Shown: positions 1-64,000 of the stretch, piece after piece
How the letters are laid out: each line of letters opens with the position of its first letter
How positions within the stretch are numbered: the stretch's first letter is position 1
Origin: a virus
Length of the DNA stretch: 64,000 nt
Reading direction: 5' to 3' (one strand)
IMG/VR virus record: IMGVR_UViG_3300021597_000002
Coordinates: 14,303 to 78,302 of that record
Position numbers and translations under genes: made by a program
The notes under the pieces: generated by a model
Told to the model about the DNA's origin: nothing
Seen by the model: the letters and a program-made list of their open reading frames with translations, nothing else
The model's database searches: none

Positions 1-308
1 AGTAAGTTGAAATAATGGTCAAATGCAATGTTCATATAACCACGGCGTTCTGTTGGGTCCGCTTCTTCCAATAACACCTTATGGGCGTATTCGCTGAAAT
101 CGTCTCCGCGCTCTTCGACTATCATGTGATAGCCTTCCTCGTGCTTTTTCTTCAGATCACGCTTGAGCTTTCGCTTCCATGTACCAAATGCACCGGAAAT
201 CTTTTCGAGCTTGGCGATCACCAACAGGTCGTCATTAAACACCGCCGTCGCTTGAACCTGCTCTTTACCCAGCAACGTGACACAAAATATTTTCTTCTGT
301 GTGCTCAT
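1..308 (-). CDS. Partial ORF (C-terminus runs off the window), probable P1-like tail/virion morphogenesis protein; not in the ORF track
   Basis: ATG at 308 opens MSTQKKIFCVTLLGKEQVQATAVF...YHMIVEERGDDF...IAFDHYFNL with no stop to the window edge; preceded by the shared late-promoter motif at 349-393. Confidence 0.7.
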   Translation of the reverse strand, partial: MSTQKKIFCVTLLGKEQVQATAVFNDDLLVIAKLEKISGAFGTWKRKLKRDLKKKHEEGYHMIVEERGDDFSEYAHKVLLEEADPTERRGYMNIAFDHYFNL

Positions 309-480
309 GGCTTCGCATCACCCTATACGATCGTAAAAAACTATCATCATGATGGGTAAAAACGATCGATCTCGCAGCAACAGGGAAATATTGCGAACTT
401 TGTGTGCTCATGGCTTCACGAACGTAAAAACTATCATCAAGACGAGTAAAAACGATCGATCTCGGAAAAACAGGAAAACA
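298..480. repeat. Two imperfect ~80-90 bp direct repeats (298-390, 401-480) covering the promoter and start codon of the leftward gene
   Basis: TGTGTGCTCATGGCTTC...CGTAAAAA(A)CTATCATCA...GTAAAAACGATCGATCTCG...AACAGG occurs twice. Confidence 0.9.
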
Positions 481-637
481 ATGTGATATTTTGTTGCTTT
501 GTTTTGTTTATTTGCTCGTTGTGACAATTACAGGCATTTAAATTACAACACCACCTTGTTTTGATGGGCTTCGCTAATTGCTTTAAGTGAGTTGTGTAAA
601 TTAGATAAGGTTTTACTTTTGTAAAACATATTTTTGT

Positions 638-657
638 TGTTATACTTCGGTATAACA
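638..657. promoter_or_regulatory. Palindromic TA autoregulatory operator overlapping the -10 element
   Basis: TGTTATAC-TTCG-GTATAACA just upstream of the antitoxin gene; contains TATACT. Confidence 0.7.
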
Positions 658-679
658 CAGAGAAGAAGGAAACCAACAC

Positions 680-937
680 ATGACCGCTGTTGTAATTCGC
701 CAGTCTGGCGGCGCTAACATCGTTAGCATCCCTAAAACCATTGTTAAAATGCTTAGCTTGCACGCTGGATCAAAACTGGACCTATCCGTTCAGGATAACA
801 GAATCGTGCTAACTCCAGTTGAGGAAGAGCTAACGCTGGAAGCCTTACTCGCTGAAAGCCCAAAAGAGTGCTTTGCCATTACCGATGAAGACAGAGAATG
901 GATTAATGCTAAGCCTGTTGGCAAGGAAGTGATTTGA
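680..937 (+). CDS. mazE: AbrB/MazE-family antitoxin
   Basis: IRQSGGANIVSIPK AbrB motif, TLEALLA, C-terminal DREW..KPVGKE; overlaps the toxin start. Confidence 0.9.
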   Translation: MTAVVIRQSGGANIVSIPKTIVKMLSLHAGSKLDLSVQDNRIVLTPVEEELTLEALLAESPKECFAITDEDREWINAKPVGKEVI

Positions 938-1266
938 TGTACGTACCAGATAAAGGAGACATTGTTTCACTCGACTTTGATCCGAGCGCAGGAAAGGAAA
1001 TCATGAAACGTCGTCCTGCGTTTGTGATCTCTCGTAAAATGTTCAATGAACACACTGGATTTGCTGTTGTAGCTCCAATCACTAGCACAGTGAGAGGTAT
1101 GAAGCTGGAAGTCGTTTTGCCTGAAGAGCTATCGACACAAGGCGCCATCCTCATTCACCAAGTTAAATCTCTCGATTTCTCTAACCGTCAGGTCAAATTC
1201 ATAGAGAAAGCCCCACAAGCAATCACCGACAAAGCCACTGAGCTTACAAAAGTGATTATTTCGTAA
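934..1266 (+). CDS. mazF: PemK/MazF-family endoribonuclease toxin
   Basis: YVPDKGDIVSLDFDPSAGKEIMKRRPAFVIS...VAPITS...QVKSLD. Confidence 0.93.
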   Translation: MMYVPDKGDIVSLDFDPSAGKEIMKRRPAFVISRKMFNEHTGFAVVAPITSTVRGMKLEVVLPEELSTQGAILIHQVKSLDFSNRQVKFIEKAPQAITDKATELTKVIIS

Positions 1267-1280
1267 TAAGTGGTCGCGCT

Positions 1281-2615
1281 ATGAACAACAAATTTGACGA
1301 TATTAAACACCCGCCTCACTCTATCGAGGCGGAGCAATCCGTGATTGGTGGCTTGCTTTTAGACAACGAACGTTGGGAATCAGTAAGCGAGCGATTGACG
1401 AAAGCTGACTTCTACAGCCGTCCTCACCGGATTATCTTTGATGCTATAGGCTCGTTATTTGATAGCAGAACGCCCGTAGACCTTATCACCTTGTCTGAGC
1501 GCTTGGAGCAAAGAGAACAATTAGATGATGTTGGTGGGTTTGCGTATCTGGCGGACCTTGCCAAAAACACACCTAGTGCAGCCAACATCCTTGCTTACAC
1601 TGACATTGTGGCTGAGCGTTCTATGTTGCGCCACATGATCTCTGCTGCAAATGAAATCGCTGACGCCGCATACAATACGCAAGGCAGAAAACCAGAGGAA
1701 CTGCTCGATCTTGCAGAGAAGAAGGTGCTTTCTATCTCTGAGGCTCGCATCAAAAGTGACAACGTATTTGATGGCAAAAGCCTAATTGCAGAAACGATGG
1801 CGCGATTCAAATCCAGCAAGCGCAACAGTATCACCGGAATGAGAACGGGCTTTGATGAGCTTGATGCCATGACGCTAGGCTTACAACCGTCAGACTTTGT
1901 TGTGGTAGCGGCTAGACCATCGCATGGTAAAACCACCATGGCGCTAAACATCTGTGAAAGTGCCATCATGGAAGAAGAGAAACCCGTGTTACTTTTCTCT
2001 CTTGAAATGCCAAAGAGTCAGATCATGGATAAGCTCGTCTCTTCACTGTCTCGCGTTAGCTTAACCAGCATTAAGACAGGGCAGCTAAATGAAGAACAAG
2101 AGACACAAGTCGGCTCTGCACTTGGTCTGCTCGATTGGAAGCCGAACTTTTACATTGATGATAGTGCAGGCTTAACGCCGACTGAAATGAGAGCTAAAGC
2201 TCGTCGTATTGCTCGGGAGCATGGCGGATTGTCGATGATAGTTGTTGATTACCTACAGTTGATGCGCGTACCAGCACTAGCAGATAACCGTACTTTGGAA
2301 ATCTCTGAGATCTCCCGTTCACTCAAAGCATTAGCGAAAGAGTTAAACGTTCCTGTGGTTGCCTTGTCGCAGCTTAACCGCTCTTTGGAACAACGCCCAG
2401 ACAAGCGCCCTATCAACTCAGATTTGCGTGAATCAGGCGCTATTGAACAAGATGCTGACCTTATCATGTTTATCTACCGTGACGAGCTGTACAACGACAG
2501 AAGCAAGTACAAAGGCACCGCAGAGATCATCATAGGCAAGCAGCGCAACGGTCCTGTCGGTAACATTACGCTTCGTTTTGATGGCGACATCTCTCGCTTT
2601 GACAACTTACAGTAG
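1281..2615 (+). CDS. dnaB: Replicative DNA helicase (DnaB / P1 Ban analog)
   Basis: PPHSIEAEQSV N-terminus, Walker A ARPSHGKT, FSLEM, VDYLQL, SQLNR, DLRESGAIEQDAD, KQRNGP. Confidence 0.97.
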   Translation: MNNKFDDIKHPPHSIEAEQSVIGGLLLDNERWESVSERLTKADFYSRPHRIIFDAIGSLFDSRTPVDLITLSERLEQREQLDDVGGFAYLADLAKNTPSAANILAYTDIVAERSMLRHMISAANEIADAAYNTQGRKPEELLDLAEKKVLSISEARIKSDNVFDGKSLIAETMARFKSSKRNSITGMRTGFDELDAMTLGLQPSDFVVVAARPSHGKTTMALNICESAIMEEEKPVLLFSLEMPKSQIMDKLVSSLSRVSLTSIKTGQLNEEQETQVGSALGLLDWKPNFYIDDSAGLTPTEMRAKARRIAREHGGLSMIVVDYLQLMRVPALADNRTLEISEISRSLKALAKELNVPVVALSQLNRSLEQRPDKRPINSDLRESGAIEQDADLIMFIYRDELYNDRSKYKGTAEIIIGKQRNGPVGNITLRFDGDISRFDNLQ

Positions 2616-2630
2616 GGGCGCAAAGCCCCT

Positions 2631-2978
2631 TCAATAGAATCGCAATGTACCGTCGTCAGTCAGCTTAACGATCATTTCTTCAATCTTCTTGGTATCTGAG
2701 AGCCAGAATAATTTCTGCTCCATCTGTGGCAGATCGCCAACAAGCGACATCAACATTTCCAAAGGCATAAACACGTACTCAGCTGGGCGCCCATGCTCGT
2801 GCTTAAATCGCTCGTGGTTTTCTTTAAGGAGAGTTAAATAAGGGTTGGTATTCTTTGCCAGCTCATACGCTAACGGGCTGATCTTGTGATGTACACTGCC
2901 AATTGTGCCAACGTTCGCATGTTCTGCTTGTTTCATTGCCGTGGCAAGCTGCTGACCTAGTTGTTCTAATTTATCCAT
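2631..2978 (-). CDS. Hypothetical protein with its own late-type promoter
   Basis: 115-aa ORF with AAAGGA RBS; promoter motif at 3011-3055. Confidence 0.7.
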   Translation of the reverse strand: MDKLEQLGQQLATAMKQAEHANVGTIGSVHHKISPLAYELAKNTNPYLTLLKENHERFKHEHGRPAEYVFMPLEMLMSLVGDLPQMEQKLFWLSDTKKIEEMIVKLTDDGTLRFY

Positions 2979-3055
2979 GTCCGTTCCTTTCTACTCGATA
3001 AAACGGACTTAGGGTGGCATTGCGCTCACCCTGTCGCCACAACAAAACATTATAA

Positions 3056-3481
3056 TCAAAGCTCTAATTTCTTTTTATCCGATGGGTAACACCCGTTAGC
3101 TTTGAAATATTCATTTTTCTTTAGAAGCATAACTCCATAGCATTCACGGCACATAGATTCTGTGGACTCTCGACCGTTCAGTACTTGCTCTATAAATTTT
3201 TTGGTTCTCTTACAGTATCTGCCACATACACAACGACATTGCCAAACCCCTTTCCCCAGATACCCAATAACCTTTAATCTACCGACAATAGAACCCGTTA
3301 GATCTGTAAAAGCGGAGTCATCAGGTATCGGTTGGTGTTTTCTAGGAGCCTCCCAAAACTCAACATCGACCAGTTTATCTCTGTTTTTTATGTTAAAAGT
3401 GGAATGCTCAGGCGCTTTTTGAACAACCAAAGCAGCTTGCTTATTTACAGGTCTCAGCCTCAATGTACTTTTAAGAGTCAT
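3056..3481 (-). CDS. Cys-rich protein resembling the N-terminal part of phage HNH/AP2 endonucleases, with no nuclease domain
   Basis: DLTGSIVGRLKVIG...WQCRCVCG...SMCREC. Confidence 0.55.
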   Translation of the reverse strand: MTLKSTLRLRPVNKQAALVVQKAPEHSTFNIKNRDKLVDVEFWEAPRKHQPIPDDSAFTDLTGSIVGRLKVIGYLGKGVWQCRCVCGRYCKRTKKFIEQVLNGRESTESMCRECYGVMLLKKNEYFKANGCYPSDKKKLEL

Positions 3482-3497
3482 TCCCTTTTAACCTCCT

Positions 3498-3797
3498 TTA
3501 ATTTTCGACTGAATCAAGCACCATAGGCTTACGTTGACCTTTTTCAAAGTAAGCAATAATGGCATCACCAGACTCAAACTCTAACGTCACTAGCTCAGGC
3601 GTCAGATCTCGATCATCAATAACCAAAACATAGCCATTTCCCGCTTTGTTAATGATGTAGTCAACAACAATGCCGTCGCGCTCTTCAACTTCCAGCTCAA
3701 GCGGGTCAAACTCATTTTCAATTGACGGCAGTTGCTTCTTCAGAGCCACTGAGACATTGGCAAGCTGAATCGTGTTATCACTCATAATCATCCTCAT
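3498..3797 (-). CDS. Acidic hypothetical protein ending in MVLDSVEN
   Basis: ORF in a tightly packed operon. Confidence 0.6.
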   Translation of the reverse strand: MRMIMSDNTIQLANVSVALKKQLPSIENEFDPLELEVEERDGIVVDYIINKAGNGYVLVIDDRDLTPELVTLEFESGDAIIAYFEKGQRKPMVLDSVEN

Positions 3798-4125
3798 AAA
3801 CTGATCTACCCTTACTCGGGAAGCTCAATACATTAAAACCCACATCCTTTAGCCAGTACGCTATTGGCTTATAAGCTGGCTCATAGAAAAACGGACCGCC
3901 GCCGGTATCACACCAAGCACCAAACATCACGTTTGGTCGCTCAAGTCCTTTCGACTCAATCGTGCGCTCACCTTCGAATAGGAAATAAGCCTTGCGGGTC
4001 ACATCCCTTTGCACTCGAATAGCATTAAACTCATCACGCTCGGATATTTCACGCTGAAGTGCTTGCGCCTCATCTTCAGTCATTGATTTGGGCACCAGAA
4101 CGGTGCCAAAAATAGTGATACTCAT
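3778..4125 (-). CDS. Hypothetical protein
   Basis: AGGAGA RBS; operon packing. Confidence 0.7.
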   Translation of the reverse strand: MSITIFGTVLVPKSMTEDEAQALQREISERDEFNAIRVQRDVTRKAYFLFEGERTIESKGLERPNVMFGAWCDTGGGPFFYEPAYKPIAYWLKDVGFNVLSFPSKGRSVYEDDYE

Positions 4126-4136
4126 AAGGCTCTCCT

Positions 4137-4409
4137 TTAGCCAAGCACAGGCAAAATACTCACCCTTTTAAGCTCTTCCAGCTCAACATCTGTCAGCTGA
4201 AATGAAATCTCAGGCGGGGTTTTAGTAGAGTTGTCCATTTTGAACATCACCACATTCACACCACCTTCGTTAAGCGGATAATGATGAAACGCTCCGGACT
4301 TAGGCAGCTCTATTGTGAAACCGGCACTCCCTTCGATAGTTAACCCCATAGGTGTGTCTGGGGACTCTTCAACGATCTCTAAAATAAAACCTTCAAACTT
4401 ATGTTTCAT
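4137..4409 (-). CDS. Hypothetical protein (likely start MKHKFEG)
   Basis: GAGGAAG RBS before ATG at 4409; this start avoids overlap with the upstream ORF. Confidence 0.65.
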   Translation of the reverse strand: MKHKFEGFILEIVEESPDTPMGLTIEGSAGFTIELPKSGAFHHYPLNEGGVNVVMFKMDNSTKTPPEISFQLTDVELEELKRVSILPVLG

Positions 4410-4425
4410 AGCTTCCTCGGTGATC

Positions 4426-4839
4426 CTAATTGTTATCCATAAATGACAAGCAGTACTGTTCAAACTGGTAAAGCGCTTCATCATCAAAGCGACCTGAATC
4501 ACGCAGCCCCATCATTTCTTGAAACAAATGACGATTTTTATAGTCAAGATTGACGTAATCATGCAGGTGAGCTATTCGCGGTGTTTCCGTTCTACGGTAC
4601 CAGTTAGAAAAAGCGGTTGTAAAAAATGTTCTTGCGCGACCGCCATCTTCGATAGCCTCGCGTATATCTGCTAGAACATCCTCAAGTGGACGAGCCTTAG
4701 TAATCGTCTTTGGCTCTACGACCAATGAGCGAATAGACTCTAAAATCTTCATCTGATCAAGCTTGCTGTATTTTGGAAACTGCTCCTGCAGCTGTACCAA
4801 GCAATCATTCAACATAGACTCTTCAAAAGTAGCGTTCAT
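4426..4839 (-). CDS. Hypothetical phage protein
   Basis: 137-aa ORF with RBS; its promoter region overlaps a hexamer array. Confidence 0.7.
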   Translation of the reverse strand: MNATFEESMLNDCLVQLQEQFPKYSKLDQMKILESIRSLVVEPKTITKARPLEDVLADIREAIEDGGRARTFFTTAFSNWYRRTETPRIAHLHDYVNLDYKNRHLFQEMMGLRDSGRFDDEALYQFEQYCLSFMDNN

Positions 4840-4937
4840 AATCCCTAATCCTTGTATTGATTTACATTAAATATAGCACTTATTAAGTATTAGTTAGATA
4901 CCTATCTAACACTATTTAAATATTAGTTTAATATCTT

Positions 4938-6077
4938 CTATCCGCCTCCACCTCCCCAATTCATAGGGGCTGAGCGTGTTTTTACTCGACTATGAGCCAT
5001 TGCACCATCACGCGCTAATATTGCCCTACCATATCTAGCAACCATGGTACCGCTAGACCATCGTCCAGACTGTTGGATCTGTAACGTGTTATAGCCCTTT
5101 TTGAGTAGGTCTTGTGCTGCACCTACACGCGCACTGTGAGCAGTAAACGGCTTTACACCCTGACGTTCTAGGTCCAGCGCTTGCCATGCTGAATAGAACA
5201 CACCCTCAACCGTTTTGGTTGTAATGGCTTTGTGCAGTAGCTCTTCAGTATCTTTGTCTTTCTTCGGCTTGATGCAGGTATTGTGCTTTGATACACCCAC
5301 AAACAAGAAGCCATCACCACTCATATCCAGCTTGCCAGCTTCGGTGTAATCCATAAGCAAACTAACCACATCCTGACTGAGAATGCAGGTGTCCGGCTCG
5401 CCGCTATGGTTTGTCTTGGTGATAGGAATGGTTAACACTGCGGTACCATCCCCTGCTAATTCCATGTCACTAACTCGAATATTTGCCAGCTCAGACGCCC
5501 GTAACATGGACTCATACGCAACCGCCAACAACGCCAAGTTACGACGCAGCAACAGCTTATCGCTTCGGTACCAGAGCGAGGTGAGTTTCAGTAAATGCTG
5601 CTCGTTAAATGGTGAAGCCTGCTTAACGACCTCACCCTCCCTCACTTTCTTTCGAGATATGGCTTTGAGTCGGTCTTCTACATAAATATCAAGGCAGGGA
5701 TCGGGACAGCCGGCGACACGGTGAACACGGGAGATAGCCCAGCGATACACCGACAACGTATTGCGGTGCAACTGTTCAGCTCGCTCAATAAAAAACGCTT
5801 CGACGGTATCCGGTGTGGCAGGCAAAGAATGTCGATGATTTGCCAAGCACCAATCCACAAAGCAAGTCCACGCACTTTCCAATCGACGCAAGGTATTAGG
5901 CGAATAGCGCTCTTCCCTTTTCTTGAACTCATTAAGCAGGTGCTCGAACGCTGCCTTGAATTGTTCGTTCTCGGCAACGTTGATCCCTTTCTTCTGTGCC
6001 GCTTGGATCGCGGTTCTCACATCGTCCGGTCTGACGCCGGAAAAATCCCCCAACAGGGAGAGTTGATTTTCTATCAT
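4938..6077 (-). CDS. cre: Cre-like tyrosine recombinase, close variant of VCre (start MIENQLSLLGDF)
   Basis: Catalytic R(MLRASE)-K(TKTN)-H-x-x-R(HSAR)-W-Y(MVARY); sequence matches VCre as I recall it; lox site adjacent. Confidence 0.95.
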   Translation of the reverse strand: MIENQLSLLGDFSGVRPDDVRTAIQAAQKKGINVAENEQFKAAFEHLLNEFKKREERYSPNTLRRLESAWTCFVDWCLANHRHSLPATPDTVEAFFIERAEQLHRNTLSVYRWAISRVHRVAGCPDPCLDIYVEDRLKAISRKKVREGEVVKQASPFNEQHLLKLTSLWYRSDKLLLRRNLALLAVAYESMLRASELANIRVSDMELAGDGTAVLTIPITKTNHSGEPDTCILSQDVVSLLMDYTEAGKLDMSGDGFLFVGVSKHNTCIKPKKDKDTEELLHKAITTKTVEGVFYSAWQALDLERQGVKPFTAHSARVGAAQDLLKKGYNTLQIQQSGRWSSGTMVARYGRAILARDGAMAHSRVKTRSAPMNWGGGGG

Positions 6078-6133
6078 GCTGGCAACGTGTAGTGATGGAT
6101 ATGCAATCATATTGATGGAAAGCGGGATAATTG

Positions 6134-6167
6134 TCAATTTCTGAGAATGACAGTTCTCAGAAATTGA
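6134..6167. other. 34-bp lox-type recombination site (VloxP variant)
   Basis: TCAATTTCTGAGA-ATGACAGT-TCTCAGAAATTGA: perfect 13-bp arms and an asymmetric 8-bp spacer, directly upstream of the recombinase. Confidence 0.95.
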
Positions 6168-6297
6168 GAGCTAGGCGGGTGTTTTTTGACCGCTCACAAA
6201 GTGACACGGTAACACTTTAAATATTAAGTTTTGTTTGGGTGTTTCTTAGTGGCAATAAAAAACCGCCCGAAGGCGGCTTATTGATGATCTTGGTTAG

Positions 6298-6948
6298 TTA
6301 GGCAGGTAAAACATGGTAATCGGACACGGGACCAGACGGCAATGCCCCCACAACCGGAATACGGCTCAAATGGGTTTTCAATGTCTCCCGTAAGGCATAC
6401 CCCGCCCCCATGGTATTGACGATCACCAAATCATAACCGCCCTGTTCGTACTGATCTTGAATCCGGCATGTGGCATCGAGAACGGTTTCACTGTCTTGTA
6501 TTTCTGCCAGTAACGCCCGTTTAGCACGTAATACCGACGCCATATCACGCACATCAATGGATAAATATTGCTTCTCATTGTTCCCTTTCCGAAATAACAA
6601 AAAGGCTTCACCAGAACGAAGTGGAATATTATTAATGACAGGCTGAGACACAAACCAATAACCGACAATCTTTGAAATGGAATAAAACAACATGAGAAAC
6701 ACTGACAGGCTTGATATTAAGTCATAGCCTAAATCAACACTCCATAATAATTGCTTTAATGGCTCCTTGTCGGGAATGAGAAATAAAGCCAATGCCATGA
6801 CCAGCAAATAAGAAAGACTGAACTCTTTAAACAGCTGGAACGACTTCACTTGTTCTTTGTTGCCAAACAAACCCACACACAAATAGACGCTCAATGTCAT
6901 GAAAAACCATGACATCAGACAGAATGAAATGACCTGAAGTATACTCAT
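6298..6948 (-). CDS. Membrane protein (about 3 TM) with a soluble C-terminal domain
   Basis: Three hydrophobic segments; late-type promoter at 6980-7024; terminator hairpin at 6256-6280. Confidence 0.7.
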   Translation of the reverse strand: MSILQVISFCLMSWFFMTLSVYLCVGLFGNKEQVKSFQLFKEFSLSYLLVMALALFLIPDKEPLKQLLWSVDLGYDLISSLSVFLMLFYSISKIVGYWFVSQPVINNIPLRSGEAFLLFRKGNNEKQYLSIDVRDMASVLRAKRALLAEIQDSETVLDATCRIQDQYEQGGYDLVIVNTMGAGYALRETLKTHLSRIPVVGALPSGPVSDYHVLPA

Positions 6949-7024
6949 CGTGATTCCCTATATTGACGATATCTTAGCCAATATAGGCGGATTGACCGCC
7001 TATCCGTACAACACAACTTTGTTG

Positions 7025-7501
7025 TCAAAGCCCGAGCAATTCTGCCGCTTGGGTCTCGGTTAGCTTGAGCTTGTATTTGGGATTCAAGAGTGCCCGAATG
7101 GCAAAGCTATTGTCTCTGTAGTTGCCTTTTGCGATCTGCACTCGGTATGCCTGCACCTCAGCCCACTGGCGATAAGGGCGCACCAACAGATACAGCAAAA
7201 CATGAAGAGCGGGGGCTAATCCGGCAATCACAGTGCTGGCGATCATCAAAACAGGATCGGCATAGAAGAAATGCAGCCCTGTCCAGCCAACGACTGACAG
7301 TGGTAAAAACAGCATCCACCATTGCTTTACATGGCACTTTTCATGCTCAAGCAAGCCGATATCATGCTCTTTACCTTTACGAAGGGTGATAATAAATAGA
7401 CGGGCGTTACCTGCTTGCCACGATGGCAGTTTGTCAGTGTAACGAACGAAGTACCAGCATTGGCTGAGTTTTGCCTTTAGTGAGGCGAGGAAGGTTTTCA
7501 T
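7025..7501 (-). CDS. Membrane-associated zincin-like metallopeptidase
   Basis: LLEHEKCHVKQW (HExxH), two hydrophobic segments, downstream WAEVQAY glutamate; late-type promoter at 7533-7577. Confidence 0.65.
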   Translation of the reverse strand: MKTFLASLKAKLSQCWYFVRYTDKLPSWQAGNARLFIITLRKGKEHDIGLLEHEKCHVKQWWMLFLPLSVVGWTGLHFFYADPVLMIASTVIAGLAPALHVLLYLLVRPYRQWAEVQAYRVQIAKGNYRDNSFAIRALLNPKYKLKLTETQAAELLGL

Positions 7502-7581
7502 AGATGCTCCTAAGAGTTAAGTGAACATGCTCATTATTCACCGCCGCCATTTAGCGAGCATCTATACAAAAATATCAGTGG

Positions 7582-8007
7582 TTAGAGTACTTCATCGTCC
7601 GTTAAACAGTACGTCATGAAGCCGGTATCGTCTTCGGTGTAACCAACAACTTTTTCATTCGTCACTAAAGCAAAATGCGCAGCCAGTGCCGCTCTATCCT
7701 CTGTTGGCATTAAGCTTAGATACTCATCTTCTGACAGCACCATGTGTTTAGTGTCTGGTCCCTCTGTTGCCACTAGGTACACCTGACCACGTTCCAGCGA
7801 CTTAAAGACATCCAAATATTGCTGTTCACTTTGAATGTACTCAATCAATAAAGGCTTAACGCCATCAATGATATTTTTTGCCGGTGCTGGCGAATGGGAA
7901 ACGGGCGTTTTATGCGTTGCCTTTGCTTTCTTCCTCGCCTGACGGCGCTTGTTCTTCTGTGCTTGCTTAACTGACATACAAGATCCTTTCTTTGCTTTAA
8001 GTATCAA
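7582..8007 (-). CDS. Hypothetical protein with a very basic N-terminus (likely start MSVKQ)
   Basis: ORF track; AAAGGA RBS before the internal ATG. Confidence 0.65.
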   Translation of the reverse strand: MILKAKKGSCMSVKQAQKNKRRQARKKAKATHKTPVSHSPAPAKNIIDGVKPLLIEYIQSEQQYLDVFKSLERGQVYLVATEGPDTKHMVLSEDEYLSLMPTEDRAALAAHFALVTNEKVVGYTEDDTGFMTYCLTDDEVL

Positions 8008-8059
8008 TCTAATACTTACTCGGTGTTATTTATATACTTAATAGGTGCTCAATTTGGCT

Positions 8060-8548
8060 TTAACGCCCTGATAGTGCAAGGCTTGCCTGATTAATCTCGC
8101 AACTAGAGGGTAAATTGAGAGGCAATTGATATTTATCCGATAAGAATCGCACTAAAGAGAGCTTCCATGTTAATCCTGAGCCACTTAACCCAGCATGATA
8201 TGGTTGCCCTTTATCAGTAACGGCTCTTCGCTTACCTACCTCTTTGGGTAACTGCAGCGACTGCTCATCCAATAGCTGATTCACTTTGCTCCAATGCAAA
8301 CCGCCTAACAGCTTTCCAATCACCCACGGCGGGAACGCATCATTATGCAAACATCGCCCTATGTACCAGAGCAGTTTATCACCGTAAAGATCCTGCGTCT
8401 CAGCTTCTTCAGTAGGATTACCTTGGGTCAATAACGCTTCAACTTGCTGACGCACCTCACGCGCTTTTACTTCACCTTCACGCTGCTTAGTTATGGCTCT
8501 TTGCTTTTTCTTTTGAGCTGAGCGTTTATTTCTTTTATCTTTTTTCAC
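8060..8548 (-). CDS. Hypothetical protein with a basic N-terminus
   Basis: GTGA overlap with the upstream gene. Confidence 0.65.
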   Translation of the reverse strand: MKKDKRNKRSAQKKKQRAITKQREGEVKAREVRQQVEALLTQGNPTEEAETQDLYGDKLLWYIGRCLHNDAFPPWVIGKLLGGLHWSKVNQLLDEQSLQLPKEVGKRRAVTDKGQPYHAGLSGSGLTWKLSLVRFLSDKYQLPLNLPSSCEINQASLALSGR

Positions 8549-8769
8549 GCCTTGTCCTTATTGGTATTCAGCGGCACTTTCTTCCTAAATGACAACCCTG
8601 TACCAACTAAAGAGCCGCTAAACCAAAGACCACGACGACCAATATTAAATTTAATAAATCGGTTTCCTATCGTTATTGAAAAATTAGACTTGGATATATT
8701 CACCCAAAGAAAAGGCAATACTTTAATTCTTTTTTGATACCGCAAACCTTTCATATTTACCCCTAACAA
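8545..8769 (-). CDS. DUF4236-like small protein
   Basis: GLRYQKRIKVLPFLWVNISKS...GTGLSFRK signature. Confidence 0.75.
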   Translation of the reverse strand: MLGVNMKGLRYQKRIKVLPFLWVNISKSNFSITIGNRFIKFNIGRRGLWFSGSLVGTGLSFRKKVPLNTNKDKA

Positions 8770-8798
8770 AAAGGCGAGATAATCCCGCCTTTAATATT

Positions 8799-9491
8799 CT
8801 ATTTTGTTCGCCCTGCAAGTTCAGAGACTGCTTCCTCAAAAACACTACCTAACACATTGAGAGCTTGAGGAGAGATTGAGCGTGCCGCCACTTTGTCTCC
8901 TTTAGGGGATAAAATAACGACCAACCTCTCAACCGATCGATCCCATGGTCTAAGGTGTGTTTGCTGGTTATCCAGAATGAGAAACTTATACCCTTGCTGA
9001 CGAGCACTATCTACAGACGCAACACCAAGCCCAGCAAGGCATTCAAAGAGCCACGATATAAACCTAGCCGCTTCTGTTTTATGATATTCCTCTCTCAATG
9101 AAGTCATATCCAACTGGAACATTTGCAGATCATCAACAGTAAATCGAGAGTCTTGGGCTGTGTTAAAGGTCACATGAATATCGCCCTCAGAGCCTTGGTC
9201 AGACTTTCCATGCAATATTCGCTTAGCCAACTGCAGATCAGCGTATGCCGAGTAAATAGCACTATCAGGCTCTCTTGTTCCCAAATAGCTTTCTGGCACC
9301 GCCATAGCTTGAGTAACTTTGCTCATCGTAGAAGACATTGCCGCTTGAATCGTAGTACGCCCGAAAGACGGAAAATCACTGGTTCTAATGGTGATCCCGC
9401 GCTCAGCTTCTTCAGCTACTACATGTGTATATACATTTCCTTTCATGACATCACCGCCAATCACTTCAATAACTGCCAACGAGAGCCGCAA
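8799..9491 (-). CDS. Hypothetical protein
   Basis: Long ORF in operon, followed by a terminator hairpin at 8768-8793. Confidence 0.65.
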   Translation of the reverse strand: MRLSLAVIEVIGGDVMKGNVYTHVVAEEAERGITIRTSDFPSFGRTTIQAAMSSTMSKVTQAMAVPESYLGTREPDSAIYSAYADLQLAKRILHGKSDQGSEGDIHVTFNTAQDSRFTVDDLQMFQLDMTSLREEYHKTEAARFISWLFECLAGLGVASVDSARQQGYKFLILDNQQTHLRPWDRSVERLVVILSPKGDKVAARSISPQALNVLGSVFEEAVSELAGRTK

Positions 9492-9805
9492 CCCTCACAT
9501 TTTGCTCTTTTAGAGCCTGAGCGCGTTTGCTTTAACTGACCTCCACATGAGCCACAACGAACATCAGTAACTCTGCGAGCCATTGCCTCGTTGATTGCAT
9601 CTACGTTAGAACGACGCTTTACCTTCGGAAGCAAACCAAGTGCTTTCAACACCTGACGATATTCTCTCTCAATCCACTTACCATCTGGCTCATGATGAAG
9701 ACCATCGCCCATCATGTCACCAAGCTTAACTAACTGGCTGTGAAGGTGTGCCTTAGTGTCTTCGCTTAAATCTGACATCCATGCCTCCTTACAAACCAAT
9801 TTCAA
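9461..9805 (-). CDS. Small Zn-ribbon protein (likely start MSDLSED)
   Basis: CGSC...CEGC. Confidence 0.65.
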   Translation of the reverse strand: MKLVCKEAWMSDLSEDTKAHLHSQLVKLGDMMGDGLHHEPDGKWIEREYRQVLKALGLLPKVKRRSNVDAINEAMARRVTDVRCGSCGGQLKQTRSGSKRAKCEGCGSRWQLLK

Positions 9806-10379
9806 TACTTAGGTAAACATCACGCACACGCTCATCTGTGATACCGATGTATTTAAACGTCTCTGTCACGCTTGAGTGATTAAACAGCTTTTGCAATACG
9901 TTGATATCGGTACCACGCTTATATGCGTGATAACCAAAGGTCTTGCGCAGTGAGTGGGTATTTAAGCTGTAATCAAGCCCTAGACTATCTTTTACATCAA
10001 TCAGCTTGGTAGATATCCATTGACGACTAACGGGCTTAGGATCGCCCTTAACGCGATTCCCTGTAGCTTGGAATAGATAAATAGCTTCTGGATGATTGGA
10101 CTTGAGGCGTTCCACGCACTGCATAGCTGTACGATTGAGAGTAAGACGCTTGGGTTTACCAGTCTTTTTCTCTTCCAGCTCTACGTAACCAATGTCTTCA
10201 CCTTCAAGCTGCATTGTCTTGATGTCATCAAACCTCAGTTTCAGTAGGTCACTAATACGCAGCGCCACGTTACAGCCAAGCATAACTAACTCAGCTTCAC
10301 GATGGTTTCCCCACTTTTTCAAGCGGTTATAGATGGCTCTCACGTCATCCAGATCTTTAATTGGGTCAACTTGTTTCAT
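9789..10379 (-). CDS. Short tyrosine recombinase (catalytic domain only)
   Basis: LRISDLL, EKKTGK, HSLRKTFGY, FNHSS, KYIG. Confidence 0.9.
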   Translation of the reverse strand: MKQVDPIKDLDDVRAIYNRLKKWGNHREAELVMLGCNVALRISDLLKLRFDDIKTMQLEGEDIGYVELEEKKTGKPKRLTLNRTAMQCVERLKSNHPEAIYLFQATGNRVKGDPKPVSRQWISTKLIDVKDSLGLDYSLNTHSLRKTFGYHAYKRGTDINVLQKLFNHSSVTETFKYIGITDERVRDVYLSIEIGL

Positions 10380-10444
10380 TTTTATCCCTCACAGTGCAGG
10401 AAGTCGAAATTACCTGCACTTGATCATGCTTTCGGTTATTTACG

Positions 10445-10999
10445 TTACGCCGCTTGTTCTATTGCCAAACCAGACTCTGTTAAAGCTGCTTGTACCGCTT
10501 CAATAATGCGGACCATGTAGGCGTATTTGTGAGGGACTCGCGTTGGGACAGTAATTGAACCAAAGTCCAAATACTCAAACTCTTCTTCGCTTTCAAAATC
10601 AGTGCATTTATAAGTGTCATAGCTATGTTCTGGTGCGTATTCTTCCCAATCTTCAATATCGTAAAGCGCACGAGCTAAGCTAGAGCCGATAAGATTCATG
10701 CGACGGCGACCTAATATGTGCTCTCTAGCTAAGGGTAAGAAAGCGTCATAATCAGGCTCTTCACTACTTAATGCTCCGCACAGGTTAGAGATCAGGTAGC
10801 CCTCATCGCAGCTGCAGAAGAACTGCGCAATAGTTCTTCCACCCATAGCGCCCCAGAATGAAGACCAAGACTTACCGTAGCATTCAATGACAATCTTTCC
10901 TTTGCCAATTTCATAGTCTTCTAAAAAAACAGTGATTGGGTCGAGGGATTCAACCTCAGTAATGCGCAACTTAATCGCTGTGCTTTGTTCGATTTTCAT
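10445..10999 (-). CDS. Conserved hypothetical phage protein
   Basis: LDPITVFLEDY..GKGKIVIECYGKSWSSFWGAMG; RBS present. Confidence 0.7.
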   Translation of the reverse strand: MKIEQSTAIKLRITEVESLDPITVFLEDYEIGKGKIVIECYGKSWSSFWGAMGGRTIAQFFCSCDEGYLISNLCGALSSEEPDYDAFLPLAREHILGRRRMNLIGSSLARALYDIEDWEEYAPEHSYDTYKCTDFESEEEFEYLDFGSITVPTRVPHKYAYMVRIIEAVQAALTESGLAIEQAA

Positions 11000-11149
11000 G
11001 ATTTTTTCCTTTGGTCGGGGTTACAAATCTAATTGCTATAACGAGAATATAATAAGATTGTGTAAATCAATCAAGGGAAAGATAGGGAAATGTGAGAAAT
11101 GACGGGGGATTTCTTATTGCTAAAACGTGCTTTTAGCAATTAGGAAGCT

Positions 11150-11327
11150 AAAAAAATGCCCCGCATCCTTGCGAGGCTACCCTAATACCCTACTGGCAGT
11201 GCAATCTATACATTGGGATAGCAATGCTCGCTCTTGGCATGAGGTTGGGGGACGACAGCCAGTGTAAACACCACTTACCGAACCCCCGTGTGCAGCTAAG
11301 GGAAGCTACGCCATTGCAAACAATGCC
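11150..11327 (-). ncRNA. Candidate small RNA 2 (~175 nt)
   Basis: CAACA-N6-TGTTG-N24-TAAGAT promoter (11333-11378), no credible ORF, ends in the GCCTCGCA..TGCGGGGC-poly(T) terminator. Confidence 0.45.
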
Positions 11328-11383
11328 CGTTCATCTTAGTGCGGTCACTACGCAGCCAACCACAACAAAAAAATGTTGGATAT

Positions 11384-11446
11384 AAGAAAGCCCACTCACA
11401 AGAGCGGGCTTTGTCTTACACCGAGTTGAAAGAAGGAAGCTTTCAC
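11384..11446 (-). ncRNA. Candidate small RNA 1 (~60 nt) with an anti-Shine-Dalgarno-like seed
   Basis: TAACA-N6-TGTTG-N23-TACTAT promoter (11452-11496), then GCTTCCTTCTTTC, then the AAAGCCCGCTC-TTGT-GAGTGGGCTTTCTT terminator. Confidence 0.55.
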
Positions 11447-11629
11447 AAACGATAGTACGGACGCTTATGCGCTGGTACTACAACATTTTCTTGTTATCCT
11501 CGCCGCCTTACTAAGCCACACAATGGCGCAGCCATTGCCCGTAATTTAAACGATTAGGACCATTGTTCCTGTGTAGTTAGCATGAGTATTTTTTACACAG
11601 GGTTATCCCCTTAATTTGGGGATAACCGC

Positions 11630-13348
11630 TTATGCTCGCTTATAAAACTTGAAGAACTCATCCAATCGCTCGATTTCCATCAAGCCAACTTGAGCGTACT
11701 CCTCCAAGCCGTCCTCTATCCAATCACCACATGCTGACTGTATCGCAGCTCTAACCTCGGGGTAATCTTCAGCAAGACACTCAACCACACCACCGCTTTC
11801 AATTGCAGCCACTGCCTGATCTGCTGGGCTTGATTCTTCCTCTCCCAGCAATGCCATTGCGTTAGCCAGTGCACTATCAGATTGACCGTCGCTTTGCTCG
11901 CCGGCAGGAATGTAATCCACCAACCAGAAGAATGCTGTTGCGTCGAAAATATCAGGAGACTTAATGCCCTCACTACGCAGCTGCTTCTTAGAGAACAGGC
12001 GCCAACGTCCCAACTCATCAAACTCATACGGGATCTTGACGAATTGCTTCTGCAGTTTCTTCTCAAACTGTTTCGTCTCACCTTTATGCAGCTTCAAGCG
12101 ACCAGTATTCAACGCTTCCTTGACCATGACACACGCATAGTCTTTTTCTTTCGGGAATCGCTGTTTCACTGAGTTAGCATGTGGAGGTCTACCCCAGTGG
12201 ATGCGAGTAACATTCACACCAAGCTTTTCACACTCTTGAGCAGTTGTCAGACCGTACCCGTCCGCATCAATACCAACAGTGATATTGGTGTAGCCAGATG
12301 TTTCTTGATGGATAAAGCGAGCAAATTGAACCCCATCCATATCTGCAGGTGCTTCGATAGCCTTAACGACCTCTACCTGTCGCTCACTACCAAAGCCACA
12401 AACCTTACCGATCTTGAGCACTGAGCTATCTCGACCTTCACCGCCTGCAACGTCGGCAACAGCCACCCATCCCCACTCATCAACAAACTCAATAACCGCC
12501 TCAAAGCCTTTATCGACCATGCTACGGGAGATCAGGAAGCCACTTGCATCATCAGGACACACACCAAGAACACGAATGCCATACTCAGGGCTACTCACAC
12601 CCCCGTATTCGATACGTTTTTCTCGGATAAACTTGAGGTTAACAAACGGACTCATTTCACTATTAAGCGTGATAGCCGTGTACAACCCTTGCTCTGCCAA
12701 TTCCATTTGTGAATCAGCAAAGTGACCAGTTGGGCGCGTAAACTGGCTAATGAGTAGCATTTTGTTGTTGTCTTCGGTCAATGCACCACGAAGCACTTCA
12801 AACGCTCGATCGGATACACCAGACGCTTCATCGACCACCACCATGTAATCCCTACGGTGCTGACCGGCTAAGCCTTCCTCATTGCCTTTTGAACATGTTT
12901 TCCCGAAAATTTGCCATACGCCCTTGTAGCCTTTCGCATAGAAAGACTTAGCTGTAATGACGAAGTACTGCTCCAACCACGGCTGACGCTGGCAGATCTT
13001 CACCCAAAGGCGCTTAATGTATGAGAAGACAACGTTAGTTACCTGATCTAAGGAGTTTGCCGTCAACATACACAGAGATTCTGGGTGTGTAATGATGAAA
13101 TGAAGACACAAAGCTGCGGTTAGGTGAGACTTACCCGTACCGTGACCAGAAGCAACAGACACACGCGCCCCGACCGGAGTCAGGGCGTTAATGACTTCAA
13201 TTTGCTGAAACGATGGTTCCATCCCGATAATGTCGTAGATGAAAGCCAACGGTCGACTTCGGTAGCTCGCTGCAAAATCCAGATAACGAGGATCCAGCGT
13301 AATAGCGGCGTGCTTATGCTTTTTGCGGCTTCGGTTTCTAGCTGCCAT
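11630..13348 (-). CDS. pacB: Terminase large subunit (P1 PacB-like)
   Basis: VASGHGTGKS Walker A, VVDEASGV Walker B, ADVAGGEGRD and SPDIFDA nuclease motifs. Confidence 0.95.
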   Translation of the reverse strand: MAARNRSRKKHKHAAITLDPRYLDFAASYRSRPLAFIYDIIGMEPSFQQIEVINALTPVGARVSVASGHGTGKSHLTAALCLHFIITHPESLCMLTANSLDQVTNVVFSYIKRLWVKICQRQPWLEQYFVITAKSFYAKGYKGVWQIFGKTCSKGNEEGLAGQHRRDYMVVVDEASGVSDRAFEVLRGALTEDNNKMLLISQFTRPTGHFADSQMELAEQGLYTAITLNSEMSPFVNLKFIREKRIEYGGVSSPEYGIRVLGVCPDDASGFLISRSMVDKGFEAVIEFVDEWGWVAVADVAGGEGRDSSVLKIGKVCGFGSERQVEVVKAIEAPADMDGVQFARFIHQETSGYTNITVGIDADGYGLTTAQECEKLGVNVTRIHWGRPPHANSVKQRFPKEKDYACVMVKEALNTGRLKLHKGETKQFEKKLQKQFVKIPYEFDELGRWRLFSKKQLRSEGIKSPDIFDATAFFWLVDYIPAGEQSDGQSDSALANAMALLGEEESSPADQAVAAIESGGVVECLAEDYPEVRAAIQSACGDWIEDGLEEYAQVGLMEIERLDEFFKFYKRA

Positions 13349-14504
13349 GACGGTCCTCAGCGTTTAACGCTTCCAACTCAGCCATACGTGCCGCTAAAAA
13401 CTCTTCAGAGCTTTGCTGGTTGCCGAGCTGCAATTGTTTCTCGCGCTCTTCCACCAATTGAGGTGTAACTGCACCCGTTGGCAGTTCTGAATCGTCGTCA
13501 TCACCTTCACCAAGCTCAAAGCGGATCTGAGCCAGTAGGTTAGGCGGAATATCTAACCCATTCGCACTGAGCATGTGCCCAGCGGTTAAAGCATCTATCT
13601 CTTCATTAGCCAACTGATTAAAGACTGTCGACTTGATAGCCAATTGCTCGCTATACGTTAATGTGCTGCCTTGAAGCAGCTTTTGACGCAGTGACTCCAA
13701 GTTGGCAACGCGCCCCATCCAGCGGTCAATGACAGCATCCCAATCCACACGTTTCATTTTTATCGTGGTACCAAGTGGACCTATGTTGTCTTCAAAGACT
13801 TCTGCACGCATTGCAGCATGGTTGAAGTAATCCGGCTTTTGAAAGTTAGGAAGCCCTTCTTCATCAGGACCAACAACAGGTGGAGGCTCATTCGCTGCTT
13901 CTTCGGCTCTTCTTGCTTGGTCTTCAGCAATTCGCTTCTCAATGTACTCTTGCTCCCCTTTCAATCGGAAAGCTTCTGCCAACTTGGCACGAGCCAACGC
14001 TAACTCATGATCAATGCCGCCAGCTGCAGAGAATGCCGCCTCATAGGCTTCTGCCATTTCATCGGTTAGGTGTTGAGCGTACAGCCCGTGTTTACGAGCA
14101 TTCGAATTACCAGCCTGACCACCTCTATTTCGTTTTGCACCAGCCTGAGAAAACGATCGATCACTATTGCGCGCGCGCTGCCCGTCAGAGTGATCATTAT
14201 TACCATTAACCCTTTGTTTGTTATTGGTTTTACCGCCTTTTTTTGATGTGCTTTTGTTGGTATTACGATCACTTAAACGATCATTATTAAGATCGTTTTT
14301 ACGATCACTATCGTGGTCAATCGGCGCATGATCGGATACTTCAATCTTGCCTTTCCGGTATTGGGTAATCGCACGGGTAAGAGATCCGAGCGGAACCCCT
14401 TCATCTTCTGCGAAGTCTTTATTTTTGTACTTAGGGTCATCCTTCTGGCGCTGAAACAACAGCGCCAGTAGACTCGACCAATCGTAGGTGGGCTTTCTAG
14501 CCAT
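13338..14504 (-). CDS. pacA: Terminase small subunit (P1 PacA-like)
   Basis: N-terminal HTH, GNSNARKHGLYA motif, overlaps pacB, internal GATC cluster. Confidence 0.9.
   Translation of the reverse strand: MARKPTYDWSSLLALLFQRQKDDPKYKNKDFAEDEGVPLGSLTRAITQYRKGKIEVSDHAPIDHDSDRKNDLNNDRLSDRNTNKSTSKKGGKTNNKQRVNGNNDHSDGQRARNSDRSFSQAGAKRNRGGQAGNSNARKHGLYAQHLTDEMAEAYEAAFSAAGGIDHELALARAKLAEAFRLKGEQEYIEKRIAEDQARRAEEAANEPPPVVGPDEEGLPNFQKPDYFNHAAMRAEVFEDNIGPLGTTIKMKRVDWDAVIDRWMGRVANLESLRQKLLQGSTLTYSEQLAIKSTVFNQLANEEIDALTAGHMLSANGLDIPPNLLAQIRFELGEGDDDDSELPTGAVTPQLVEEREKQLQLGNQQSSEEFLAARMAELEALNAEDRHGS
14155..14333. other. Putative pac (packaging initiation) site inside pacA
   Basis: GATC at 14155, 14159, 14192 and at 14267, 14279, 14291, 14303, 14330, flanking an AT-rich spacer; same architecture as the Dam-methylated P1 pac site. 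Confidence 0.75.
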
Positions 14505-14516
14505 AGCTAACCTCTA

Positions 14517-14948
14517 CTACTGTGCTGCCGCTGCTTCAGCAATACAGTGATCGCACTTTGCTAGTAATTCATTTTCTTGAAGTAACCTCTTGTTTATCTC
14601 CTCCAATTTCCCTAATCGCTGAGACATTTCAGTAACTTGGTTTTCCAACTTACTGCGCTCTCGCTCCCATTCTCTGCGCTCACTTTCCAACTGCTTTGAA
14701 TACAGGTCCTCAATAGCCTTAACACGTCTATCAAGGTCTTCCTGCAACTGCTTCATAACCTTTTGCTGTAACTCCACAACAGACGTAGCCCCTTGAATCA
14801 TGACCTCATCAGCCCGTTTCTCTTCGGTGGCGGCTTTGGCTTCATCAAGCGGCTTTTCCTGCCGTTTCTTCATAAAGTCCCAAAAACCAGCCCCAAGAAC
14901 GGCAGTGATCACGGGCACTAGGTAGTCTTTAAGTTCAGTCAACGCCAT
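14517..14948 (-). CDS. Single-TM coiled-coil protein of the lysis cassette (holin/antiholin-like)
   Basis: N-terminal hydrophobic helix followed by a long coiled coil; position between spanins and pacA. Confidence 0.55.
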   Translation of the reverse strand: MALTELKDYLVPVITAVLGAGFWDFMKKRQEKPLDEAKAATEEKRADEVMIQGATSVVELQQKVMKQLQEDLDRRVKAIEDLYSKQLESERREWERERSKLENQVTEMSQRLGKLEEINKRLLQENELLAKCDHCIAEAAAAQ

Positions 14949-15243
14949 CCTGTGAACCCTCGTCCTCTACCCATTCACGAAGCGACTGTTTATCAACGTT
15001 ACAGGCTTTAATGACAGCTTCACGTTCAGCACTTTGAACGATGGCATCTTTAAAGCTTTCTCCCTTCAGCTGGGCATCAGGGCAGTCTTTCAGCCACTCT
15101 GGCGGTGGATATTGTTTCTCTACAACGGTTTTAATGACCGTCACTGTCTTTGGCGGTACCGCCGAGCAACCGGATAACGCTGTCAGGCATCCGAGTACGC
15201 AAACACGCAGACTCTTCCCCCTCATTGGCACTCTCCTCCTCAA
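14935..15243 (-). CDS. o-spanin (Rz1-like lipoprotein)
   Basis: Lipobox ALSGC, Pro-rich PPPEWLKDC, CNVDK; overlaps the i-spanin in another frame. Confidence 0.85.
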   Translation of the reverse strand: MRRRVPMRGKSLRVCVLGCLTALSGCSAVPPKTVTVIKTVVEKQYPPPEWLKDCPDAQLKGESFKDAIVQSAEREAVIKACNVDKQSLREWVEDEGSQDGVD

Positions 15244-15529
15244 GTTGAGCGAGTTTCCGTCCTAACTCGCTGTTACTCTTAGAAAGTTCACGCTCACGCT
15301 CTGCAGAAATCTTCCGCTCAAGGTCTCGCGCTTGCTTCATCTGAGTGATTTGCTCGTTGGACTGTTGCAATTCCTGCTTAAACTGGGCGTTAGTCTGCGC
15401 CAGCTTGGCATTCTCTTGCGTTTTGGCTTCTATCGTGGTCTCTAAGCCATTGATGGTGATGTACTGGACGCCTACGACGCCCAGTAACAAAGCCCCAATG
15501 AGACCACCTGCGGCATACACAGGGTTCAT
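15131..15529 (-). CDS. i-spanin (Rz-like)
   Basis: N-terminal TM, coiled coil, CLRTRMPDSVIRLL C-terminus. Confidence 0.85.
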   Translation of the reverse strand: MNPVYAAGGLIGALLLGVVGVQYITINGLETTIEAKTQENAKLAQTNAQFKQELQQSNEQITQMKQARDLERKISAERERELSKSNSELGRKLAQLEEESANEGEESACLRTRMPDSVIRLLGGTAKDSDGH

Positions 15530-16134
15530 TTGAGCATCCTCATCTGCATCCAATACCGCCAGATACGCTCAACATAGGTCTTTGTCTCTTTCGAGTGATG
15601 CCCTGTTACCTGCGGAAGACACCGGATAATGTCTTTGTAAGGAGCGGGATTACCACAAAGCTTTTGAGCCTTGAGGATCCAGCCACACCCTGCGTTGTAA
15701 CAAGCCCATGCGAGCGATAAGCGGTCCGACATTGGACGGGGGGACTGCCATACATTCAACCTGCCTGCCATGTAGTAAGCAGCGGCTTCAATGTTGTGCT
15801 CTGGGCTATGCACCGACACACCATTAAAACCAAGCTGCCCCGACACCTCAGCCCATGTTGCAGGCATAAACTGCCCCAATCCTGCCGCCCCGACATAACT
15901 GACAGCCTGCGGATCAAGAAGGCTCTCCTGATACAGTTGAGCCTTTAAAATCTCCATCCCATAGACCGCCTCATAAGCAGGAAGCCAGCGTTTAGCTGAC
16001 TTCTTGATCTGAGCGTCATATTTGTCAGGAAAGGACGCTGCCAAGGAGGAAACAGGTACTACCGAACATAACGCACTGGTAAATAGCAACAGAGCGGAAA
16101 TCACCCTTTTCTTTAGCTTGCGCAATCCAGTCAT
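15526..16134 (-). CDS. Endolysin, SLT lytic transglycosylase with an N-terminal signal/SAR segment
   Basis: QES catalytic motif, GLGQFMPATW, YNAG, ETKTYV. Confidence 0.9.
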   Translation of the reverse strand: MTGLRKLKKRVISALLLFTSALCSVVPVSSLAASFPDKYDAQIKKSAKRWLPAYEAVYGMEILKAQLYQESLLDPQAVSYVGAAGLGQFMPATWAEVSGQLGFNGVSVHSPEHNIEAAAYYMAGRLNVWQSPRPMSDRLSLAWACYNAGCGWILKAQKLCGNPAPYKDIIRCLPQVTGHHSKETKTYVERIWRYWMQMRMLK

Positions 16135-16273
16135 TTTTCACCCCGTCATCACCAAAAATAACCTTGCGCATCATGGTCATAACAACCAAAGCAAGGCACA
16201 AAAACACCAACTTCATACCGATACCAGTCAGAGCAGTAGCGCCCATCGTGAATAGATTGATTGATTCAGGCAT
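16025..16273 (-). CDS. Putative holin (2 TM)
   Basis: 82 aa, two hydrophobic helices, GGAGGG RBS, first gene after the late promoter at 16320-16364. Confidence 0.65.
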   Translation of the reverse strand: MPESINLFTMGATALTGIGMKLVFLCLALVVMTMMRKVIFGDDGVKNDWIAQAKEKGDFRSVAIYQCVMFGSTCFLLGSVLS

Positions 16274-16587
16274 AAGCCCTCCGATTTATTAACAAAAAGA
16301 CAGCGTTAGCTGAGCCTGTAGTTTGTTTCGACGGGGGATTTATCGCATCAACACGTTTTTATTGACCTGCGGCGGACTAGAGCGTGAATCCTCCTACACA
16401 ACAGATTCACTCAGGCTATGCAAAGCCACGCCACGTAAGGGTTTGAGGAAATAAGAAGCAAAACAGAGATTACGCGCCAGTCTCATTTTTTATCTGGCTT
16501 TTCTGGTGAAATTTAGGCATAAAAAAACCAGCTTAATGCTGGCTTGGTGTAATATGCGCTGCGTTTATATAAGACTAGGAGGAACCA

Positions 16588-16895
16588 TGACGATAGGCGC
16601 CGCTCTCTATGAACTAGATTCTGAACTACGTTTAGCCTTTATTAGAATAGAAGAATCTGAGACACCACAGGACATGGAGGCTCTCTTTGTATCTATGTGT
16701 CACACTGTCACAAGTGCCAATCAAATTATCATTGAAGCCGAAGCCTATAATCTACTTGATACATTTTATGGGTGTGCGAATCCTAGCTACCATCCACTAA
16801 TAGAGCAGCTTTACCTAGAATATTTTTCAGAACTGAACTCAGAAGCAATAGATCAAGCCTATTTAAAATCTGAATTCAATTCTTTATTAATATAA
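16588..16895 (+). CDS. Acidic hypothetical protein, stand-alone (moron-like)
   Basis: AGGAGG RBS before ATG at 16588; opposite strand to its neighbours; AT-rich. Confidence 0.7.
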
Positions 16896-16918
16896 ATCAG
16901 TCATTTAGTGAGCAACTA

Positions 16919-17149
16919 TTAGCCAACTACCTTTAGGACTACAAACCCGTCACATAAAAGCTCGATTATCCTTTGATGGTATAGCTCCGTTGGCTTGCTT
17001 ACTTCCCAAATTCTTTCATATTCAGGCAGAACTTGTTTTCGATTTATTTTTAACTCTTCAAACTCAAGGCTTCCCTCAGAGTTTCTATGTTTCTTTACGC
17101 AAATAAGAACCGCTTCACGCCACTGAGAGCTATTTTTTTTACACATCAA
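16919..17149 (-). CDS. Hypothetical protein
   Basis: End of the leftward early operon. Confidence 0.5.
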   Translation of the reverse strand: MMCKKNSSQWREAVLICVKKHRNSEGSLEFEELKINRKQVLPEYERIWEVSKPTELYHQRIIELLCDGFVVLKVVG

Positions 17150-17155
17150 GTCCCC

Positions 17156-17482
17156 TTATTTATGCTGATTTTTCAGATATTCTACATTCGCTTCTCTAGC
17201 TGCAATCATGCTGGTAAATGTCAAAACACTGATATGGTCATTATCATCAAGCGCCTTTCGTCGGTAAGAATACAGCTCGTCGATAGAGCAAACCTCTTCA
17301 TTCCACCAGCCATACCGCCCTTTTTGACGGTACTGGTTGAGTTTTTCTGCCATCTGGGCTTGAGCGCCTATTAGCAGCTGAGCATCAGCAAACTCTTCAT
17401 GCATCGCCTGAGTAACAACACTACTTGAACGAAAATCAGGACGTGTAACCAGCTTCATTATTTCTGCAAAGAAGTTTCTCAT
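17156..17482 (-). CDS. Hypothetical phage protein
   Basis: ATGA overlap; MAEKLNQYRQKGRYGW motif. Confidence 0.7.
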   Translation of the reverse strand: MRNFFAEIMKLVTRPDFRSSSVVTQAMHEEFADAQLLIGAQAQMAEKLNQYRQKGRYGWWNEEVCSIDELYSYRRKALDDNDHISVLTFTSMIAAREANVEYLKNQHK

Positions 17483-18252
17483 GCTGCACTCTCCTGTTGT
17501 TTTAGCTCTTCAACAACCAATGATATGTTCTTGTTGATGACCTCGAACTCTATTACCCAAACATACGGGTTAGCATCCCAATCGCTATAAATGCCATTCC
17601 ATAGATTTTTGAACCACGTAACCGGCTTTTGGTACCAACTCAAGCCAGATTCAACAGCCATACGCTGACATTCTTCATCAGTTGGCATCCCCTCAAGAAC
17701 AGCTTGTGCTTCAGTAATATCCTGAACCTGTTCAATACGGACATCCGTTACCTTTAATGTGATTCTACTTGCTGCTTTTGGCATGTGAATTGACGGGTGC
17801 CATGCTGATATTTCTTCTTCAAAATCATCACACCAGCGCATTTCACCATCAGCACGATAAATTACGTTCCCTGTGTAATAGCCCTTGCCGTACTTCAGCT
17901 CTCTTACTGGTAAAGCTGGTCTATCTGGCGTCCATTCAACCATATTGCCGTCTTCATCAAATGAGTGATTCACAACGCCCCACGTTTCACGAACCCAAAC
18001 TAGATCACCAACAAAGCAGGGAGCAGTAACAAGATCTGACTGAGGGAAATCAGCCCCTACCCCTCGACGTATTAACGCGCCCCACTTGCCCTTTTTAGGA
18101 TGAGAACTGGTGATTTTTGATGGTTTGCGGTCATGAAGCTCCCAGCCATCAGGGATAACTAAGGGACGACGAGTAACTAACTTTCGCCCGTCCAACAACG
18201 CATTAACCATATCGGCAGTAAATGGAAGGTATGTTTCTTTCATAGTTAACAA
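17479..18252 (-). CDS. ASCH/PUA-like phage protein
   Basis: MVNALLDGRKLVTRR, WVRETW, WHPSIHMPKAASRITL, NPYVWVIEF. Confidence 0.75.
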   Translation of the reverse strand: MLTMKETYLPFTADMVNALLDGRKLVTRRPLVIPDGWELHDRKPSKITSSHPKKGKWGALIRRGVGADFPQSDLVTAPCFVGDLVWVRETWGVVNHSFDEDGNMVEWTPDRPALPVRELKYGKGYYTGNVIYRADGEMRWCDDFEEEISAWHPSIHMPKAASRITLKVTDVRIEQVQDITEAQAVLEGMPTDEECQRMAVESGLSWYQKPVTWFKNLWNGIYSDWDANPYVWVIEFEVINKNISLVVEELKQQESAA

Positions 18253-18704
18253 CCCTCCAAATCAATTAACTCAACTTCAATACTGGATAAGTTAGAAAAG
18301 CTGTCACAACCATTTAGCGACACACAATTGAACCCATTGCTTTTACAAATCACGTCATTCATCTTGCTTGTCAGATCGTCTTTTTCAAACCATTCATCTT
18401 TAACAACCGAAACAACCAGATCGCGCAACTCTTTTACATCCTCACTTAGCTGAGTTCGAAACCCATCCATTGAAAAATGCACTTGCCCATTTTCAACCTC
18501 TCCCTCTTCCAAAGAATTAACCGATACACGATCACATTCATCAGCCAGCTCTAACAGGTACTCGATAAACTCTGGAGTCTGCCAATAACCCAAAACTTCG
18601 CCATCTTCCTTAACTGCACGGTCAGAACCTTTTCTTGTTTCTCTCAGTGCTGCTGCCACTTGTTTCAACGCCACTTCTGGCTTGTTATTCAATAGTTTTT
18701 CCAT
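18246..18704 (-). CDS. Hypothetical protein
   Basis: Operon packing. Confidence 0.65.
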   Translation of the reverse strand: MEKLLNNKPEVALKQVAAALRETRKGSDRAVKEDGEVLGYWQTPEFIEYLLELADECDRVSVNSLEEGEVENGQVHFSMDGFRTQLSEDVKELRDLVVSVVKDEWFEKDDLTSKMNDVICKSNGFNCVSLNGCDSFSNLSSIEVELIDLEGC

Positions 18705-18715
18705 ATCCTTAGCAC

Positions 18716-20467
18716 CTAAATAACTTCTCTAAGCAGCTCTACGTCTGCATCGTTGAGCGATTTCGCTTTCTCTGGCACTTTCACACCACGGCTTGCCAAA
18801 TAGTTCTCTGCAAGCTTCTTGATACGGTCTGTATCTACCTGCTTACCAACCACCTTAGAACCAGGGTCTTGAATGCCTCGGGCTTGTGATGATTTCACCC
18901 CCAAGATAGAGAGGATTTCCGGATCACTGCCGTATTGAGTCACCGCATGGAACACAAACACTGAGTCTTCCTGCCCGTCACGGTCCAAACGACCAATGCA
19001 CTGGGTCATAACCTGCGGACTCCAATCCTCTTCACCAAAGATGACCGTTGAACAACGATGCTGAATGCCGTCAGTACCTGCCCCAGAACGAAGACTCATA
19101 ATCAAAAGGTCTGACTCACCATTGATGAACGCTTTCTTGTTTCGCTCCTTCTGGGTTTGACTCTCAGAGCCGGTATAAAACAGAGGATTAAGGTCTGCGA
19201 GGTCCTTAGCCCATATGTCATAAACGCCCCTATGCCAGCCAAATAGAACGACAGGGGTTCCAGACTCTATAAACATTCGTACATAGGCAGCGACACTGTG
19301 AGCCTTTGCTATGCCCGTCATTTCGCGCATCTTGAGGTCAAAGTCTCGTGCTGCTTGTCCTCGTTCAACATAAGAGCCGGATAAGGTTTTCACCGCTAAT
19401 TGTTCGGCTAACACTTCCATATCAGCAACTTTCTTCATGTTTGGAGCCACCCACTCAATATGCGGCTCTAACTGCTTAGCAACCTGACCAACATCTGCCT
19501 TCGTGCGACGAATAAGCACTCTTGACTCTCTCAAGTACGAACCAAGCGCATCAGGGTCCGCCACAACCCCCTTATCGTTGGCGACTCCATAATCACGAGT
19601 ACACCATTCACGCAAGAACTCATCACGGCTACCTAGCACTTCTGGCTTAATCATGTTGCTAATATTGAAAGCTTCAATGCCGTAGTTGTAGATAAGCGTT
19701 GCTGTTAAACCGACAACCATTGATACGTTCTGGTTGATAACAAACGCCGCCATACCTCGCTGGCTTTCCTCTCCACGTCTTAGCTGTTGAACTTCGTCAT
19801 ATACGATGGCTTTTACCCATCCTGCGGACAATACATCTACCCATGACGACAGCTGACTGTACTTAAAAACATAGATATCAGCTTGCGGCAGCTTGTATGG
19901 CTTATTACCTTTCGCTTTATGGACCGCTAGGTTGATAAACTCAGCTGCTTTTTCACACCACTGATCTTGTAAGTGCGGCTCCACCACAATTACCAGTGGC
20001 AAAGCATCAGGAAGTAGACCTACCCCTAAACCAAGGTATGTCTTACCTAGACCAACATCATCAATAACCAAAAGACGCTTAACCGATTCGAGCAGATCAA
20101 GCCCAACCAATTGATAATCACGAAGCGACTGATTAGGCATTAATCCTGCGCGTACTGCAGGCGTGTAATCAGGAAGCAAAATAGAGTGCGCCTCTTCCTG
20201 CTTCTTATGGTATTCACGACTGCGTTTTTTTAAGTACCTTATATCTTTATCAGACGCTTTTAGTGCATACCTCTGAGTAAACCAAAGAAGATCTGCCGCC
20301 ACTTCTTGAGAGTCCTGAAGCGAAAACAACTTCGCTTGATGCTTTGGGATCTTAGGGAAAAGCTGTTTAAGGCGTATTGCCACATGAGGCTCGATATCCA
20401 CAAGCTCCCAACGAGTATCAGAACGGCGCAACGCTCCAAAGGTTCGATTAATAACGAGTTTGCTCAT
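18716..20467 (-). CDS. SNF2-family helicase
   Basis: DDVGLGKT, YDEVQ, LTAT, QCIGRLDRDGQ. Confidence 0.9.
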   Translation of the reverse strand: MSKLVINRTFGALRRSDTRWELVDIEPHVAIRLKQLFPKIPKHQAKLFSLQDSQEVAADLLWFTQRYALKASDKDIRYLKKRSREYHKKQEEAHSILLPDYTPAVRAGLMPNQSLRDYQLVGLDLLESVKRLLVIDDVGLGKTYLGLGVGLLPDALPLVIVVEPHLQDQWCEKAAEFINLAVHKAKGNKPYKLPQADIYVFKYSQLSSWVDVLSAGWVKAIVYDEVQQLRRGEESQRGMAAFVINQNVSMVVGLTATLIYNYGIEAFNISNMIKPEVLGSRDEFLREWCTRDYGVANDKGVVADPDALGSYLRESRVLIRRTKADVGQVAKQLEPHIEWVAPNMKKVADMEVLAEQLAVKTLSGSYVERGQAARDFDLKMREMTGIAKAHSVAAYVRMFIESGTPVVLFGWHRGVYDIWAKDLADLNPLFYTGSESQTQKERNKKAFINGESDLLIMSLRSGAGTDGIQHRCSTVIFGEEDWSPQVMTQCIGRLDRDGQEDSVFVFHAVTQYGSDPEILSILGVKSSQARGIQDPGSKVVGKQVDTDRIKKLAENYLASRGVKVPEKAKSLNDADVELLREVI

Positions 20468-20865
20468 AGCCCGTTCTCCCCTAAGTGATAAAAGCGCGTT
20501 GGCTTACCCTCAATTTGTTCTGGCAAACCTTGCGGTCTCGCTGTAGCCAATATCAATCCAGAAATTTCAGGATTCAGACAGTAGCGCTCACACTGACGAT
20601 AAACGCCCATCTTGTTCCAAGCCTTAGATGCTTTGACTTCCAAACCGATCCCAGAATTGGGAAAGAAGAAGTCGATGATGCTACGACCATCAGATAAACG
20701 ATATTCACGCTCAAATCGAAGCCCTAGATTAGAGAAGTGCTCCTCTAAGTACTCTTGGCATACTTTCTCATCCGCAAACTCATATTTGCCTTTGCGAAGT
20801 ATGACGATCAAGGCTTCAAGCTTATCGTTGAGGCAGATTGACTCTGCCCCGACTTTGTTTTGCAT
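20464..20865 (-). CDS. PD-(D/E)XK-like nuclease, translationally coupled to the SNF2 helicase
   Basis: EREY..IIDF...GIGLEVK...QCERY; ATGA overlap. Confidence 0.7.
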   Translation of the reverse strand: MQNKVGAESICLNDKLEALIVILRKGKYEFADEKVCQEYLEEHFSNLGLRFEREYRLSDGRSIIDFFFPNSGIGLEVKASKAWNKMGVYRQCERYCLNPEISGLILATARPQGLPEQIEGKPTRFYHLGENGL

Positions 20866-20877
20866 AGTCCCAGCTCC

Positions 20878-21360
20878 TTAGCTATTGCCCAAGCCGGACA
20901 AGAAGCTATAAAGCTCTTCCCAGTTTTCGTTGTCATAATGAGCCACCAGCTCGTCCCAATGAGAAGCTATATCTCTCCACTCATGACCGGTGGTTAGCAT
21001 CAGGAACACTTTCTTCTCAAATCCAAGCGCTCGGACCATGCGAAGGCAGCGACCGAAATCATCCGCGTCATGAGGGTATGAATAACTTTGCACCGGCAAT
21101 CGTGTAGCGCCCCCGTCAATGGCATAAGCCATGTACTTCGAGCTAGTTCCAGTATCGTCACATTCAAACCATTCAGAGATAGACATACCATCCCTTACTT
21201 TTACAGGCTCCCTGCCGCACTCATCCACGACTAAATTTGCCGCCTTGATAACCGTATTAAAGATGCTTGGGCAGAAAGGCATGTTAGGACATTGGCGCGA
21301 TAACTCTGCATTGATGGCATTAACTAAGCCCATTTGGTCGATAGAAATAGGATCGTGCAT
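20878..21360 (-). CDS. Hypothetical phage protein
   Basis: DTGTSSKYM...YPHDADDFGRC motif. Confidence 0.7.
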   Translation of the reverse strand: MHDPISIDQMGLVNAINAELSRQCPNMPFCPSIFNTVIKAANLVVDECGREPVKVRDGMSISEWFECDDTGTSSKYMAYAIDGGATRLPVQSYSYPHDADDFGRCLRMVRALGFEKKVFLMLTTGHEWRDIASHWDELVAHYDNENWEELYSFLSGLGNS

Positions 21361-21362
21361 GG

Positions 21363-21863
21363 TTATGACCTCTTACCCTGATTTTGTTTTACAACGTTTA
21401 TCAATTCCAAAGGTGACTTAAAATCACCGGATGTCGACTCTGCTATACCTGCATGTTTAAGAAATCCACATTCTTCCCAACCGTAGAGGTGATGTGGGCA
21501 CTCTTCCTTGTCGAGAGGCTTATAGCCTTTATGCCACGCCCACACTTCTGCACCAGCAATCATGTAAGCCGCTAAAGTCATTCCGTATTCAATAGGGGTT
21601 TTAACTTCCACTGAAGTATTAATAAGAACGTTGCGAAGCAATGAATCATCGCTACTCGTCTGCATAGACAAATCATTGCGAACTATGCGCGTTTCATCTA
21701 GCGAATCAAAACAATCGTCTGTCCACTCATCAGAACCAACAACAAAACGAGTACCATTCCAAAATGAGACTAACCATTCATTAGTTAGTCCCTTATCTCT
21801 CAGGTGACGACCAAAATGAACCCAGTAATAACCAATTTCTCTTGTTATTTGCGCCTCCATCAT
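21363..21863 (-). CDS. Hypothetical protein
   Basis: ATGA overlap. Confidence 0.65.
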   Translation of the reverse strand: MMEAQITREIGYYWVHFGRHLRDKGLTNEWLVSFWNGTRFVVGSDEWTDDCFDSLDETRIVRNDLSMQTSSDDSLLRNVLINTSVEVKTPIEYGMTLAAYMIAGAEVWAWHKGYKPLDKEECPHHLYGWEECGFLKHAGIAESTSGDFKSPLELINVVKQNQGKRS

Positions 21864-22102
21864 TTCGAACCCTCTTTCTCTTCAAAGGTAACAACTTGAG
21901 GTCGAATGATTTCAGAGACATTTTCACAGCGAACCCATTCAATCTCCCATGGGTCAAACTCTTCATCATCAGCCGGCTTTTCTGGAAGCAAGCCAAACAA
22001 ACGCTCAGGGAAACTGCATGAAACGATAAACTTCCGCTCTCCATCATGCATGGCATACATGTTTCCAGTGAATCCAGTATTATCAAACTGTTCAGGCGTC
22101 AT
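21860..22102 (-). CDS. Hypothetical protein
   Basis: ATGA overlaps on both sides. Confidence 0.65.
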   Translation of the reverse strand: MTPEQFDNTGFTGNMYAMHDGERKFIVSCSFPERLFGLLPEKPADDEEFDPWEIEWVRCENVSEIIRPQVVTFEEKEGSK

Positions 22103-23106
22103 TTTGCACCCCCTTGACGAGACAACTGATCACGAAGGTTAGGCGGGGTTCCCTTGATGGTAAGAGTGTCGGTTTCCGCATCATAGAAAACACGCTCGCC
22201 TAGCAACAGCGCGTCAAAGGTAAGATTGATGCCGCCACCAGCACCAACAAACTTTGTAAGCTTACGAACACAGGCAGAATCTACAGGAAAGCTTTCTTCT
22301 AGTTCATAACCCTGATCTTGGGTGTAATTAACGAACGAACCTACGTCACCGAAGTCTGGCAGCTCACCTGACAGCTCTTTAACGCAAACTTCTTCACCAA
22401 GTTTCTTTTGTCCATTGCAGTAGTCATGAACTTGCTTCTTAACGGACATCTTTTCTTCGCGGTCTAACTTCGCATCCGCACAGAAATCTTCAACCGCCTG
22501 CATGAGAACTTGGTTTTGTTGCTTTGCATCGAAGCCAACTTCTGCCTGCAGAAAATCAAGGAAGAAGTCTGACACCTTACGACCTACACGCCCTTTGATG
22601 AATGATAGGTAGCGATTTGATTCTGTATCCGTTTCAAATGTCGACAGGTCCACTACAGCGGCAAGATCCATCTTGGCAATATCCAGATAAGCCGTAGCAC
22701 TTAGGCTTAGGTTGTCCATTACGGTCATACCAGAGTTAGATGAAACTAAGCCCACCAGTAAGTAATCAGTTGCCAATGATTGATACTGAGCAAAAACAAG
22801 TGTGCCCTCATCAGCAAATGGGTATTTGCTTAGTTCATTTTTAAGTCGGATTGCGCCTGTCTTAGAGAACTCATAGAAAGGAGCATTACCTTTACGGCAA
22901 TCAATTAACCACTGCTTGAACTCACTATCCGACTGAAATTGTCCGTAGCCCTTGGTTTTACCCGAATAAGCGCGATGAAGCTCTTCTACTAGCGCTTCAT
23001 ACGCAGGCTGGATTGGATGATGGTGATTACCGTAGTTAACCGTCAATTCGTCTTGTTCGTTTTTAACCAACTGGTGTAGAGCAACTGCATTCAGTGAAAT
23101 ACTCAT
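22099..23106 (-). CDS. ndpA: Nucleoid-associated protein NdpA/YejK
   Basis: ALHQLVK, RYLSFIKGRVGRKVSDFFLDFL, TLTIKGTPPNLRDQL. Confidence 0.93.
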   Translation of the reverse strand: MSISLNAVALHQLVKNEQDELTVNYGNHHHPIQPAYEALVEELHRAYSGKTKGYGQFQSDSEFKQWLIDCRKGNAPFYEFSKTGAIRLKNELSKYPFADEGTLVFAQYQSLATDYLLVGLVSSNSGMTVMDNLSLSATAYLDIAKMDLAAVVDLSTFETDTESNRYLSFIKGRVGRKVSDFFLDFLQAEVGFDAKQQNQVLMQAVEDFCADAKLDREEKMSVKKQVHDYCNGQKKLGEEVCVKELSGELPDFGDVGSFVNYTQDQGYELEESFPVDSACVRKLTKFVGAGGGINLTFDALLLGERVFYDAETDTLTIKGTPPNLRDQLSRQGGAK

Positions 23107-23155
23107 TGGGTTTCCTTCTTTGTGTGATTTAAAGGGTTTTGGTCAGGGTCTGTAA

Positions 23156-23668
23156 TTAAGCAGCCATACGCTTAGAGTCTTGCAGGTACTCCAAGACTTC
23201 TACGCAATAGCTTTCTTCAGCGCGATTGATATAGATCTCACGCTGCATTGAGATTCGTTCTGACGGGAGTTCGGTTTCTTCTAAGAGCTGCTCGGTCTTT
23301 TGGATCTCAGTTCTTAACTGCTCCAATAGCTCTTCAAAATACTTTTGATTACCCACGTTCAACATGACAGTACGAATGCTGTGCAGGGACTTAATTGAAG
23401 GGATGGCGCTTTCTACCGCCTCATTGAGCTTGGCAATTCCATCATTGGTCAGCGAATAAACCTTACGATCGGGCTTACCTTTCTGCGGCTCATCTTTGCA
23501 AGCCAGAAAACCATCATCTGCGAGCTTATTCAGGGAGCGATAGATTTTTTGGTGGGACGCACGCCATACATGGCTAGTGCTCATCATTTTTGTCAGGTCA
23601 TAGCCTGTCGCCGTTTTATGCTCAGACAGCAAAGAAAGCAGGTGGATATTCAATTCGTTTAACAGCAT
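23156..23668 (-). CDS. PadR-family regulator, AphA-like
   Basis: ATGYDLTK..WRASHQKIYRSLNKL..EPQKGKPDRKVYSLT closely parallels the Vibrio AphA winged helix. Confidence 0.88.
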   Translation of the reverse strand: MLLNELNIHLLSLLSEHKTATGYDLTKMMSTSHVWRASHQKIYRSLNKLADDGFLACKDEPQKGKPDRKVYSLTNDGIAKLNEAVESAIPSIKSLHSIRTVMLNVGNQKYFEELLEQLRTEIQKTEQLLEETELPSERISMQREIYINRAEESYCVEVLEYLQDSKRMAA

Positions 23669-23713
23669 TTCGACACTCCTTTTTTAGAAAGTGGAAACAC
23701 CATATAATAAAAA

Positions 23714-23730
23714 CCTGTACATTGTACAGG
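23714..23730. promoter_or_regulatory. 17-bp palindrome CCTGTACATTGTACAGG (copy 1)
   Basis: Upstream of the AphA-like gene; identical copy at 24997-25013, degenerate copy at 29086-29102. Confidence 0.75.
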
Positions 23731-23763
23731 ATTATTTATTTTTAAGTGGAATTTTTGAGAAGA

Positions 23764-24951
23764 TTAGAACGGGAATCCCTGTTTCTTTAGCCAGTCGTGG
23801 TACTCGCTAAGGGCTTCTTTCATCTTGTGTTCGACGTGAGTATGGATATAAGTCTTATCCAGCTTGCTAAGAGCATGGTTCAACAACATTTCGCCCACCA
23901 TGTAATCCACACCAAGATCAGCCCAGACCGTACGCGCTACTTTTCGTAAGTCGTGCGCTGTCCAATTACTGGCTGAAATGCGCTTAATTTGAGTACTCGC
24001 GGTACTAGCAGGAACACATTGACCACTACGATCATCGTTAGGGAATAGAAATTGCCCTGTGTAACCCTTGGATTTTTGAGCATTCCGGTAAGCATCAAGC
24101 AAAGCTTTAACTGGCTCAGTCAAAGGTAAGCGGTGCGACTGCTTCGTTTTGGTGTGCTCTGCAGGTAGGTACCAATAATCACCGTCTATATGGGACCACT
24201 TAGCCTGACGTGTTTCGCCTATACGGGTACCAAATAGCAACATCATGAAAATCAGCATTCTGGTGCTGTAGTGACAATCCACCAGCGAAGAAAGTACCGC
24301 TGGAATATCCGACGCTCTGATTTGCGCATCCTTGGGATTGATGCGTTTTTGAATGAAATCAGTGAACTGAAGACCAGCCAAAGGATTGGTACTAATACGG
24401 TTTTGCTTGGAGGCAAGCTTAAATGCCGCTTTCAGTGCGGAAAATATCAATCTGACGTTAGATAAGGAGTATTTACTTTGAAGGCGCCAGATAAGCGCAT
24501 CGTCTATGCAAGCATGGTTCAACTCATCAATCAGCTTATCACCCAGCATAGGGATCAGGTGCTTATTGATAACGGACTTCACTGTGGCTTTACGCTTTTT
24601 AGATAACTCACGATCTGATTGCGCTCTATCGCAGTACCACTCAAGCAGATCAGAAACGTTCTGGAAGCCGCTGATCTCGATATTCGCTTCAGGGTTCAGC
24701 GTTAACTCCATCACTATGCTAGGCAAACGCTCTTTTACCAGTGATACAGGAACCGCCGGATAACCACCTAGTGGGTGATATTTCTTACCTTTTCTCAGAT
24801 ACCAAGTGCCAGTTTCTAACCCTTTATGCGGACGCAACAATACCGTGGGCTTGGACGAAACTTTGATTTCGTAACCCTCGGCGGTTTTTAGCGCTCGCTT
24901 AACGGATGATTCGGAAAAACTGACTGTAAGTGTCTGCATTAAGAGTCCCAA
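23764..24951 (-). CDS. Phage integrase-family tyrosine recombinase
   Basis: GTRIGE, EHTKT, HDLRK, LLNH, TYIH all intact. Confidence 0.9.
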   Translation of the reverse strand: MGLLMQTLTVSFSESSVKRALKTAEGYEIKVSSKPTVLLRPHKGLETGTWYLRKGKKYHPLGGYPAVPVSLVKERLPSIVMELTLNPEANIEISGFQNVSDLLEWYCDRAQSDRELSKKRKATVKSVINKHLIPMLGDKLIDELNHACIDDALIWRLQSKYSLSNVRLIFSALKAAFKLASKQNRISTNPLAGLQFTDFIQKRINPKDAQIRASDIPAVLSSLVDCHYSTRMLIFMMLLFGTRIGETRQAKWSHIDGDYWYLPAEHTKTKQSHRLPLTEPVKALLDAYRNAQKSKGYTGQFLFPNDDRSGQCVPASTASTQIKRISASNWTAHDLRKVARTVWADLGVDYMVGEMLLNHALSKLDKTYIHTHVEHKMKEALSEYHDWLKKQGFPF

Positions 24952-24996
24952 CGGCTGAGTGACTTTTTACCTCTGGCTCAACCTTTTTAAAAAAAT

Positions 24997-25013
24997 CCTG
25001 TACATTGTACAGG
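24997..25013. promoter_or_regulatory. 17-bp palindrome CCTGTACATTGTACAGG (copy 2) in a divergent promoter region
   Basis: Symmetry extends to AAATCCTGTACATTGTACAGGATTT. Confidence 0.75.
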
Positions 25014-25110
25014 ATTTAGATATATATTGGCGTCGTTAGCACGAAGAGAGCTAACTGTCTCGGTGACGTTAACACCAGATTTTCTAACTATCGACAACAG
25101 GAAAATGTTG

Positions 25111-25335
25111 ATGACAACACTACAAAGACATGCAAACGGAGATGGGAAGCACAAGGTAATAGTGCTTTCAGCGCACTTTCAGGGAAATACAGCAAACAAC
25201 CTGACGCGACACCAGTTCGCAGATTTCCACGCTGATGCCCAAAGGTTGGCTGATGAAATTGATGGTGAATTTAATCTGACCGGCAAAAAAGCCGATGGAA
25301 AGAGATTCAAGCTAAGAATTAAGCCGAAATTTTGA
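25111..25335 (+). CDS. Small hypothetical protein
   Basis: CAGGAAA RBS; first gene of the rightward operon. Confidence 0.55.
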   Translation: MTTLQRHANGDGKHKVIVLSAHFQGNTANNLTRHQFADFHADAQRLADEIDGEFNLTGKKADGKRFKLRIKPKF

Positions 25336-25411
25336 AAGGTTGGCGTATCGCCCCGACCAAAGATTGATACGCCATAGTCTACACACCACACAGGAAGAAG
25401 GATCCCAAACA

Positions 25412-25609
25412 ATGGACAATCAACAGTTATCCAGAATGGAACGCTCAGAGCGCCTGTTAGCTGCTCACTGTTTTCTTATGCGTAAACCAGTTCCCTATTC
25501 TATGCGCCTCAAGAAGTCGCTGCAAGCAAAGCTCACGCGCATTGATCAGAAGCTCGAAGTTTATATCGACAAAATCTGGAGCTTCCTAAATAGCTCTATG
25601 CAGCCATAA
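25412..25609 (+). CDS. Small hypothetical protein
   Basis: AAGAAGGA RBS before MDNQQL. Confidence 0.6.
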   Translation: MDNQQLSRMERSERLLAAHCFLMRKPVPYSMRLKKSLQAKLTRIDQKLEVYIDKIWSFLNSSMQP

Positions 25610-25660
25610 GCCATCATCCCGTTTATTACTACCGAGTTTAAAAATTGAAGGAGAAGTAGA

Positions 25661-26851
25661 ATGACAACCGAGAAAAGCACCGTAGCGATTGCCCTACAGT
25701 CCGCTCTTAACCCTGCTCGTTACCAGCTAGGCATTGCTGCAGACAAAACGGAAGGTCTTGCTCACACATCTGTAAACGCTGCAATCACCATGATTGATCA
25801 AATTGAGCAAATCGTTATTGAGCAATACAACATTGAAGTTGATGACTTTAATTCGCTTTGTGATGAGCTTGAACAAACGCAAGAGAGCTTATCCAAAACA
25901 GAAAAAGCACTAGCGGATCTTCGCTCTAACCTTGACGAGCTTGAACTTGAAGCCAAAAAAGCCACTGCAGAAGCGGAACGAGAAAAAGCTCAAGCTAAAC
26001 TCACTCAAGCCAATGTAAAAGATAAACTGGCAGAGCTTAAACGCCTGCAAGATATGCAGCCTGAGCAAATGAAAGCCCGTATAGCTGCCCAGCGTAAAAA
26101 GAACGACGAAAAACAAAAGCTATTAGAAGAGCAGCGCATCAAGATCCGTGATCTTAAAAATCAGCTGGTGGACACAGAGACTAAGAAGAACGTCATGGTC
26201 CAAGCCAACACGCAACTTACTGAAGAGCTAAACGAAGCTCGCTCTCGATTAATGCACAAAGACGGTGACGTTATCAATAAGGTATTTGTTGGTAGTGATG
26301 GCATATTGAAGTGCTACATCCATGTGTTTGAGTATGGTTTATCATTCCGACCAGAAGCAAAAACCATCAAAATCATTAACGACCTTGACTGGTATTACGA
26401 GGTTAAAACCAACCACGGGCTAAATATCACTGTTTCCGTGACAGACTGGCTACAACCTTTCTACCCTCCATGCGATTACTTAGCTGACCGTTGGCCAACT
26501 GACATTCATGACGCTTTGCATGAACTCATTATCAACCGCATCGAGATCACCCACCCTCACCTCATTGAACGTATGGAGTGGGCTAAAGAAACGTACCTAG
26601 AAGATGCTGAGTTGGATCCTAAGCATCTTGAAGTACTAAACAACGCTGGATTCCAAAGTCTATACAGCGTTCTTCACATTCCACCTCACCGCCTACTTGC
26701 CATCGTTAAAGACAAAGCCGGTGACGCATCGAAAGGATTCGGAGAAGCCGCTGTGAAGCAAATCTACTCCAAGCTGGACAAGTTAGTAGACCAATGGCAA
26801 CGACAGCATGATTGCTGGTCAGACCTAAATCGACAACCTAAAGCCGCTTAA
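25661..26851 (+). CDS. Coiled-coil protein with a C-terminal HhH-like motif
   Basis: Long heptad region; KGFGEAAVKQI. Confidence 0.7.
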   Translation: MTTEKSTVAIALQSALNPARYQLGIAADKTEGLAHTSVNAAITMIDQIEQIVIEQYNIEVDDFNSLCDELEQTQESLSKTEKALADLRSNLDELELEAKKATAEAEREKAQAKLTQANVKDKLAELKRLQDMQPEQMKARIAAQRKKNDEKQKLLEEQRIKIRDLKNQLVDTETKKNVMVQANTQLTEELNEARSRLMHKDGDVINKVFVGSDGILKCYIHVFEYGLSFRPEAKTIKIINDLDWYYEVKTNHGLNITVSVTDWLQPFYPPCDYLADRWPTDIHDALHELIINRIEITHPHLIERMEWAKETYLEDAELDPKHLEVLNNAGFQSLYSVLHIPPHRLLAIVKDKAGDASKGFGEAAVKQIYSKLDKLVDQWQRQHDCWSDLNRQPKAA

Positions 26852-26899
26852 CGAACAACAGGCTGCGGCAAAGGTCGCAGCCACCAGCAGGAGAAGATT

Positions 26900-27826
26900 A
26901 TGACTATTCGCAGGAAAGGTACCATTGGCATTAGTGATACGTCGATCAGAGTTAATGATCAAACTGGCGATTTCAAAAACGGATTTGATGCTGAGCCAAT
27001 TTTAAAGGCTCAACTGGTTTTAAGGCTGGTCGCTTACCTTAAATCACAGGGATGGAGCTTCCACGTTCCTTATGATGACTACGCATACCTTGAACGCAGC
27101 TCAAGCTCTCGTGGAGCTAAAAGGTTTGCAGAGAAACACCGGAAAGGCATTAAAGACGGTCTAGAAATAGAGGTTGCCGCAAGTGGTGCAGGATTGGATA
27201 TAGATTTTTGGGAAAACGTAACTGACCATACCGCCGACAACTCTAATGGCGGTCGATATGTTTTTGATAAAGAGTCAAAAATGCCTTATCGCCAGCTTTG
27301 TCGATTTAGAGCAACCAAACTCAAAATCATAAACTTTCTAACCACATATCACGACTATGCCGTTATGGAGAATGCTCGTCCATTATTCCCTAAGCGACAT
27401 ACTGGTTTAGAGCTTGTGCAACAAGACTATGATGAAAGCTGTCACCGTGATGGCTCCGACATATGGAACGCGAACCTACAAAGAATCTGCGAATACAATG
27501 CTAAATCCGCAGATGGGCACCAAATTGAGCACGGTTCAATGATCTGGACTCGGAACTACCATGGACGCTGGGTTTATGGTCGAGCAATGTACAACATCAA
27601 TAACATGTGGTGGGTTCTTTCTGGTAAATGGGATCGTTACAACAAAGCTAACTTCGAAATATATACAGAAAAACCTGCAGATCTGAACGTTAGAGTTTCT
27701 AGGGAAAAAGCCACCAGAAGCCTAGAAAGTAAAATTAAGAAGGCTGTAGATAACAAAGACTTTCTACTTGCTCATAAATTCCAAACTGCACTCGACCAAC
27801 AATTTGGCGAAGTTGAAGCAGCATAA
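26900..27826 (+). CDS. Hypothetical phage protein
   Basis: AGGAGA RBS; GRAMYNINNMWWV motif. Confidence 0.7.
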   Translation: MTIRRKGTIGISDTSIRVNDQTGDFKNGFDAEPILKAQLVLRLVAYLKSQGWSFHVPYDDYAYLERSSSSRGAKRFAEKHRKGIKDGLEIEVAASGAGLDIDFWENVTDHTADNSNGGRYVFDKESKMPYRQLCRFRATKLKIINFLTTYHDYAVMENARPLFPKRHTGLELVQQDYDESCHRDGSDIWNANLQRICEYNAKSADGHQIEHGSMIWTRNYHGRWVYGRAMYNINNMWWVLSGKWDRYNKANFEIYTEKPADLNVRVSREKATRSLESKIKKAVDNKDFLLAHKFQTALDQQFGEVEAA

Positions 27827-27883
27827 CCAACATTTAGGGATGCCTTGGCGCATCCCTGTTAACTACGACGAACAAGGTTAAAC

Positions 27884-28702
27884 ATGATCTTACCAACACT
27901 TGAATATCTAAAAAGCATCAAATCAAGCCCTGTCATCCATGTAACCGACATCGAAACAGGTTCTACAGGTCCGAATACGCACATCTTCTCAGCTGCCGTT
28001 GTAACTGTTGATTTATATCAGCGCCGAATCATCAACCAAACCTACATGTTGATCAGCGATGAGGGGCAAGAAAACCGCATCAAAGACGACATCAACCAAC
28101 CAAACAGCACAATGGCTTTCTGGGAAAAACAAAAAACTGAATCACCAGAAGCGTATGCGGAACTATTTTCAGCAGAGAAGCAAGAAGAACGCTTATCTCT
28201 TCCTGAAGCTCTCCATCAAATTGCTTACTACATTAAGGAAAACACACCAGAGGGCACTAAAGCTCAGGTTATGGGGAACGGTCCAGAATTTGACAACGTT
28301 ATCCTGTCACACGCTTATGAAGAAGCAGGCATTGAGCAACCTTGGTATTTCCGAGGCAATCAATCACTACGCACCGCCTGTTTGCTAGGTCGACTGTTAC
28401 TTGGCATTGACCCTAAATACACACTAGAACGCAAAGGTCCTCTTCATCATGCGCTATATGATGCTTTGCACGAAGCTGAATACCTTATCGAAATCACATC
28501 ATCACTGATCACTGAAATCACAAAAGGGCATAACGTTGTCGCTATGGAGACTGAACAGCAAGAAATGTTCAAAAGCTCCCTGCTCAAAGCCCTTGGCTAT
28601 CAACAGAACTCAGATAAAGAGTTAGTGGACCTGTTAGCAGAAGTTGAATTTAACAGAAAAGCGCTTCACAACGGCGAAGCTGAAGCCTGCGCCTGCCGAT
28701 AA
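27884..28702 (+). CDS. DEDDh 3'-5' exonuclease
   Basis: TDIET, GNGPEFDNVIL, HHALYDA. Confidence 0.85.
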   Translation: MILPTLEYLKSIKSSPVIHVTDIETGSTGPNTHIFSAAVVTVDLYQRRIINQTYMLISDEGQENRIKDDINQPNSTMAFWEKQKTESPEAYAELFSAEKQEERLSLPEALHQIAYYIKENTPEGTKAQVMGNGPEFDNVILSHAYEEAGIEQPWYFRGNQSLRTACLLGRLLLGIDPKYTLERKGPLHHALYDALHEAEYLIEITSSLITEITKGHNVVAMETEQQEMFKSSLLKALGYQQNSDKELVDLLAEVEFNRKALHNGEAEACACR

Positions 28703-28761
28703 CCCTACCATTCATTGACTGGTGCCCTCACAGATGAGGGTACCAAACAACGGAACTCAAA

Positions 28762-29085
28762 ATGGAAGATAACGACAACATTGTTAAGTTTAAGAAAATA
28801 AAACAGCCTCCTTCTGATAAGCCCATCTTTAAAGAGACTCAGACGTATCGAAGACGATTGAAGTGTCCACACGGTGATTTTACGATTGATGAGTCTAATG
28901 AAACGATAGAGTGTGGCTTATGTGGTGAGCTATTAAGCCCTATGTGGGTTTTAAAACTTTTAGCTAATGAAAACTCTAACCTGTACTGGCAATGGCTAAA
29001 AATGCAAGAGAACGTAGAAAAGACACGCAACAAAATGCGTTGTAAGTGCCAGCATTGTGGAAAAATGACCGCCATTCAGCGTTAA
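28762..29085 (+). CDS. Zn-finger protein
   Basis: CPH, CGLC, CQHC. Confidence 0.7.
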   Translation: MEDNDNIVKFKKIKQPPSDKPIFKETQTYRRRLKCPHGDFTIDESNETIECGLCGELLSPMWVLKLLANENSNLYWQWLKMQENVEKTRNKMRCKCQHCGKMTAIQR

Positions 29086-29142
29086 CCTGTACTTTGTACC
29101 GCCTGAGTGTTATTTTCTACGAAACACTGACGGAACGACTTA

Positions 29143-29388
29143 ATGACCAATAACGAAAAACTCAAGATCATTCAGAAACACTTCAAGCTTAAAGCGCAAG
29201 ACGTGGCTGACATTTGTTACAAGACAAGTGTTAACACTATTTGGGCATGGCGAACAACCCCAGACAGTGTTCGCTTCAGAACAATGAACGATGGTGAATA
29301 TGCGCTATTGGTTAATTGGCTGGTAAAAAACGAACGCATTGTCGATGAATCTGAACTTGACGAACTCTTTCAAGAAGACACCAATTAA
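29143..29388 (+). CDS. Small HTH DNA-binding protein
   Basis: LKAQDVADICYKTSVNTIWAW; preceded by a degenerate CCTGTAC palindrome. Confidence 0.65.
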   Translation: MTNNEKLKIIQKHFKLKAQDVADICYKTSVNTIWAWRTTPDSVRFRTMNDGEYALLVNWLVKNERIVDESELDELFQEDTN

Positions 29389-29435
29389 GTATCTAACGGG
29401 TATTAATAGTATACCCGTTAGATATTCATTCGACA

Positions 29436-29975
29436 TCAACCAGATACTCTATCCTTAATCGCCCTCTCAAGCATTGCCAAGGCTGAACCGTCCTTAATCA
29501 TTTTGGCATCCACTCGAAGAACGCACCAACCAAGAATTGCCGCCTCTCCATACTTAATGCAATCCTCATGAAAACCTGTAGGCGTTAAGTGCCTCGATTT
29601 TTGAGTAACCGCCTTACCTGTCCCTGAATCCATTCGCTTCTTTCCATGGCTATAAGTGCCACCTTCGATCTCTACGGCAACCTTGTGGTCTTTCCATGCA
29701 AAATCAAACCTCCAGCGTCGCTTAGGATGAAACATCAATTCATCCTTACCCCAGAGTGGCATAGGAAGCCCCGCAGCTTTAACCTGCATAGCAAAAGACA
29801 ATTCCAACCCACTAGGACCTTTGTCCCCTTTCCGCTTCACAGGGACGGTTTTAAGCGGCTTCCCGTTGGTTCTTTTGGGTGCTTTAGCTTGTTTATATTT
29901 CCTCAATGTTTGACCAGCAAGGATATTGCCGGCTTTTGCCATATTTTCCAGTTGTGTTTCAGTCATAAGATCCAA
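29436..29975 (-). CDS. Vsr/DUF559-like PD-(D/E)XK endonuclease
   Basis: FHPKRRWRFDFAW..VAVEIEGG...GWCVLR. Confidence 0.8.
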   Translation of the reverse strand: MDLMTETQLENMAKAGNILAGQTLRKYKQAKAPKRTNGKPLKTVPVKRKGDKGPSGLELSFAMQVKAAGLPMPLWGKDELMFHPKRRWRFDFAWKDHKVAVEIEGGTYSHGKKRMDSGTGKAVTQKSRHLTPTGFHEDCIKYGEAAILGWCVLRVDAKMIKDGSALAMLERAIKDRVSG

Positions 29976-29978
29976 ATT

Positions 29979-30518
29979 CTACAGATAGGTTTCTATCGGT
30001 TTATTCTTGAATCCAGCCATTTCCAATAAACACCGCCAGTTAGCATAATCAATACTTCGACTCTCGCCGTCTTCAGCAATCCAATACCTAACTCCTCGGG
30101 AACTTCGACCTAACACTCGACCAATCATCTCACCGGAGATCTCACAGCCTATTTTCTCCCCAGAACGGAGTAAGATTGCAGCTTTCAACCCCTTAACCAT
30201 GTATGTTGTCGGAGCTTTCCAGCGCTTATAGGGTATTTCTTGCGGCATAGCCCACGCTACCCAACGACGGATCTCTTGCTCTTCTCGATCGACATTCCAA
30301 CTAATACCAACACTTGTGTTAAATCGCCCATACGGCACCACATCAGGATCACTTGACTGCAGGAACACATAACCTTGCTTACCAAGCATCTTCTTGCACA
30401 GCTTGAAGTACATTTGCTCAGCTCTAACAGGATCATCCGTTTCCACGCAGTGCAACCAATTGGCTTTGTTTGTTATATGGCTGTCTTCACTCCAATAAAC
30501 TTGAAATGGTTTACTCAT
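29979..30518 (-). CDS. KorC-like HTH transcriptional regulator with an N-terminal extension
   Basis: SGEMIGRVLGRSSRGVRYWIAE...IDYANWRCLLEMAG; 17-bp palindrome in its own promoter. Confidence 0.7.
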   Translation of the reverse strand: MSKPFQVYWSEDSHITNKANWLHCVETDDPVRAEQMYFKLCKKMLGKQGYVFLQSSDPDVVPYGRFNTSVGISWNVDREEQEIRRWVAWAMPQEIPYKRWKAPTTYMVKGLKAAILLRSGEKIGCEISGEMIGRVLGRSSRGVRYWIAEDGESRSIDYANWRCLLEMAGFKNKPIETYL

Positions 30519-30547
30519 GGCATAGCCCTCCCTTAACAATCACATTA

Positions 30548-30564
30548 TAGGCACATAGTTCCTA
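30548..30564. promoter_or_regulatory. TAGGAAC-N3-GTTCCTA-type operator overlapping TATAAT
   Basis: TAGGCACATAGTTCCTA; related copies at 39235-39251 and 11555-11571. Confidence 0.65.
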
Positions 30565-30916
30565 CAAAGTCAGCTGACGTTCTAATCCCTCCCCTATAGC
30601 CTTGCAGGACCTTTGCAATAGATAGTGATGCAATGGCATTCATGAGCATAGAAACGTTGAATAGCGAGGCACTGACACAGCCTAACAAGACGAAATCACA
30701 AAAGATCCTATTAGATCTCTATCTGTATTTGGATGAACTGTTTCTTTCCATCAATTTAAAAATAAAAAAAATCTCTCTTTATTATTTCTTTATTTAATAG
30801 GTTATAAGATGGCTTATTAAATGGTTATATATGGTTATAAGATGGTTGTTGGGCTTTAAAGTTGGACCAAACAAGAAACGTAAGTTCATGTTTTAACAAT
30901 GAAATAAAATCAATCT

Positions 30917-31044
30917 GGTATCTCGACTTATGCTTTGCTAGTATCTCGATTTATGCAAAACGGCATCTCAACTTATGCGTTTGGGTATCTCGATTTATGC
31001 AAAGTGGTATCTCAACTTATGCGTTTGGGTATCTCGATTTATGC
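30917..31044. repeat. Six 17-bp iterons at ~22-bp period (second replication origin)
   Basis: RGYATCTCRAYTTATGC at 30917, 30940, 30962, 30984, 31006, 31028; AT-rich tract with GGTTATAAGATGG repeats to the left, DnaA-box-like TTTTCCACA to the right. Confidence 0.85.
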
Positions 31045-31198
31045 ATTTTTTCACTTCAATTCCACTGTATATACAGCACTTATCCCACTGTATATAAACA
31101 GCTTTTCCACAAATAAAAGCACCACTAAACACCTACCATTTAGGCATAAAAAAACGGCACTCTCTTTCAAGAATGCCGTTTACGGTCGGTAAATTAAA

Positions 31199-31549
31199 TC
31201 AGTAAGAATGTCTGACGATGTGGTTTCTCATTCCGTGGTACATAGCGGTGCTTAGCACTACCATGCACAGCACTAATACCGCCCCCCATACCACCAGCGA
31301 CCAAAGAGTGATAAACGAAACGATGAATACTGTCGCAGGCTTTTTAAGTTGGCGTCGGTGATAGCGTCGTGTTAACTGATCAGCCTTTTGAAATTTGAGG
31401 TACATCTTGGGGACGGTGAACAGCACAAGAGCTGCACGTATGGCTATGAGCGTGATAGCAAAAGTAACCAGTTCAGGCTCGCCGGCTGAAAATCCAAACC
31501 AGCCTAGCAGCAAAGGAATGAGGTTAAAAACAATGAATATCCAATTCAC
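31199..31549 (-). CDS. Small membrane protein
   Basis: Four hydrophobic segments; flanked by terminator hairpins. Confidence 0.65.
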   Translation of the reverse strand: MNWIFIVFNLIPLLLGWFGFSAGEPELVTFAITLIAIRAALVLFTVPKMYLKFQKADQLTRRYHRRQLKKPATVFIVSFITLWSLVVWGAVLVLCMVVLSTAMYHGMRNHIVRHSY

Positions 31550-31613
31550 AATAAGACCTTATCAATAAAAACGCCCCTGAAATACGGGGCGTTGTATCCG
31601 AACAGTATGAGCG

Positions 31614-32402
31614 TTACTTACGCAGAATCCGATCTGACTCTTTATCTATGTAGGCATCAACAATACCAGCTGCTTTGAGCAATTTAAGTGCTGTCTTCAA
31701 CTTTTGACGAAACGTTTTCAAATCGCTCGCCTTAGAACCACAGCTATGCATCACTTTTTCTACTGACACAGCGTACTTGTTGTTCGCTTTATGGCTGGCA
31801 AAATAAAACTGCAACCATTTTGCTATGTTGTTGTTCTTTAGTACCTGACGACGTTTTAGATCGATTCTAGCAAAACCAGAAGAAGTGAAAAATTTCACCA
31901 ACTCTACGGGTAAACGATAATGCCAAAAGCGTGCCATTGCACCATTTACGTCTTTATATTCGAACGAGTCTACCAAATTAAAGTTAAATCGGTGTTGAAT
32001 TAGATCGCCTTCTTCTCTTCGAGTGATAAGACCTTCAATATTTGACTGGCTTAATCGACGCATACATTGCAGTAGTCTTTCATAGTAAAAAGGCGTTCTA
32101 GCCCAGCCTAAAGACTTCATTAACTCTGCTCGTTTGAATTTCAACTTACCTGATAGGTCTGCATTGCGTGCATAGTGAAGAAGTTCCAGATACACATCTA
32201 GATCATCTTGCCTTAGCTCTGGTCCTACGAACTGCAGTTCCATCGGCGTATGACTACCATCAAGCAATCCCAGTAAAATTGGCTTTGTGTAGTATCGACG
32301 CTCTTGTGAAGTGCCAACGGTGAATAGCGCATATCGCGCTAATTCATTAGGTAGGCAGCGAACGGCTTTCGCCCATGGTTTTTCAATTAGCTTTACTGAC
32401 AT
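31614..32402 (-). CDS. TrfA-family replication initiator
   Basis: [32 protein letters not shown]...YERL...[22 protein letters not shown]; iteron array nearby. Confidence 0.8.
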
Positions 32403-33304
32403 GTCGCTACCCCACCCAAAGCATCAAACAACTGAGGCAGGAAGGCATCAAACTCACCAGCAAACAGAACCATATCAGCATCAAATCGCTGAGCGACATC
32501 TTCTCTCGCAATATCGTCATTTTGGTCGGTCAGTTCGTCAGAAAACTTTAATCGCTTTAAGCTGCCATCATCCGACAAGATGAAGTCAACACGATCTTGC
32601 CAGTTGACTGCCAGCTTCGTTACTACTTTGTCAGCTTCAATGTGTGACTGAATTTCTTCAGAAGTCAGCTCTTGTTGTTTACAACGGATTTGACCGCCAT
32701 CTTCTAATACTGATTTTAGCTCTGCTTCCTCAAGCAATGAAAAACCGCTAGGAACTTCACCAGTCTTTAACCAATCAGTCAGAGTTACCTCAATCGCAGA
32801 CGCAAACGTAACAGGAACCACCGGCAAAGAGCCGATTGTTTTTCTTAGCAGGGCTAAAACGTCTTCCGCTTTCTTAAAGCTGCTGGCATCAACAAAAAGC
32901 AATTCTTTTTTAGGGCAAATCCAAACATAAGTGGTATTGGTTCGTTTAAATGCTCGTGGTAGCAAATCAATGACGACATCATCCTTAATGTTGTCTTTCT
33001 CTTTTTTCTTGAGAGGTCGACCTTCCGCAGCTTCAAGAGCATCTATGCGCTCATTTACTTCCTCTTTGATTACCGATGCTGGCAACATTTTCTCTTGAAG
33101 ACGAGCAGCAAGCAAAATCCAATCAGCACCGACATGCAATAGCTGATCGCTATGTTTACCCATTACTGGCGCCCACCCAAACTTCCGTTTGTCTTGCTCA
33201 CCGCATGGAACGAACGCAAATTCAGACAGTTGCTCACTTAGTTGGTCGGGAGTGAGTTGAACTGTCCGAGAAAAGCGATAAGCCATGATATTTTTAGGCT
33301 TCAT
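32393..33304 (-). CDS. rdgC: Recombination-associated protein RdgC
   Basis: [35 protein letters not shown]. Confidence 0.95.
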
Positions 33305-33331
33305 ACTCTGGGATCCTTCTTTCTTCTGGTA

Positions 33332-33748
33332 TTACTTTTTTTGAGTTGCAGCTGCAAGCTCTGCTTCCAACTGGCTTAGAATGGTGCGTTCTGAGCGCAG
33401 CGTTATTTGAGCACTGGTTAGGCGCTCACTTTGCTGTTCGATTTCGCGGCGAAGTTGTTCAGGATCACGAGGCGCAGTTTGGGAAATAAACTGATGCTTG
33501 TTTTCTCGAAGCTGTTCAAGGAATGGGCTATGACAGTCTTTATTGGCAGCATCAATATTAATCGACTCATAAGCTTGAGGATTAACACGACGGCAATACT
33601 TGTGAAGGATTTCGCGGCAAGCGGCATACTTCATACCGTTTACTGCCGCGACATCTGAGGTTTTAGCGCCCTTTAGAATGGCGCACGCAATTTGTTCTTC
33701 TTTTCTGAGTGAGATTTCACGCTCTTGATTTGTCTCGGTCTTGTCCAT
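33332..33748 (-). CDS. HTH protein with a C-terminal coiled coil; paralog of 50794-51351
   Basis: AILKGAKTSDVAAVNGMKYAACREILHKYCRRVNP aligns with SIFLGARIHDAAVMISVADRTMRDRFLTYCKHANP. Confidence 0.7.
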   Translation of the reverse strand: MDKTETNQEREISLRKEEQIACAILKGAKTSDVAAVNGMKYAACREILHKYCRRVNPQAYESINIDAANKDCHSPFLEQLRENKHQFISQTAPRDPEQLRREIEQQSERLTSAQITLRSERTILSQLEAELAAATQKK

Positions 33749-33936
33749 TTCGATTTCAGCCTTCCAACGTCACCGCTAAGCCGTGGTACCGCGCTCTACT
33801 TCAAAAGCGCTTTTGGTTGCCACAACAAACTTTTATCTTTTTGTTGTGCACTGTTTACCGTTTTTAGCGATGGCGAGAAACAACAAAAAAATGTTGTTTA
33901 ATCTTTTCTCGACTGGATCAAAACTTCGCAGATCAA

Positions 33937-34233
33937 TCAGGTTTCAAACTCGATATCTCCAGACTCAACACCTTTAAGCACTTGCTTACCTTTTTCGGTG
34001 AGAGTGATCAAAGTTGGAGTACGGCGCATGGCTGGTATCTGCTTTCTTTCAACAGCGACCAAGCCTTGCTCTTTTAGCGACTCAAGTATCTGGTTTTTCT
34101 CTGCGGCTTTGATACCAGCATTGACATTAAGGCGTCGAGTGAGGTCGGTCATGGCAATGGTGTTCTTTTTCTCTTTCTTGAGAATAACAAGAACACGTAC
34201 CTCAGCGTTTTTTAGCATGTTGATATCCATCAA
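33937..34233 (-). CDS. Winged-helix (MarR-like) DNA-binding protein
   Basis: MTDLTRRL...LESLKEQGLV...RRTPTLITLTEKG. Confidence 0.75.
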   Translation of the reverse strand: MMDINMLKNAEVRVLVILKKEKKNTIAMTDLTRRLNVNAGIKAAEKNQILESLKEQGLVAVERKQIPAMRRTPTLITLTEKGKQVLKGVESGDIEFET

Positions 34234-34381
34234 ATTTGTTATCTAGTTGACGATTATCGCCATGCTACATGAAGGATGCACACTTACCAATCACCAACTT
34301 ACTCTTCACCGTTAGTTAGAACGCATTAAATTACGTCAATAATTACGTTTTTAATTACGCTATTGATTAACATACATCAAA

Positions 34382-34789
34382 GTGTTAATTTCTGTCCACC
34401 ACTTTGTTTTAAAGGGAAATTGGATGTCACCGGAAATGGCTCACGTTACGTGTCGTGCTGAATTGACTTTAGAAAGTTTGAAGCAATTAAGAAAAGATGC
34501 AGGAAAGCTCACAATTTATATCAGCGGACCAATGACAGGGCACCGCCATTTCAATCATCCAGAATTCTTCCGTATCGAAGAAATGATACAGGATGCCGGA
34601 CACATCCCACTGAACCCAGCAAGAAACCCCAAAGGGTTAACTTACGACCAGTACATGAAGCTGAGCTTCTCAGATCTTTTTGTCTCGAATGCTGTTGTTC
34701 GCCTTAAAGGTTGGATGGAGTCAAAAGGCGCACTGGCGGAAGTGTTTGCTGCTCATTCCCTTGGATTAATGCTCATTGATGAAGAGTAA
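34382..34789 (+). CDS. DUF4406-family protein
   Basis: IYISGPMTG, FNHPEF, LNPA, LKGWMESKGALAE. Confidence 0.85.
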   Translation: MLISVHHFVLKGNWMSPEMAHVTCRAELTLESLKQLRKDAGKLTIYISGPMTGHRHFNHPEFFRIEEMIQDAGHIPLNPARNPKGLTYDQYMKLSFSDLFVSNAVVRLKGWMESKGALAEVFAAHSLGLMLIDEE

Positions 34790-35141
34790 ACGTTCTTTAG
34801 TCGATGCAGCCATAGAGCTTGCAAACAACCAAGTAGAGCACACCCCAGAAGTGTGCTCTCACTGCAGCGGGAAAGGTGAAACCAAAGGGTTATTCTCTGC
34901 TAAATGGGAATGCCTTCATTGTGATGGGCTTGGTTATACCGGCGATCCAGTAGCAATAGCTAAATGGTTTAAAAGTGCGCTAATTCAACGAACCGAAAAG
35001 ATACAACAGCTTGGTTCACACTGCGGCAGATTGAACGATGAAAATGATGTGCTCAAAGTTATCTATCCCGATTGGGAGCAAAAACTAAAAGAGCACTATG
35101 AACAAGAAACCCACGATAAGTGCAGATCACGGTTTGACTGA
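34776..35141 (+). CDS. DnaJ-type Zn-finger protein
   Basis: CSHCSGKG...CLHCDGLG. Confidence 0.7.
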   Translation: MMKSKRSLVDAAIELANNQVEHTPEVCSHCSGKGETKGLFSAKWECLHCDGLGYTGDPVAIAKWFKSALIQRTEKIQQLGSHCGRLNDENDVLKVIYPDWEQKLKEHYEQETHDKCRSRFD

Positions 35142-35158
35142 CTGTGAATGGAGGCGGA

Positions 35159-35419
35159 ATGTCAAACCACCAGCAACGATATACACGATGGCAGCGTATT
35201 AAAACACTAGGCTTCCATGATTTGCTAATTCGCTTTTCCTCTCCATACAAACTCCATTTCTTGGCTGGATTGCACGCCATATCTATCAACCATGGTGCCA
35301 ACATCACTAAGGAAGTGACCTCCCTTAAAAGCGCATTCTCTGATTTAGATACGGAAAAGGCAGCAACCGCCATCATATTTCACCCGCAATTTGGGAAAAC
35401 CAGCAACAAAAAGGGATAG
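35159..35419 (+). CDS. Hypothetical protein
   Basis: GGAGG RBS before MSNHQQ. Confidence 0.6.
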   Translation: MSNHQQRYTRWQRIKTLGFHDLLIRFSSPYKLHFLAGLHAISINHGANITKEVTSLKSAFSDLDTEKAATAIIFHPQFGKTSNKKG

Positions 35420-35420
35420 C

Positions 35421-36263
35421 ATGAAACCACTAATCAAATGGGCAGGCGGCAAAACGTGGCTTGCCAAACGTGCAGAGCGCATTGTTAATGACATTGCACC
35501 AGAACGAGTCGTAGAGCCTTTCGCCGGCTCTGCAGCATTTTCTTTGTTTTATGAATTTAACAACGTCACCCTCAATGATGCTAACCCCGCCCTTATCAAT
35601 TTGTATAAGCAACTCTCCAACGGGTATGAAATAGATCCAAACGATTTCTTGCTAGAAGAGGAGTTCTTCTATTCTGCCAGAGAGGAACTGAATAACTCTT
35701 TACTGCCTGGTCAGGAGCTAGGCGAAAGGGAAGCTGCCCTTTTTTGGTATCTATGCAAACACTCTTTCAATGGGCTTGTTCGCCAAAGCAAACGAGAAGG
35801 CAAATTTAACATGCCGTTTGGTGACTATAAGGGCATCGCCACTCCACCGGACACAAAAGAGTTTATGCGAGTCGCTAAAAACTGGACCTTTAATTGCGGT
35901 TGCTTCTCAGCGGTAGATATATCCGATGCTCAGATGGTCCTAATGGATCCTCCTTATGAGAAAACATTTAACGGCTACACCAAAGATAAAAATGAAAACT
36001 TACAAGATCGCATTGTTAGTATGCTTAGTGGCTACGATGGTGCTGTAATCGCCACTAACACGCTTTTGCCTGAACTTACCCATATCTACCGAGAGGAGGG
36101 CTTTACCGTCTATAAAACGCCTGTGAGGCGCTCTATCAGCTGTAAAGGGAGCGGGAGAGGTAAAACATTTGAAATGATCGCACTTAGAGGGTTTTCTAAG
36201 AAGCAATTTAGGCGCTACATGGATGGGTTACAACCTTACTACCCTAAACCAGTGAACGTTTGA
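35421..36263 (+). CDS. dam: DNA adenine methyltransferase (Dam/D12 class)
   Basis: KWAGGK, EPFAGS, NGLVRQ..FNMPFG, DPPY. Confidence 0.9.
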   Translation: MKPLIKWAGGKTWLAKRAERIVNDIAPERVVEPFAGSAAFSLFYEFNNVTLNDANPALINLYKQLSNGYEIDPNDFLLEEEFFYSAREELNNSLLPGQELGEREAALFWYLCKHSFNGLVRQSKREGKFNMPFGDYKGIATPPDTKEFMRVAKNWTFNCGCFSAVDISDAQMVLMDPPYEKTFNGYTKDKNENLQDRIVSMLSGYDGAVIATNTLLPELTHIYREEGFTVYKTPVRRSISCKGSGRGKTFEMIALRGFSKKQFRRYMDGLQPYYPKPVNV

Positions 36264-36458
36264 GGATAAAAACGTGAGGATTTGAGGTGAATCGTGAAGT
36301 GATGACTCCGTAGAACACCCCCATCAACACCACGCCAATACTAATTAAAGTCTTGAATAATATGGCTTTTGTAAAAACTCAAAAGCTCATTGTTATCATT
36401 AGTTACCCCATAAACCGTGAAAGACAGAAGGCATCTTTCACGGTTATACTTCAAATTA

Positions 36459-37505
36459 TCACGCTTTTTCTTCAATCTCTTGAGCAGCTTCTTCAGATTC
36501 TCTCAGTTTTGAAAAGAACCCACTGCCAAAATCGTGCCCTTCAGTACCAATCCTCACCAAATGTTCTTTTAGATTATTAATTTCCTCAATGGACGGAATG
36601 CATCGCTTATCAACAACGTCGGCAAATGTCTTTAATGCATCCTCGTAGGTCAGATTTTTCTCAACCTTAACGCCGACCTCTTTTTCCGGCAATTGCCACT
36701 TAAAAAGAAACTTAATCCCGACTACTTTTCTACCTTCTTTGATGTAAGAGAATCCGTAGTTCCCTGTTTTGTCATCGATCAGGAATCTAATATGGGACTC
36801 TTTCTCATCAATTTCTTGAATCGCTGGTTTAATGATCCGCTTGATAAAGTTAGCGTTTACAGCATAAGTCTTTTTCAATAGCGTCCCTTGCCTATCTAAC
36901 AAACCAAAGAAACCATGGAGGTCTTCAATCGTTTGTGGGTGCAGCTCAGTGTTAGGGGATTTGAACCGGCAAAGCATGGTATACAATCTTTTGCCATGCT
37001 CCGTTTTTATTTGTCGGAATGATTTATGTGGAATTTGAGCGTGACCTTGGGATATCCCTAAATACTCTGTGATCAGCTCATCATTAGGTTTGATGGTTAG
37101 CGTGCCATGTTTGTACTTAACTCGCTTAAACAAAGGGATAAAGTCGAAAGAATCACCTTCCTGTATCACACCTATTTTCTTACCTGCCAATCGTTCTGAC
37201 GGCTTATAGAGGATGTTATAAAGGTCTTCCTTTTCCACGCAAAACCAGTCGCAAAGCACTTTGCTTTTAAACTCATAGCTAGGTGATATCGGTGTTTTCC
37301 CTGCCATAAAGTCTTCCCACTGGTCTTTATGCAACCGTGACAGTAATAGAGCAAAAATATCGTGCTCCACTGGTGATAACGACAGTCGGGAAAAGACAAG
37401 CGCATGAGATTTTTTGAAAAAGTCGCTATGGATATCGGCAGACACTGCACTTGTGATTGTTCGTTCTTTTGGCAACTTTTGCTCAGGGGCGTCATTGTCA
37501 TTCAT
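36459..37505 (-). CDS. repA: Rep_3-family plasmid replication initiator
   Basis: FKKSHALV..LSPVEHDIF, KRLYTML, IIKPAIQEI, KEGRKVVGIKF; iterons upstream. Confidence 0.88.
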   Translation of the reverse strand: MNDNDAPEQKLPKERTITSAVSADIHSDFFKKSHALVFSRLSLSPVEHDIFALLLSRLHKDQWEDFMAGKTPISPSYEFKSKVLCDWFCVEKEDLYNILYKPSERLAGKKIGVIQEGDSFDFIPLFKRVKYKHGTLTIKPNDELITEYLGISQGHAQIPHKSFRQIKTEHGKRLYTMLCRFKSPNTELHPQTIEDLHGFFGLLDRQGTLLKKTYAVNANFIKRIIKPAIQEIDEKESHIRFLIDDKTGNYGFSYIKEGRKVVGIKFLFKWQLPEKEVGVKVEKNLTYEDALKTFADVVDKRCIPSIEEINNLKEHLVRIGTEGHDFGSGFFSKLRESEEAAQEIEEKA

Positions 37506-38016
37506 AACTATTACCTTTTACTCCGGTGCTTCTTGCTAACTATGACTCTTTGTTGCTAAGGGGCTTTTAATTATTACCCTTTACTCCGGAAAAGCCGGAG
37601 TAAGAAGTCATTTATTGTGATTTATTGCCTTTAATACCGGAGTAAGAAGTAATAGTAAAGGTTTTATAGAGAGTTTTGAGCGCCAAAGCGGAGTAAAAGG
37701 TAATAGTTATAGAAAAAATCAACGAATCAAGGACATAAATAGCCATTTATCAACAAACTTACACCTCAAGCCGGAGTAAAAGGTAATAGTTACCGGAGTA
37801 AAACGATCTATCTAGCGGAGTAAAAGGTAATAGTTACCGGAGTAAAGTGATCTAGTTACCGGAGTAGAACGATCTAGTTACCGGAGTAAAAGGTAATAGT
37901 TTGTTCTGTAAGCTATTGACCCTAAAGGTTTTTTAGCGCCCTATATATCTTTATAGATCTTTATAGATCTTCATAAATAAAATATAACTATTATATAAGT
38001 GTGGATTTGTGGATAA
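37505..38016. repeat. Plasmid origin: six tandem 22-bp iterons (37771-37902), five dispersed or inverted copies, AT-rich AGATCT repeats and a DnaA box
   Basis: CCGGAGTAAAAGGTAATAGTTA consensus; TGTGGATAA at 38008-38016. Confidence 0.92.
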
Positions 38017-38091
38017 CTAATTTAGTCACCTCCTTAGCCTAACATGTCAAACGCCCCTAACTAGATGGCAACTTCCAAGTGATAACAAATA

Positions 38092-38141
38092 AGTATCTAC
38101 CTGATACCTGTTAAGTGTCGTTGTGGTGTTTTATGGGTATC
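38092..38141. promoter_or_regulatory. Hexamer array (5 units, 11-bp period) upstream of parA; putative parS/operator
   Basis: AGTATC, GATACC, AGTGTC, GGTGTT, GGTATC at 38092, 38103, 38114, 38125, 38136. Confidence 0.7.
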
Positions 38142-38192
38142 AATTAAGCTTTTATGTGCTATGATAAGCCCACACAAAAGAAGGAGATGCTC

Positions 38193-38852
38193 ATGATTAT
38201 CTTAGTTTTTGGGCAAAGAGGGGGAGCAATGAAGTCTATTTGTTCCCAAAACTTAGCCGTAGAACTTGCACACCGCCAACATTCAGTTTGTCTGGTTGAT
38301 GCAGACCCGGGTGGCACCACTACAAACTTTGGCGCCTACCGTGAAGAAGAAGGTGTTGAACCTGAAATCTTCTGTGTCCAGAAGAAAGGGAAGATCACTA
38401 AAACCCTGCAGGAGCTGGATACAAAATACGATTATGTGATTGTTGATGTACAGGGAAACATCGAGCCTACACGCACACAAGAAATGCGTAGTGGTTTGTT
38501 AGCAGCTCATATTGCACTTGCTCCTTTCAAACCCACTCAGGACCACAGGGATAGCATTCTAGATGTACAGGATCTGATTGATTCTGCCAAAGATTTCAAT
38601 TCCAAATTAAAAACGTTTTGCATGGTCTCGATTGCCTCGACCCATATTGCGAGAAAGCAAGACATTATTTTCACCAAAGACACTCTGAAAAAGTTCAGCA
38701 CCATGGAAGTTCTCGATACTGTGACATACAACCGAGTGGTGTACAGCGATGCCTACGCTGTTGGTCGAGGCGTAAGAGAAATGAACGATACAAAAGCAAA
38801 GGAAGAAATGAACGCCTTAGTTGAAGAATTACTGGAGAAAGCAAATGGCTGA
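38193..38852 (+). CDS. parA: ParA-family ATPase (short, type Ib)
   Basis: GQRGGAMKS deviant Walker A, LVDADP, YDYVIVD, GRGVRE. Confidence 0.88.
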   Translation: MIILVFGQRGGAMKSICSQNLAVELAHRQHSVCLVDADPGGTTTNFGAYREEEGVEPEIFCVQKKGKITKTLQELDTKYDYVIVDVQGNIEPTRTQEMRSGLLAAHIALAPFKPTQDHRDSILDVQDLIDSAKDFNSKLKTFCMVSIASTHIARKQDIIFTKDTLKKFSTMEVLDTVTYNRVVYSDAYAVGRGVREMNDTKAKEEMNALVEELLEKANG

Positions 38853-39183
38853 TAAACAAAAACGATTTAGAGAACCTATCCGCAAAAACCAAGAAGCTAA
38901 AAAAGATGCCGATGCTTTCATCAATGGTGACGTAAGTTCTCAGTCAAACGAAGAAGTTCAACTGGAATGGCATGAAGCATTAGAGTCTACTGACAAAACA
39001 AAATCGTCAGAAAAGCCAGTGCATATCAACTTGAATGAATATTACCGCGAATGGGGTACTAAATTAGCTGAATTGGACCCTCAATTTGCTAACAGAAAAC
39101 ACCTTTGCCAAGTTTTAATCGCAGAAGGCATGAATAAGCTCATTGAGAAAACTCTTAAAGAGCAAAAGAAAAAAGAAGCATAA
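38845..39183 (+). CDS. Small partition adaptor (putative RHH centromere-binding protein)
   Basis: Overlaps the parA stop; ADAFING motif, then a beta-alpha-alpha-like C-terminus. Confidence 0.65.
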   Translation: MADKQKRFREPIRKNQEAKKDADAFINGDVSSQSNEEVQLEWHEALESTDKTKSSEKPVHINLNEYYREWGTKLAELDPQFANRKHLCQVLIAEGMNKLIEKTLKEQKKKEA

Positions 39184-39210
39184 AAAAGGAGCCGACAGGC
39201 TCCTTTTTTT
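39183..39210. terminator. Bidirectional intrinsic terminator
   Basis: AAAAAAGGAGCC-GACA-GGCTCCTTTTTTT. Confidence 0.85.
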
Positions 39211-39302
39211 AAACTAATAACCATGCTGATAACATAGGAACAAAGTTCCTAAAACATTATTGATTATTTGCTGGCTTCGCCAGCTAAAGGTCTAGCAAGG
39301 CG

Positions 39303-40334
39303 TTAATCGTAAAAGCCTGCGTCCATAGAAGCATTAATGCTAAATGGATCGTTCTTATCGCCTCTCTCGTCTGTTTCTGCTGATTGCTTAACAAACGTTT
39401 TTTTATGCCCTGCTATTGGTAGGTGCTGAGTGCTGATATTGGCGGTATCCATAATCATTTGCATAATGGACTCCATACTCTCTTCACTGTCAGCATTAAT
39501 CAATGCATCAAGAACCTGATCAGTTATCGCAACATGGCTACGCTCTTGTAGTTGTTTAAAGAACTGCTCACGATTTGTCTTTTCAGATTTCAGCGTTTCT
39601 GTTTCTTCAGTGGCACTGTCCAAAAGTTGTTGAAGCTCTTGGGCTTTCTCATCTTGATCTGCAATTACCTGCTGAGCATCAAGCAACATGCCTTTAAAAT
39701 GAGCCGACTCAAACGCCATGGAGGCGTTGAACGAATCCAATACCATTTCTCGCTCATCTTCAGGTACGCCGGCACTGGTTAGATTATCGAGGACCGCTTG
39801 GCGATCAAATTCATCTTCTGCAGATGCAGAATCCAACACATAGCCACGGTTGCCAGCGAATAACGGGTTATGTACATAATCAAAACCATAAAACCCATTA
39901 ATAAGTGTGTTGCCCCCAACTTTGCCACCACCACAAGCCCACGAAAAACCACCAATACGAGAGTTGTGTAACCCAAGAAGCTTACGCCCTTCGTCATTGT
40001 CCAATACCTCTTGGGTGTGAGTTAGGTTGCCATCGTCATCAATAGACAAACCTACAGTCACACAGGCAGGAATAGCGTTAACAACGGTCATTTGTCCATT
40101 AGGCAAGTGAACGGGTAAAGTTTCCCCCAGAGTAAGCTTGCCAGCCATTTCACGAAGACCATGTGAGACATACCCCACCAATTCTCGTAAACGCAAACGC
40201 TCTTCCACTTCAGGCGCTGTCAGCACCGACTTGACGTTATCAAGAATGTACCCACGTTGTTTGCCCGTATACTTTCTACCTGTATCAAAAATATTGAATG
40301 TACAGGTAATACTTTGCAGGATTTTTTTAGACAT
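39303..40334 (-). CDS. pro: P1 Pro-like head processing protease
   Basis: GRKYTG, THTQEVLD, GGFSWACGG, GFDYVHNP; follows the portal gene. Confidence 0.85.
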   Translation of the reverse strand: MSKKILQSITCTFNIFDTGRKYTGKQRGYILDNVKSVLTAPEVEERLRLRELVGYVSHGLREMAGKLTLGETLPVHLPNGQMTVVNAIPACVTVGLSIDDDGNLTHTQEVLDNDEGRKLLGLHNSRIGGFSWACGGGKVGGNTLINGFYGFDYVHNPLFAGNRGYVLDSASAEDEFDRQAVLDNLTSAGVPEDEREMVLDSFNASMAFESAHFKGMLLDAQQVIADQDEKAQELQQLLDSATEETETLKSEKTNREQFFKQLQERSHVAITDQVLDALINADSEESMESIMQMIMDTANISTQHLPIAGHKKTFVKQSAETDERGDKNDPFSINASMDAGFYD

Positions 40335-41991
40335 TTTCCTCTCCCATCAGCTCTGCAATGCAGCTGTAAATCATGGTTTTCAGTTGATTATGGCTATCTG
40401 GATCGGAAACCGAGTCCAGAACCTTGTCGACTTCATCCTGATCACCATCTTTCGCAGCCTCTATCAGTTGCTTAAATGTTTCTTCACTCACACGCAAAAC
40501 ATCAGTAAAGAGCCAGTTTGAAGTCTGTTTAAAGTTGAACTTGTTGAGTTCGGGATCGAGCATCTGCATTAGCGTAACAACTGACGTTGCGAAGTTAATT
40601 CTTGACTCCCTCGCCGTCGCTTCTTCACGTTCTAATACGTTATTTAAGCTGTTAAACTCGATACGCCATGGTTTGTCTGTTTCCGTATAAACCTTGCCCC
40701 ATTTCATCAACACATGGATTTCACAGAGCTTTTCTGCACCAGCCTTGATCGCTCGGCGGATTAGATTAGCCTTGATTGCAGCAACCATAGATTGCGTCCA
40801 CCAGCCACCCTCACCAAGACCACCACTCATATCTTCAGTAAAGCCAACGAGTGATTTATCCACGCCTAGCGCACTACACAGACGATTGACATGGAAGTTT
40901 ACGTCTTCGATATGGCTAATATTGACATCCGACTGCTCGGTTTGAATGTTTACTTGACCTGAACCGTCAGCGGTAACTGGCAGAATATGGTTGTCTATTG
41001 TTGAAATATGCCCACGTTTAGCTGAGCGCTTAGCCGACAGGTTCAACTTTCGCTTTAACGCCCCCAAAATGGTGTTGTAATACTGAGCTGCTAGAGTTGG
41101 GTTTTTCTTACCGGTCTGGATTGTGATGAATCGGTCTCGCTTCGCAGCGTTCTTACGTGCTGAGTTGAGTGACAATATGGCTTCATTTAAATCAACCCAT
41201 GGATCATAAGCTGAGCGTAACAGACTGGAACCGTAGTCCTGTGTTTCGACCGGCTCTTCATTCAGGTAGTCATCATCATTAATATCAAATGCCAATGGGT
41301 TTAAACGCACAGGTTCAATAAGCGTGCTGCCGTGACCATCCCATTTAGGGATTTTAAATTGGATAAATTTCCACGGCTCCATAAGCTCAACAAGCCCTTT
41401 CTTCTCAAGGCTTCGTTGGTATTTTGAAGTGTAGCCACACAATAATCCTGCTCGCTCATAGCAACGGATATGAGCAGGGTGTGTATAGTGGTCAAATCGA
41501 ATGTGAGTGATCCCTTTTTGTGGCTCGATATAGGGACGCACATAACTCAGACCGTATTTAGCGGCTTGAAAAGCTATTGCTTCGGCATTTTCGTTTAACC
41601 AGCGACCGATAGTGTTTCGCAGGTCCTTAACAATTTTGTCTCCCTCCCCTTCTTTGGTAGAGGCAATAAACAAAATTTCTTGAGTGTCGGTTTTGGCAGA
41701 CAGAGCATTGGCAACATGCATCTTTAGGGCGCTGTCGATAGTCGGATCGACTGCCATTTCTTCATATCTCAAATAACCAGCACGACGATTGCGAGGGAAC
41801 GGCTCAATCAGCTTTTCGGTTTCTGACTCAGAGTTAGCTCCCTCTTTGCCTAGTAAATCATCAAGCTTGCCTGCATCCTCATAGTCGAAACCTGATTCTG
41901 CCAGCTCTAAATGACCGCTATGGTCATCGTCTTGCTGACCTTGGAACATTTGTGAGAGTTGTTGCCACCACCTCTTTTTTTTCTCAGCCAT
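40327..41991 (-). CDS. prt: Portal protein (P1 Prt-like)
   Basis: EEMAVDPTIDSAL, ETQDYGSSLL, MSGGLGEGGW. Confidence 0.88.
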   Translation of the reverse strand: MAEKKKRWWQQLSQMFQGQQDDDHSGHLELAESGFDYEDAGKLDDLLGKEGANSESETEKLIEPFPRNRRAGYLRYEEMAVDPTIDSALKMHVANALSAKTDTQEILFIASTKEGEGDKIVKDLRNTIGRWLNENAEAIAFQAAKYGLSYVRPYIEPQKGITHIRFDHYTHPAHIRCYERAGLLCGYTSKYQRSLEKKGLVELMEPWKFIQFKIPKWDGHGSTLIEPVRLNPLAFDINDDDYLNEEPVETQDYGSSLLRSAYDPWVDLNEAILSLNSARKNAAKRDRFITIQTGKKNPTLAAQYYNTILGALKRKLNLSAKRSAKRGHISTIDNHILPVTADGSGQVNIQTEQSDVNISHIEDVNFHVNRLCSALGVDKSLVGFTEDMSGGLGEGGWWTQSMVAAIKANLIRRAIKAGAEKLCEIHVLMKWGKVYTETDKPWRIEFNSLNNVLEREEATARESRINFATSVVTLMQMLDPELNKFNFKQTSNWLFTDVLRVSEETFKQLIEAAKDGDQDEVDKVLDSVSDPDSHNQLKTMIYSCIAELMGEENV

Positions 41992-42136
41992 GATTCTCTC
42001 GCCTGTTAATTAACATCGAGAGAGTAACGAGCAGTGGTTAGAGGTGCATCAACACAGATTTGTTTGAGTGGGACTTGGCGGGTATCTTGTAAGTATTTAA
42101 AGGGTATCGTATTGATACCCTTTATTTCATTGCGCT

Positions 42137-42553
42137 TTAAGCAATAGCATTGGCGACGGCGACTAATTCAAAGTCTTCGTCGATTAGGATGTAGCTGTCT
42201 ATGGCGCCATCTTCAAACTCAATGACATGCGTATCATCTTCTAACGCTCCGATGTCTTGACGTTCGTCATGGTAAGCAAAGCCTGCGAGCAAAAGATAGG
42301 CAGGTTTTTCATAATGAATTTTCTCTAACCATTCAGCATCAATAAAATCAGACGATACCAGCTCTCGCTCAATAAGCATTTGTTTTATACCCCACCAATA
42401 GATGCCATATGCACGGTACCAAAGTGGATTTTTACGCAGCATCTTTGCTACAGCTGAAAGAAAGATTTCCATCCACTGTTCTTCAGTCTGCCCTTCCGTT
42501 GCTTCATCATAAAGAGGCTGAAGTTCTGCTTGTGTTGGGATTTTTATTTTCAT
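42137..42553 (-). CDS. ulx: Ulx-like antirestriction accessory protein
   Basis: LRKNPLWYRAYGIYWWGIKQML; directly downstream of darB as in P1. Confidence 0.8.
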   Translation of the reverse strand: MKIKIPTQAELQPLYDEATEGQTEEQWMEIFLSAVAKMLRKNPLWYRAYGIYWWGIKQMLIERELVSSDFIDAEWLEKIHYEKPAYLLLAGFAYHDERQDIGALEDDTHVIEFEDGAIDSYILIDEDFELVAVANAIA

Positions 42554-42640
42554 GGTCGTAATTCCTTGCCATAGGGTACCTACAATATAGCAGATACCCT
42601 ACAAGTGTTAAATAAGTATTTATCTGATACCTGTTAGGTG

Positions 42641-45600
42641 TTAGGCGATAATCTCAAACACCTCCTTAACATCAACGCTCACAGGGAAATACCACCAGCT
42701 GCCATCCCAATCACCCTCTGCGGTACAGAACTTAGCACCAAAGCGGTTTTTAAGGATATCTTTAGCAGCAAACAGCTTACCGGCTTTACCATTTTCATCT
42801 TTCAAGAAGAAATACTGAAATGCTGACAATGAACGAGCGCGGTATCGACCATTACGAGGAATAGAAACATCTTTGTAGTTATATCGTGCAGTCACACCGA
42901 TATCTTCAAATCCTTTTTTCACTTCCGCTGGTAGCTCTTTAAAGGCTGGGTTCTTTTTTAGCTCTTCAAGTTCAGCGTCGGCAGCCTGACGTTTCGCGGT
43001 TTCTGCCTCATCAAGTAGCTTGTTTTCAAGTCCTGAAATGAACTCTCTCACCCAACGATTAATTTCCATTCGGTTATCCCCAAGTTCTGCGGCTTTATCT
43101 TCTGCAGATTCTTGGAAGTCCTGACGAGCCAGACGATATGCTTGGTGCTTAGCTATTGCTGCTGGCAGTCCTTTTAACGAAGAGGACAATTGAATGCCTT
43201 CTAAGAGCGTTGGTTGATAGTCCATCCAAGCCTTATCACACATTGCTAGGACATCGGCTTGTGAGGCTTTTTGTCCGTATTCCGCAATTTCTTGATCATA
43301 AAAGTCACCAAAGAATGGTTTTACAACTTCTCGCCATGCATACATTGGCTTATCTTCTCTGCGAAGTTTTAAGTAATGCAATGCAATCTCACGCTTCAAA
43401 GCGTTGTCACTGACGTCAGGGTAAACCAACATTTCTGTTGGATGCTGATCTGCGCTGGCGAGAGTAAGCTCTCCATTGACTCGGAATAGGAAGTTACCGT
43501 AACCCTGCAGCTTGATGTCATCACGGTATTTTACAAACTGATCTTTTTTCAGTTTTGATAGCGTGTTGTAGGTATAAGTGATAGATAAAATCTGTTTCAC
43601 CCTTACCTCATCATCTGACAAAGAAACATGCTTTAATCCGTCTGGCATGGAGTCCAAATCCGCTTTCATGAACTCCCCATTGCGGCGCCCCCACCAATAA
43701 TAGGAAACATCCCCAACAGGCACAGAGTAATGCACTGAGCGTGAAGATTGTTCAACCTGTTCAATGCGAAGAATTGCCCCGAAATCCGTTTCAAAATAAG
43801 TGCCAACCGTAAGCACCGAACCGTCACGAGCAACAATGGCATTTTCAGGGTTTTCGATAATCGTACTGTCAAACGGAAGTTCGCCAGCACTCGCTTTTTG
43901 TTTTAGGAACGTCATCCGTTGTGATAGTCGAGATTCAAGCTTGGCTTTATCTTCTTCCCATTTCGCATCATGATCTTGAAGGGATTTGTTAATTCGAGCC
44001 AATGCTTGTTCTGCTTTGCTACTATCTTCTCCTTTTTCTTTAATGCGAGAAAGCGATGCTTGAGCTTTGTCTTTACGCTCAACCAGTCGATTGTAGTCTT
44101 CAGCCTTATCCGCTTCCCAGCTGGCTAACTGACTGCGTAAGCCAATTACTTGAGACAGGTCTACAGCGCATTTCAAATCAGACTTACGCTTACGCTCTGC
44201 TTGTTTTTGGGCTAAGCGTTCCATCCGTTTAGCTTTGGCTGCTTCAGGATCGGCTTCAAACATGTCTAGGTAGTCATCGTTATCTATCGCATTGCCATTG
44301 ACTGCTTCTGATTCTGTTCCGTTGAACAAATCTCGCATCCAACTCTTTTTCTTATTGAGTAGATCAAGGCGGTAGCCATCAAACGAGCCTTTACCAAGGT
44401 AGTAGTACAGGCTTACTTTTGATGCTGTATTCCCTTGTCTTACCCCTCGTCCATTGCGTTGCTGAATAGAGGCAGGTGTCCATGGCAATGTTAGATGGTG
44501 AATTGCACTGGTCCCTTTTTGTAGGTTTACACCAACTTCAGCTTTTTTGTTACAGATAACGATTTTAATATCACCGGCATTGTAAGCATCAGCAATTCGT
44601 TGAAGCTTTGCCCCTGCGGCATCAGAGCCATTGATAATGCCGATCTGCTTTTCATCCAGACCAAGCTGGTTAACGATGATTCGCTTTAACTTATGGTGCT
44701 GAGTTTTTTCCTCGGTAAAGATAATTTGCTTACCTTTAACTTCTAACTCCGCTTTTAAGTTAGCGACCAGCTTCGCATACTTAGGCGTTAATGGATGGCT
44801 TACGTCGGCAGGCTTGATAGCCGCATCATTTAAACGGTCAAGTACAGCCTGTTCGTACACATCAGGAACCACCAGCACAATAGAGTCGGACTCGTCCTTT
44901 CGTTGATAATCCAGCTCAATAGAGACTTTACGTTTAACCTCTTCGCCATCTTCAGTTTGTTCGATGCGCTCTGCTTCGATAGATGCAGGAAGGGCAGCGA
45001 TAAGCTGATCAACCGCTTTGGCTTTTGACGCTGGGAAAGTAAAGGTCATGGCCTGGTTGAACAGATCCATGTCTGTTGTCACCTTATCCATGTCTCGCAT
45101 AACAGCGAATAGAGCGCGAGCATTCGCACTACGCTGGCGAGCCGGCTTGCTGGCTTCTTTTGCTTCTTCACGTAATGACTCATATGCCGATTCTTGATCT
45201 GCGGTCATGTCGACACTTTCATGAGTTTCTGGGGCATCTGGTAGCGCTAAGCTTACGTCTTCTGCGTTACGCATTAAGGTGTAACGGTGGAATAGGTTTC
45301 GTAATCCATCTAAGTTTTGGAAGCCGACTAATCCATCCTTTTGTACGATTTCACCTTTTACCGTCATTTTCTCAACGGTTTCAACCTTGCCGAACACACG
45401 AACAAAATCATCTGCAGTATAAACACCAAACTTTTCAAACTCTTCAACGGGTAATACCAGAGAAAGCATATTGAAAATCTCAAGGGGAGAGTTGGTTACT
45501 GGTGTCGCAGATAAAAGAACAGGTCCACGACCTTCGTTTTGATCACGTAGATATGCCATCTTCATTGCCATGTCGATAGCACGTTGTGATTCAGTCGGGT

Positions 45601-48600
45601 TTGGCAAGTATGCAATATTTGCCGTTTTGTCACCGGCTTTAAAACTGTTCTTAAATGCATGTGCTTCATCAATGATCACTGATTGGAAGCCCATATCTTC
45701 AAAATATGGGTACTCACCTTTCTTGTGACCGCCGTCTTCAAGGAAGCGTTGTTGCAAGGCTTCACGACGAACCGCTTCTTTATAGCTGATCTTGTCTTTG
45801 CCCTTACCAAGACTGAAGTCATCACCAGCGACCGTACTTGCTGCCATCTGGTCCGAAATTAGCGATTTCTCTACCCACTTGTCGGCATACTTATGCTTGT
45901 TGACTGGACGCATTTGAATTTCTTTATACTTTTCAAATGTCATGACAACTAACGATTTTGAGGTCTGGGGAATTTGGTGCATCTTGTCAAAGACTTCTTC
46001 GGCAGATTCTTTGATTAGGATGTCTTGATATTCGACGTCACCTGTATGCTTGTTTTTCTTTGGGTTTCCTTTCTCATCTTTTACGGCTTCACGCTGAATT
46101 TGCCCGTCTTTGTCTAACTTTGGTTTAAATCCGACAAACAGCGCATTATCCAGATTGCCATGAAACATCTTCGCTTCGTGGTACCAGTTCGCTAAAACAG
46201 AGTTAGGCACGACAATTAAGGTTTTATTGGCTCGCCCCATTTGCTTGTTGTAAGCCGCAAGCGCTAAGGCGCTAAATGTCTTACCAAGACCAACATCAAA
46301 CCCAAGAATACCAGAGCCATCTTCTGACAAGCGGCGTACAGCGGAACATTGGTAGCCATGAGGTTTAACCATGGCGCTAACACCTTCTAAACCTAAATCG
46401 GCATCAGAATGTTCAAATGGGATGTAAGAGTTAAACTTCTGGTTGTACAGCTCCGCCAGATCATCAATATCTTTGTGCTGCTGCATCCATAAGCGGAACT
46501 CTTCATCCAAACGCGCAACGCGCTCTTTGTACTCTTCGATATACTCTTGTTTTGAGCTAGTGACGTTGCCGCCATTTAGCCAGCTATTAAGCTGCTTATT
46601 GAAGCCTTGATTGTCTTCATAACCAACAAACTCACCAAATGGAGAGCTGGTATCACGCACTTTCACGTTTTCAACAAAACTGCCGCCAGTGTCATCGTCC
46701 GTCGCAACCTGCTTTTTATCGACGAGGTAATCTAAGTTTGAGTACCCTTTCTCATGCATAAATTCCAACACATACTGGCGGTCAATCCACTTGTGGCGCA
46801 TTGAAAATGCGATATTTTCCGGCTGCGTTTTGTATCGGCGCTGCTCTATTTCTTCCAGTTGCTGCTGGTACTTGGCTTTAAGCTTTGGATCGGTTTCGAC
46901 ATTGAGTGCATGACTAAGAGTAAGCACTTTTTGGTAAACATCGCCGGAGCAAAAGCGGCTCATTGGCATAACCAGACCATCGGGGTGAATAGCGAGGTTT
47001 TTATCATCTGCCAAGTCAGACAATGATTGAATTGGGGTCTTGCCTTTATAGAGTTGCTGAATGTCTTCTAGCGTAATGTGCATCATGCCTTCACGTAGAT
47101 ACAGATGTTCCACAATTGCATGTGGATTTGTATCATCAAACGCCAGACCTTTTGTGCTGACTTCACCAGTTAATAAGGTTGAATAATCACCATTTTCGTC
47201 CATAGCATTAGAAAAAACGCCAAAATAGCGAGAGCGTTCACCTGCTAGAATCAGCCCCTTGTTCTGTTTAGGGTGTCCATACTTGTTGATTTCGTTTGCC
47301 ACCAGCTCTTGCAAACGCATTTGTTCAGTGGCATTCCAATTACCCTGATTAGTATCATTTTGGAAGCGAGCTAGATCAGCACCGATTAATGAACCTCGGA
47401 AGATTTGCTCTCGATACTCATCGCTTGGTTGCGTCATGGCAAATTCAATAGCTTGCTTTTGAGGCTTAGAAAACAAATGTCCCCATGCTTTCATTGCAGC
47501 AAATGCCTGCTTCACTGAGAGCGACATTAAACCATGATTACTTTCAAGTAGCCCCTGAAGTGCCTCCAAAGACGCCACACCGTATTTACTTTCATCAATA
47601 TCAGTGGTCGTTTGTAATGCATCAACAGGCTCCCAGTTGCCACGAGTGAACTCATACGTGCGCTCATCAATAACACGGCGATCACCTTCCACGTAGTTCT
47701 TAATGGCTGGCTCAGCTGTATCTAGGGCTTCCCAGTCAATGCGAGAATGGAATTTTGCCGCCAGCTTACGCTTGAGGGCGACATCTGTAACACTCGCATC
47801 ACGGATCACTTTGTCGTCGTCACGTACTTTACTGGCATCTTTTGGAACAAATTTCCCATGAATAAAAGGTTTACCGTCACGCTCCCACCACTTACCTTCT
47901 AAGAAAGTGTCCCATAGTACATTTGCCGCTTGTAACTGCTCCATTGGTAGTTGAGCGATTTTCTCTGCGGCATTCTTGGAGTGTTTACGTAAGACGATAA
48001 TATCTGTAACAACACCGGTACCTTGTTTGCCAAATGTTTTGCTTGGGAGCTTGTGAGCACCAAGGAACTCAGCTTTTTTGCTGATCTTGGCTCGCCATTT
48101 TTGCCATGCTTTTCCACGTTCGCGCACAATATTCACAGGCACAACGAGAACAAGTAATCCACTAGGCTTTACTTTGTCGATAAGGCGGTTAATAAAGTAA
48201 CGCTCAATGAGCTTTTCACTTTTATGATCAGGGTCATCGTGAGCAGACGCACCACGGGCACTGCCAAAAGGTATGTTGCCAATTACAGAATCAAAGTGGT
48301 TGTCAGGTGATTCAACCGCCATCTTTTCAAACGATTGATTGAAAACATTATCTTCAGGGTGAAGAATTTTATTCACGGCAGAACTGATCGGATCGATTTC
48401 CGTTGCTGTCATTTTAACGCCTTGATGCTTAGTGGCATTAAATACACCAGCGCCGGCAGATGGCTCTAACACGTTGCCGTTATCAAACCCATTCGCACTC
48501 AACAGCTCCCAGCACCCTTCTGCAATGTAGGTCGGAGTGTAATATTCGTATTGGCTATTTTCACTCAGACCGCCACGCCCTGAGTACTGAACAAGCAGAT

Positions 48601-49687
48601 CATAATCTTCCGCTGTGAGCGTGCTTGTGTCCCAATTTGACGCTTTAATACGATCAACGATCGCTTTTACTTTGTTGTTGATCGCTTCTCGGGTTTTTAC
48701 GCCACTGGCTTTTAGACCAAACTCACGATCGCCAGCAAATGCGATAGGCTTGAATATCTGGTTGAAAGTAGCTTCTAACTCATTGATATCTTTAGCTGCC
48801 AATAGAGCTTGCACCTGTTCATCTGTCGCGCTATCAAGCACAGCATGGTCATGCACAAACTGTAATGGTAAGTCTAATTCCTCTCCATCAGCTTCAGCGA
48901 TCGCTTTTTTGAAGTCTTCAATGCGCATTGTAGAGATCGGTCCCAAGAACAGATCAGAATCATACTGCTTTAGATAAGCGTCTCGGGCTTGCTCTTTGTT
49001 GTCAAAGCCTAGCATTACCTTGTCTTCGTCAAAGAACTCAGGACAAGCGCAGTCTTGAACGTGCTCCTTACATTGAGGGCAGTATTTTGATGACCATTGT
49101 TTGATTTTTTCGATCGCATGTTGCTTCACGATGTAAACGTGATCGGCTTTTCGGTTCGGACCTACATAACAATCAATACCTTCCTGATCGGTTCCTTTGG
49201 TCGATCTTATGTACCCGTAGTCATAATGCATTGACACTGCCCATTCGCTACCATCAGGGTCTAGACCTGAACGTTTAGTGCCTGCCTTGTTTTCAATGGA
49301 AATCGGTAAACCTTGGAACTGATAACGGTCCTGCAGCTTGAATGATTGTGGTTTGGTCGTGAAGGATGGTTCTTCATCTTCCGCGCTATCAAACACAACA
49401 TCACGGTGTGGGTACGGTTTTTGCTCACCTTCAATAAACGTAATAGAAAAACCTTGTTCAATCGCGGCTTTAGTGGTGAACGAGTAATGAGCACTCATTG
49501 GTGCCATTTCTGGAAGCTGAGCAATTCGTCCGTCTGGGGTCATGCCATGAAAACGGATGAAATTTTTTATCATCGTCTGATCTTCGGCTGTGCCATCCAT
49601 TTCGACGGTTGCTTTTTGTTCCCAGTGAGAGTCAATCAGAATGGAAACTTCTGATTTAAAAGGGGTTGTTATTAAGAATCTGTACAT
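42641..49687 (-). CDS. darB: DarB-like virion-packaged methyltransferase-SNF2 helicase with an N-terminal InPase-like domain
   Basis: VLEPSAGAG and GNIPFG (MTase); DVGLGKT, IIDEAH, QRNGRGVRQGN (SF2); ISIENKAG..YGYI..DEDKVMLGF (InPase). Confidence 0.92.
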   Translation of the reverse strand: MYRFLITTPFKSEVSILIDSHWEQKATVEMDGTAEDQTMIKNFIRFHGMTPDGRIAQLPEMAPMSAHYSFTTKAAIEQGFSITFIEGEQKPYPHRDVVFDSAEDEEPSFTTKPQSFKLQDRYQFQGLPISIENKAGTKRSGLDPDGSEWAVSMHYDYGYIRSTKGTDQEGIDCYVGPNRKADHVYIVKQHAIEKIKQWSSKYCPQCKEHVQDCACPEFFDEDKVMLGFDNKEQARDAYLKQYDSDLFLGPISTMRIEDFKKAIAEADGEELDLPLQFVHDHAVLDSATDEQVQALLAAKDINELEATFNQIFKPIAFAGDREFGLKASGVKTREAINNKVKAIVDRIKASNWDTSTLTAEDYDLLVQYSGRGGLSENSQYEYYTPTYIAEGCWELLSANGFDNGNVLEPSAGAGVFNATKHQGVKMTATEIDPISSAVNKILHPEDNVFNQSFEKMAVESPDNHFDSVIGNIPFGSARGASAHDDPDHKSEKLIERYFINRLIDKVKPSGLLVLVVPVNIVRERGKAWQKWRAKISKKAEFLGAHKLPSKTFGKQGTGVVTDIIVLRKHSKNAAEKIAQLPMEQLQAANVLWDTFLEGKWWERDGKPFIHGKFVPKDASKVRDDDKVIRDASVTDVALKRKLAAKFHSRIDWEALDTAEPAIKNYVEGDRRVIDERTYEFTRGNWEPVDALQTTTDIDESKYGVASLEALQGLLESNHGLMSLSVKQAFAAMKAWGHLFSKPQKQAIEFAMTQPSDEYREQIFRGSLIGADLARFQNDTNQGNWNATEQMRLQELVANEINKYGHPKQNKGLILAGERSRYFGVFSNAMDENGDYSTLLTGEVSTKGLAFDDTNPHAIVEHLYLREGMMHITLEDIQQLYKGKTPIQSLSDLADDKNLAIHPDGLVMPMSRFCSGDVYQKVLTLSHALNVETDPKLKAKYQQQLEEIEQRRYKTQPENIAFSMRHKWIDRQYVLEFMHEKGYSNLDYLVDKKQVATDDDTGGSFVENVKVRDTSSPFGEFVGYEDNQGFNKQLNSWLNGGNVTSSKQEYIEEYKERVARLDEEFRLWMQQHKDIDDLAELYNQKFNSYIPFEHSDADLGLEGVSAMVKPHGYQCSAVRRLSEDGSGILGFDVGLGKTFSALALAAYNKQMGRANKTLIVVPNSVLANWYHEAKMFHGNLDNALFVGFKPKLDKDGQIQREAVKDEKGNPKKNKHTGDVEYQDILIKESAEEVFDKMHQIPQTSKSLVVMTFEKYKEIQMRPVNKHKYADKWVEKSLISDQMAASTVAGDDFSLGKGKDKISYKEAVRREALQQRFLEDGGHKKGEYPYFEDMGFQSVIIDEAHAFKNSFKAGDKTANIAYLPNPTESQRAIDMAMKMAYLRDQNEGRGPVLLSATPVTNSPLEIFNMLSLVLPVEEFEKFGVYTADDFVRVFGKVETVEKMTVKGEIVQKDGLVGFQNLDGLRNLFHRYTLMRNAEDVSLALPDAPETHESVDMTADQESAYESLREEAKEASKPARQRSANARALFAVMRDMDKVTTDMDLFNQAMTFTFPASKAKAVDQLIAALPASIEAERIEQTEDGEEVKRKVSIELDYQRKDESDSIVLVVPDVYEQAVLDRLNDAAIKPADVSHPLTPKYAKLVANLKAELEVKGKQIIFTEEKTQHHKLKRIIVNQLGLDEKQIGIINGSDAAGAKLQRIADAYNAGDIKIVICNKKAEVGVNLQKGTSAIHHLTLPWTPASIQQRNGRGVRQGNTASKVSLYYYLGKGSFDGYRLDLLNKKKSWMRDLFNGTESEAVNGNAIDNDDYLDMFEADPEAAKAKRMERLAQKQAERKRKSDLKCAVDLSQVIGLRSQLASWEADKAEDYNRLVERKDKAQASLSRIKEKGEDSSKAEQALARINKSLQDHDAKWEEDKAKLESRLSQRMTFLKQKASAGELPFDSTIIENPENAIVARDGSVLTVGTYFETDFGAILRIEQVEQSSRSVHYSVPVGDVSYYWWGRRNGEFMKADLDSMPDGLKHVSLSDDEVRVKQILSITYTYNTLSKLKKDQFVKYRDDIKLQGYGNFLFRVNGELTLASADQHPTEMLVYPDVSDNALKREIALHYLKLRREDKPMYAWREVVKPFFGDFYDQEIAEYGQKASQADVLAMCDKAWMDYQPTLLEGIQLSSSLKGLPAAIAKHQAYRLARQDFQESAEDKAAELGDNRMEINRWVREFISGLENKLLDEAETAKRQAADAELEELKKNPAFKELPAEVKKGFEDIGVTARYNYKDVSIPRNGRYRARSLSAFQYFFLKDENGKAGKLFAAKDILKNRFGAKFCTAEGDWDGSWWYFPVSVDVKEVFEIIA

Positions 49688-49882
49688 TCAGCGTATGGCG
49701 GGAGGTTCGCCATCCTCCTTTTGATGGGCAAACATTAATGTTCATCGGGAGGGTAACAAGCTCAATGAATACAGGCATCCACATAAAATTGTCAAAAGGT
49801 GGTCTACAATAAAAATTAACATAATAATTAACGTATAAATTACGCTTTCAGTTGGCGGTCGAATAGATATGTAGAGGACGGA

Positions 49883-50635
49883 ATGACCGCAAATAAGTAT
49901 AAAGACTGCTTAAAGAAGAATAAGCATCTATGCCAACGGTGTTACCCACGAAAGGACACGTCCATTCATTATGGGATTCATGCGGGACAGTTCGTGCTGT
50001 GTGATTGTCTGATTGCTGAATTGATGCGATATCCTGGTCCTGCCGGCATTAAAGGGCTTAATTCAGAATTTCTCATAATGAACTGCCATTATAGGGAGTT
50101 GGTGGATTTACCTTGTGGGTATAGCTTTTACGGTAAGCGACTTGAAGAAATGCCATCCTGCGTTCGTCATGAGACTGCCAAGAGCTACGACATGCAAGAT
50201 CGCCTCATTATGGAAGAGCGTCAGGCGATGATTTTTGCAGATTGCGACTACTTTTTCGGAGACAGTATCAAATTGCATACTGTTGAAACTCAGAAATACC
50301 CCCTAATTGACCTAAGCGGAAATTTGATCGGGATCGCTTTTTTGATAAATGATTTTTTCCGTCCTATGGATTCTAGACATGTAAAGCTGCCTGACTTTGC
50401 TGACCTTTCCACTCCTCTTAGCATGGCGGAATCTCGTCTCGTATTTTGTAAAAAAATGGGATTGTCTGACAAAGAATCCGCAGAAAGACTAGGGATTACG
50501 CCATCTACCGTGCGATCTCTCAAAGCTCGTATCCGTGATAAGACTGGTTACAGCGTGTCAGAACTTCGTACTTTATTATCCAGCCACTCATCATTTCGAC
50601 TTATCACCAAGAGCGATTCATTCAGGATACGCTAG
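49883..50635 (+). CDS. PAS + LuxR-HTH regulator, VqmA-like
   Basis: PGPAGIKGLNSEF..NCHYRELV..EMPS..SYDMQDRLI..QKYPLIDLSGNLIG (PAS) and LSMAESRLVF..GLSDKESAERLGITPSTV..RIRDK (LuxR HTH). Confidence 0.85.
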   Translation: MTANKYKDCLKKNKHLCQRCYPRKDTSIHYGIHAGQFVLCDCLIAELMRYPGPAGIKGLNSEFLIMNCHYRELVDLPCGYSFYGKRLEEMPSCVRHETAKSYDMQDRLIMEERQAMIFADCDYFFGDSIKLHTVETQKYPLIDLSGNLIGIAFLINDFFRPMDSRHVKLPDFADLSTPLSMAESRLVFCKKMGLSDKESAERLGITPSTVRSLKARIRDKTGYSVSELRTLLSSHSSFRLITKSDSFRIR

Positions 50636-50638
50636 ATT

Positions 50639-50658
50639 TGTGGACACTTTTGTCTACA
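50639..50658. promoter_or_regulatory. 20-bp palindrome, candidate class II activator site
   Basis: TGTGGACA-CTTT-TGTCTACA, centred at -43.5 relative to a CATACT -10 at 50680-50685. Confidence 0.55.
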
Positions 50659-50727
50659 TACACCATAAGTATGTTTATGCATACTCGCCCTTACTGAGTC
50701 TTTGAATTATATAAAAAAGATTAAAAA

Positions 50728-50747
50728 TACTGTATAAATAAACAGTA
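50728..50747. promoter_or_regulatory. LexA (SOS) box
   Basis: TACTGTATAAATAAACAGTA = CTG-N10-CAG consensus. Confidence 0.9.
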
Positions 50748-50793
50748 TATAACTGACGTTAGTTCAAATTCGACCTAGAAGGAGAAATATGTA

Positions 50794-51351
50794 GTGCTAG
50801 GTGATTACATCCATACAGTTTTAGCCCACATTGAAAATACGGATTTTGGGACAGGATATCTGGAATCAGAAGGACGCAAGAGCGAAGCAAATGCCACCAG
50901 CCACCAGCAAAAAGGAGGCAAGCAAGAATTTATTCCGTGTGGGGATAAGGCTAACTTCCCATACAACGAAGAAACACGAAAGGCGGTCCTGTCAATCTTT
51001 CTCGGGGCGCGTATTCATGATGCTGCTGTCATGATTAGTGTTGCAGACCGAACGATGCGTGATCGCTTCCTGACTTACTGTAAGCACGCAAATCCAGATC
51101 AGTTTGAGCGGATTTATGAGCGAGCAGTCCATCAAGGATATTCAACGCCACCAGTCGAGCTATTTCAGCCTTACGTGTTGGATTTCTTTACACAAGCGGA
51201 TCTGCCTGTATTGCACAGTGAGGCTAAGGTTTTACCGACAGCCAAAGAGCTGGCTGAAGAAAGCCTAGAGAAAGCGAAGCTGGAACTCTCCCTAGCTCGC
51301 ATTCGATTGAGTGTGGTAGAAGGTATGACAAGAATTTTAGGGTGCGAATAA
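50794..51351 (+). CDS. SOS-regulated HTH protein; paralog of 33332-33748
   Basis: LexA box and AAGGAG RBS upstream; HTH-like GARIHDAAVMISVADRTMRDRF; terminal coiled coil. Confidence 0.72.
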   Translation: MLGDYIHTVLAHIENTDFGTGYLESEGRKSEANATSHQQKGGKQEFIPCGDKANFPYNEETRKAVLSIFLGARIHDAAVMISVADRTMRDRFLTYCKHANPDQFERIYERAVHQGYSTPPVELFQPYVLDFFTQADLPVLHSEAKVLPTAKELAEESLEKAKLELSLARIRLSVVEGMTRILGCE

Positions 51352-51392
51352 AAAACCGGCTCCGTATCGTACTTGGAGCCGGAATGTAAGTA

Positions 51393-53159
51393 TTAAATTA
51401 GTGGTAGTTCAGTATCTGATTGATACCAGTCGGGTGCTTGATTGTTGCAGGCTAGATAAAAGGCGCTTTGGGGAAGTGGTTTAATCCCTCGTGCTGATAA
51501 TTCATGAAGATACATGAATATTTCTGCCTGCACTCTTTCTCTAAAGAAGTGTCGGGTTTGGTCTTGCTTGCCACTCATCACAGTTACACCGTAAATTTGC
51601 TTGCGCTGTCTAGGCGCCTTGGCTGGAAATAGCTGACAAGTTCCAAGCGTCCGAGTCCATCCCCACTTTTTATTGTGGGCATTAGTCTTCCCTTTTCCCG
51701 TTAATGCTTGTTGCCATGCTTCATCAGAAGCCATACGATGCCCATCTTGCCATGATAGTGTCGCAATTACTTTCTTTACTGCATTGGCAAAACTTGTTCC
51801 ATGGACCTGCTTTTCGAGCTGCTTTTTCTGGCGTTGTATGAGGGTATCGTTAACGCCTGTCATCATACCAACCATTAACGTAAACATTTCTTCGTCACTG
51901 TCATACAAGGCGTACATGCTTTCAAGTGAGGAAAATTGCTGGATCCCCATGGAGGCAACCTCGGTCGCGCCACTCTCATACACTTTTCCGACATACGGTG
52001 AATAAAAGTTATCTGGGATAGCTATCTCATCACTTTTGTATGATCGGTTGTTGGTCAGTTCGCTGAGTCGTTGTGGGGAGCCAGAGGCACGCTTTTGGAT
52101 AAACCGCTGATTGGCTAATTTAACTGACTCGTCAGCTTCAAGTAGGTGGCTCATTTCGTGGAATAGCGTGCGACGGTCAAAATCATGATCAATATCAATG
52201 GTAGCGGTATTGATTATGGCACTGGCTCGTTTGCTACCAGTTGTTACCAATCGGACATTATCGAGCCTACCGTTAAGCAAGCGATAATATGTTGCCATGT
52301 CACGGCGGACTTCTGACTCTGGGTAGCCTGATTTTCGCATTCTGGCGATAGCAGACGCACTGATCTCTTGATGGGTAGCCCAGAGGTCAGCCTCTTCCTG
52401 AGAGACGCTAGAATGTGCAAGCAGGGAGTCATACACACTGGACATCAACTCTGTCCCTATCCGCTTCTTTTGATCTTGTAACGCTTGAAGTTGAAGTCGT
52501 GCGGTTTGGTCTAATTCTTCACTGGATGCCATAAGCACAGGGTCTATTTGCGTCCGGTGAGCAGACTCAATGGCAGAGCGAATCATTTCAAATTCGGACA
52601 TTAGAGCTTCACTTTGCCCTTGTTCGTGAATTTGACCGATCACCCCACGGGCTTTCTCTGCGAGTGGAGAGATGTATTCATTTTCAAGTCGCTCAATCTT
52701 TTTATTGATATCTGGGTTACTACGCAGCAATTCGTTAATGTTATGAGCGACATCTTTAAGTAATTGCGCTTTTTCTGACTCAATTACTTTGCTGAGAAAT
52801 TGCTCGCCATGCTGCTGCCAGAATTGTCGCTGTCGTTCATCAAGATCGTCAGGAACAATATAGGCTTGTCGTACACTGTTTAGATCAGCACCCTGCTCTG
52901 ATATCAATTCTAGTCGGTTGTCATTGTATCGGCTCAACTCAACTTGCAGCGAGACAATATCGCGCCAAACTTGAAATTTTTCTAAATCATCCTCGGTGTC
53001 GATTAGCTTTTGTTTTAGTGCCTTAGCTTGGTGCGTTTGGGCACTTATCATTTCGCCAAAAGCCGCAAGAAAGACGGCGCTAAGACCGTCTATCTCGCTG
53101 GATGCTTGTATGGCGGAAATGACTGCCTTCTTTTTAGGCTGGGAGTCTTTTTTCGACAT
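51393..53159 (-). CDS. ddrB: DdrB-like protein with a zincin motif
   Basis: LFHEMSHLLE, PYVGKVY, TEVASMG; position after ddrA. Confidence 0.7.
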   Translation of the reverse strand: MSKKDSQPKKKAVISAIQASSEIDGLSAVFLAAFGEMISAQTHQAKALKQKLIDTEDDLEKFQVWRDIVSLQVELSRYNDNRLELISEQGADLNSVRQAYIVPDDLDERQRQFWQQHGEQFLSKVIESEKAQLLKDVAHNINELLRSNPDINKKIERLENEYISPLAEKARGVIGQIHEQGQSEALMSEFEMIRSAIESAHRTQIDPVLMASSEELDQTARLQLQALQDQKKRIGTELMSSVYDSLLAHSSVSQEEADLWATHQEISASAIARMRKSGYPESEVRRDMATYYRLLNGRLDNVRLVTTGSKRASAIINTATIDIDHDFDRRTLFHEMSHLLEADESVKLANQRFIQKRASGSPQRLSELTNNRSYKSDEIAIPDNFYSPYVGKVYESGATEVASMGIQQFSSLESMYALYDSDEEMFTLMVGMMTGVNDTLIQRQKKQLEKQVHGTSFANAVKKVIATLSWQDGHRMASDEAWQQALTGKGKTNAHNKKWGWTRTLGTCQLFPAKAPRQRKQIYGVTVMSGKQDQTRHFFRERVQAEIFMYLHELSARGIKPLPQSAFYLACNNQAPDWYQSDTELPLI

Positions 53160-53445
53160 AGTTAACTACTGGTTGCTTTACGGACTCAAATTCGCCCGAC
53201 TCTTCTGATATTTCACGCACAATAGCGATAAACTTAACTGGCTCTAGGTGATCAAATTTGCCACCAATGAGTTCATCAAGGCGAGAAGCGAGCTTTTTAG
53301 CACCACCCACAATCTGAGCGCGAATAGCCTTTATTTGTTTGGCAATTTTCAACTTCTCTATCCCTTTAATTGACGCGCTTTTAATTTGCACTCTCAACTG
53401 GCGTATTTCCTTCGCCAGTTTGAGTTTTTCTACACCAGATAACAT
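53134..53445 (-). CDS. ddrA: DdrA-like protein
   Basis: Repeated N-terminal helices, GGKFD..FI..ESVKQ; dar operon order. Confidence 0.65.
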   Translation of the reverse strand: MLSGVEKLKLAKEIRQLRVQIKSASIKGIEKLKIAKQIKAIRAQIVGGAKKLASRLDELIGGKFDHLEPVKFIAIVREISEESGEFESVKQPVVNYVEKRLPA

Positions 53446-53450
53446 GCTTA

Positions 53451-54974
53451 TTACTCCTGCTTCTCATCAAGCTCTGCGTATTTTTCTACCGCTGAGCCGA
53501 TCAGGGCATCGAATTGATCCACCAGCCCCAGTTTTTCTAACTCTTCGCTGGCTTCTTCTATCATTTCAAGCACATCATCTGCAGCAACATCATCATGTAC
53601 ACCATTAATGATATCTTCTAATGTTAGTACTGCTTGAGGCTTATCACCTATAGATTGATCTTTCATTTCATCACTTTCCCCTTCTTGGGACTCTTCCGGT
53701 GTGTTTGTTGCCTCCGGTGACGGCGTATCTGCAGACGTTGATGATGCTTCTGGCGAATCCGGCGTAGCTTGTTCATCCTTATCTTCCTTGCTGCCAGCGG
53801 CATTACTATGCAAAGACCAAACACTATTTCGAGCTGAAATGATCGGCTTATCGAGGACTTTCTGTGCTTCAGAGATAAAATCTAGTGCAGCATCAACGAC
53901 TTCAGAGTGCCCATTGTTATGTCGAGTCTTTAGCTTGTTAACAATGGAATTGACAAAGAGTGAGCGAGTTAACCCTTTCTCTTCACCACGGTCAATAGCA
54001 GCGATCGTGCTCATCGACGAAACCACATCATTGAATAGCCCAGAATCAACCAGCTTAAACCGTTCTAATGTCGCATTTTCTTCGGGAGCAGGTTCGCCTT
54101 CACCTTGCGCTGGGGTTTGCTCTGGCTTTGGCTTTGGCTTTGGCTCAGGCTGAGCTGCTTTTAGCGCGGCAATCTTCTCCCGCAGGCTATCGTTATACGC
54201 TTGACGGCTGGCGAGTTCTTCAGATTTCACCGTAACCATGTGTTCAAGCTCTTGATCGCGGGTTTCTAACTGTGAAACTTCAGTTGTCAGTTGATTGAGT
54301 TCATCAAGCAGTGCATTAGAGGACTCTTGAAGGCTGGCTAATTGATTTCGAGCATCATTGACTTCTTTTTGCTTCGCTTGGAACGCTTCTGAGTTAGCGC
54401 CGGCAAGATTACCAATGCGCTTTCCAATCGTTGAGAGCGATACTTCACGCATTTTCCCTTGATTCATTTCAGGGGCGACAACCTGAGTAATATCTCGCTT
54501 GTTTAGTAGCCAACGAAAGGCAATGACCACATCATCAGGCTTAAATACCTTTGGATCTTCGTCAGGTGCATGGAAAACTACGCTCACTGCCTGCCCGTCA
54601 CTTAACGAAAATTGTGCCGCAACGGTAGCGAAGAGGTTGTTTTTCTTTGGCTCACCGACTTCATGATCTGTCACAGTAATATTGCTGCTTGATAAGGCTC
54701 GGTTTAGTGCTCTAGCCAACGCTTTCATTGTGCGAGGGAATGAGGCATAACTGGTTGTCACCGCATCCAGAATAAAACCATCATGCTTGCCAACGAGTTC
54801 CCCCTCAACATACGCAGCATCCATGACTGACAAAGGCTCAACCTCAAACATTAACGCTTCTTGTTCTGGATCTGCGGTTAGCTGATACATTGCTTCTTTG
54901 ATTTGAGAGCGAGTAAAGCCTTTTGCCAGTGGGTCCGGCATGGCAAAAACTTTTAATCCTTTCACTGGGTTCAT
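53451..54974 (-). CDS. darA: DarA antirestriction/head protein
   Basis: LSDGQAVSVVFHAP, AFRWLLNKRDITQVVAP. Confidence 0.88.
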   Translation of the reverse strand: MNPVKGLKVFAMPDPLAKGFTRSQIKEAMYQLTADPEQEALMFEVEPLSVMDAAYVEGELVGKHDGFILDAVTTSYASFPRTMKALARALNRALSSSNITVTDHEVGEPKKNNLFATVAAQFSLSDGQAVSVVFHAPDEDPKVFKPDDVVIAFRWLLNKRDITQVVAPEMNQGKMREVSLSTIGKRIGNLAGANSEAFQAKQKEVNDARNQLASLQESSNALLDELNQLTTEVSQLETRDQELEHMVTVKSEELASRQAYNDSLREKIAALKAAQPEPKPKPKPEQTPAQGEGEPAPEENATLERFKLVDSGLFNDVVSSMSTIAAIDRGEEKGLTRSLFVNSIVNKLKTRHNNGHSEVVDAALDFISEAQKVLDKPIISARNSVWSLHSNAAGSKEDKDEQATPDSPEASSTSADTPSPEATNTPEESQEGESDEMKDQSIGDKPQAVLTLEDIINGVHDDVAADDVLEMIEEASEELEKLGLVDQFDALIGSAVEKYAELDEKQE

Positions 54975-55588
54975 GCTGCGGACTCCTCTAGCTGTTTTAG
55001 CTCCGCTTCTAGTTGCTCTGAAACAGAATATTCTTGGTTAATGTGGGTGCTGATATCTGACTTTCTTTGCTCTTTAGCTGGCAAACCGTCTTCTAATGCC
55101 TGCTTTTGCTTTCGTTTCTCAGCAACAGAAGCTTCCAAATCTTGCTTATCAGCGTTTGCCAGTGCTATCTGAGCTTTAAGTGATGTTTTAGCTCGGCTTG
55201 ATGAGTCTTTACTCGTACTGCTGGCTCTGGCTGCTCGTTTTTTTAATGTCTGTTGAAACTGCTTGCTGTTTGCACTGACCTTGCCGGCAATTTCTGCAAC
55301 GGCTTTTTTTAGATCGTCAACATGCTTGATTGGGATCACTCTTGTATTGAGGCGTACTTGGAAAATAGCCCCTTGCGCGGTTGCCTGAAGCATGAGCTTC
55401 TGACCATCGGCAAAATGAAGAGTGGCTTTTTTAGTCTGCACTCCAGACTGTCGTTTGGCTTTGTTGTCCGCTTCAACGCTTGTGACTTGGAGATCTTGAC
55501 GTTTAAATTCATCAATGACCTTCTTTAGTCCCTTTTCATTGAATTGGGCATAATCGAAAGATAAGTAACTCACGGGAACGCTCCACAC
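54971..55588 (-). CDS. hdf: Hdf (homolog of DarA fragment)
   Basis: NEKGLKKVI, KRQSGVQTK, DGQKL, GAIFQVRLN. Confidence 0.8.
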   Translation of the reverse strand: MWSVPVSYLSFDYAQFNEKGLKKVIDEFKRQDLQVTSVEADNKAKRQSGVQTKKATLHFADGQKLMLQATAQGAIFQVRLNTRVIPIKHVDDLKKAVAEIAGKVSANSKQFQQTLKKRAARASSTSKDSSSRAKTSLKAQIALANADKQDLEASVAEKRKQKQALEDGLPAKEQRKSDISTHINQEYSVSEQLEAELKQLEESAA

Positions 55589-55686
55589 TGTGATTGTGTT
55601 GTTAACAGTTCGATGGTAGAGCGCAGGGGGTAGGATCGCATCAACAGGAAAATTTACTCCCTCGTGTGAGAGAGTAAATAGGAGGA

Positions 55687-56241
55687 TTACAGACCAAGGT
55701 GCTTTTTGAGCTGGTTTACTTCTTCTTGCAGTTCTAGTGTTCGGCGCCCATTGTCGATGGTATACGCTGCCAGCTCTGCATAATCTGAGGCTGAAACTGG
55801 TTTAGATGGCAATGCTTGCTCAATGCTGTCTACAGGGACAGATGTTGCCCCTGACGGAAGCGTAATCTTAGCCAACATGATAGCGTTACTCGGCACGCTA
55901 TCTCGAACGTAAATACCGACAGAAGACGCTTGGTGAAGTGCATATTGTGCTTCGAGCACCACATATTGCGTTTTACCTGCAGTCAATGTTACCTGCTTGG
56001 TAACATTGTTTGGCATTCTTGCTGTCAGTGAATAAGTGCCGACTTCAAGAACCGCAATATTCTGATCACTTCCTGAGACTTCGACGGTTAGCCCCGTCTT
56101 TGGTTTGACCGAAAAGCCTGAGTAAACCCCTTTAGGTAGTAACCCCTGTAACTTTTGGTTCATGGACGCACCCGAGAAGTTTTCACGCCATGCTGTGTCT
56201 ACTCTCAAGTCGTCCATTGGCTGTTGTGGGTATGTATTCAT
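55687..56241 (-). CDS. Tail-fibre N-terminal anchor (P1 gpS N-terminus-like), short
   Basis: WRENFSGASMNQKLQGLLPKGVYSGF; follows gpR; only 184 aa. Confidence 0.7.
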   Translation of the reverse strand: MNTYPQQPMDDLRVDTAWRENFSGASMNQKLQGLLPKGVYSGFSVKPKTGLTVEVSGSDQNIAVLEVGTYSLTARMPNNVTKQVTLTAGKTQYVVLEAQYALHQASSVGIYVRDSVPSNAIMLAKITLPSGATSVPVDSIEQALPSKPVSASDYAELAAYTIDNGRRTLELQEEVNQLKKHLGL

Positions 56242-56244
56242 CCA

Positions 56245-56682
56245 TTACTCTCCGGAAATAGGGAAGTTAACGTATGGGTGTGTGTTAATGCCCTCTTCAG
56301 GTGTTACCCAATCTGGCAAATCAATACTGACGGCAACCAGGTCCCCGTCATCGTCATATAAGCCGGTTTGGCTGTATTGCTTCGGCTCTGATAAGGTATT
56401 TTCAGGCATGATACAGCGGAATAGTAATCGCCCATTAGCCCAAACAACATCTTCTGCAGGATTAATGGTCCCTTCAAAGAAAACGTTTTTGATATCGTTT
56501 TCTGCTGCATTGAATGGTGAGAGTGCTGGCGGGGTTTTGCTGTCATCCACCAGCAACGGATCATGACCAAACTTAAATTTAACGATCTTGAACTGTTTCG
56601 CCAGTCCTGCAATTGAGAGAGCATTTTTTTCGTAAAAACGAGGCAGTAGCTCTGCAATCTGCCATGGTTGGTTTGTCGACAT
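56245..56682 (-). CDS. P1 gpR-like tail fibre/baseplate protein
   Basis: AELLPRFYEKNALS..FKIVKFKFG...GLYDDDG; gene order. Confidence 0.7.
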   Translation of the reverse strand: MSTNQPWQIAELLPRFYEKNALSIAGLAKQFKIVKFKFGHDPLLVDDSKTPPALSPFNAAENDIKNVFFEGTINPAEDVVWANGRLLFRCIMPENTLSEPKQYSQTGLYDDDGDLVAVSIDLPDWVTPEEGINTHPYVNFPISGE

Positions 56683-56686
56683 AGCG

Positions 56687-58108
56687 CTAATTCCAAAGTG
56701 GTGTGTCTAACGGTGCGAAATCAGCTGGGATTTCGTCAAACCCCAGCCATGGATTTTGGTTTATCTCTGTTGGTTGCTTTAACTCAAAAGGCAAAGAGGG
56801 GTACTCTCTGACCGTGCATTCAGCTTGAGCGCTGTAAGCGATGGAACAAGATGACTGCGTTTGCTTCGTTTGAATACAGCCATGCTGGCTCACTTCCGTT
56901 TGAAATGAGCGTAACTGGATTCGATGCTGCTTAAATGGCGGAAGTTTATCGCCTTCCTTTCCAGATAATGCTGCAGTGCCGTCTTGTGTCTTCACAAACA
57001 AATCAAGGGACCAATCCGCCCCCAGTTGATAACTCATCCAGACAGGTCTAATCGTCATTCGACTTTGCCCGTGTAAAGGATCGTTTGTTGGAACGCTGTC
57101 TGCTGGCATCGCATCAAATTGATAGTGCATATTGAACGTCAAGCATGGATAACGGACGGCTGATAGAGCACCACCATCCATAGGCATAAACCCATGCTCA
57201 ATAGGAACAGAACGCTCAATCGTTGATATTTCCTGCAACGCCCCGATTACGTCGCCTTCTTTCCCCGCAAGTGGTACACGGCGATCGCCCAAATCAACGA
57301 ACAAATCAAGGGACCATGAAATATTGCCCAGAGAAAAGTCAACTTGGCTGGTTGTTACTCCACGAACATGCTCGACATATAAAGGGCTTTCATCTAACCA
57401 AGGTACGTCAGCTGGTCGCTCATCAAAAGAAGCCGTTAAGCGGTAGAACATACAGCCGCCTTTTTCGGCTATGGTCTGGCGCTTAACGTGATAACCCAAC
57501 GGCTCATAGTTGAAATTGATGGTTAGAATGAAATATTCACCGTCATACACGATATGAGAGGGGCGTAATCGTTCAATTTCTCGTTGAGCTATGGCAATAA
57601 AAGTTTCTTTAGCCATGCCCAATTGATGAAGATGCTTGAGATCAACTGCAATCTTGCCCCGAGAGGTCATCCAGAAATCATCTAGCTCCCACTGTTTTAG
57701 TTGGATCTCTTGCTCTGTATATAGATTGTCTAAGGTGTACGCTTGACTGCGGTTGGAGTAGAGAGGTTCCCATGTCACACCAAGCCCTGCGAAGTTCACG
57801 CACAAGGCATTCACGAAAGGAACGATAGTGTCTTTTTCATGAATGTTGGCTCGCTGCCAAGAAATAGACAGCCGCTTACCTGAAGAGTCGATGGGTAAGG
57901 CAGTATCAAAATAATCACCAAACTCGGCAATTTTCTTATTTAGATGTTCATCGTTGGCAGTGAAGATGTTTTTACTATCTTCAAATGTTTGGAGTTCACT
58001 GAAAAAATAGGTATCCCAGTATTCTTCCAATGCTTCAGCAAGCGCTACCCATTGGGGAGAGCCTTGTTTGCTCTTTGTAAGACGCTCAACTAACCATTTT
58101 TCAGCCAC
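56687..58108 (-). CDS. P1 gp16-like baseplate protein with internal repeats
   Basis: WLVERLT..KQGSPQW, VTWEPLY, FWMTSRG, FDEIPAD. Confidence 0.75.
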   Translation of the reverse strand: MAEKWLVERLTKSKQGSPQWVALAEALEEYWDTYFFSELQTFEDSKNIFTANDEHLNKKIAEFGDYFDTALPIDSSGKRLSISWQRANIHEKDTIVPFVNALCVNFAGLGVTWEPLYSNRSQAYTLDNLYTEQEIQLKQWELDDFWMTSRGKIAVDLKHLHQLGMAKETFIAIAQREIERLRPSHIVYDGEYFILTINFNYEPLGYHVKRQTIAEKGGCMFYRLTASFDERPADVPWLDESPLYVEHVRGVTTSQVDFSLGNISWSLDLFVDLGDRRVPLAGKEGDVIGALQEISTIERSVPIEHGFMPMDGGALSAVRYPCLTFNMHYQFDAMPADSVPTNDPLHGQSRMTIRPVWMSYQLGADWSLDLFVKTQDGTAALSGKEGDKLPPFKQHRIQLRSFQTEVSQHGCIQTKQTQSSCSIAYSAQAECTVREYPSLPFELKQPTEINQNPWLGFDEIPADFAPLDTPLWN

Positions 58109-58219
58109 AGGAAAACCTCACTCTAAATCTCGAATGAGGGTACGGTTTAAGGCAAGAACCCGCCACGACAAAAAGATTTTTTACCTATGGCGAGTATTTA
58201 TTAGGTGTTACATCGGTAT

Positions 58220-59644
58220 CTAGTAAATACTTAACTTAGCGTTATTTGTGTAATCTATGTCAAGCATCCCCATGGAAGCTTCAAGATTGATGTATATCAT
58301 TTGCTTGAGGTTTTCTGGCTCTGCTTTACCTAGAATTTCAATATCAATGTCATCTTCACTCTCAAAGATGTTTAAGTTATTCATCAGACGGTAAAGATCG
58401 CGTTTGAGGGCTTTTGCCTTTCGCTTTGAAGCGTCTTTTCCGTAGTTGTTCCAAAGAGTATCGCTGATTAACTTCTCGGCATCGGTTAGCGTAACGCTGC
58501 GTAAAAGCTTGCCAGTGATCTTGGCAGTAAATGCCTGAGCATCTACAGGGACATTCTGGTAACGGCGGTTAAATTGGGGAATGTTCTCTTTCATGTATGC
58601 AGCAATCTCGGTACCGATAGCGTCATTGTTCGGCGCATAAACACAAAGAAAGATCTTATTGACGTTCTCCAGCTTTAGTTGACCATCCATTTTCTCTTGC
58701 TCTGCCTCTCCCCATACATTACCCCAAATCACTTCAGGAAAGTGGCGCTTAATAAAGAACAGGTAATCATCATCCCAAACATGGTTGTCGTCATAGAGCG
58801 GGTAATAAAGCGCATTACGGCGTAGCTCATCTGTTTCTTCTCTGGCAGCGCCACCAGTAAAGACGGAGGCAGTTTCAAATTCGATGTCTTCTGCGTCATC
58901 ATCCACTGGCGTCAGTGGTTGGTTTGGCATTAACTTTGTGTCACCTTCAGTTAGCCATAGCTCAACTTTTACTTTTGAGTCTTTTGCTGGGATAAGTCCG
59001 AAAATATTGTTGCCAAATCGGATCCCTACCTGATCGGTATGCGAGTAAAACTCATCAAACACTTTATCAGCGCGAGCGTTGCGAAAGCGATTGGTAGGTA
59101 GCCATTCTTCATAGCCACTTCCCATATCAACAAATACTCTGAACTTATGCAGGTTAACACTGATAGAGCGCCCAAACTCAAACTCTAAGAAGGGTTGCTC
59201 TTTCTCCACAACGAACGATAGTTCATGCTGCTTAACTTGAGAGCCTTCAACAACGACCTCTCCACCAGCTGCCACACGAACACTTTCGTTAATCATGTAG
59301 TAAACCTGATCTTCAGAAACAATAGGGAAATGCGCCATGACGCTGCGATCTCGGCTCTGTTTGTTTCTGATACGGATCTGTCCACGGCTAGGTGCAGCCT
59401 TACGAGGTAGGTACTGTCGGTCTTCAGCAAGCGCTAGAATTGAACTGCGATTATAGGCAGTACTCAAATACCCCTCTTGGACCGCCCGTTCGAGTTTATG
59501 GATGGCATATTCCAAGGCGAGGTTTTGGAAGGTGTTTATCCCCTGCATTACCTGACTATCTGCCAATGGTTCTAATACCGGCTTTTTGCGGATAATGTCG
59601 GTAAAGGAAGCGCGTGCTTCTGCCTTGTTTTCAAGATTGCTCAT
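58220..59644 (-). CDS. bplA: Baseplate wedge protein BplA
   Basis: EGYLSTAYNRSSILALAEDRQY, GIRFGN, YDDNHVWDDDY. Confidence 0.85.
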   Translation of the reverse strand: MSNLENKAEARASFTDIIRKKPVLEPLADSQVMQGINTFQNLALEYAIHKLERAVQEGYLSTAYNRSSILALAEDRQYLPRKAAPSRGQIRIRNKQSRDRSVMAHFPIVSEDQVYYMINESVRVAAGGEVVVEGSQVKQHELSFVVEKEQPFLEFEFGRSISVNLHKFRVFVDMGSGYEEWLPTNRFRNARADKVFDEFYSHTDQVGIRFGNNIFGLIPAKDSKVKVELWLTEGDTKLMPNQPLTPVDDDAEDIEFETASVFTGGAAREETDELRRNALYYPLYDDNHVWDDDYLFFIKRHFPEVIWGNVWGEAEQEKMDGQLKLENVNKIFLCVYAPNNDAIGTEIAAYMKENIPQFNRRYQNVPVDAQAFTAKITGKLLRSVTLTDAEKLISDTLWNNYGKDASKRKAKALKRDLYRLMNNLNIFESEDDIDIEILGKAEPENLKQMIYINLEASMGMLDIDYTNNAKLSIY

Positions 59645-59647
59645 TGG

Positions 59648-59989
59648 CTACCTCAATGGAATATTGTTATCGAACAAGCCGAATTGATGGCTAATGACAA
59701 TGCGGCAGAGATCAAGCTCAGGAAAGGTCACTCGGATCCCCTTGATTACAACGCCTTGGACGTCACGGGGTAACTTTTCCACGATTGCCATTTCCATCAT
59801 CACTGCATCATCTTCTGTTTGTGCACAGAACTGAAACGGCGCCAAGTTATGTCCCCATGCGGGGTTGTCTGCAATAGTATGCTCTGGGTTATCAAACCAC
59901 TCTTCAATATTGTTATTGAGGGCTTTGCCATCGTAAGAGACGGCAAGCCCTGTGCTATCAACATTGAGTAGGTGATTAAGTTCTTCCAT
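59648..59989 (-). CDS. pmgA: PmgA (gp25-like baseplate protein)
   Basis: EWFDNP..NPAWGHNL..KLPRDV; between sit and bplA. Confidence 0.75.
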   Translation of the reverse strand: MEELNHLLNVDSTGLAVSYDGKALNNNIEEWFDNPEHTIADNPAWGHNLAPFQFCAQTEDDAVMMEMAIVEKLPRDVQGVVIKGIRVTFPELDLCRIVISHQFGLFDNNIPLR

Positions 59990-59991
59990 AC

Positions 59992-62712
59992 TTAGATCCT
60001 GTCATGTGCCATCAACACGAGAGTTTTATCTTCAAACTCGGTTTTAATCGGGGCTGGCACCGAAGCTGATTTTGATTGAGAGGCAGCATAACGAGGACCT
60101 GAAGAGCCTGCACTAACACCGCTTTGTTGCTGTGATTTGTTCATGGCATCAACGATAGCTTTACCTAGTTTTTTCTCATCAATTTTAGCGACAGTCTCAG
60201 TCTTTTCCGTTCGAGTCTCTTTCGTTGTCGCTTGATGAAGCGCTGCTTTTGACGGACTTATCTCTGGCAATGTTGCTTTCAGCTGCTCTGGCATTACTGT
60301 GGTTTCAGACGCCTGTGAGCTGATTGCAGCACTGGCATTCGTACTATGCATCTGATCTTTGCTGTTGGTAGCGAGCGCCTGCGCTGACTCATTGTTGTTT
60401 GTCGTTAATTCAGAGTTATCCGTGTTGTCTGTGTTGGTTGTAGCGCTTTCAGAGGACTTCTCGGCAGACTGCAGCGCTTCCGCTTCACGTTCTGCGCGTG
60501 TTTTACCATCAGTACCTTCCATTCTGTCACTGACTGCTTCGCCAACAACATCACCTCCCTTGCTTCCCAGCCATCCACCAACTGCGGCACCTAATAAACC
60601 ACCGATTAATGTCCCCACTACTGGGACCACGGAACCCATAGCCGCACCCATAGCCGCGCCGGCACTTGCACCTCCTAGCGATCCAGCGGTTGTCGCACCT
60701 ACTTGAACTGCTTTCTGAGAGCCTGTGAGATCTTCTCTATCTTTAACTTCGTTATATTTAAAGTATCCAGTCGCTAATGCTGCGACTGGGGCTGCTGCAC
60801 GGCTGGCAACGGAACCCACGGTTTTGAGTGCGCCACCAGCTGCTTTACCTACCCCTGTATTGGCTAAGCTTCCGGTTGCATTCTTTACGCCTTGTGCAAC
60901 TTTACCAAGACGGCTTGTTGGAGCTGACTTTAGAGCAGAAGCATTTGTGGCTGAAGCTGATTTAGTTCCCTTTAAGCGGTCAAACAGCGAGCCTAGTCGA
61001 CCTTTTCTACCTTTGCCTCTTCCTCGCTTGCTGCCGCCTTTCTCTTTGCCATCACCACCACCAAACATATCTGTTAGATCGCTAACGCTATCCATTAGAG
61101 AGCCGCCAGATTCGCCGCCGAACTCTTTCTTTTCGATGGTCTTAATCAGTTCCTTATGTTGGTCTTGAGAAAGCTCTACCTGCTCATCAAGACGATCCGC
61201 AATAGCTTCATTGCTGCGGACTTGCTCTCTTTCCTTTACGACATTGGCAGACGTCACACTAGCTTGCTTATGTGAGTTAACCTCACGGTGAGTTTGTTCT
61301 GAACGTTCAGGAATGTGCGAGGTGTTCGTTTTCTTTTCGGTAGTTCTATCTCTCTCATTGTGTGTATTAGTTTGGTATCTATCTAATACTACATGAGTGT
61401 TTTTACTCGCCGTTGGAACCTTGCTATTGCTATGACCATCAATATTTTGTGCGCTTGCAGTTGCATGTGTCTCTCTGTCTTTTTGAGATAGAGTGTTTTC
61501 TGAACCTTCACTTTGCTTGCTAGTATTTGATTGATACTGATTTAGTGTTTTATGGGTATCTTCTTTTCGCTGGTTTACAACAGAAGTCGCCTCTGATTGC
61601 TTAATAAAACGCCCACGCTCATCCCTGACTGGTCCTTTCTTGTTCTCTTTGGCAACCGCTTCTTTCGGTGTCGAGGTATCACTTTCTTCGTCTTCGTCTG
61701 ATTTCTTTCCGGTGACTTTCTCAATGATTTTTTGACCAAGAGAACTGTTTTTTACATCATCAGTGGCTTCTTTGACTTCTTTTGCTGCCTCCCAGAGAGA
61801 GCCACCCATAGCAGAGCCTGCAGCGTCAGTCGCTGTATCACCAGCTTCAAGCTCTTCTCTTTCCTCTGCTGCTTTTTTAAAGACATCACCAACGGTTTTT
61901 AATAGACCAGATCGCTCCCGCTTTTCCTTTTGTTCTTCTTGTGCCTGTTGGCTTGCTGTAGCACTGGGCGCTTCACCCTGAGAAGCGGTTTCATTGTTTG
62001 AGATTGGTACGGCTTGCTTAACCGGTGTCGGTTCTTGTTTGGTACGAGCATCAGGTTTACGCTTATTTTGACCAGTTGGGGCTACATCCACACTAGACTG
62101 GGGCGATTGCTTGTCATGGCTTAGTGTTTGATGGTCTGCCTGATCTTTCTGGGAAACCTTATCTGTTGAGCTTGCCGACGTCACATCCGCAATTTGGTTG
62201 GACTGTTCGCTCTTTTGGTATTGCTGCTCTATGACGCTTGCATTGCTACGCTGCTTGCTTATAGCGTTTCTCTGCTCATGAGTAAGCTCTTTATGGCTTT
62301 GTTCATGTTTCGATTGCTGAATCGACGTATCCGGCGTTTTGTTTTCACCTGCGAGCGCATGAGCTTGTGTTTTATTGGCAGAACGAGGGGCGACATTACC
62401 TTGAGACAATGTGGTGTCAGTGGATGTTACCACCTGACTAATAAGTGCTTTATTGGTGCTTGATTGGTATCTATCTAATACTGTATTGGTAGCAGTTTTC
62501 GAGCTTGAAGCCGCTTGTACACTGGTTTTGCCACCAGCAATAGACTCACGGCGAAGTAAAGCAGACGTATTGGACTCAATCTTATCAAGAATGGCTATGA
62601 TCTTCGGTTGGAAGTCTTCTGCCTGCTGTGCTTTGTCTGTCACCTGATCGACAGGTGACAGTTGAGTTGGGTCTACGACAATTTCGGTCTGTTGAGTGTC
62701 TTTGGTGGTCAC
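59992..62712 (-). CDS. sit: Tape-measure-like protein (Sit position)
   Basis: DAAGSAMGGSLWEAAKE, RDERGRF, Gly/Ala-rich TM-like region; between pmgB and pmgA. Confidence 0.7.
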   Translation of the reverse strand: MTTKDTQQTEIVVDPTQLSPVDQVTDKAQQAEDFQPKIIAILDKIESNTSALLRRESIAGGKTSVQAASSSKTATNTVLDRYQSSTNKALISQVVTSTDTTLSQGNVAPRSANKTQAHALAGENKTPDTSIQQSKHEQSHKELTHEQRNAISKQRSNASVIEQQYQKSEQSNQIADVTSASSTDKVSQKDQADHQTLSHDKQSPQSSVDVAPTGQNKRKPDARTKQEPTPVKQAVPISNNETASQGEAPSATASQQAQEEQKEKRERSGLLKTVGDVFKKAAEEREELEAGDTATDAAGSAMGGSLWEAAKEVKEATDDVKNSSLGQKIIEKVTGKKSDEDEESDTSTPKEAVAKENKKGPVRDERGRFIKQSEATSVVNQRKEDTHKTLNQYQSNTSKQSEGSENTLSQKDRETHATASAQNIDGHSNSKVPTASKNTHVVLDRYQTNTHNERDRTTEKKTNTSHIPERSEQTHREVNSHKQASVTSANVVKEREQVRSNEAIADRLDEQVELSQDQHKELIKTIEKKEFGGESGGSLMDSVSDLTDMFGGGDGKEKGGSKRGRGKGRKGRLGSLFDRLKGTKSASATNASALKSAPTSRLGKVAQGVKNATGSLANTGVGKAAGGALKTVGSVASRAAAPVAALATGYFKYNEVKDREDLTGSQKAVQVGATTAGSLGGASAGAAMGAAMGSVVPVVGTLIGGLLGAAVGGWLGSKGGDVVGEAVSDRMEGTDGKTRAEREAEALQSAEKSSESATTNTDNTDNSELTTNNNESAQALATNSKDQMHSTNASAAISSQASETTVMPEQLKATLPEISPSKAALHQATTKETRTEKTETVAKIDEKKLGKAIVDAMNKSQQQSGVSAGSSGPRYAASQSKSASVPAPIKTEFEDKTLVLMAHDRI

Positions 62713-62822
62713 GACTGCCCTGCCTTTCTATAACGTTTATGCATGGTCAATACACGGCTTCTTGGAGAGCAAAGCAGGCTGTCGATCGGTTGACCAGCAT
62801 CAAGGGATAGCTCATTGAGCAT
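62709..62822 (-). CDS. Unannotated 37-aa ORF, or frameshift extension of PmgB
   Basis: MLNELSLDAGQPIDSLLCSPRSRVLTMHKRYRKAGQS; its TGA overlaps the GTG of sit. Confidence 0.65.
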   Translation of the reverse strand: MLNELSLDAGQPIDSLLCSPRSRVLTMHKRYRKAGQS

Positions 62823-62841
62823 GACATCCCAAGAACGACTA

Positions 62842-63639
62842 CTATACTCGCGGAATCCGGCTGTAATTCCGAAAGGGAAGCAACAACTCAGTTGTCACCT
62901 CCTTGTTTTCTTTGGTCTTGATGGTAGGGCAAATATGACTAGGCGACCGCAACATAATCTTGCCATCATCCATGACTTTACTCGGCAAACCATGCACCAT
63001 ACTTGCCAACGCATCATTGACCAGCACTTGCAGCGTTTGATACTTGGTTTCTGGCAACTCACGTAGCCAGTTATTCAGGTTTGCGTCTCGCTTGTAAGCG
63101 CTTTTTTCATGGTCATCTGCCATATACAAAGCTGACTTGAGCTTATGGAAGCGGATCTCGGCTTGTTTTCGCACTGCTGCTGGCGAACCCTCTTTCTCTA
63201 CCATGAGAGCAAGACGCATATTCTCAAGCTCTTCCATATGGCTACCTGTTAACGGTGAAATCACCAACTTTCGACCTTCAAAAGTCAGATCTCGACTTGC
63301 TAGACCGCTAATCTCTTGATAACCCTCCGCTAAATCACGCATGTCAAATTCATGAGTGTGAGGTTGTTTACAGTGAGGACAGTCATAATCCAGTGAAACA
63401 AAGGTGTCTTCAGTGGTATGAATCCAGTACCAGAAAAGTGCTAGGCGACGATCCTCAGCGGTCCACCCCAAACAGTCAGAGAATGCTTCCTTATCTTGAA
63501 TGGTGTTCAGAAACTTAGTGGTTAGCGCTTCTTCGTGCTCTGGCAAAACATCACAAAAATCCAGTGTTTCTGCCGTAGTTGCCTCTCTAATGAGCACTTG
63601 CTTTATCGGCTTGCTGGGTAATGAAAACGGTGCAAACAT
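62842..63639 (-). CDS. pmgB: PmgB baseplate hub/tail assembly chaperone
   Basis: FSLPSKP, WTAEDRRLALFW, CPHC, HGLP, LPFR. Confidence 0.8.
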   Translation of the reverse strand: MFAPFSLPSKPIKQVLIREATTAETLDFCDVLPEHEEALTTKFLNTIQDKEAFSDCLGWTAEDRRLALFWYWIHTTEDTFVSLDYDCPHCKQPHTHEFDMRDLAEGYQEISGLASRDLTFEGRKLVISPLTGSHMEELENMRLALMVEKEGSPAAVRKQAEIRFHKLKSALYMADDHEKSAYKRDANLNNWLRELPETKYQTLQVLVNDALASMVHGLPSKVMDDGKIMLRSPSHICPTIKTKENKEVTTELLLPFRNYSRIPRV

Positions 63640-63641
63640 GA

Positions 63642-64000
63642 TTAACTCCGGAATTGGATAACGGTCAGAGGGAACTCTTTAAAAGAATGCTCAGAATAAC
63701 TTTGTGTGACATCCCCTAGCTGTACCGGTGCGACTGGGTAAGTCTCAGACAACACTTCTTCAAAGCCCGTGCCCTTATGGAGCAGGGTGTATTTTTTCCA
63801 GTCCCTGATCCATTTCGTCTCAGGGTTAAACGGTGGATTCACGGTACCGTCCCCGTTTGCCACTTTGCTGGTCCACTCTGCAAACCACTTGTGGATCCGC
63901 TCATCATCATGATCTCTAACAGTCATTGAGATAGAGACAGGCATAACGCCAGTAGGAAACTGCAGTTGGTTTACGCCCACCTTGACAGGTTCATATTCCA
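63642..64000 (-). CDS. tub: Tub-like tail tube/hub protein (N-terminus outside the window)
   Basis: SMTVRD..WF..NGDGTVN..PVQLGDVT..FPLT; frame open to the window edge. Confidence 0.75.
   Translation of the reverse strand, partial: EYEPVKVGVNQLQFPTGVMPVSISMTVRDHDDERIHKWFAEWTSKVANGDGTVNPPFNPETKWIRDWKKYTLLHKGTGFEEVLSETYPVAPVQLGDVTQSYSEHSFKEFPLTVIQFRS

Follow-up and report, generated by a model that had tools for sequence, protein, structure and literature searches.

Distribution of the element along the genome

The window analysed here, a stretch of 64,000 nucleotides, comes from the 78.3-kb genome of a plasmid-prophage of Vibrio whose relationship to P1 is distant. It contains a recurring element that a preliminary description had set out as a dyad, (C/T)AACA-N6-TGTTG, followed after 23 nt by a -10-like hexamer. 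Twelve copies of 45 or 46 nt had been listed, and all 12 are found on the minus strand where they had been placed. A weight matrix was trained on the ten main sites, each of which was scored leave-one-out; the two variants (11333-11378 and 33852-33896) were verified by eye only. Of the ten main sites seven are strong (17.6-23.0 bits), and those at 6980, 11452 and 7533 are weak.

With genes named by tblastn against P1, the sites are seen to precede late-type gene blocks and to share their orientation, as had been proposed. The strong minus-strand site at 349-393 (CAATA-N6-TGTTGCTGC ... CATCAT; 18.3 bits) lies 41 nt before a gene at the P1 gene 26 position, which heads the baseplate/tail block with its gp25 to gp5 homologues, and that at 3011-3055 (23.0 bits) precedes an ORF of 115 amino acids (2631-2978). 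The lysis/packaging block is headed by the site at 16320-16364 (19.8 bits) and comprises genes for an 82-aa protein with two membrane-like segments, an SLT transglycosylase and a spanin-like protein, followed by 14517-14948, a gene at the pacA position and pacB. Further along the same strand are the sites at 42021-42065 (22.5 bits), 30 nt before the portal gene of the portal-pro block and in the place of P1 LPpro; at 49750-49794 (17.6 bits), 63 nt before the darB homologue of the darB-ulx block; at 55613-55657 (19.8 bits), 25 nt before the hdf homologue of the hdf-darA-ddrB block and the counterpart of P1 LPdar; and at 58137-58181 (18.7 bits), 29 nt before a gene-16 homologue. Beyond the window, at genome positions 6781-6825 and 16 nt before the capsid gene, is an eighth strong site, which had no part in the training and scores 23.8 bits. 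Among the training sites and this held-out one, all eight strong sites have the orientation of the gene that follows, whose start codon is 16-63 nt away. The blocks so headed, which serve virion, lysis and anti-restriction functions, are capsid-sheath-tube, baseplate, portal-pro, hdf-darA, darB and lysis-terminase, with the gp16 site inside the long tail operon. No strong site stands in front of the plus-strand maintenance and early operons.

The weaker and variant copies are also all on the minus strand. A perfect dyad, CAACA-N6-TGTTG, at 6980-7024 (10.3 bits) precedes ORF 6298-6948, and the copy at 7533-7577, in which the right half reads TATAG (6.2 bits), precedes ORF 7025-7501 and has orthologues in p0908 and p48/10. 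The variant at 11333-11378 is a perfect dyad with a 24-nt spacer and the hexamer TAAGAT and has no close downstream ORF, and the site at 11452-11496 (TAACA-N6-TGTTG ... TACTAT; 9.7 bits) points into ORF-free DNA. The 72 nt that follow this last site (11375-11446) form a strong terminator-like hairpin with a fold z-score of -6.2; an Rfam search of the whole window matched no family. At 33852-33896 a perfect dyad with a poor -10 (TAAACA; 14.1 bits) lies 104 nt before the gene for a 138-aa protein discussed below. Two weak copies had been absent from the earlier list. One, at 25066-25110, is a perfect CAACA-N6-TGTTG dyad (11.0 bits) upstream of the integrase gene (23764-24951), and its 16-mer is identical in p0908, p48/10 and a Xenorhabdus plasmid; the other, at 62921-62965 (15.8 bits), falls at the 3' end of a pmgB homologue, 209 nt before the tape-measure gene, and orthologous copies of it are retained in relatives. 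The whole genome therefore has eight strong and about seven weaker or variant sites, for which the original estimate of about 12 copies was fair. A division into two classes, with perfect dyads before non-structural genes and TGTTGATGC sites before structural ones, would fit a regulatory cascade; it was not adopted because the sites form a continuum.

Statistical support for the motif

The pattern TGTTG-N23-YANNNT occurs 16 times against 6.2 expected, and CAACA-N6-TGTTG with at most one mismatch 13 times against 3.1 expected; neither count was reached in any of 100 shuffles. The untrained capsid site, at 23.8 bits, exceeds the top score across 100 shuffles (20.0 bits), and the P1 genome, taken as a negative control, has no match of 18 bits or more. 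As the matrix was trained on sites that the preliminary description had picked from intergenic DNA, evidence independent of the choice of training sites comes only from the capsid site outside the window, from the relatives and from the small replicons considered below. Enrichment over shuffles, the leave-one-out scores and the capsid site nevertheless confirm that the motif is a real pattern, and the shuffles, the held-out site and conservation in relatives rule out chance or base composition as its source. An EM motif finder drifted to AT-rich, low-information motifs, recovered the TGTTGATGC core loosely, and also turned up iterons and GTATC-type repeats.

Conservation in related phage-plasmids

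Extending the scan to p0908, p48/10, LJC013, V. owensii and the Xenorhabdus plasmid bore out the motif across related genomes; in relatives with 76-82% DNA identity the boxes are retained and the spacers have drifted. Across orthologous sites, columns 2-20 and 35-45 are conserved at 0.91-1.0, against 0.83-0.92 in the spacer and about 0.8 in the upstream flank, and the -10 columns at 0.92-1.0. Since the orthologous groups, too, were assembled by score, the values for the scored columns are inflated, but conservation extends also to columns outside the matrix (6-8 and 35-38). The spacers of the portal and darB sites are almost wholly replaced in p48/10 and the Xenorhabdus plasmid, and in LJC013 an inserted methyltransferase gene brings its own copy of the motif. 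Among other genomes, the named relative pAMBAS45 (PMC4132613) is a deleted near-copy of p0908 and added nothing. A portal-protein scan of genome contigs found only two close relatives. Scans of viral contigs for related loci, made for the context of distant homologues, returned close relatives only or nothing, and two metagenome scans with the same aim returned nothing. For the marine phage-plasmid group that includes p0908, pVv01 and their relatives, these sites provide a first regulatory map, in which one motif predicts the late transcription units.

Structure of the putative promoters

In the putative binding site the half nearer the promoter, TGTTG(A/T)(T/G)GC, is the strong one; nAAyA, 6 bases further up, forms the weaker distal half. 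The proximal half is the better conserved, and the degeneracy that had been noted for the left half is evident in the strong sites, where nnAnA is constant only at its two A's. The distance from dyad to -10 is 23 nt in nearly all copies, and the -10 is of the TAcccT type, often with conserved bases immediately upstream. At a spacing of 16-18 bp the best match to a -35 is at most 3/6 at every strong site, so that there is no usable -35, in support of the earlier proposal of activator-driven promoters. The strong sites thus have the conserved -10 and the missing functional -35 of class II activator-dependent promoters.

The best reading of these features is that the sites would be activator-dependent late promoters with the dyad near -43.5, a position that follows from the fixed 23-nt spacing and from the assumption that transcription starts about 7 nt past the hexamer. 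The strong half would then cover -40 to -32, and a dimer bound there could recruit sigma-70 RNA polymerase in the manner of a class II activator. We infer in this way the start sites, activation rather than repression and the identity of the binder. Overall, we consider it probable that the motif represents the late (lytic) promoters of this P1-related plasmid-prophage, activated, most likely, by either or both of the paralogous pair of proteins described below.

Two other explanations bear on this geometry. The dyads could be operators for a repressor that silences lytic genes in the prophage. Dyad symmetry is compatible with either role, and perfect palindromes do precede non-structural features (the integrase gene, the paralogue operon and ORF-free DNA); but the site lies upstream of the -10, at the expected place of a -35, where there is no -35 to occlude, and a better-conserved proximal half at a fixed 23 nt is the geometry of polymerase recruitment and not of blocking, which makes this reading very unlikely. 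It has also to be considered that an alternative sigma factor, encoded by the phage or by the host, might recognise TGTTGATGC and TAcccT as its -35 and -10 across a spacer of 19-20 bp, with no separate activator. The constant distance between the two conserved boxes would allow this, as would the proximal box, which is asymmetric and longer than a half-site. Such a sigma would leave unexplained the enrichment of the distal half-site (13 dyads against 3.1 expected) and its two invariant A's, and no sigma-like gene was found among 16 products scanned; we know of no sigma consensus that these boxes fit at a 19-20 bp spacing, and regard this as very unlikely. Activator-dependent late promoters remain the preferred interpretation.

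Comparison with known late-promoter systems

P1 late promoters belong to the same kind of phage and do the same job. They stand before the portal, capsid, gene-26 and hdf/darA blocks and have a TAnnnT -10 and no -35, and the places of four of the strong sites coincide with the annotated promoters LP23, LP26, LPpro and LPdar. The annotated P1 record places a 9-bp box, AAGTGACTT, 4 nt before the -10 and centred at about -22. In contrast, the sites here do not have AAGTGACTT ending 4 nt before a -10; their box is unrelated, is a split dyad and lies about 15 bp further upstream, the proximal half ending 19 nt before the -10. The contrast with P1 that had been drawn earlier is therefore upheld for both the sequence and the position of the box. 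No homologue of Lpa (gp10) was detected by tblastn of all ORFs against P1 or by phmmer and blastp of Lpa against all ORFs, methods beyond whose reach remote homology may lie, and 14517-14948, which occupies the place of the Lpa gene, is assigned to a different PHROG family. A P1-like virion module thus appears to be under a late switch other than P1's Lpa and its -22 box.

In phage Mu the middle and late promoters depend on the paralogous activators Mor and C, with a dyad centred at -43.5. Here too a dyad at about -43.5 (from the assumed start) takes the place of the -35 and the candidate activators are two small, paralogous, putatively dimeric phage proteins with a helix-turn-helix; the differences are the site sequence and the domain order, which in the candidates is helix-turn-helix and then coiled coil. 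There was no sequence or Pfam match to Mor/C (E up to 0.1 or 1), and no Mor structure occurs among the listed fold matches. Class II activation of the LuxR/TraR type uses a 20-bp box centred near -42.5. The core of one candidate has its best, weak, fold matches in LuxR, NarL and VqmA, and a VqmA-like PAS gene adjoins its gene, which recalls also the VqmA-qtip system of phage VP882. Unlike LuxR/TraR, the candidate has no ligand-binding or receiver domain, and in the model dimerisation would run through an antiparallel coiled coil at the C terminus. P2 Ogr and P4 Delta recognise TGT-N12-ACA near -55, and helper and satellite transactivate each other. A phage-encoded candidate activator, a dyad upstream of late promoters and small co-resident replicons with a regulator homologue and the motif are points in common, whereas the dyad differs in sequence, spacing and position (nAAyA-N6-TGTTG, with TGTTG ending 23 nt from the -10) and the candidates are not zinc-finger proteins.

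Candidate activators

The likeliest candidates for the activator are two paralogous helix-turn-helix and coiled-coil proteins of an uncharacterised family, acting singly or together. Both had been among the regulators suggested earlier, and the two may share the role, contrary to the original idea of one dimeric activator. The first, of 138 amino acids (33332-33748, minus strand), consists of a helix-turn-helix core and a C-terminal coiled coil. Its gene heads an early-type rdgC-trfA operon, and all full-length relatives examined have the protein, among them the Xenorhabdus plasmid, where identity is 72%. The second, of 185 amino acids (50794-51351, plus strand), has the shared core with an N-terminal extension and is a candidate activator or trigger. 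The recognition helices of the two differ. In the P1-like Xenorhabdus plasmid the strong late sites of this genome and the perfect dyads are retained, but both the 185-aa gene and the PAS gene are missing. The 185-aa protein can therefore not be the only activator, unless that plasmid receives one in trans.

The family is rare, with 14 matches among 1.8 billion representative proteins, and tblastn of the 185-aa protein against a phage collection gave no match. The family matched nothing in Pfam, zinc-finger families included, or in a profile search of the Protein Data Bank, and the GerE Pfam model did not match the candidate activator. The candidates are predicted to be all-helical, the 185-aa protein with a mean pLDDT of 80. 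Apart from coiled coils, its core matched only LuxR/NarL/VqmA-type DNA-binding domains, below a trustworthy level: VIA-align gave weak matches (Z 5.2-6.0, rmsd 2.9-3.6 A over 62-72 residues) to VqmA, NarL, RhlR, DegU, RcsB, DosR and VpsT, and Foldseek E-values were 0.4 or worse. As a homodimer the 185-aa protein was modelled with a score of 0.63 against 0.02 for the best control, a pLDDT of at least 83 and agreement between runs in at least 93% of contacts; for comparison, 20 of 30 proteins with a solved structure of paired copies of one chain attain the mark for a homodimer, as does 1 of 23 whose solved structure is a single chain.

The link between family and motif is one of association, through co-occurrence, which leaves some room for late promoters bound by another protein, such as the PAS and helix-turn-helix regulator, a 98-aa winged-helix protein (33937-34233), a PadR protein or a host factor. 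The PAS protein does have a LuxR/sigma region-4-like helix-turn-helix. Against it, the Xenorhabdus plasmid keeps the sites without the PAS gene, and a 20-bp palindrome (50639-50658) between the PAS gene and the 185-aa gene is its own likely site, unrelated to the motif. The small replicons that bear the motif, moreover, share only the paralogue family with this genome, and we regard another binder as unlikely. The paralogues, members of a rare and unnamed DNA-binding family, are the likely late switch.

Possible control of induction

One of these members appears to be wired to LexA. A LexA box, CTGT-N8-ACAG, lies at 50730-50745, just upstream of the 185-aa gene, and is retained in four of four relatives checked. 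Directly upstream of the 185-aa gene is that for the PAS and C-terminal helix-turn-helix regulator (49883-50635, plus strand), which has a VqmA-like layout. Because the 185-aa gene sits behind a LexA box and next to a gene for a VqmA-like receptor, DNA damage, and perhaps a small-molecule signal, could switch the late regulon on at induction. The relative pVv01 is inducible by mitomycin C (PMC4132613). The question of prophage induction is in this way reduced to simple reporter and binding experiments.

Small replicons carrying the motif

Short members of the family also occur, together with the motif, on replicons that otherwise have little or nothing in common with this genome. These are 2.4-kb plasmids of two V. 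cholerae strains, a V. parahaemolyticus plasmid of 19 kb and, in Xenorhabdus, a 17.5-kb contig on which there is also a pacA-like gene. The plasmid pE7G2 (2,466 bp) has a site of 18.5 bits, a score reached by 0.2% of shuffles; on pVpR13_19Kb there are sites that score 23.8 and 13.2 bits and are followed by start codons after 31-34 nt, the higher score being reached in 0 of 600 shuffles; and the Xenorhabdus contig has a site of 18.9 bits. The presence of motif and family on tiny co-resident plasmids hints at cross-talk between helper and satellite. It is conceivable, though we hold it doubtful, that a regulator family and motif common to P1-like phage-plasmids and small co-resident replicons would let each switch the other, as with P2 Ogr and P4 Delta. 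Both V. cholerae strains with the 2.4-kb plasmids also harbour an 80.7-kb phage-plasmid, and in Xenorhabdus the small element has two copies of a homologue and the phage-plasmid has lost its own 185-aa gene.

Relationship of the element to phage P1

The window runs from base 14303 to base 78302 of one contig of 78,302 bp. It shares 99.4% identity with a 74-kb Vibrio campbellii plasmid and 76-82% with p0908, V. vulnificus p48/10 and plasmids of 79-97 kb from V. cholerae, V. parahaemolyticus and V. campbellii. Comparison of all ORFs with phage P1 by tblastn gave 26 homologues at 25-60% identity, among them capsid gene 23, sheath 22, bplB, pmgC, tub, pmgB, bplA and gene 16, as well as hdf, darA, darB, ulx, portal, pro, pacB, ban, hrdC, Dam methylase, gp25, gp6 and gp5. 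On the basis of these homologues and the plasmid relatives, the element is classed by sequence as a plasmid-prophage of the p0908/pVv01 group, distantly related to P1. Within that group, pVv01 is a myovirus inducible by mitomycin C (PMC4132613).

A recurrent motif of probable late promoters

All 12 sequences that the preliminary description had presented as copies of one lytic-promoter architecture were recovered on the minus strand at the coordinates it gives: ten main sites at 349, 3011, 6980, 7533, 11452, 16320, 42021, 49750, 55613 and 58137, and variants at 11333 (24-nt spacer) and 33852 (hexamer TAAACA). The pattern TGTTG-N23-YANNNT was counted 16 times where 6.2 were expected, and CAACA-N6-TGTTG (at most one mismatch) 13 times where 3.1 were expected; none of the shuffles attained either number. 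The ten main sites were used to build a weight matrix restricted to both half-sites, the positions flanking the proximal one and the hexamer, a putative -10. Leave-one-out scores were 17.6-23.0 bits at seven of the ten main sites, with 6980, 7533 and 11452 weak at 6-10 bits. The best independent check on the matrix is a site outside the window and absent from training, genome positions 6781-6825, 16 nt upstream of the capsid gene, which scored 23.8 bits when the top score in 100 shuffles was 20.0. The consensus is nAAyA-N6-TGTTG(A/T)(T/G)GC-N19-TAcccT, and the distal half-site is, as had been proposed, the more degenerate, only its two A's being constant, with the promoter-proximal half far better conserved.

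The eight strong sites all lie on the coding strand, 16-63 nt upstream of a start codon. They precede the capsid-sheath-tube-tape measure-baseplate genes (genome 6781-6825), gene 16 within the long capsid-to-baseplate block (58137), hdf-darA-ddrB (55613), darB-ulx (49750), portal-pro (42021), a lysis block (16320) of an 82-aa protein with two membrane-like segments, an SLT transglycosylase and a spanin-like protein followed by terminase genes, the ORF at 2631-2978, of unassigned function (3011), and a baseplate/tail block from the gp26-position gene to gp5 (349). Annotated P1 late promoters (LP23, LPpro, LPdar and LP26) match four of these places. The plus-strand operons with partition, methylase, pmgS-like or regulator genes have no strong site in front of them.

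With the spacing to the hexamer set at 16-18 bp, no more than three of the six bases of TTGACA are matched at any strong site. The proximal box contains TTGATG, but this stands 20 bp from the hexamer, a spacing that exceeds the reach of sigma-70 alone. As there is thus no usable -35 and the distance between box and hexamer is fixed, the promoters would appear to depend on an activator. A start about 7 nt past the hexamer would centre the dyad at -43.5, the proximal half spanning -40 to -32, and we infer from this assumed start site a class II activator geometry.

In the P1 annotation the late promoters consist of AAGTGACTT, 4 nt and TAnnnT, whereas the Vibrio box is unrelated in sequence and lies about 15 bp farther upstream, so that the suggested difference from P1 holds, against the annotated P1 boxes, for both sequence and position. 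The matrix found no site of 18 bits or more in P1. No homologue of Lpa was detected by tblastn of all ORFs against P1, or by phmmer or blastp of Lpa against all ORFs, and the gene at the Lpa position (14517-14948) belongs to a different PHROG family.

Conservation in relatives

The motif scan covered p0908, p48/10, LJC013, a V. owensii contig and a 77-kb plasmid from a Xenorhabdus assembly, and orthologous sites were present in every relative possessing the corresponding gene. Over 11 orthologous groups, whose selection by score biases them towards the scored columns, conservation was 0.91-1.0 at columns 2-20 (both half-sites, the intervening six bases and the ATGC extension) and 35-45, against 0.83-0.92 in the 14-nt spacer and about 0.8 in the upstream flank; columns 6-8 and 35-38, outside the matrix, are conserved too. 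At the portal and darB genes, the promoters in p48/10 and in the Xenorhabdus plasmid combine unchanged boxes with almost wholly different spacers. In LJC013 an inserted methyltransferase gene carries its own motif copy.

A candidate activator family

The proteins encoded at 50794-51351 (185 aa, plus strand) and 33332-33748 (138 aa, minus strand) are paralogues (25% identity over 68 residues, E 2e-6, with a PHROG cross-hit), having in common a helix-turn-helix-like core, which in the 185-aa protein reads GARIHDAA...DRTMRDRFLTYCK, and a C-terminal amphipathic helix. The family is rare (14 matches in 1.8 billion representative proteins), is not represented in Pfam and has no sequence match among solved structures. 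In the AlphaFold model of the 185-aa protein (mean pLDDT 80), fold matches to the core, plain coiled coils excluded, were to LuxR/NarL/VqmA-type DNA-binding domains only (Z 5.2-6.0), a resemblance that is suggestive only. Its homodimer model scored 0.63, compared with 0.02 for the best control, with contact agreement of at least 93% and pLDDT of at least 83; the mark for a homodimer was reached by 20 of 30 solved one-chain pairs and 1 of 23 solved single chains. The model contacts indicate an antiparallel coiled coil.

The strongest link between family and motif is their co-occurrence on small replicons. Short homologues (134-140 aa) are mostly on 2-3 kb contigs. In pE7G2 (V. cholerae, 2,466 bp) the homologue is the sole thing in common with the Vibrio phage-plasmid genome, and the plasmid carries one motif copy, AAACA-N6-TGTTGATGC...TAGCGT, at 18.5 bits (reached by 0.2% of shuffles). 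Apart from the homologue, a distant integrase and a DUF4236-like protein, the 19-kb pVpR13_19Kb has nothing in common with the phage-plasmid; it has sites of 23.8 bits (reached by none of 600 shuffles) and 13.2 bits, 31-34 nt upstream of two genes without phage-plasmid counterparts. Xenorhabdus contig C2 (17,536 bp) combines two copies of a 139-aa homologue with an 18.9-bit site and an AAACA-N6-TGTTG dyad 58 nt upstream of a pacA-like gene.

Induction and the choice of paralogue

Upstream of the 185-aa gene lie a consensus LexA box (50730-50745), kept in four relatives, and a PAS and helix-turn-helix gene of VqmA layout; between this gene and the 185-aa gene is a 20-bp palindrome, TGTGGACA-N4-TGTCTACA (50639-50658), conserved in relatives. 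The palindrome and LexA box in series look like a two-input induction module. Because of the LexA box, the VqmA-layout neighbour and the palindrome, the 185-aa protein would be a natural induction trigger, a role consistent with the inducibility of pVv01 by mitomycin C. In the P1-like plasmid from Xenorhabdus, darB abuts ddrB, and both the PAS gene and the 185-aa gene are missing. This plasmid retains the strong late sites of the phage-plasmid genome, together with the perfect dyads and the 138-aa paralogue (72% identity), which argues that the 185-aa protein cannot be the only activator.

In our working model both paralogues would act on the regulon, the 138-aa protein being supplied from an early operon during infection and the 185-aa protein being switched on by LexA cleavage or a receptor signal. 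The perfect dyad at 33852-33896, upstream of the 138-aa gene, would then provide feed-forward. We put the chance that the activator is a member of this family, which either paralogue would bear out, at about even, and do not rank the two.

Phage late regulons under an activator that binds a dyad are a well known kind of system, and our literature search found no paper on this motif or on regulation of p0908/pVv01-group plasmids. What is new is the motif, its position relative to that of P1, the candidate protein family and the LexA/VqmA-like wiring.

Other features

In p48/10 (30187-30673) the annotation gives two short ORFs in place of the 185-aa homologue, the split being a frameshift or a sequencing error; pVv01, nearly identical to p48/10, is reported to be inducible (PMC4132613). 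About 20 kb of the LJC013 plasmid (97,344 bp) occurs twice, giving paired motif sites (e.g. 8252 and 85021), and is either a true duplication or an assembly artefact. The 77-kb Xenorhabdus plasmid, without the PAS and 185-aa genes, is contig C4 (77,169 bp) of a Xenorhabdus bakwenae assembly. It is a phage-plasmid of the Vibrio group (portal identity 88%), and its presence there could reflect genuine host range or contamination. A large inverted duplication occupies the ends of contig C2, which may be a satellite or linear element, or else an artefact of assembly. The 2.4-kb plasmids pE7G2 and pSA7G3 are equal in size and come from two V. cholerae strains of different geographic or sampling sites; each encodes a homologue of the regulator and a ribbon-helix-helix-like protein and has four iterons, and they are co-resident with the 80.7-kb P1-like plasmids pE7G and pSA7G2, respectively.

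The 72 nt after the 11452 site (11375-11446, minus strand) are ORF-free, with a strong terminator-like hairpin (-30.4 kcal/mol, z-score -6.2) and no Rfam family match, and are a candidate short RNA from a regulon promoter. Directly 3' of the hexamer, the portal (41990-42020, TGTTAATTAACA), darB (49715-49749, AACATTAATGTT) and hdf (55590-55612, TGTTAACA) promoters have short AT-rich palindromes with common TGTT/AACA arms, kept in relatives, which may be a second control site or chance. About eight direct repeats of TAACTATTACCTTTTACTCC (37502-37905), adjoining the replication initiator gene (36459-37505), are probably iterons of the plasmid origin. Clusters of GTATC/GATAC-type hexamers with a period of about 11 bp occur at 4871-4928, 8001-8053, 29384-29430, 38088-38118, 42077-42118 and 42594-42641, one preceding parA and another directly upstream of the portal late promoter, and may serve as a centromere or as operators of a repressor.

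Follow-up and report, generated by a model that had tools for sequence, protein, structure and literature searches.

A putative lytic-promoter-driven small RNA with an anti-Shine-Dalgarno-like loop in P1-like phage-plasmids of the p0908/pVv01 family

Directly after the lysis and packaging operon of a P1-like phage-plasmid lies a short non-coding unit that, judged by its anatomy and conservation, is very likely a genuine, discrete small-RNA gene driven by a lytic promoter. The reading that best accounts for this unit is that its RNA exposes an anti-Shine-Dalgarno-like seed in a loop, and that this seed would pair with the AAGAAGGA-type ribosome-binding sites (RBSs) of the element's own mRNAs; the probability of this full statement is put at about 0.4. 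If the small RNA is real, pairing with RBSs as its mode of action comes close to, but does not reach, an even chance. An earlier, sequence-only reading of the same DNA had reported the promoter match, a transcript of about 60 nt, a terminator and a seed complementary to several RBSs, and had interpreted these as an Hfq-type RNA that shuts off early, partition or antitoxin genes late in infection. The observation is confirmed and the interpretation is partly supported. The unit, whose own targets are candidates only, is unannotated and very probably belongs to a kind that is already known, the phage-encoded trans-acting small RNAs such as DicF, VpdS and PreS (PMC12197685).

The window, a stretch of 64,000 nucleotides, makes up most of a 78.3-kb virus record. 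By its sequence, the element is a P1-like plasmid prophage (phage-plasmid) of the p0908/pVv01 family. A 74-kb plasmid of Vibrio campbellii BoB-90 shares 98% identity with it over the region of interest, and clear relatives include p0908, a V. parahaemolyticus plasmid, Alteromonas pAMBAS45, V. cholerae pE7G, V. vulnificus p48/10 and a Photobacterium toruni plasmid, with a Xenorhabdus plasmid and a V. owensii contig as further members of the family. Mitomycin C induces one member of this family, pVv01, which forms myovirus particles (PMC4132613). The small-RNA unit occupies the minus strand of a 630-nt ORF-free gap that extends from the stop codon of pacB (11630) to the next minus-strand ORF, which starts at 10999. 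The pacB gene is the last of the lysis/packaging operon, which encodes an 82-aa protein, an endolysin, spanins, a hol-like protein, a TerS-like protein and PacB, and the unit follows this operon immediately, ahead of a larger structured RNA (RNA2, 11150-11336). The gap after pacB also contains many conserved palindromes that resemble protein sites. No tRNA or tmRNA genes were found in a search for them.

Between 11496 and 11380 the minus strand carries, in this order, a palindromic box, 23 nt, a TACTAT -10 hexamer, 7 nt, a predicted ORF-free transcript of 57-65 nt and a hairpin terminator (Table 1). All sequence claims made previously for a lytic-promoter match followed by a short ORF-free transcript and a terminator thus hold, on this strand. 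The 7-nt discriminator precedes the G at 11444, from which the transcript is predicted to open with GAAAGCUUCCUUCUUUCAACUCGGUGUAAGAC; after this G the strand continues with GAAAGCUUCCUUCUUUCAACUCGGUGUAAGACAAA and the hairpin GCCCGCUC-UUGU-GAGUGGGC and ends in the tail UUUCUUAUAU, a U-tract that is short, interrupted and weak in the window type. A usable -35 element at a distance of 17 nt is absent, as TAGTAC matches TTGACA at only 2/6 positions. A generic scan for sigma-70 promoters and terminators reported neither the promoter nor the hairpin of the unit, the former because the promoter has no -35 and the latter probably because the stem extends through A/U pairs, which shortens the T-run. 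The 65-nt RNA is predicted to fold as a 5' hairpin followed by the terminator (z = −5.0 versus shuffles), and the four sequence types defined below give z-scores from −3.6 to −5.7. On the minus strand no ORF of at least 30 aa spans the unit, and neither strand offers a credible small ORF. A 38-aa plus-strand frame (11339-11455) was considered as a gene or type I toxin and rejected, being hydrophilic, lacking a Shine-Dalgarno sequence and crossing indel-rich alignment columns.

Table 1. Predicted features of the small-RNA gene and its candidate target sites (window coordinates).
Feature	Position	Strand	Remarks
Palindromic activator box TAACAAGAAAATGTTG (predicted)	11481..11496	-	CAACA-N6-TGTTG class, 1 mismatch
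Spacer, fixed 23-nt length, free sequence	11458..11480	-	23 nt in every homolog
-10 hexamer TACTAT	11452..11457	-	TAATAT in pE7G and Xenorhabdus
Putative start G 11444 and 5' hairpin GAAAG-CUUCCUU-CUUUC	11428..11444	-	From folds and the conserved 7-nt distance to the -10
Anti-SD-like seed UUCCUUCUUUC	11428-11438	-	Universal UCCUU = 11437-11433
Linker AACUCGGUGUAAGACAAA	11410..11427	-	UCGGUGUAAGA identical across Vibrio/Alteromonas types, loosely kept in Xenorhabdus (alignments)
Intrinsic terminator (predicted): stem GCCCGCUC/GAGUGGGC, loop UUGU, tail UUUCUUAUAU	11380..11409	-	Stem 11409-11390, U-tract 11389-11380
Candidate target, mazE RBS	663..671	+	9-nt seed complement, 8 nt before ATG
Candidate target, ndpA/yejK-like RBS	23112..23121	-	10-nt complement, 5 nt before ATG; RBS kept in pE7G
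Candidate target, rdgC RBS	33314..33323	-	10-nt complement, 9 nt before ATG
Candidate target, parA RBS	38177..38185	+	9-nt complement
Candidate target, orf25412 RBS	25395..25402	+	8-nt complement

The promoter belongs to a class that recurs throughout the element. The motif AACA-N6-TGTT is found nine times in the window, where 1.8 occurrences are expected and where none of 100 shuffles reached nine, confirming that the lytic motif noticed earlier is real. At eight sites on the minus strand the layout of box, 23 nt and hexamer is followed by an ORF start 24-62 nt downstream, and the genes behind such boxes include those for the portal, an Hdf-like antirestriction protein, the tail tube and a DarB-like giant protein, as well as the gene that opens the lysis/packaging operon. 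A search for the promoter as a long repeated word did not find it; the motif is short and palindromic. Among the 14 box sites examined, only three (11496, 11378 and 393) have no ORF of at least 50 aa within 300 nt downstream, and of these only 11496 and 11378 are followed by a terminator. The hexamers behind the boxes are often poor (CAAACT, TACCCT) and no -35 is present, as is typical of activator-dependent promoters. A perfect box also precedes the operon that contains rdgC and trfA, which makes "lytic-cycle promoter" a safer label than "late promoter"; the earlier assignment to the lytic class therefore stands, whereas its designation as late is better replaced by lytic-cycle and activator-dependent.

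A comparable arrangement is known from P1, where Lpa binds a conserved 9-bp inverted repeat found in 11 late promoters (PMC10695390). As in the Lpa-dependent promoters, a -10 hexamer is combined with an inverted repeat that takes the place of the -35 and is common to many late operons (PMC10695390). The repeat found here is, however, of the 5-N6-5 form (CAACA-N6-TGTTG), ends 23 nt upstream of the -10 and is centred near -43, whereas the P1 repeat overlaps the -35/-22 region. Since the repeat differs from that of P1 in both sequence and position, the promoter in the window is an analogue of the Lpa promoter rather than the same site, and no Lpa homolog was identified.

Comparison across relatives yields four sequence types of the unit: that of the window and BoB-90, that of p0908 (with two loop variants), that of V. 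cholerae and V. vulnificus (pE7G) and that of Xenorhabdus. All four have the box, exactly 23 nt, TA(C/A)TAT, exactly 7 nt, a G as first base and the terminator. The window box is identical at 13/16 positions to that of pE7G and at 12/16 to that of Xenorhabdus, and 5-6/6 positions of the -10 agree between types, whereas the spacer is nearly random (5-10/23 identical; window versus pE7G 8/23, versus Xenorhabdus 10/23) and the discriminator retains only 1-3/7. Constant distances combined with a randomised spacer sequence point to a promoter that works, and make a real small-RNA gene very likely. The terminator hairpin is also kept in all types, with all outer pairs retained and the inner pairs differing; one pair changes from G-U to A-U, and another from U-A to C-G or G-C, with both sides changed. 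The tails of pE7G and Xenorhabdus read UUUAUUUUUU(U) and form strong U-tracts of 6-7 U. The proposal of a discrete non-coding unit, independently promoted and terminated, is thus borne out as a prediction that is conserved across relatives.

Within the transcribed part, conservation is uneven. The window and pE7G types share UCCUUCUUU and UCGGUGUAAGA though the gap as a whole is 74% identical. The extended seed UCCUUCUUU is kept in the Vibrio/Alteromonas types only, and UCCUU alone is universal. Immediately 5' of the seed, near-identical elements differ by indels (GCU, GGUA, GGUUA), which indicates that constraint on this side is limited to N-UCCUU. The small unit is missing altogether from the P. 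toruni plasmid and from its IMG/VR twin, in both of which a single box feeds RNA2 directly. Nothing comparable was found after the terminase gene in the more distant P1-like elements THAF64, V. alginolyticus, Spartinivicinus and IMG/VR L043, whose PacB identity is 41-57%; relatives with 66-69% PacB identity exist and lie outside the four-type comparison. Pattern scans of viral and metagenome contigs returned p0908-type copies plus chance matches only, a scan of genome contigs with one sequence returned only V. owensii and Xenorhabdus, and among 401 Vibrionaceae genomes the close family was present only in V. owensii and in the P. toruni genome. The viral, metagenome and genome collections thus added no new sequence type.

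In 4/5 variants a hairpin beginning at +1 is predicted to present the universal UCCUU in its apical loop, with a probability of being unpaired of 0.8-1.0 (0.93-0.99 in the window type). In the pE7G type UCCUU is located just 3' of a different hairpin and is predicted to be mostly paired. In the window type, the 3' half of the stem, which is weak and A/U-rich, consists of the CUUUC extension of the seed. All five RBS complements reported earlier are exact, at 10, 10, 9, 9 and 8 nt; they end 1-9 nt upstream of the start codon and precede ORFs of 65-335 aa. The shortest of these ORFs, orf25412 (65 aa, 25412-25609), is the first gene of an operon that also contains an exonuclease and a PmgS-like gene for head morphogenesis. 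Apart from the antisense strand of the small-RNA gene itself, AAGAAGGA occurs in the window five times, in each case at an RBS, and the whole genome holds one further copy, which is intragenic and outside the window. It is also the commonest RBS octamer in BoB-90 and in pE7G, where it is tied with three others.

The number of matches was evaluated with RefSeq gene starts (86 genes in BoB-90, 99 in pE7G), scoring the 25 nt before each start. At least eight contiguous complementary bases are found at 4 genes in BoB-90 and at 4 in pE7G, the matches being conserved between the two, whereas full shuffles of the 32-nt 5' part lead to an expectation of about 0.5 genes (p ~0.003 for BoB-90 and 0.002 for pE7G). 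This null is too easy, as full shuffling destroys the anti-SD core. In a fairer null, every native 13-mer that contains an SD is treated as though a seed complemented it perfectly; these 13-mers match a mean of 0.6 other genes, and about 4-6% of them match at least three. Against this standard the excess of seed matches at RBSs is real but modest. The caveat of the sequence-only reading, that SD-like matches are common by chance, is well taken, since RBSs will be matched by any CU-rich RNA of anti-SD-like sequence. By cofold energy gain, rdgC, the orf25412 homolog and its PmgS-like neighbour are among the top five in both BoB-90 and pE7G, with rdgC third in BoB-90 and first in pE7G, and the orf25412 homolog first and third, respectively; this agreement is not independent, because both the small RNA and the leaders are homologous. 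The comparison with shuffled controls that had been suggested comes out above full shuffles and only modestly above native 13-mers, and no extended target was found in the host V. owensii.

If seed and RBSs formed an interacting pair, they might be expected to change together, and the divergent lineages bear on this point. The loop of the Xenorhabdus RNA reads GGGUAUCCUUAUCG, in which the extended CU stretch is lost and UCCUU is kept, and the Xenorhabdus RBSs of parA and orf25412 are still AAGAAGGA, with no compensatory change in seed or RBS. That the seed changed and the RBSs did not argues against a tightly co-evolving pair. By our reading, 9/10 positions of the Xenorhabdus RNA could still pair with AAGGAUUCCU at two RBSs. 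In the P. toruni element, which lacks the small RNA, no RBS has AAGAAGGA; its rdgC, parA and orf25412 orthologs use AAAGGA(U/C)A, and no replacement anti-RBS RNA was found there. The joint absence of the small RNA and the AAGAAGGA RBS family fits targeting, as seen in a single lineage that is also the most divergent, which confounds the contrast with phylogenetic distance. Of the seed-specific targeting first proposed, the complementarity to RBSs is retained; its specificity is doubtful, given that the sequence complemented is the commonest RBS octamer and that Xenorhabdus has kept UCCUU only.

Under the preferred reading of an RBS-pairing small RNA, transcription from the activator-dependent lytic-cycle promoter would start at about 11444 and stop at about 11384 at the intrinsic terminator. 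The loop-exposed UCCUU may then nucleate on the purine-rich Shine-Dalgarno region of mRNAs with a AAGAAGGA-type RBS, and in the Vibrio types the weak 5-bp A/U stem could open and allow pairing to extend to UUCCUUCUUUC. Such pairing would lower the translation of rdgC, ndpA, the 25412 operon, parA and mazE after the lytic programme has been switched on. In function, the candidate targets are a mixture, comprising an antitoxin, a partition ATPase, a nucleoid-associated protein, RdgC and the head of the orf25412 operon. The notion that the RNA shuts off early genes is incoherent with this list, which includes the PmgS-like operon, and with the position of rdgC behind a lytic box. If rdgC is a true target, this position would generate an incoherent feed-forward loop. 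Hfq-dependent small RNAs are recognised by a long uninterrupted U-tail after the terminator and an A/U-rich site beside the hairpin. The short, interrupted 3' U-tail of the window type leaves the label "Hfq-type" unsupported, and any role of Hfq would be conjectural.

Several other explanations account for part of these data. One accepts the small RNA and regards the RBS matches as incidental, the RNA having other targets, such as host mRNAs contacted through the UCGGUGUAAGA linker, or serving as a protein-binding or sponge RNA. Consistent with this idea, the linker is at least as conserved between Vibrio types as the CU stretch, the anti-SD match rises only modestly above the fair null, and the hosts of the element include Vibrio, Alteromonas and Xenorhabdus. 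In the genome of the host V. owensii, however, there is no extended complement of linker plus seed, the sole match having 3 mismatches and lying inside a long ORF; the 9-nt linker matches within the element fall in coding sequence at chance frequency; and the linker is not kept in Xenorhabdus beyond a loose likeness, while in folds of the window type part of it can pair with the U-tail. On this balance incidental matching is unlikely, though it merits serious consideration. Another view holds that the short RNA is a terminated leader or alternative 5' isoform of RNA2; the first lytic promoter would supply RNA2 through partial read-through of a leaky terminator, with the short RNA as a by-product or attenuation product. 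Two lytic boxes in tandem, 118 nt apart, the weak window-type U-tract, and the deeper conservation of RNA2, which is present even where the small RNA is absent, would all suit such an origin. Yet RNA2 has its own perfect box and -10 and so needs no upstream promoter, the pE7G and Xenorhabdus terminators have the strong U-tracts described above, no conserved alternative (antiterminator) pairing was seen, and complementarity between the small RNA and RNA2 does not exceed that of shuffles in any of the four types, all of which renders a leader origin rather improbable.

A more radical possibility is that no functional RNA is made and that the unit acts as DNA, with the box as an activator site and the hairpin as a bidirectional terminator that insulates packaging from a repressor-controlled operon. 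With an A-run on one side and a T-run on the other, the hairpin could terminate on both strands, and the richness of the gap in conserved palindromes resembling protein sites would agree with such a role. What this does not explain is why, despite a randomised spacer, the distances of 23 nt and 7 nt are preserved exactly, together with a near-consensus -10, or why the 20-nt stretch between the hairpins is conserved and yet non-palindromic, and a purely DNA-level function is accordingly considered improbable. Finally, the RNA might be an immunity antisense RNA like c4 or P4-CI that holds an antirepressor or early operon off through boxes in the neighbouring transcript. Just downstream of the unit is a promoter with flanking repeats of the ATTGCT type, which we take to resemble P1 C1 operators. 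The c4 RNA of P1/P7 also pairs around an RBS through loop sequences (PMC12197685). Against this, the Rfam C4 model fails to match at any E up to 10, the promoter belongs to the lytic class, for which activity in lysogens is not expected, the downstream leader (CCAAAGGAAAAAAUCAUG) contains only 6 nt of complement, and neither complementary boxes of the a/b type nearby nor any complement of at least 8 nt in the flanking gap or the downstream leader was found, making an immunity RNA very improbable. More generally, Rfam gave no hit at the gathering threshold over the whole window and none that was meaningful at E up to 10 over 10900-11700. The best Rfam match, to the Trp leader (E = 0.95), was driven by the terminator and was dismissed. 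The 78-kb genome holds no long antisense partner either, the best non-self duplex (−26.8 kcal/mol) being unremarkable for 7,828 windows.

Among characterised phage RNAs, the 53-nt DicF of the Qin prophage of E. coli is likewise a prophage-encoded RNA of about 50-60 nt with a terminator-like 3' hairpin, and its pairing with the start region of mRNAs such as ftsZ represses their translation (PMC12197685). DicF, however, is processed from the dicB operon transcript and has host targets, whereas the RNA described here would arise from its own activator-dependent promoter and has candidate targets in the element itself; the two share no sequence similarity, and the window RNA has no Rfam hit. Closer in setting is VpdS of the Vibrio phage-plasmid VP882, a trans-acting RNA of about 50 nt, coupled to the lytic programme, whose targets include both phage and host mRNAs (PMC12197685). 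Both are small RNAs of a plasmid-like Vibrio phage linked to the lytic programme, the present one being known from sequence alone. VP882 is an N15-like linear plasmid phage, unrelated to the P1-like element of the window, and no homology was seen. VpdS binds Hfq, whereas for the predicted window RNA nothing shows Hfq binding. The c4 RNA is processed from the very transcript that it controls. It belongs to the immunity region and acts on ant mRNA, and resembles the window RNA in being an RNA of a P1-type phage with loop-exposed sequences that could mask a ribosome-binding region (PMC12197685). The window RNA differs from c4 in its lytic promoter, its location adjoining pacB and, as set out above, in lacking a C4 model match and complementary boxes nearby.

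Phage-plasmids must change over from existence as a plasmid, which entails partition, addiction and replication control, to lytic growth. To our knowledge, little has been described of how they turn off plasmid functions after induction, and in the literature found no regulatory RNA has been described for the p0908/pVv01 family. It is tempting, if something of a long shot, to speculate that an RNA induced by the lytic activator masks a shared RBS module (CACA..AAGAAGGA) of plasmid-lifestyle and recombination genes, namely parA, the mazE antitoxin gene, ndpA, rdgC and the 25412 operon, such that commitment to lysis dismantles plasmid maintenance at the level of translation. If this were true, MazE starvation could release the MazF toxin as part of host shut-off. 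The present work defines a lytic promoter class, consisting of CAACA-N6-TGTTG, 23 nt and a -10. Even if the proposed targets are wrong, it also defines a pair of non-coding RNA genes, each predicted to run from promoter to terminator, that are absent from Rfam. Should the small RNA prove to regulate the element's own RBS family during the lytic phase, it would provide a simple, testable example of the plasmid-to-lytic switch.

Downstream of the candidate small RNA gene on the minus strand lies a second non-coding unit, RNA2, which is preceded by its own copy of the lytic box, the palindromic element of the CAACA-N6-TGTTG class that marks lytic-cycle promoters. In the window, the RNA2 promoter consists of a perfect box, CAACATTTTTTTGTTG, followed after 24 nt by TAAGAT on the minus strand. 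The predicted transcript is structured and about 190 nt long, with a strong terminator at its 3' end (11158-11177 plus T7). Its consensus fold, derived from seven sequences, comprises 44 pairs, 18 of which show compensatory changes. RNA2 is found in all family members, including the P. toruni and Xenorhabdus plasmids, and has no match in Rfam.

Features of the window discussed here, with their positions
Feature	Position	Strand	Basis or context
RNA2 unit with second lytic box	11150-11378	minus	box, -10 and terminator
Sigma-70-like promoter TTGATT-17-TATATT of 184-aa ORF	11074-11046	minus	within 11028-11135
Perfect 10-bp hairpin GGTTATCCCC-N7-GGGGATAACC, then palindromes	11500-11632	minus	directly 3' of pacB stop
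Promoter region of operon with 138-aa HTH-like ORF, rdgC and trfA	33819-33896		lytic box and half-sites
Five leaders with common module (mazE, ndpA, orf25412, rdgC, parA)	655-680, 23106-23130, 25385-25412, 33304-33330, 38168-38193		sequence comparison

An inverted pair, ATTGCTAAAAGC/GTTTTAGCAAT (about 11105-11133), and one more repeat copy, TATAGCAAT, located downstream, flank the promoter of the 184-aa ORF. These sites are kept in all relatives; their half-site resembles the P1 C1 operator (ATTGCTCTAATAAATTT). The rdgC/trfA operon has a perfect lytic box upstream (33896-33881), accompanied in the same promoter region by a second half-site, TGTTGTGGC, at 33827 and a mirror-image TGTTGTG at 33842 on the plus strand. 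This arrangement could be an autoregulatory site of the lytic activator.

The leaders of the five candidate small RNA targets have in common more than a Shine-Dalgarno sequence, namely the module CACA(N)-AAGAAGGA-(A/U)(A/C)CC. The orthologs of parA and orf25412 in the P. toruni element have AAATCCCATGCAAA..AAGGACATA in common instead. The leaders seem to evolve as a family inside each element, which hints that a common factor acts on them. The hairpin after pacB lacks a U-tract, and two conserved palindromes, AGGAACAATGGTCCT and CAATGGCTGCGCCATTG, come after it; hairpin and palindromes alike are retained as far as pE7G, and partly in P. toruni, and may represent protein-binding sites or a pac-related region.

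The hosts of this Vibrio phage-plasmid family extend to Alteromonas and to Xenorhabdus bakwenae, an insect-pathogen symbiont that belongs to the Enterobacterales. The 77-kb X. bakwenae plasmid and Alteromonas pAMBAS45 are near-identical members (PacB identity 88-96%), which points to a single phage-plasmid lineage with an unusually wide host distribution.

Follow-up and report, generated by a model that had tools for sequence, protein, structure and literature searches.

The locus at 33332..33748 raises the question of how this element leaves the prophage state. A small helix-turn-helix (HTH) gene stands there before rdgC and a trfA-type gene, a relative of it lies at 50794..51351, and the initial annotation of this DNA proposed that the two form an activator-based lytic switch, in which the distant copy is the SOS- and quorum-sensing-controlled trigger and the copy at the replication operon then sustains itself by positive feedback. 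Here, A denotes the gene at 33332..33748 (minus strand; a 138-aa protein with an HTH and a long C-terminal helix; the first gene of an A-rdgC-trfA block), B denotes its 185-aa paralog at 50794..51351 (plus strand), and the window is the whole stretch of 64,000 nucleotides that was analysed.

Vibrio campbellii BoB-90 carries a 74-kb plasmid to which the window is 99.6% identical; the identity of the window to p0908 and two further Vibrio plasmids is about 84%. Its gene content includes pacB, a portal gene, a Ulx-like gene, a gene for a 2,348-aa SNF2/DarB-like protein and a lysis cluster with endolysin and spanin (PHROG matches), and the element is a P1-like Vibrio phage-plasmid. A relative, pVv01, is a P1-like plasmid prophage that is inducible with mitomycin C (PMC4132613). 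Two replicons are present, one of the Rep_3 type with iterons and parA and one of the TrfA type with iterons of its own; the latter comprises a trfA-type replication initiator gene (31614..32402, minus strand; Pfam TrfA, E 6.6e-19) and, downstream of it, six 22-bp iterons at 30917..31048 that mark a putative TrfA origin, with rdgC (32393..33304, minus strand; Pfam RdgC, E 2.7e-114) between trfA and A. Among P1 proteins searched against the window with tblastn, pacB and pmgT were matched and no homolog of Lpa, C1, Coi or Lxr was found, so the control circuit is not that of P1. No cI-type repressor was identified in the element, no Rfam family was found in the window, and no match to the region, by DNA or by protein, was found in a phage collection.

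The aligned core that had been proposed for A and B was borne out: BLASTP aligns the two proteins at E 2e-6 with 25% identity over 68 aa, exactly the core quoted in the initial annotation, and hhalign between alignments of the close relatives of each gives a probability of 93.7% (E 1.8e-7, 75 columns). Pairwise alignment finds similarity from end to end, including the long C-terminal helix; the joint alignment runs from about residue 19 of A to the C-terminus, with L117, R121 and L124 invariant in the terminal helix, and A also matches the PHROG family of B at E 1e-3. By these alignments, A and B are true distant paralogs. A family profile (hmmsearch) finds exactly two members in the window, A (E 2.6e-45) and B (E 3.1e-36), and a profile search of 1.84 billion representatives yielded 51 clusters (50% identity) at E <= 1e-3, most of them of 125-150 aa, with an A-like and a B-like branch. 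Both proteins fit the family motif, ILxGAxxxDVA...R..LH..C...N...YE...P...LR.....F followed by the long C-terminal helix, with a total length of about 135 aa. PHROG 26082 and 25672 represent this family. Neither A nor B belongs to a Pfam family; a few of 46 family members show weak Pfam matches (HTH_23, HTH_28, Sigma70_r4_2 and KORA), and the nearest protein-atlas cluster is a viral HTH_28/HTH_23 cluster (score 0.89). The family is an uncharacterised one that lacks a Pfam entry and combines an N-terminal HTH domain with a C-terminal coiled-coil-like helix. For its divergent members P0022, P0026, P0036 and P0030, no related loci were found in viral or genome collections, and tblastn with P0022 and P0036 against plasmids returned only elements that were already known.

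Structure prediction is consistent with small DNA-binding proteins. The AF2 model of A (pLDDT 84.5 overall) has an HTH at residues 28-55 and a C-terminal helix at 96-137 with pLDDT >90, and in B a conserved extension of about 30 aa at the N-terminus is followed by a disordered linker, then by the HTH core (about 57-132; modelled with pLDDT above 90) and finally by a long C-terminal helix at 148-183; the GTG start of B, which has an AAGGAG Shine-Dalgarno sequence, is kept in relatives. The terminal coiled coil that had been suggested for both copies stands to the extent that both models contain a long C-terminal helix, whereas dimerisation is a prediction. HTH spacing is classic in both sequences (a small residue, a glycine or serine turn, a hydrophobic residue). 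In structure comparisons, the N-terminal domain of A matched the DeoR/SorC DNA-binding domain (Z 7.9), Mu Mor (Z 7.2), sigma region 4, and Mu C in its transcription initiation complex with RNA polymerase (Z 6.6, rmsd 1.8 A over 49 residues), and the core of B matched NarL in complex with DNA (Z 5.8, rmsd 3.2 A over 64 residues), followed by many LuxR-type entries. Because Z-scores of 5.8-7.9 are middling and common for small helical domains, they support a small HTH domain and nothing more specific. Foldseek with A ranked VqmA, VpsT and ComA highest, all at E > 0.4; neither protein matched Pfam GerE, and a PDB sequence search with the family profile returned coiled-coil noise only. Apart from a conserved Arg (R45 in A), most positions of the recognition helices differ between A and B, so binding of the same box by both would not be expected a priori.

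The perfect CAACA-N6-TGTTG site that had been noted before A is present at 33881..33896 (CAACAAAAAAATGTTG) and is one of four perfect copies in the 64 kb (at 7009, 11363, 25095 and 33881), where 0.12 would be expected; none of 100 shuffles reached four. With at most one mismatch allowed, 13 sites were found against 2.2 expected. Downstream of nearly every minus-strand box, at a distance of exactly 23 nt (in one case 24 nt), comes a hexamer whose second letter is A and whose sixth is T (TATATT, TACTAT, TACTCT, TAACGT, TATGCT, CAAACT, CATCAT or TAAGAT). The pattern box-N23-NANNNT occurs 10 times leftward and 3 times rightward against 2.25 in shuffles, and the half-box pattern TGTTG-N23-NANNNT 21 times leftward and 7 times rightward. 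With one mismatch allowed, about 10-12 leftward promoters share the box, the 23-nt spacing and a -10-like hexamer, and CAACA-N6-TGTTG is a shared element and no private operator.

These sites, all on the minus strand, precede the portal gene, the lysis cluster, several structural operons, an integrase/PadR block, A itself and two ORF-free stretches after pacB. The portal-operon promoter has its box at 42050..42065 (AAACAAATCTGTGTTG), 23 nt before TACTCT, with the proximal half and the hexamer kept in Photobacterium toruni, and the box scan placed the box of the lysis-cluster promoter at 16349..16364 (CAATAAAAACGTGTTG, 23 nt, CAAACT). The same scan gave a perfect box at 7009..7024 (23 nt, TATATT) upstream of ORF 6298-6948. 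A perfect box at 11363..11378, identical to that of A, is followed after 24 nt by TAAGAT and points into ORF-free DNA downstream of pacB, and a box of the form TAACA...TGTTG at 11481..11496 (23 nt, TACTAT) also points into ORF-free DNA. The perfect box at 25095..25110 (23 nt, TAACGT) lies upstream of a terminator-like hairpin and the integrase/PadR/YejK block. One-mismatch boxes stand at 60114..60129 (23 nt, TATGCT), within the 3' end of a 906-aa gene, where the P. toruni equivalent is perfect, and at 378..393 (23 nt, CATCAT), and a half-box, TGTTGATGC, at 55642..55657 (23 nt, TACCAT) precedes ORF 54971-55588. The best-kept part of the box is the promoter-proximal TGTTG, often followed by ATGC; in the portal and lysis promoters of P. 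toruni, TGTTG(A/C)TGC, the spacing and the hexamer are kept and the distal half drifts.

If the hexamer is placed at -12 to -7, the centre of the dyad falls at about -43.5, and no -35 hexamer was found at a workable distance in the box promoters. Mu Mor/C and proteins of the LuxR type are examples of class II activators that sit in this position. Judged by its position, the box has the geometry of a class II activator site and not that of a repressor operator.

The promoter of A itself departs from this scheme in its hexamer. Its distal box, letter for letter that at 11363, is kept in p0908, p48/10 and P. toruni though the flanks have diverged; 23 nt downstream of it, the -10-like hexamer TAAACA (33852..33857, minus strand), kept in Xenorhabdus, lacks the usual T at position 6 and is the sole exception to that rule among the box promoters. 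In addition, the half-site GCCACAACA that had been noted at 33819-33827 (TGTTGTGGC on the gene strand) is indeed there but belongs to a second inverted repeat at 33821..33848, CACAACAAA-N10-TTTGTTGTG, which contains TGTTGTGGC, is built of box half-sites with an N14 core spacing and would cover about +1 to +25 of the predicted A transcript. The P. toruni counterpart of this proximal repeat is a perfect N6 box, TGCAACAACA-N6-TGTTGTTGCA, so that two boxes are present there, and in the Xenorhabdus A promoter only the proximal halves of both repeats survive. A sigma-54 promoter at TGGCAAC near A was considered and rejected: its GG-to-GC spacing is 9 and not 10, and the motif is not kept in P. toruni.

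A had been described as the head of an rdgC-trfA operon. It is the first gene of the A-rdgC-trfA block but not the first on its strand, as a 98-aa winged-helix (MarR/PadR-like) regulator gene with weak Pfam and PHROG matches to transcriptional regulators, which we call wHTH98 (33937..34233, minus strand), lies 188 bp upstream. The order wHTH98-A-(rdgC)-trfA is kept in Vibrio, Photobacterium and Xenorhabdus, in the last of these without rdgC. The stretch between wHTH98 and A showed no terminator; production of A could thus begin in the prophage state already, which would suit a repressor or a homeostatic regulator better than an activator. The divergent promoter region of wHTH98 and a DUF4406 operon carries three AATTACGY repeats with a 12-bp period (34329..34360), a separate local operator whose repeat words also occur in the Xenorhabdus and P. 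toruni regions; since wHTH98 has this different repeat of its own, it is less likely to be the box binder. An ORF at 34776-35141 with weak "Q-like" PHROG matches was also set aside; it looks like a DnaJ-type CxxCxGxG zinc-finger protein and is no obvious DNA binder.

These features give some room to a reading in which A, in the prophage, represses or occludes the boxes and its own operon, and SOS-induced B antagonises it through mixed dimers or competition for sites; the initial annotation had named heterodimerisation, with one copy poisoning the other, as its alternative. LexA-controlled antirepressors are a known route of induction, as in Tum of phage 186 and AntC of N15. The supply of A by read-through from wHTH98 in a lysogen, the resemblance of the repeat over the A start to a repressor site, and the homologous C-terminal helices with their shared L117, R121 and L124 would all fit; the predicted complex of A with residues 56-185 of B (score 0.03) gives no verdict either way. 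Yet the boxes lie upstream of promoters that lack a -35 element, and a repressor alone leaves the firing of these promoters unexplained; elements that lack B, moreover, would still need a route of induction. We regard this reading as distinctly unlikely.

B was said to be under a LexA box, and this was confirmed: an 18/20 match to the consensus, TACTGTATAAATAAACAGTA, lies at 50728..50747, upstream of the B start codon at a distance of 47 nt, and the window has no second good CTGT-N8-ACAG between genes. Near-consensus in sequence, placed in the promoter or leader and conserved, this box predicts that B is a LexA-repressed member of the SOS regulon. Beside B lies a gene for a PAS plus HTH receptor (49883..50635, plus strand; Pfam PAS_4/HTH), whose product gave full-length phmmer matches to VqmA of a phage (7dwm, E 6.7e-7) and of V. 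cholerae (E 1.4e-6); a PAS domain, a C-terminal HTH and similarity to VqmA point to a VqmA-type receptor. Upstream of a conserved CATACT (50680-50685) stands a palindrome, TGTGGACA-N4-TGTCTACA (50639..50658), a candidate site for the VqmA-like protein. The LexA box, the palindrome and CATACT are also kept in p0908 and V. cholerae pSA7G2, that is, in three elements in all. P1 Lxr, a LexA-regulated protein of 190 aa, was tried as a homolog of B and rejected (hhalign probability 1.3%).

The distribution of the two paralogs is unequal. The B cassette lies, in opposite orientation, between the darB-like gene and the gene that follows it; in P. toruni, which lacks the cassette, 10 bp separate these two genes. 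Only A was found in the complete P. toruni element (hmmsearch) and in the Xenorhabdus phage-plasmid, both of which retain A and its boxes (in Xenorhabdus, the proximal halves). A is thus the core component; B is an accessory that supplies an input, and its partnership cannot be obligatory. Proteins of the B type, about 137 aa long, are also encoded on the 2,466-bp V. cholerae plasmids pE7G2 and pSA7G3, on pVpR13_19Kb and on a small Xenorhabdus contig. In pE7G2, where the B-like gene directly follows the rep gene, a box (AAACAAAAAAGTGTTGATGC, 23 nt, TAGCGT) points at an RHH-like gene and has the extended TGTTGATGC, the spacing and the hexamer in common with the phage boxes, and one-mismatch boxes lie upstream of genes in pVpR13_19Kb and the Xenorhabdus contig; individually, these small-plasmid matches are weak (P 0.06-0.17 in a lenient shuffle test). 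The small plasmids share their hosts with an 80-kb element (V. cholerae E7G and SA7G) or a 77-kb element (X. bakwenae SF857). Through them the A/B family is linked to the box outside the phage as well, and the user may be either their own protein or that of the helper. No box was found upstream of the homolog of A on Spartinivicinus pA (31% identity).

The small plasmids bear on a second alternative, in which B alone, made on SOS induction, is the late-promoter activator, a functional Lpa that acts directly at every box, that of A included; A would then be no activator but would adjust the trfA operon as an autoregulator of the KorA kind, for instance by way of the repeat at its start site. 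The box-carrying small plasmids encode B-like and not A-like proteins, with the pE7G2 gene right behind rep, and B is the only SOS-boxed gene; A, for its part, has a KorA architecture (N-terminal HTH, C-terminal dimerisation helix) and a place before trfA, Foldseek aligns it locally with KorA (37 residues, 0.8 A), and one of the 46 family members weakly matches Pfam KORA (KorA/TrfB, PF16509) at E 0.0066, which A and B themselves do not. The KorA similarity lies under any threshold, however, and P. toruni and Xenorhabdus keep box-type promoters with no B on the element, so that we consider this alternative doubtful.

It is about as doubtful, in our view, that neither paralog binds the box. The late activator would then be wHTH98, a PadR-like protein, an unrecognised phage protein or a host factor, and A and B would serve, for example, as initiator accessories or in copy-number control. 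In phage-plasmids of three genera, and also in pE7G2, family members have a replication initiator gene as neighbour, and neither A nor B is directly linked to the box. P1 Lpa requires the host factor SspA, a need that makes the participation of other factors normal. Against this, wHTH98 has its different local repeat motif, box-like promoters recur in minimal replicons that carry a family member and no wHTH98, and no other suitably placed, conserved HTH candidate was seen.

Taken as a whole, the observations lead us to favour, tentatively and as a real possibility rather than a probable one, a circuit in which B triggers the box promoters and A sustains them. The lytic operons would be driven by promoters that lack a -35 element and consist of a 16-bp dyad, 23 nt and a -10-like hexamer. 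B would be the entry point, held off by LexA and made after DNA damage, and its VqmA-like neighbour probably also drives it, which would provide a quorum-sensing input. Once made, B would start the loop, by binding the same box or by another route, and the box promoters, that of A included, would fire. A would be the conserved core regulator. Its gene leads the replication operon of TrfA, which is probably the lytic one, and has the best box before it; most likely A binds this box and activates its own operon, and with it TrfA replication, together with the late operons. Because the A promoter carries a perfect copy of the shared box, positive feedback would follow from the layout if A binds the box, and the second repeat over the predicted start probably caps the level of A.

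The activator switch put forward in the initial annotation is thus kept in its outline, given the paralogous HTH pair, the SOS-boxed B beside a VqmA-like gene and the activator-type spacing of the box. Its strict two-paralog form fared less well: the recognition helices differ, the B cassette is absent from P. toruni and Xenorhabdus, and read-through from wHTH98 could give basal A. A bolder extension of the circuit that we favour would have lysogeny maintained with no dedicated phage repressor at all. LexA and the VqmA-like receptor would gate B, B would ignite an autocatalytic A, A would fire about a dozen late promoters that lack a -35 element, and the tiny co-resident plasmids with the box and a B-like gene would be satellites that use this circuit; we hold this extension to be rather improbable.

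The phage type, late-activator cascades and LexA-gated induction genes are already known. No description of the A/B family, of the box or of the wiring was found in the searchable literature, nor was one found of the regulatory circuit of P1-like marine phage-plasmids such as p0908 and pVv01. What is defined here is a late-promoter box regulon, a two-copy family of small HTH regulators and a single entry gene wired to SOS and, by its neighbour, to quorum sensing. If A, B or both bind the box, they would constitute a new late-activator family with a paralog cascade like that from Mor to C, and the circuit, if true, would offer a simple model for how DNA damage and quorum signals merge into the commitment switch of a Vibrio plasmid prophage, and would open a way to study the small plasmids that have the box too.

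Among known systems, the arrangement plausibly fits, by analogy, a late activator like P1 Lpa in its role and like Mu Mor/C in its geometry and its use of paralogs. With Mu it would share two small paralogous HTH proteins (here predicted to be dimeric) in a possible cascade, and a dyad centred near -43.5, the position of the Mor/C site, at promoters that lack a -35 element, a likeness that here concerns the geometry of the box alone. The modelled HTH domain of A also superposes on that of Mor and on that of C, at the Z-scores given above. Neither A nor B matched Pfam Mor (PF08765) at E <= 0.1, however, nor did any of the 46 family members at E <= 0.01; Mor and C place the N-terminal dimerisation part before a C-terminal HTH, an order that is reversed in A and B, and the first copy here is predicted to be LexA-controlled, whereas that of Mu is read from the early transcript.

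The likeness to P1 begins with the element itself, a P1-like plasmid prophage with pacB, darB, portal and Ulx-like genes (PMC4132613). P1 has 11 dispersed Lpa late promoters, each with an inverted repeat and a -10 but no -35 element (PMC10695390), and the present element likewise has about a dozen dispersed promoters of inverted repeat plus -10 that lack a -35. The P1 repeat, however, is 9 bp long and lies at -22, as against a 16-bp dyad centred at about -43.5 here; P1 lpa is repressed by C1, and the window holds no C1 or Coi homolog; and no homology to Lpa (gp10) was detected, either by hhalign (probability 0.2-0.3%) or by tblastn against the window.

KorA (TrfB) of RK2/RP4, the global repressor of the trfA operon, resembles A in being small, with an N-terminal HTH and a C-terminal dimerisation part, and in being encoded on a TrfA replicon whose plasmid has palindromic operators at several places. 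The operators of KorA overlap the -10 element and serve repression, whereas the box here lies upstream of the -10 at activator distance. Finally, tum of phage 186, antC of N15 and the VqmA-Qtip system of VP882 show that lysis can be set off by one small gene controlled through a LexA box or by a phage VqmA, and B has both a LexA box and a VqmA-like neighbour. The products of those genes are antirepressors that have no HTH paralog elsewhere in the phage; B, in contrast, is an HTH protein whose paralog stands at the replication operon.

Two iteron replicons, of the Rep_3 and TrfA types, were identified in the window, each with six 22-bp iterons; the Rep_3 replicon (36459-38852) adjoins parA, while the TrfA replicon is located at 30917-32402. 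Because the TrfA operon carries a lytic-type box promoter (i.e., CAACA-N6-TGTTG followed by a -10-like hexamer), our data suggest that the TrfA replicon serves as the lytic replicon, in place of RepL of phage P1.

Two further box promoters, at 11363 and 11481, are directed into a stretch of approx. 600 bp downstream of pacB (11000-11630) that is free of ORFs, and are followed by terminator-like hairpins; this region, in which a search of Rfam identified no family, is a candidate source of lytic-phase small RNAs. Between the box promoter at 25095 and the integrase start, a stem-loop (24998-25014; ATCCTGTAC-AAT-GTACAGGAT, followed by TTTTTTT on the gene strand) was found, which is also conserved in the Photobacterium toruni element. 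This hairpin either represents a leader terminator, in which case antitermination would be required, or marks where a short RNA ends.

The promoter region between the divergent genes for wHTH98, a 98-aa winged-helix regulator, and the DUF4406 protein contains three AATTACGY repeats with a 12-bp period (34329-34360), the words of which are also present in the Xenorhabdus and Photobacterium elements; these repeats probably represent an operator for either wHTH98 or a prophage repressor. The operon divergent from wHTH98 includes a gene (34776-35141) for a protein of 121 aa that weakly matched Q-like antiterminators in PHROG and contains two zinc-finger motifs of the DnaJ type (CxxCxGxG). GGTATC/GATACC-type words, a second motif dispersed in the window, are repeated near some promoters (e.g., ahead of the portal gene and of the Ulx-like gene). 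The regions concerned are 42066-42120, 42554-42640, and 29390-29424, with a perfect 14-bp inverted repeat at 29390.

Outside the window, a gene for a protein resembling B, one of the two paralogous HTH proteins (A and B), was observed together with a phage-plasmid-type box promoter on tiny plasmids, namely pE7G2 (2,466 bp; L002 561-605), pSA7G3 (L022), L003 (5335-5385), and L020. Vibrio cholerae E7G and SA7G and Xenorhabdus bakwenae SF857 each harbor such tiny plasmids alongside the 77-80-kb phage-plasmid, of whose circuit these plasmids may be satellites. Phage P1 also carries a perfect CAACA-N6-TGTTG box (87067-87082; L010 3068-3083), where approx. 0.01 would be expected in the 10.8 kb examined; this box is located within the LexA-regulated lxr and adjoins the predicted humD promoter. 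P1 encodes no A or B homolog, and its lxr box may therefore be a chance occurrence.

Follow-up and report, generated by a model that had tools for sequence, protein, structure and literature searches.

Organization of the locus

The window, a 64-kb stretch of DNA, belongs to a circular record of 78,302 bp (127-bp terminal overlap) from a P1-like plasmid-prophage of marine Vibrio, with family members among the plasmids of V. cholerae, V. vulnificus, V. parahaemolyticus, and V. campbellii. One member of this family, pVv01, is inducible by mitomycin C (PMC4132613). Two co-oriented genes, ORF A and ORF B, form a cassette between a darB-like and a ddrB-like gene, and the features that the initial annotation had placed there (ORF A, the palindrome, CATACT, the LexA box, and ORF B) were all found at the following positions.

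49789-49816, plus strand: promoter-like site upstream of ORF A (TTGTCA, 16 nt, AAAAAT), called by the consensus scan
49883-50635, plus strand: ORF A, a 250-aa regulator with matches to PAS_4, phrog_27555, and VqmA structures in the PDB
50639-50658, no strand assigned: imperfect palindrome TGTGGACA-cttt-TGTCTACA, the proposed ORF A operator, unique and with a core invariant in seven elements
50680-50685, plus strand: CATACT, -10-like hexamer of the proposed activator-dependent promoter P1, in the invariant block TTATGCATACTC
50702-50731, plus strand: possible second promoter P2 (TTGAAT, 18 nt, AATACT), read from the sequence, its -10 overlapping the LexA box
50728-50747, no strand assigned: LexA box TACTGTATAAATAAACAGTA, matching the E. 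coli consensus at 18/20 positions (0 expected by chance)
50780-50784, plus strand: Shine-Dalgarno AGGAG, 9 nt ahead of the ORF B GTG, in the context CTAGAAGGAG
50794-51351, plus strand: ORF B, 185 aa, GTG start, with an N-terminal extension (aa 1-55), a predicted four-helix HTH core (aa 59-113), and a long C-terminal helix (aa 148-183)
51350-51382, no strand assigned: hairpin CCGGCTCC-loop-GGAGCCGG where ORF B and the ddrB-like gene converge, with a T-run on the minus strand
Flanking genes, opposite strand: DarB-like (2348 aa); DdrB-like and DdrA-like
33332-33748, minus strand: 138-aa paralog of the ORF B core (BLASTP E 2e-6), first gene of the rdgC-trfA operon
33881-33896: CAACA-N6-TGTTG box ahead of the paralog

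The absence of a visible cI/C1, remarked on in the initial annotation, was borne out when tblastn with P1 C1 against the 78-kb record returned no homolog, and the same search with P1 Coi, Lxc, Hxr, C8, and Lpa gave no match either. The element also encodes a candidate repressor, an 81-aa protein (phrog_7950) whose operator is repeated. The plasmid p48/10 carries a 1-nt insertion in ORF B and one IMG/VR record has a split ORF A, which means that the module is dispensable for plasmid maintenance. An Rfam search of 49500-51600 found no RNA family, and the hairpin at 51350-51382 was read from the sequence, as the plus-strand scan did not call it. Each of four metatranscriptome runs yielded a single short contig (164-224 nt) that covers parts of ORF A or of ORF B, at least 99% alike except for one at 95-99%; since contigs of this kind reveal neither strand nor transcript starts nor abundance and may stem from DNA carry-over, they were not counted as expression.

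ORF A and its relation to VqmA

ORF A opens with a conserved, Cys/His-rich extension at aa 1-47, in which C17, C20, H29, C40, and C42 are nearly invariant. A PAS-like domain follows at about aa 48-160 and a LuxR-type HTH at about aa 178-235, which is the order of these two domains in VqmA. The Pfam PAS_4 match was just below the cut-off, none of the three proteins ORF A, ORF B, and the 138-aa paralog had an NCBIfam match, and over PAS and HTH together ORF A matched the phage VqmA structure 7dwm (E 6.7e-7) and the V. cholerae VqmA structures 6ugl, 6kju, and 6ide (E about 1.5e-6). Identity to VqmA(Phage) of the VP882-type modules is about 27%, and a search for related loci with VqmAphi in genome contigs found nothing. 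Modelled by AlphaFold from 11 sequences, ORF A reached a pLDDT of 49, too poor for comparing the pocket.

ORF A had been described as a VqmA-like receptor in a quorum-sensing-like module, a reading that neither BLASTP nor the maximum-likelihood tree supports. In BLASTP, ORF A scored 30-48 bits against VqmA or VqmAphi versus 65-108 bits against proteins of Yersinia, Arsenophonus, and a second Vibrio clade; in the tree, VqmA and VqmAphi formed one clade (support 94/84) and ORF A a separate one (100/100) on a very long branch. Profile alignment to VqmA, which had been put forward as a check of the receptor reading, likewise spoke against it. With hhalign, ORF A aligned to VqmA at a probability of 98.6 (E 5e-16, 185 columns), to VqmA-type PAS-LuxR regulators at 98.6-98.9, and to non-VqmA PAS-LuxR proteins at E 1.4e-17, so that it is equally far from both, while VqmA itself aligned to the non-VqmA proteins at E 1e-39. 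By these sequence comparisons, ORF A, found only in phages, forms a deep branch of its own within the superfamily to which VqmA belongs.

The alignments bear out the residue equivalences drawn earlier by eye (Tyr, Gln, Asp, Lys), in that Y70, Q105, D120, and K138 of ORF A align with Y36, Q70, D85, and K101 of VqmA, but the Lys and the QD motif occur in the Yersinia, Arsenophonus, and second-clade Vibrio proteins as well and are therefore not diagnostic of VqmA. Previous work showed that VqmA Y36F and D85N bind DPO with about wild-type affinity and that the decisive residues are F67, F99, and K101 (bioRxiv 10.1101/2019.12.19.881847). At these three positions ORF A has Y102, T136, and K138, all invariant in its family; two of the three key DPO residues would be kept, both of them non-diagnostic. 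Moreover, VqmA operators are of the GG-N6-CC or GG-N9-CC type (PMC8284805), unlike the TGTGGACA-N4-TGTCTACA box linked to ORF A. Taken as a whole, the reading of ORF A as a VqmA that senses DPO and cell density is weakly supported.

The control region between ORF A and ORF B

The arms of the palindrome are complementary at 7/8 positions, and the sequence lies 3 nt past the stop codon of ORF A. It occurs once in the window (0.06 expected) and once in the whole record, and it gave the sole perfect match in the 6.3-Mb genome of a host that carries a related plasmid. Across seven elements with coding flanks about 70% identical, the palindrome, CATACT, and the LexA box are invariant, and the leader past the LexA box is not conserved. 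The palindrome has neither a T-run nor a stable hairpin. CATACT follows 21 nt past it and has no -35 element; the palindrome centre at -43.5 given in the initial annotation needs a transcription start 7 nt past the hexamer, which is assumed.

The LexA box is the sole such site in the window, in the whole record, and in five complete relatives, and it lies in the promoter region of ORF B, as in LexA-gated induction genes of the coi, tum, and antC type. The P2 hexamers, which read TTGATT and AATACT or AACACT in the relatives, may form a second promoter; they score 8/12, under the scan threshold, and the consensus promoter scan called neither P1 nor P2. Promoter-like sites in the region were not above shuffles, so the call at 49789-49816 is weak, and the block around that site is conserved among relatives. 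No terminator lies between ORF A and ORF B, so read-through must be handled somehow.

ORF B and its paralog

ORF B has no Pfam or NCBIfam family and only a PHROG assignment of unknown function. Its HTH nature is predicted from a structural model (pLDDT 73 overall, above 90 in the core) and from fold comparison: the top rows of VIA-align were NarL, StyR, RhlR, RcsB, and VpsT (Z 5.4-5.8, rmsd about 3 A, about 64 residues), the best being a middling match of the LuxR/GerE type (Z 5.8, rmsd 3.2 A over 64 residues). A Foldseek search of the PDB with the model turned up nothing that reached E 0.001, and from the ESM Atlas came only HTH leads of low score (at most 0.81). The HTH residues are invariant among homologs and form the most conserved part of the protein, including the charged residues of the third helix. 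A homodimer model scored 0.54, versus 0.00 for the best of three controls, with at least 85% of contacts in agreement between runs and a partner pLDDT of at least 83; of 30 proteins with structures solved as same-chain pairs, 20 attained the 0.54 mark, as did 1 of 23 with structures solved as single chains. These models suggest that ORF B is probably a dimeric transcription factor.

No match to ORF B was obtained by tblastn against the phage collection, by the family alignment against viral contigs, or by the family profile against P1. Short homologs, which do not have the 55-aa N-terminal extension, lie directly after rep genes on Vibrionaceae plasmids of 2-3 kb, a position that could mean a role linked to replication and not to lysis.

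Within the element, the family profile found exactly two copies, ORF B and the 138-aa paralog. CAACA-N6-TGTTG boxes with at most one mismatch number 13, versus 2.6 in shuffles, and the box at the promoter of the paralog is the same as that of the structural operons, which would tie replication to the lytic regulon. The third (recognition) helices of ORF B and the paralog differ, so a common target of the two is not implied. The box was represented in pE7G2 and pVpR13_19Kb by no more than single sites with one mismatch, which is uninformative.

The same arrangement in a second phage-plasmid lineage

In a lineage of phage-plasmids with P2-like tail genes, we found ORF A homologs about 60% identical to ORF A and with the same recognition helix, followed in order by a related box, a -10 hexamer, an antisense XRE repressor gene, a LexA box, and an effector. 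The distance from the box to CATAAT is 22 nt there, versus 21 nt to CATACT here. The lineage is without ORF B; its effector is a 76-aa orphan gene that has a LexA box, is preceded by the same CTAGAAGGAG ribosome-binding context, and adjoins the short XRE repressor gene. The occurrence of ORF A and its box with two different effectors in two lineages suggests that regulator and box travel together while the effector is swapped, and a regulator adjacent to its presumed target effector, in a pair that varies modularly, would be common to this module and to the VqmAphi-Qtip and TF-smORF modules of phages. This shared order of parts is the best evidence, at the sequence level, for a module with two inputs.

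A proposed two-input induction module and its alternatives

We would explain the observed features, with their uniqueness, conservation, homologies, and parallel architecture in a second lineage, as an induction module with two inputs, carried by a P1-like Vibrio phage-plasmid, a reading that we hold on balance to be correct, with considerable reservation. A dimer of ORF A would bind the palindrome at 50639-50658 and, upon a signal in its PAS domain, activate the -35-less promoter P1 (CATACT as -10, box centre near -43.5); its Cys-rich N-terminal head may sense the signal too. Host LexA, bound about 40 nt downstream, would probably repress the weak P2 and may also hinder transcripts from P1, a block that DNA damage would lift. 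Both routes would lead to ORF B, a putative transcription factor that would start the lytic programme and so trigger lysis in an element that appears to have no P1-type C1/Coi system. One gene would probably receive both a chemical cue and a DNA-damage cue in this way. The pairing of proteins with sites, the activation, the OR or AND logic, the ligand, and the effect of ORF B are what we infer. The convergence of a sensor-type regulator and LexA on 50794-51351, already proposed from the window, gains support from the same order in the lineage with P2-like tail genes, and the inducibility of pVv01 (PMC4132613) fits an induction switch.

Different readings of the input side were considered. It is quite unlikely that ORF A works as a VqmA analog, with host DPO as its ligand, and brings about induction at high cell density as in VP882. 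Its match to solved VqmA structures, the retained Y70, Q105, D120, and K138 with Y102 as a conservative substitute for F67, and hosts that are vibrios with chromosomal VqmA would fit that idea, but ORF A lies on its long branch outside the VqmA and VqmAphi clade and no nearer to VqmA than to other PAS-LuxR proteins, F99 is replaced by Thr, the Lys and QD motif are common property, the box is unrelated to the VqmA operator (PMC8284805), and the protein has an additional Cys-rich head and a shorter linker and C-terminus. Very little likelihood attaches to a palindrome that serves as an operator for ORF B autoregulation, as the site of another factor, or as an RNA element that ends ORF A transcripts. 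Binding of ORF A to the palindrome is a proposal drawn from sequence, ORF B is likewise a predicted dimeric HTH protein, and the site begins just past the ORF A stop codon; against this, a related box stands behind ORF A homologs in a lineage that has no ORF B, its spacing of 21 or 22 nt to the -10 is kept, and an RNA element would have to work with neither T-run nor stable hairpin.

On the output side, it is possible, though we would not expect it, that ORF B is not a DNA-binding activator but an antirepressor and, in the manner of P1 Coi, 186 Tum, N15 AntC, and Qtip, inactivates a prophage repressor through protein-protein contact. ORF B occupies the same slot as the LexA-boxed 76-aa orphan gene near a short XRE repressor, P1 has LexA over its antirepressor promoter, the 55-aa extension is missing from the short plasmid homologs, and the 81-aa protein with its repeated operator is a candidate target. 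However, conservation of ORF B peaks at the HTH and its charged third helix, the predicted DNA-binding fold and symmetric dimer argue for a transcription factor, and ORF B is not similar to Coi. We also think it unlikely that the module tunes copy number or replication, for instance through activation of the TrfA replicon, or serves some other SOS-linked accessory function in place of lysis. The short homologs directly after rep genes, the paralog at the head of the rdgC-trfA operon, and the location of the cassette among anti-restriction genes agree with such a role, whereas the sole LexA box in a family with a mitomycin-C-inducible member (PMC4132613), the same control region before a small gene beside a prophage repressor in the second lineage, and the box shared by the paralog promoter and the structural operons argue for lytic induction.

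The induction module and the paralog can be joined in one circuit, about which we are rather doubtful. No phage repressor would act at the switch to hold lysogeny; LexA would silence ORF B as a master activator, ORF A would override LexA upon its signal, and ORF B would turn on the autoregulated paralog at 33332-33748, which in turn would control the CAACA-N6-TGTTG late regulon and TrfA as a lytic replicon. ORF A would then be a receptor of the PAS-LuxR type, restricted to phages, whose cysteine head responds to metal or redox state, and the 2-3 kb plasmids with short ORF B homologs could tap the same circuit.

Comparison with known systems

To our knowledge, phage receptors that eavesdrop on such cues are known only in VP882-like and other linear plasmid phages. 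ORF A would add a new phage-restricted branch of the receptor superfamily in two other types of phage-plasmid, P1-like and with P2-like tail genes, and the locus offers a compact, testable case of a prophage that may join a chemical cue and DNA damage at one promoter region, as well as a handle on the induction decision of P1-like marine phage-plasmids without C1 and Coi. Since the family spans plasmids of four named vibrios, the induction cue would bear on vibrio gene flow.

Phage Mu uses Mor and then C, small dimeric HTH activators and paralogs of each other, at promoters without a -35 element and with dyad sites near -43.5. The element studied here resembles Mu, as generally known, in its two paralogous, putatively dimeric HTH proteins and its -35-less candidate promoter with a dyad near -43.5, although no sequence or family match to Mor or C was found for ORF B. 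P1 coi, N15 antC, and 186 tum share with ORF B a host LexA box that gates an induction gene, the prophage repressor itself not being cleaved; in phage P1 the LexA site lies over the P2 promoter of the antirepressor gene coi. ORF B differs from them in looking like a DNA-binding dimer and in having an extra activator-type input upstream, and tblastn with P1 Coi as a known antirepressor gave nothing for ORF B.

The TF-smORF modules (Silpe et al. 2023, PMC10432266) likewise pair a transcription factor with an adjacent effector that varies between related phages, and the 76-aa orphan ORF beside the ORF A homolog in the lineage with P2-like tail genes recalls them. Those modules were described as SOS-independent and located in the repA-telN locus (PMC10432266). 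A repA-telN location, a counter-oriented small ORF, and SOS independence were not found in the module here, where the effector gene has a LexA box and, in the P1-like lineage, is not small.

VqmA(Phage)-Qtip of VP882 and VP882-like linear plasmid phages (PMC10432266, PMC12802170, PMC8284805) is similar in having a phage-borne PAS and LuxR-type HTH protein beside its presumed target, a plasmid-like Vibrio prophage, and an induction route beside DNA damage. In contrast, ORF A has the extra Cys/His-rich head, another operator, and a place outside the VqmA clade; the two genes are co-oriented here and counter-oriented there; the output is a 185-aa protein with a predicted HTH and coiled-coil versus the 79-aa Qtip; a LexA box stands within the control region; and the module sits at a darB-like/ddrB-like site of a circular P1-like element versus the repA/telN site. 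The earlier expectation that the wiring would differ from VP882 is upheld.

The element and its control region

The 78,302-bp record, of which the window represents 64 kb, has a 127-bp terminal overlap indicating a circular assembly. The 74-kb plasmid of V. campbellii BoB-90 was 99.6% identical over the cassette region, and identities of 70-91% were found with plasmids of V. campbellii, Vibrio sp. 0908 (p0908), V. parahaemolyticus, V. vulnificus (p48/10) and V. cholerae (pE7G). The window and these plasmids belong to the Vibrio P1-like plasmid-prophage family, of which the member pVv01 yielded myovirus particles after mitomycin C (PMC4132613). These matches and the flanking minus-strand genes bear out the initial annotation, which had placed the cassette on the opposite strand between darB and ddrB of a P1-like phage-plasmid. 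All the features it had listed were found in place, and its remark that no cI/C1 was visible also held, as the 78-kb record had no homolog of P1 C1, nor of Coi, Lxc or Lpa.

Features of the cassette and its flanks
42641-49687, minus: DarB-like gene, one flank
49883-50635, plus: ORF A, PAS and LuxR-type HTH regulator gene, 250 aa
50639-50658: palindrome TGTGGACA-cttt-TGTCTACA (the box), starting three bases past the ORF A stop codon
50680-50685: CATACT (-10-like), 21 nt past the palindrome
TTGAAT, 18 nt, AATACT: weak candidate second promoter, overlapped by the LexA box
50728-50747: LexA box, 2 mismatches to the 20-mer consensus
50794-51351, plus: ORF B (output gene), GTG start, AGGAG 9 nt upstream, 185 aa
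51393-53445, minus: DdrB-like and DdrA-like genes, other flank

The palindrome occurred once in the window (expected 0.06) and once in the whole record, and was the sole perfect match in the 6.3-Mb genome of a V. owensii strain hosting a related plasmid. Likewise, the record had no second site like the LexA box, which in five complete related plasmids was the sole CTGT-N8-ACAG site with an AT-rich spacer. When seven elements were aligned, the palindrome core, TTATGCATACTC, a TTGA(A/T)T-containing block and the LexA box were invariant, the leader from the LexA box to the ribosome site was poorly conserved, and the coding flanks were only about 70% identical, which argues that selection maintains the invariant islands as regulatory DNA. 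The palindrome is centred about 31 nt before the -10 hexamer begins, with no -35 element, a geometry that matches class II-type activation and is the same as that of the CAACA boxes described below. Upstream of ORF A, at 49786-49812, a conserved TGTC(A/C)-N8/9-CTACA motif has half-site-like words in common with the downstream box and is a possible autoregulation site. In each of four metatranscriptome runs, all from different studies, one short, near-identical contig covered a portion of ORF A or of ORF B (49819-51273); strand, starts and expression level were unreadable from these contigs.

ORF A and the quorum-sensing question

The initial annotation had called ORF A a VqmA-like receptor. 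Among solved structures, its sequence matched only phage VqmA (7dwm, E 6.7e-7) and V. cholerae VqmA (E about 1.5e-6), with alignments spanning PAS and HTH. We compared it with Vibrio chromosomal VqmA orthologs, VqmA of phage VP882 (VqmAphi), a second chromosomal Vibrio PAS-LuxR clade, a plasmid-encoded protein of Yersinia ruckeri and an Arsenophonus protein that takes the place of TraJ in an F-like transfer operon. By BLASTP, VqmA and VqmAphi scored 65-108 bits against the non-VqmA PAS-LuxR proteins and 30-48 bits against the ORF A family; in the ML tree they formed one group (94/84), and the ORF A family stood outside it as a 100/100 clade with a very long stem branch. In profile-profile comparison the ORF A family was equidistant from VqmA (E 5e-16) and the non-VqmA group (E 1.4e-17), while these two matched each other at E 1e-39. 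On these sequence comparisons, therefore, ORF A is a true homolog at the superfamily level and not a VqmA ortholog. The Arsenophonus protein, encoded between traY and traA of A. nasoniae paPv4 (2438-3151) and related to both VqmA and ORF A, connects regulators of the VqmA and TraJ types within a single superfamily.

The ORF A family has few members (11 clusters at >=58% identity), was present in one of 151 sampled Vibrio species genomes, there on a 79-kb plasmid contig, and looks restricted to mobile elements. All members of both lineages (the second is described below) have a 47-residue N-terminal extension (49883-50023), absent from VqmA, in which C17, C20, H29, C40 and C42 are nearly invariant (C-x2-C ... 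H ... C-x-C) and which could serve metal binding or redox sensing. Several database annotations begin ORF A at Met48 and thus miss it.

Binding of the autoinducer DPO by V. cholerae VqmA rests on F67, F99 and K101; F67A and K101R abolish it, and Y36F and D85N have about wild-type affinity (bioRxiv 10.1101/2019.12.19.881847). The corresponding ORF A residues are Y102, T136 and K138. Of the pocket residues said to be retained, the Lys and the QD motif are indeed present, but they also occur in non-VqmA members and are thus markers of fold rather than ligand. Moreover, VqmA operators are GG-N6-CC or GG-N9-CC palindromes (PMC8284805), unlike the box downstream of ORF A. With ORF A outside the VqmA clade and a dissimilar box, the quorum-sensing label is unsupported, and DPO sensing by ORF A is very unlikely.

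ORF B and the CAACA boxes

ORF B matched no Pfam or NCBIfam family, and its sole PHROG is of unknown function. Its structure model was confident at residues 59-133 and 148-183, and a full PDB scan ranked LuxR/GerE-type DNA-binding domains first (NarL, Z 5.8, rmsd 3.2 A, 64 residues), a middling match covering whole target domains. The HTH residues were invariant in orthologs down to 50% identity. A homodimer model with its contact through the C-terminal helix scored 0.54, whereas the best of three controls scored 0.00. Among proteins solved as one-chain pairs 20 of 30 reached that mark, compared with 1 of 23 single-chain structures; with contact agreement of at least 85% and pLDDT of at least 83 across runs, the modelling supports homodimer binding.

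A profile search of 1.8 billion representatives found only 14 relatives, most of them 134-140 aa long, lacking the first 55 residues and located on 2-3 kb Vibrionaceae contigs and plasmids (Vibrio, Photobacterium). The 2,466-bp iteron plasmid pE7G2 (NZ_CP089147.1), which shares its V. cholerae strain with the P1-like pE7G, has rep followed immediately by a gene for a 136-aa homolog of the ORF B core, and also carries an RHH-like gene. Such small plasmids may be tied to, or exploit, the phage-plasmid circuit.

ORF B copy and CAACA-N6-TGTTG boxes
33332-33748: more divergent ORF B copy of this element, first gene of the rdgC-trfA operon
7009, 11363, 11481, 16349, 33881, 42050 and others: boxes before leftward operons, 23-24 nt upstream of -10-like hexamers

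The rdgC-trfA operon is preceded by a perfect box, 23 nt from a -10-like hexamer, and boxes also stand upstream of structural operons. With 13 sites at <=1 mismatch (4 perfect) versus 2.6 in shuffles, the set is a late-promoter-like regulon, unlike P1 Lpa promoters. A perfect palindrome, CCTGTACATTGTACAGG, occurred twice and a variant once (about 23743, 25026 and 29115), the variant directly before an 81-aa gene matching phrog_7950 (transcriptional repressor); these sites are a candidate immunity operator set.

A second lineage and the proposed switch

The second lineage, comprising Vibrio phage 10N.237.312.C11_PE002A and two IMG/VR contigs, has P2-like tail genes and a RepA. Its ORF A homologs share about 60% identity with ORF A and have nearly the same recognition helix, and directly past their stop follows TGTAGACA-aaaa-TAGCTACA, then CATAAT at 22 nt. 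Further along are an oppositely oriented gene for a 109-aa XRE-type repressor, a LexA box, the CTAGAAGGAG ribosome site (common to ORF B), a 76-aa orphan ORF and repA. The order of regulator, box and LexA box is thus kept while the effector differs, and this is the best evidence, at the sequence level, that ORF A and the box would belong together. When the repressor is a short XRE protein lacking a peptidase domain, SOS induction requires an antirepressor, which makes the LexA-boxed 76-aa ORF a plausible induction effector; ORF B is by position its counterpart. Compared with pE7G, ORF B of p48/10 (4104-4625) has one inserted nucleotide in the HTH region, and in one IMG/VR record (5001-5750) ORF A is split into two frames, reflecting either module decay or sequencing errors.

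The two-input reading, a sensor regulator combined with LexA, is well supported by comparative evidence. ORF B would very probably be held off by LexA until DNA damage; ORF A would likely bind the box and activate the CATACT promoter in response to a ligand; and ORF B, more probably an activator that binds DNA than an antirepressor, would with somewhat less assurance launch the lytic and replicative programme. The mechanism as a whole is slightly favoured. As the LexA box overlaps the weak second promoter and sits 36-55 nt downstream of the presumed first transcription start, the inputs could be additive (OR), or the first promoter could also be LexA-blocked (AND), both compatible with the sequence.

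Comparison with known systems

Our literature search, which covered part of the journals, found no paper on a VqmA-like gene in a circular phage-plasmid, whether P1-like or of another type. VqmA receptors of phages and TF-smORF modules (a transcription factor with a neighbouring small effector ORF) have so far been reported only from linear plasmid-like phages, where they lie between repA and telN and are described as routes that do not depend on SOS (PMC10432266, PMC12802170). For the SOS input at an induction gene, P1 coi offers a precedent, since the P1 record annotates a LexA site over P2coi.
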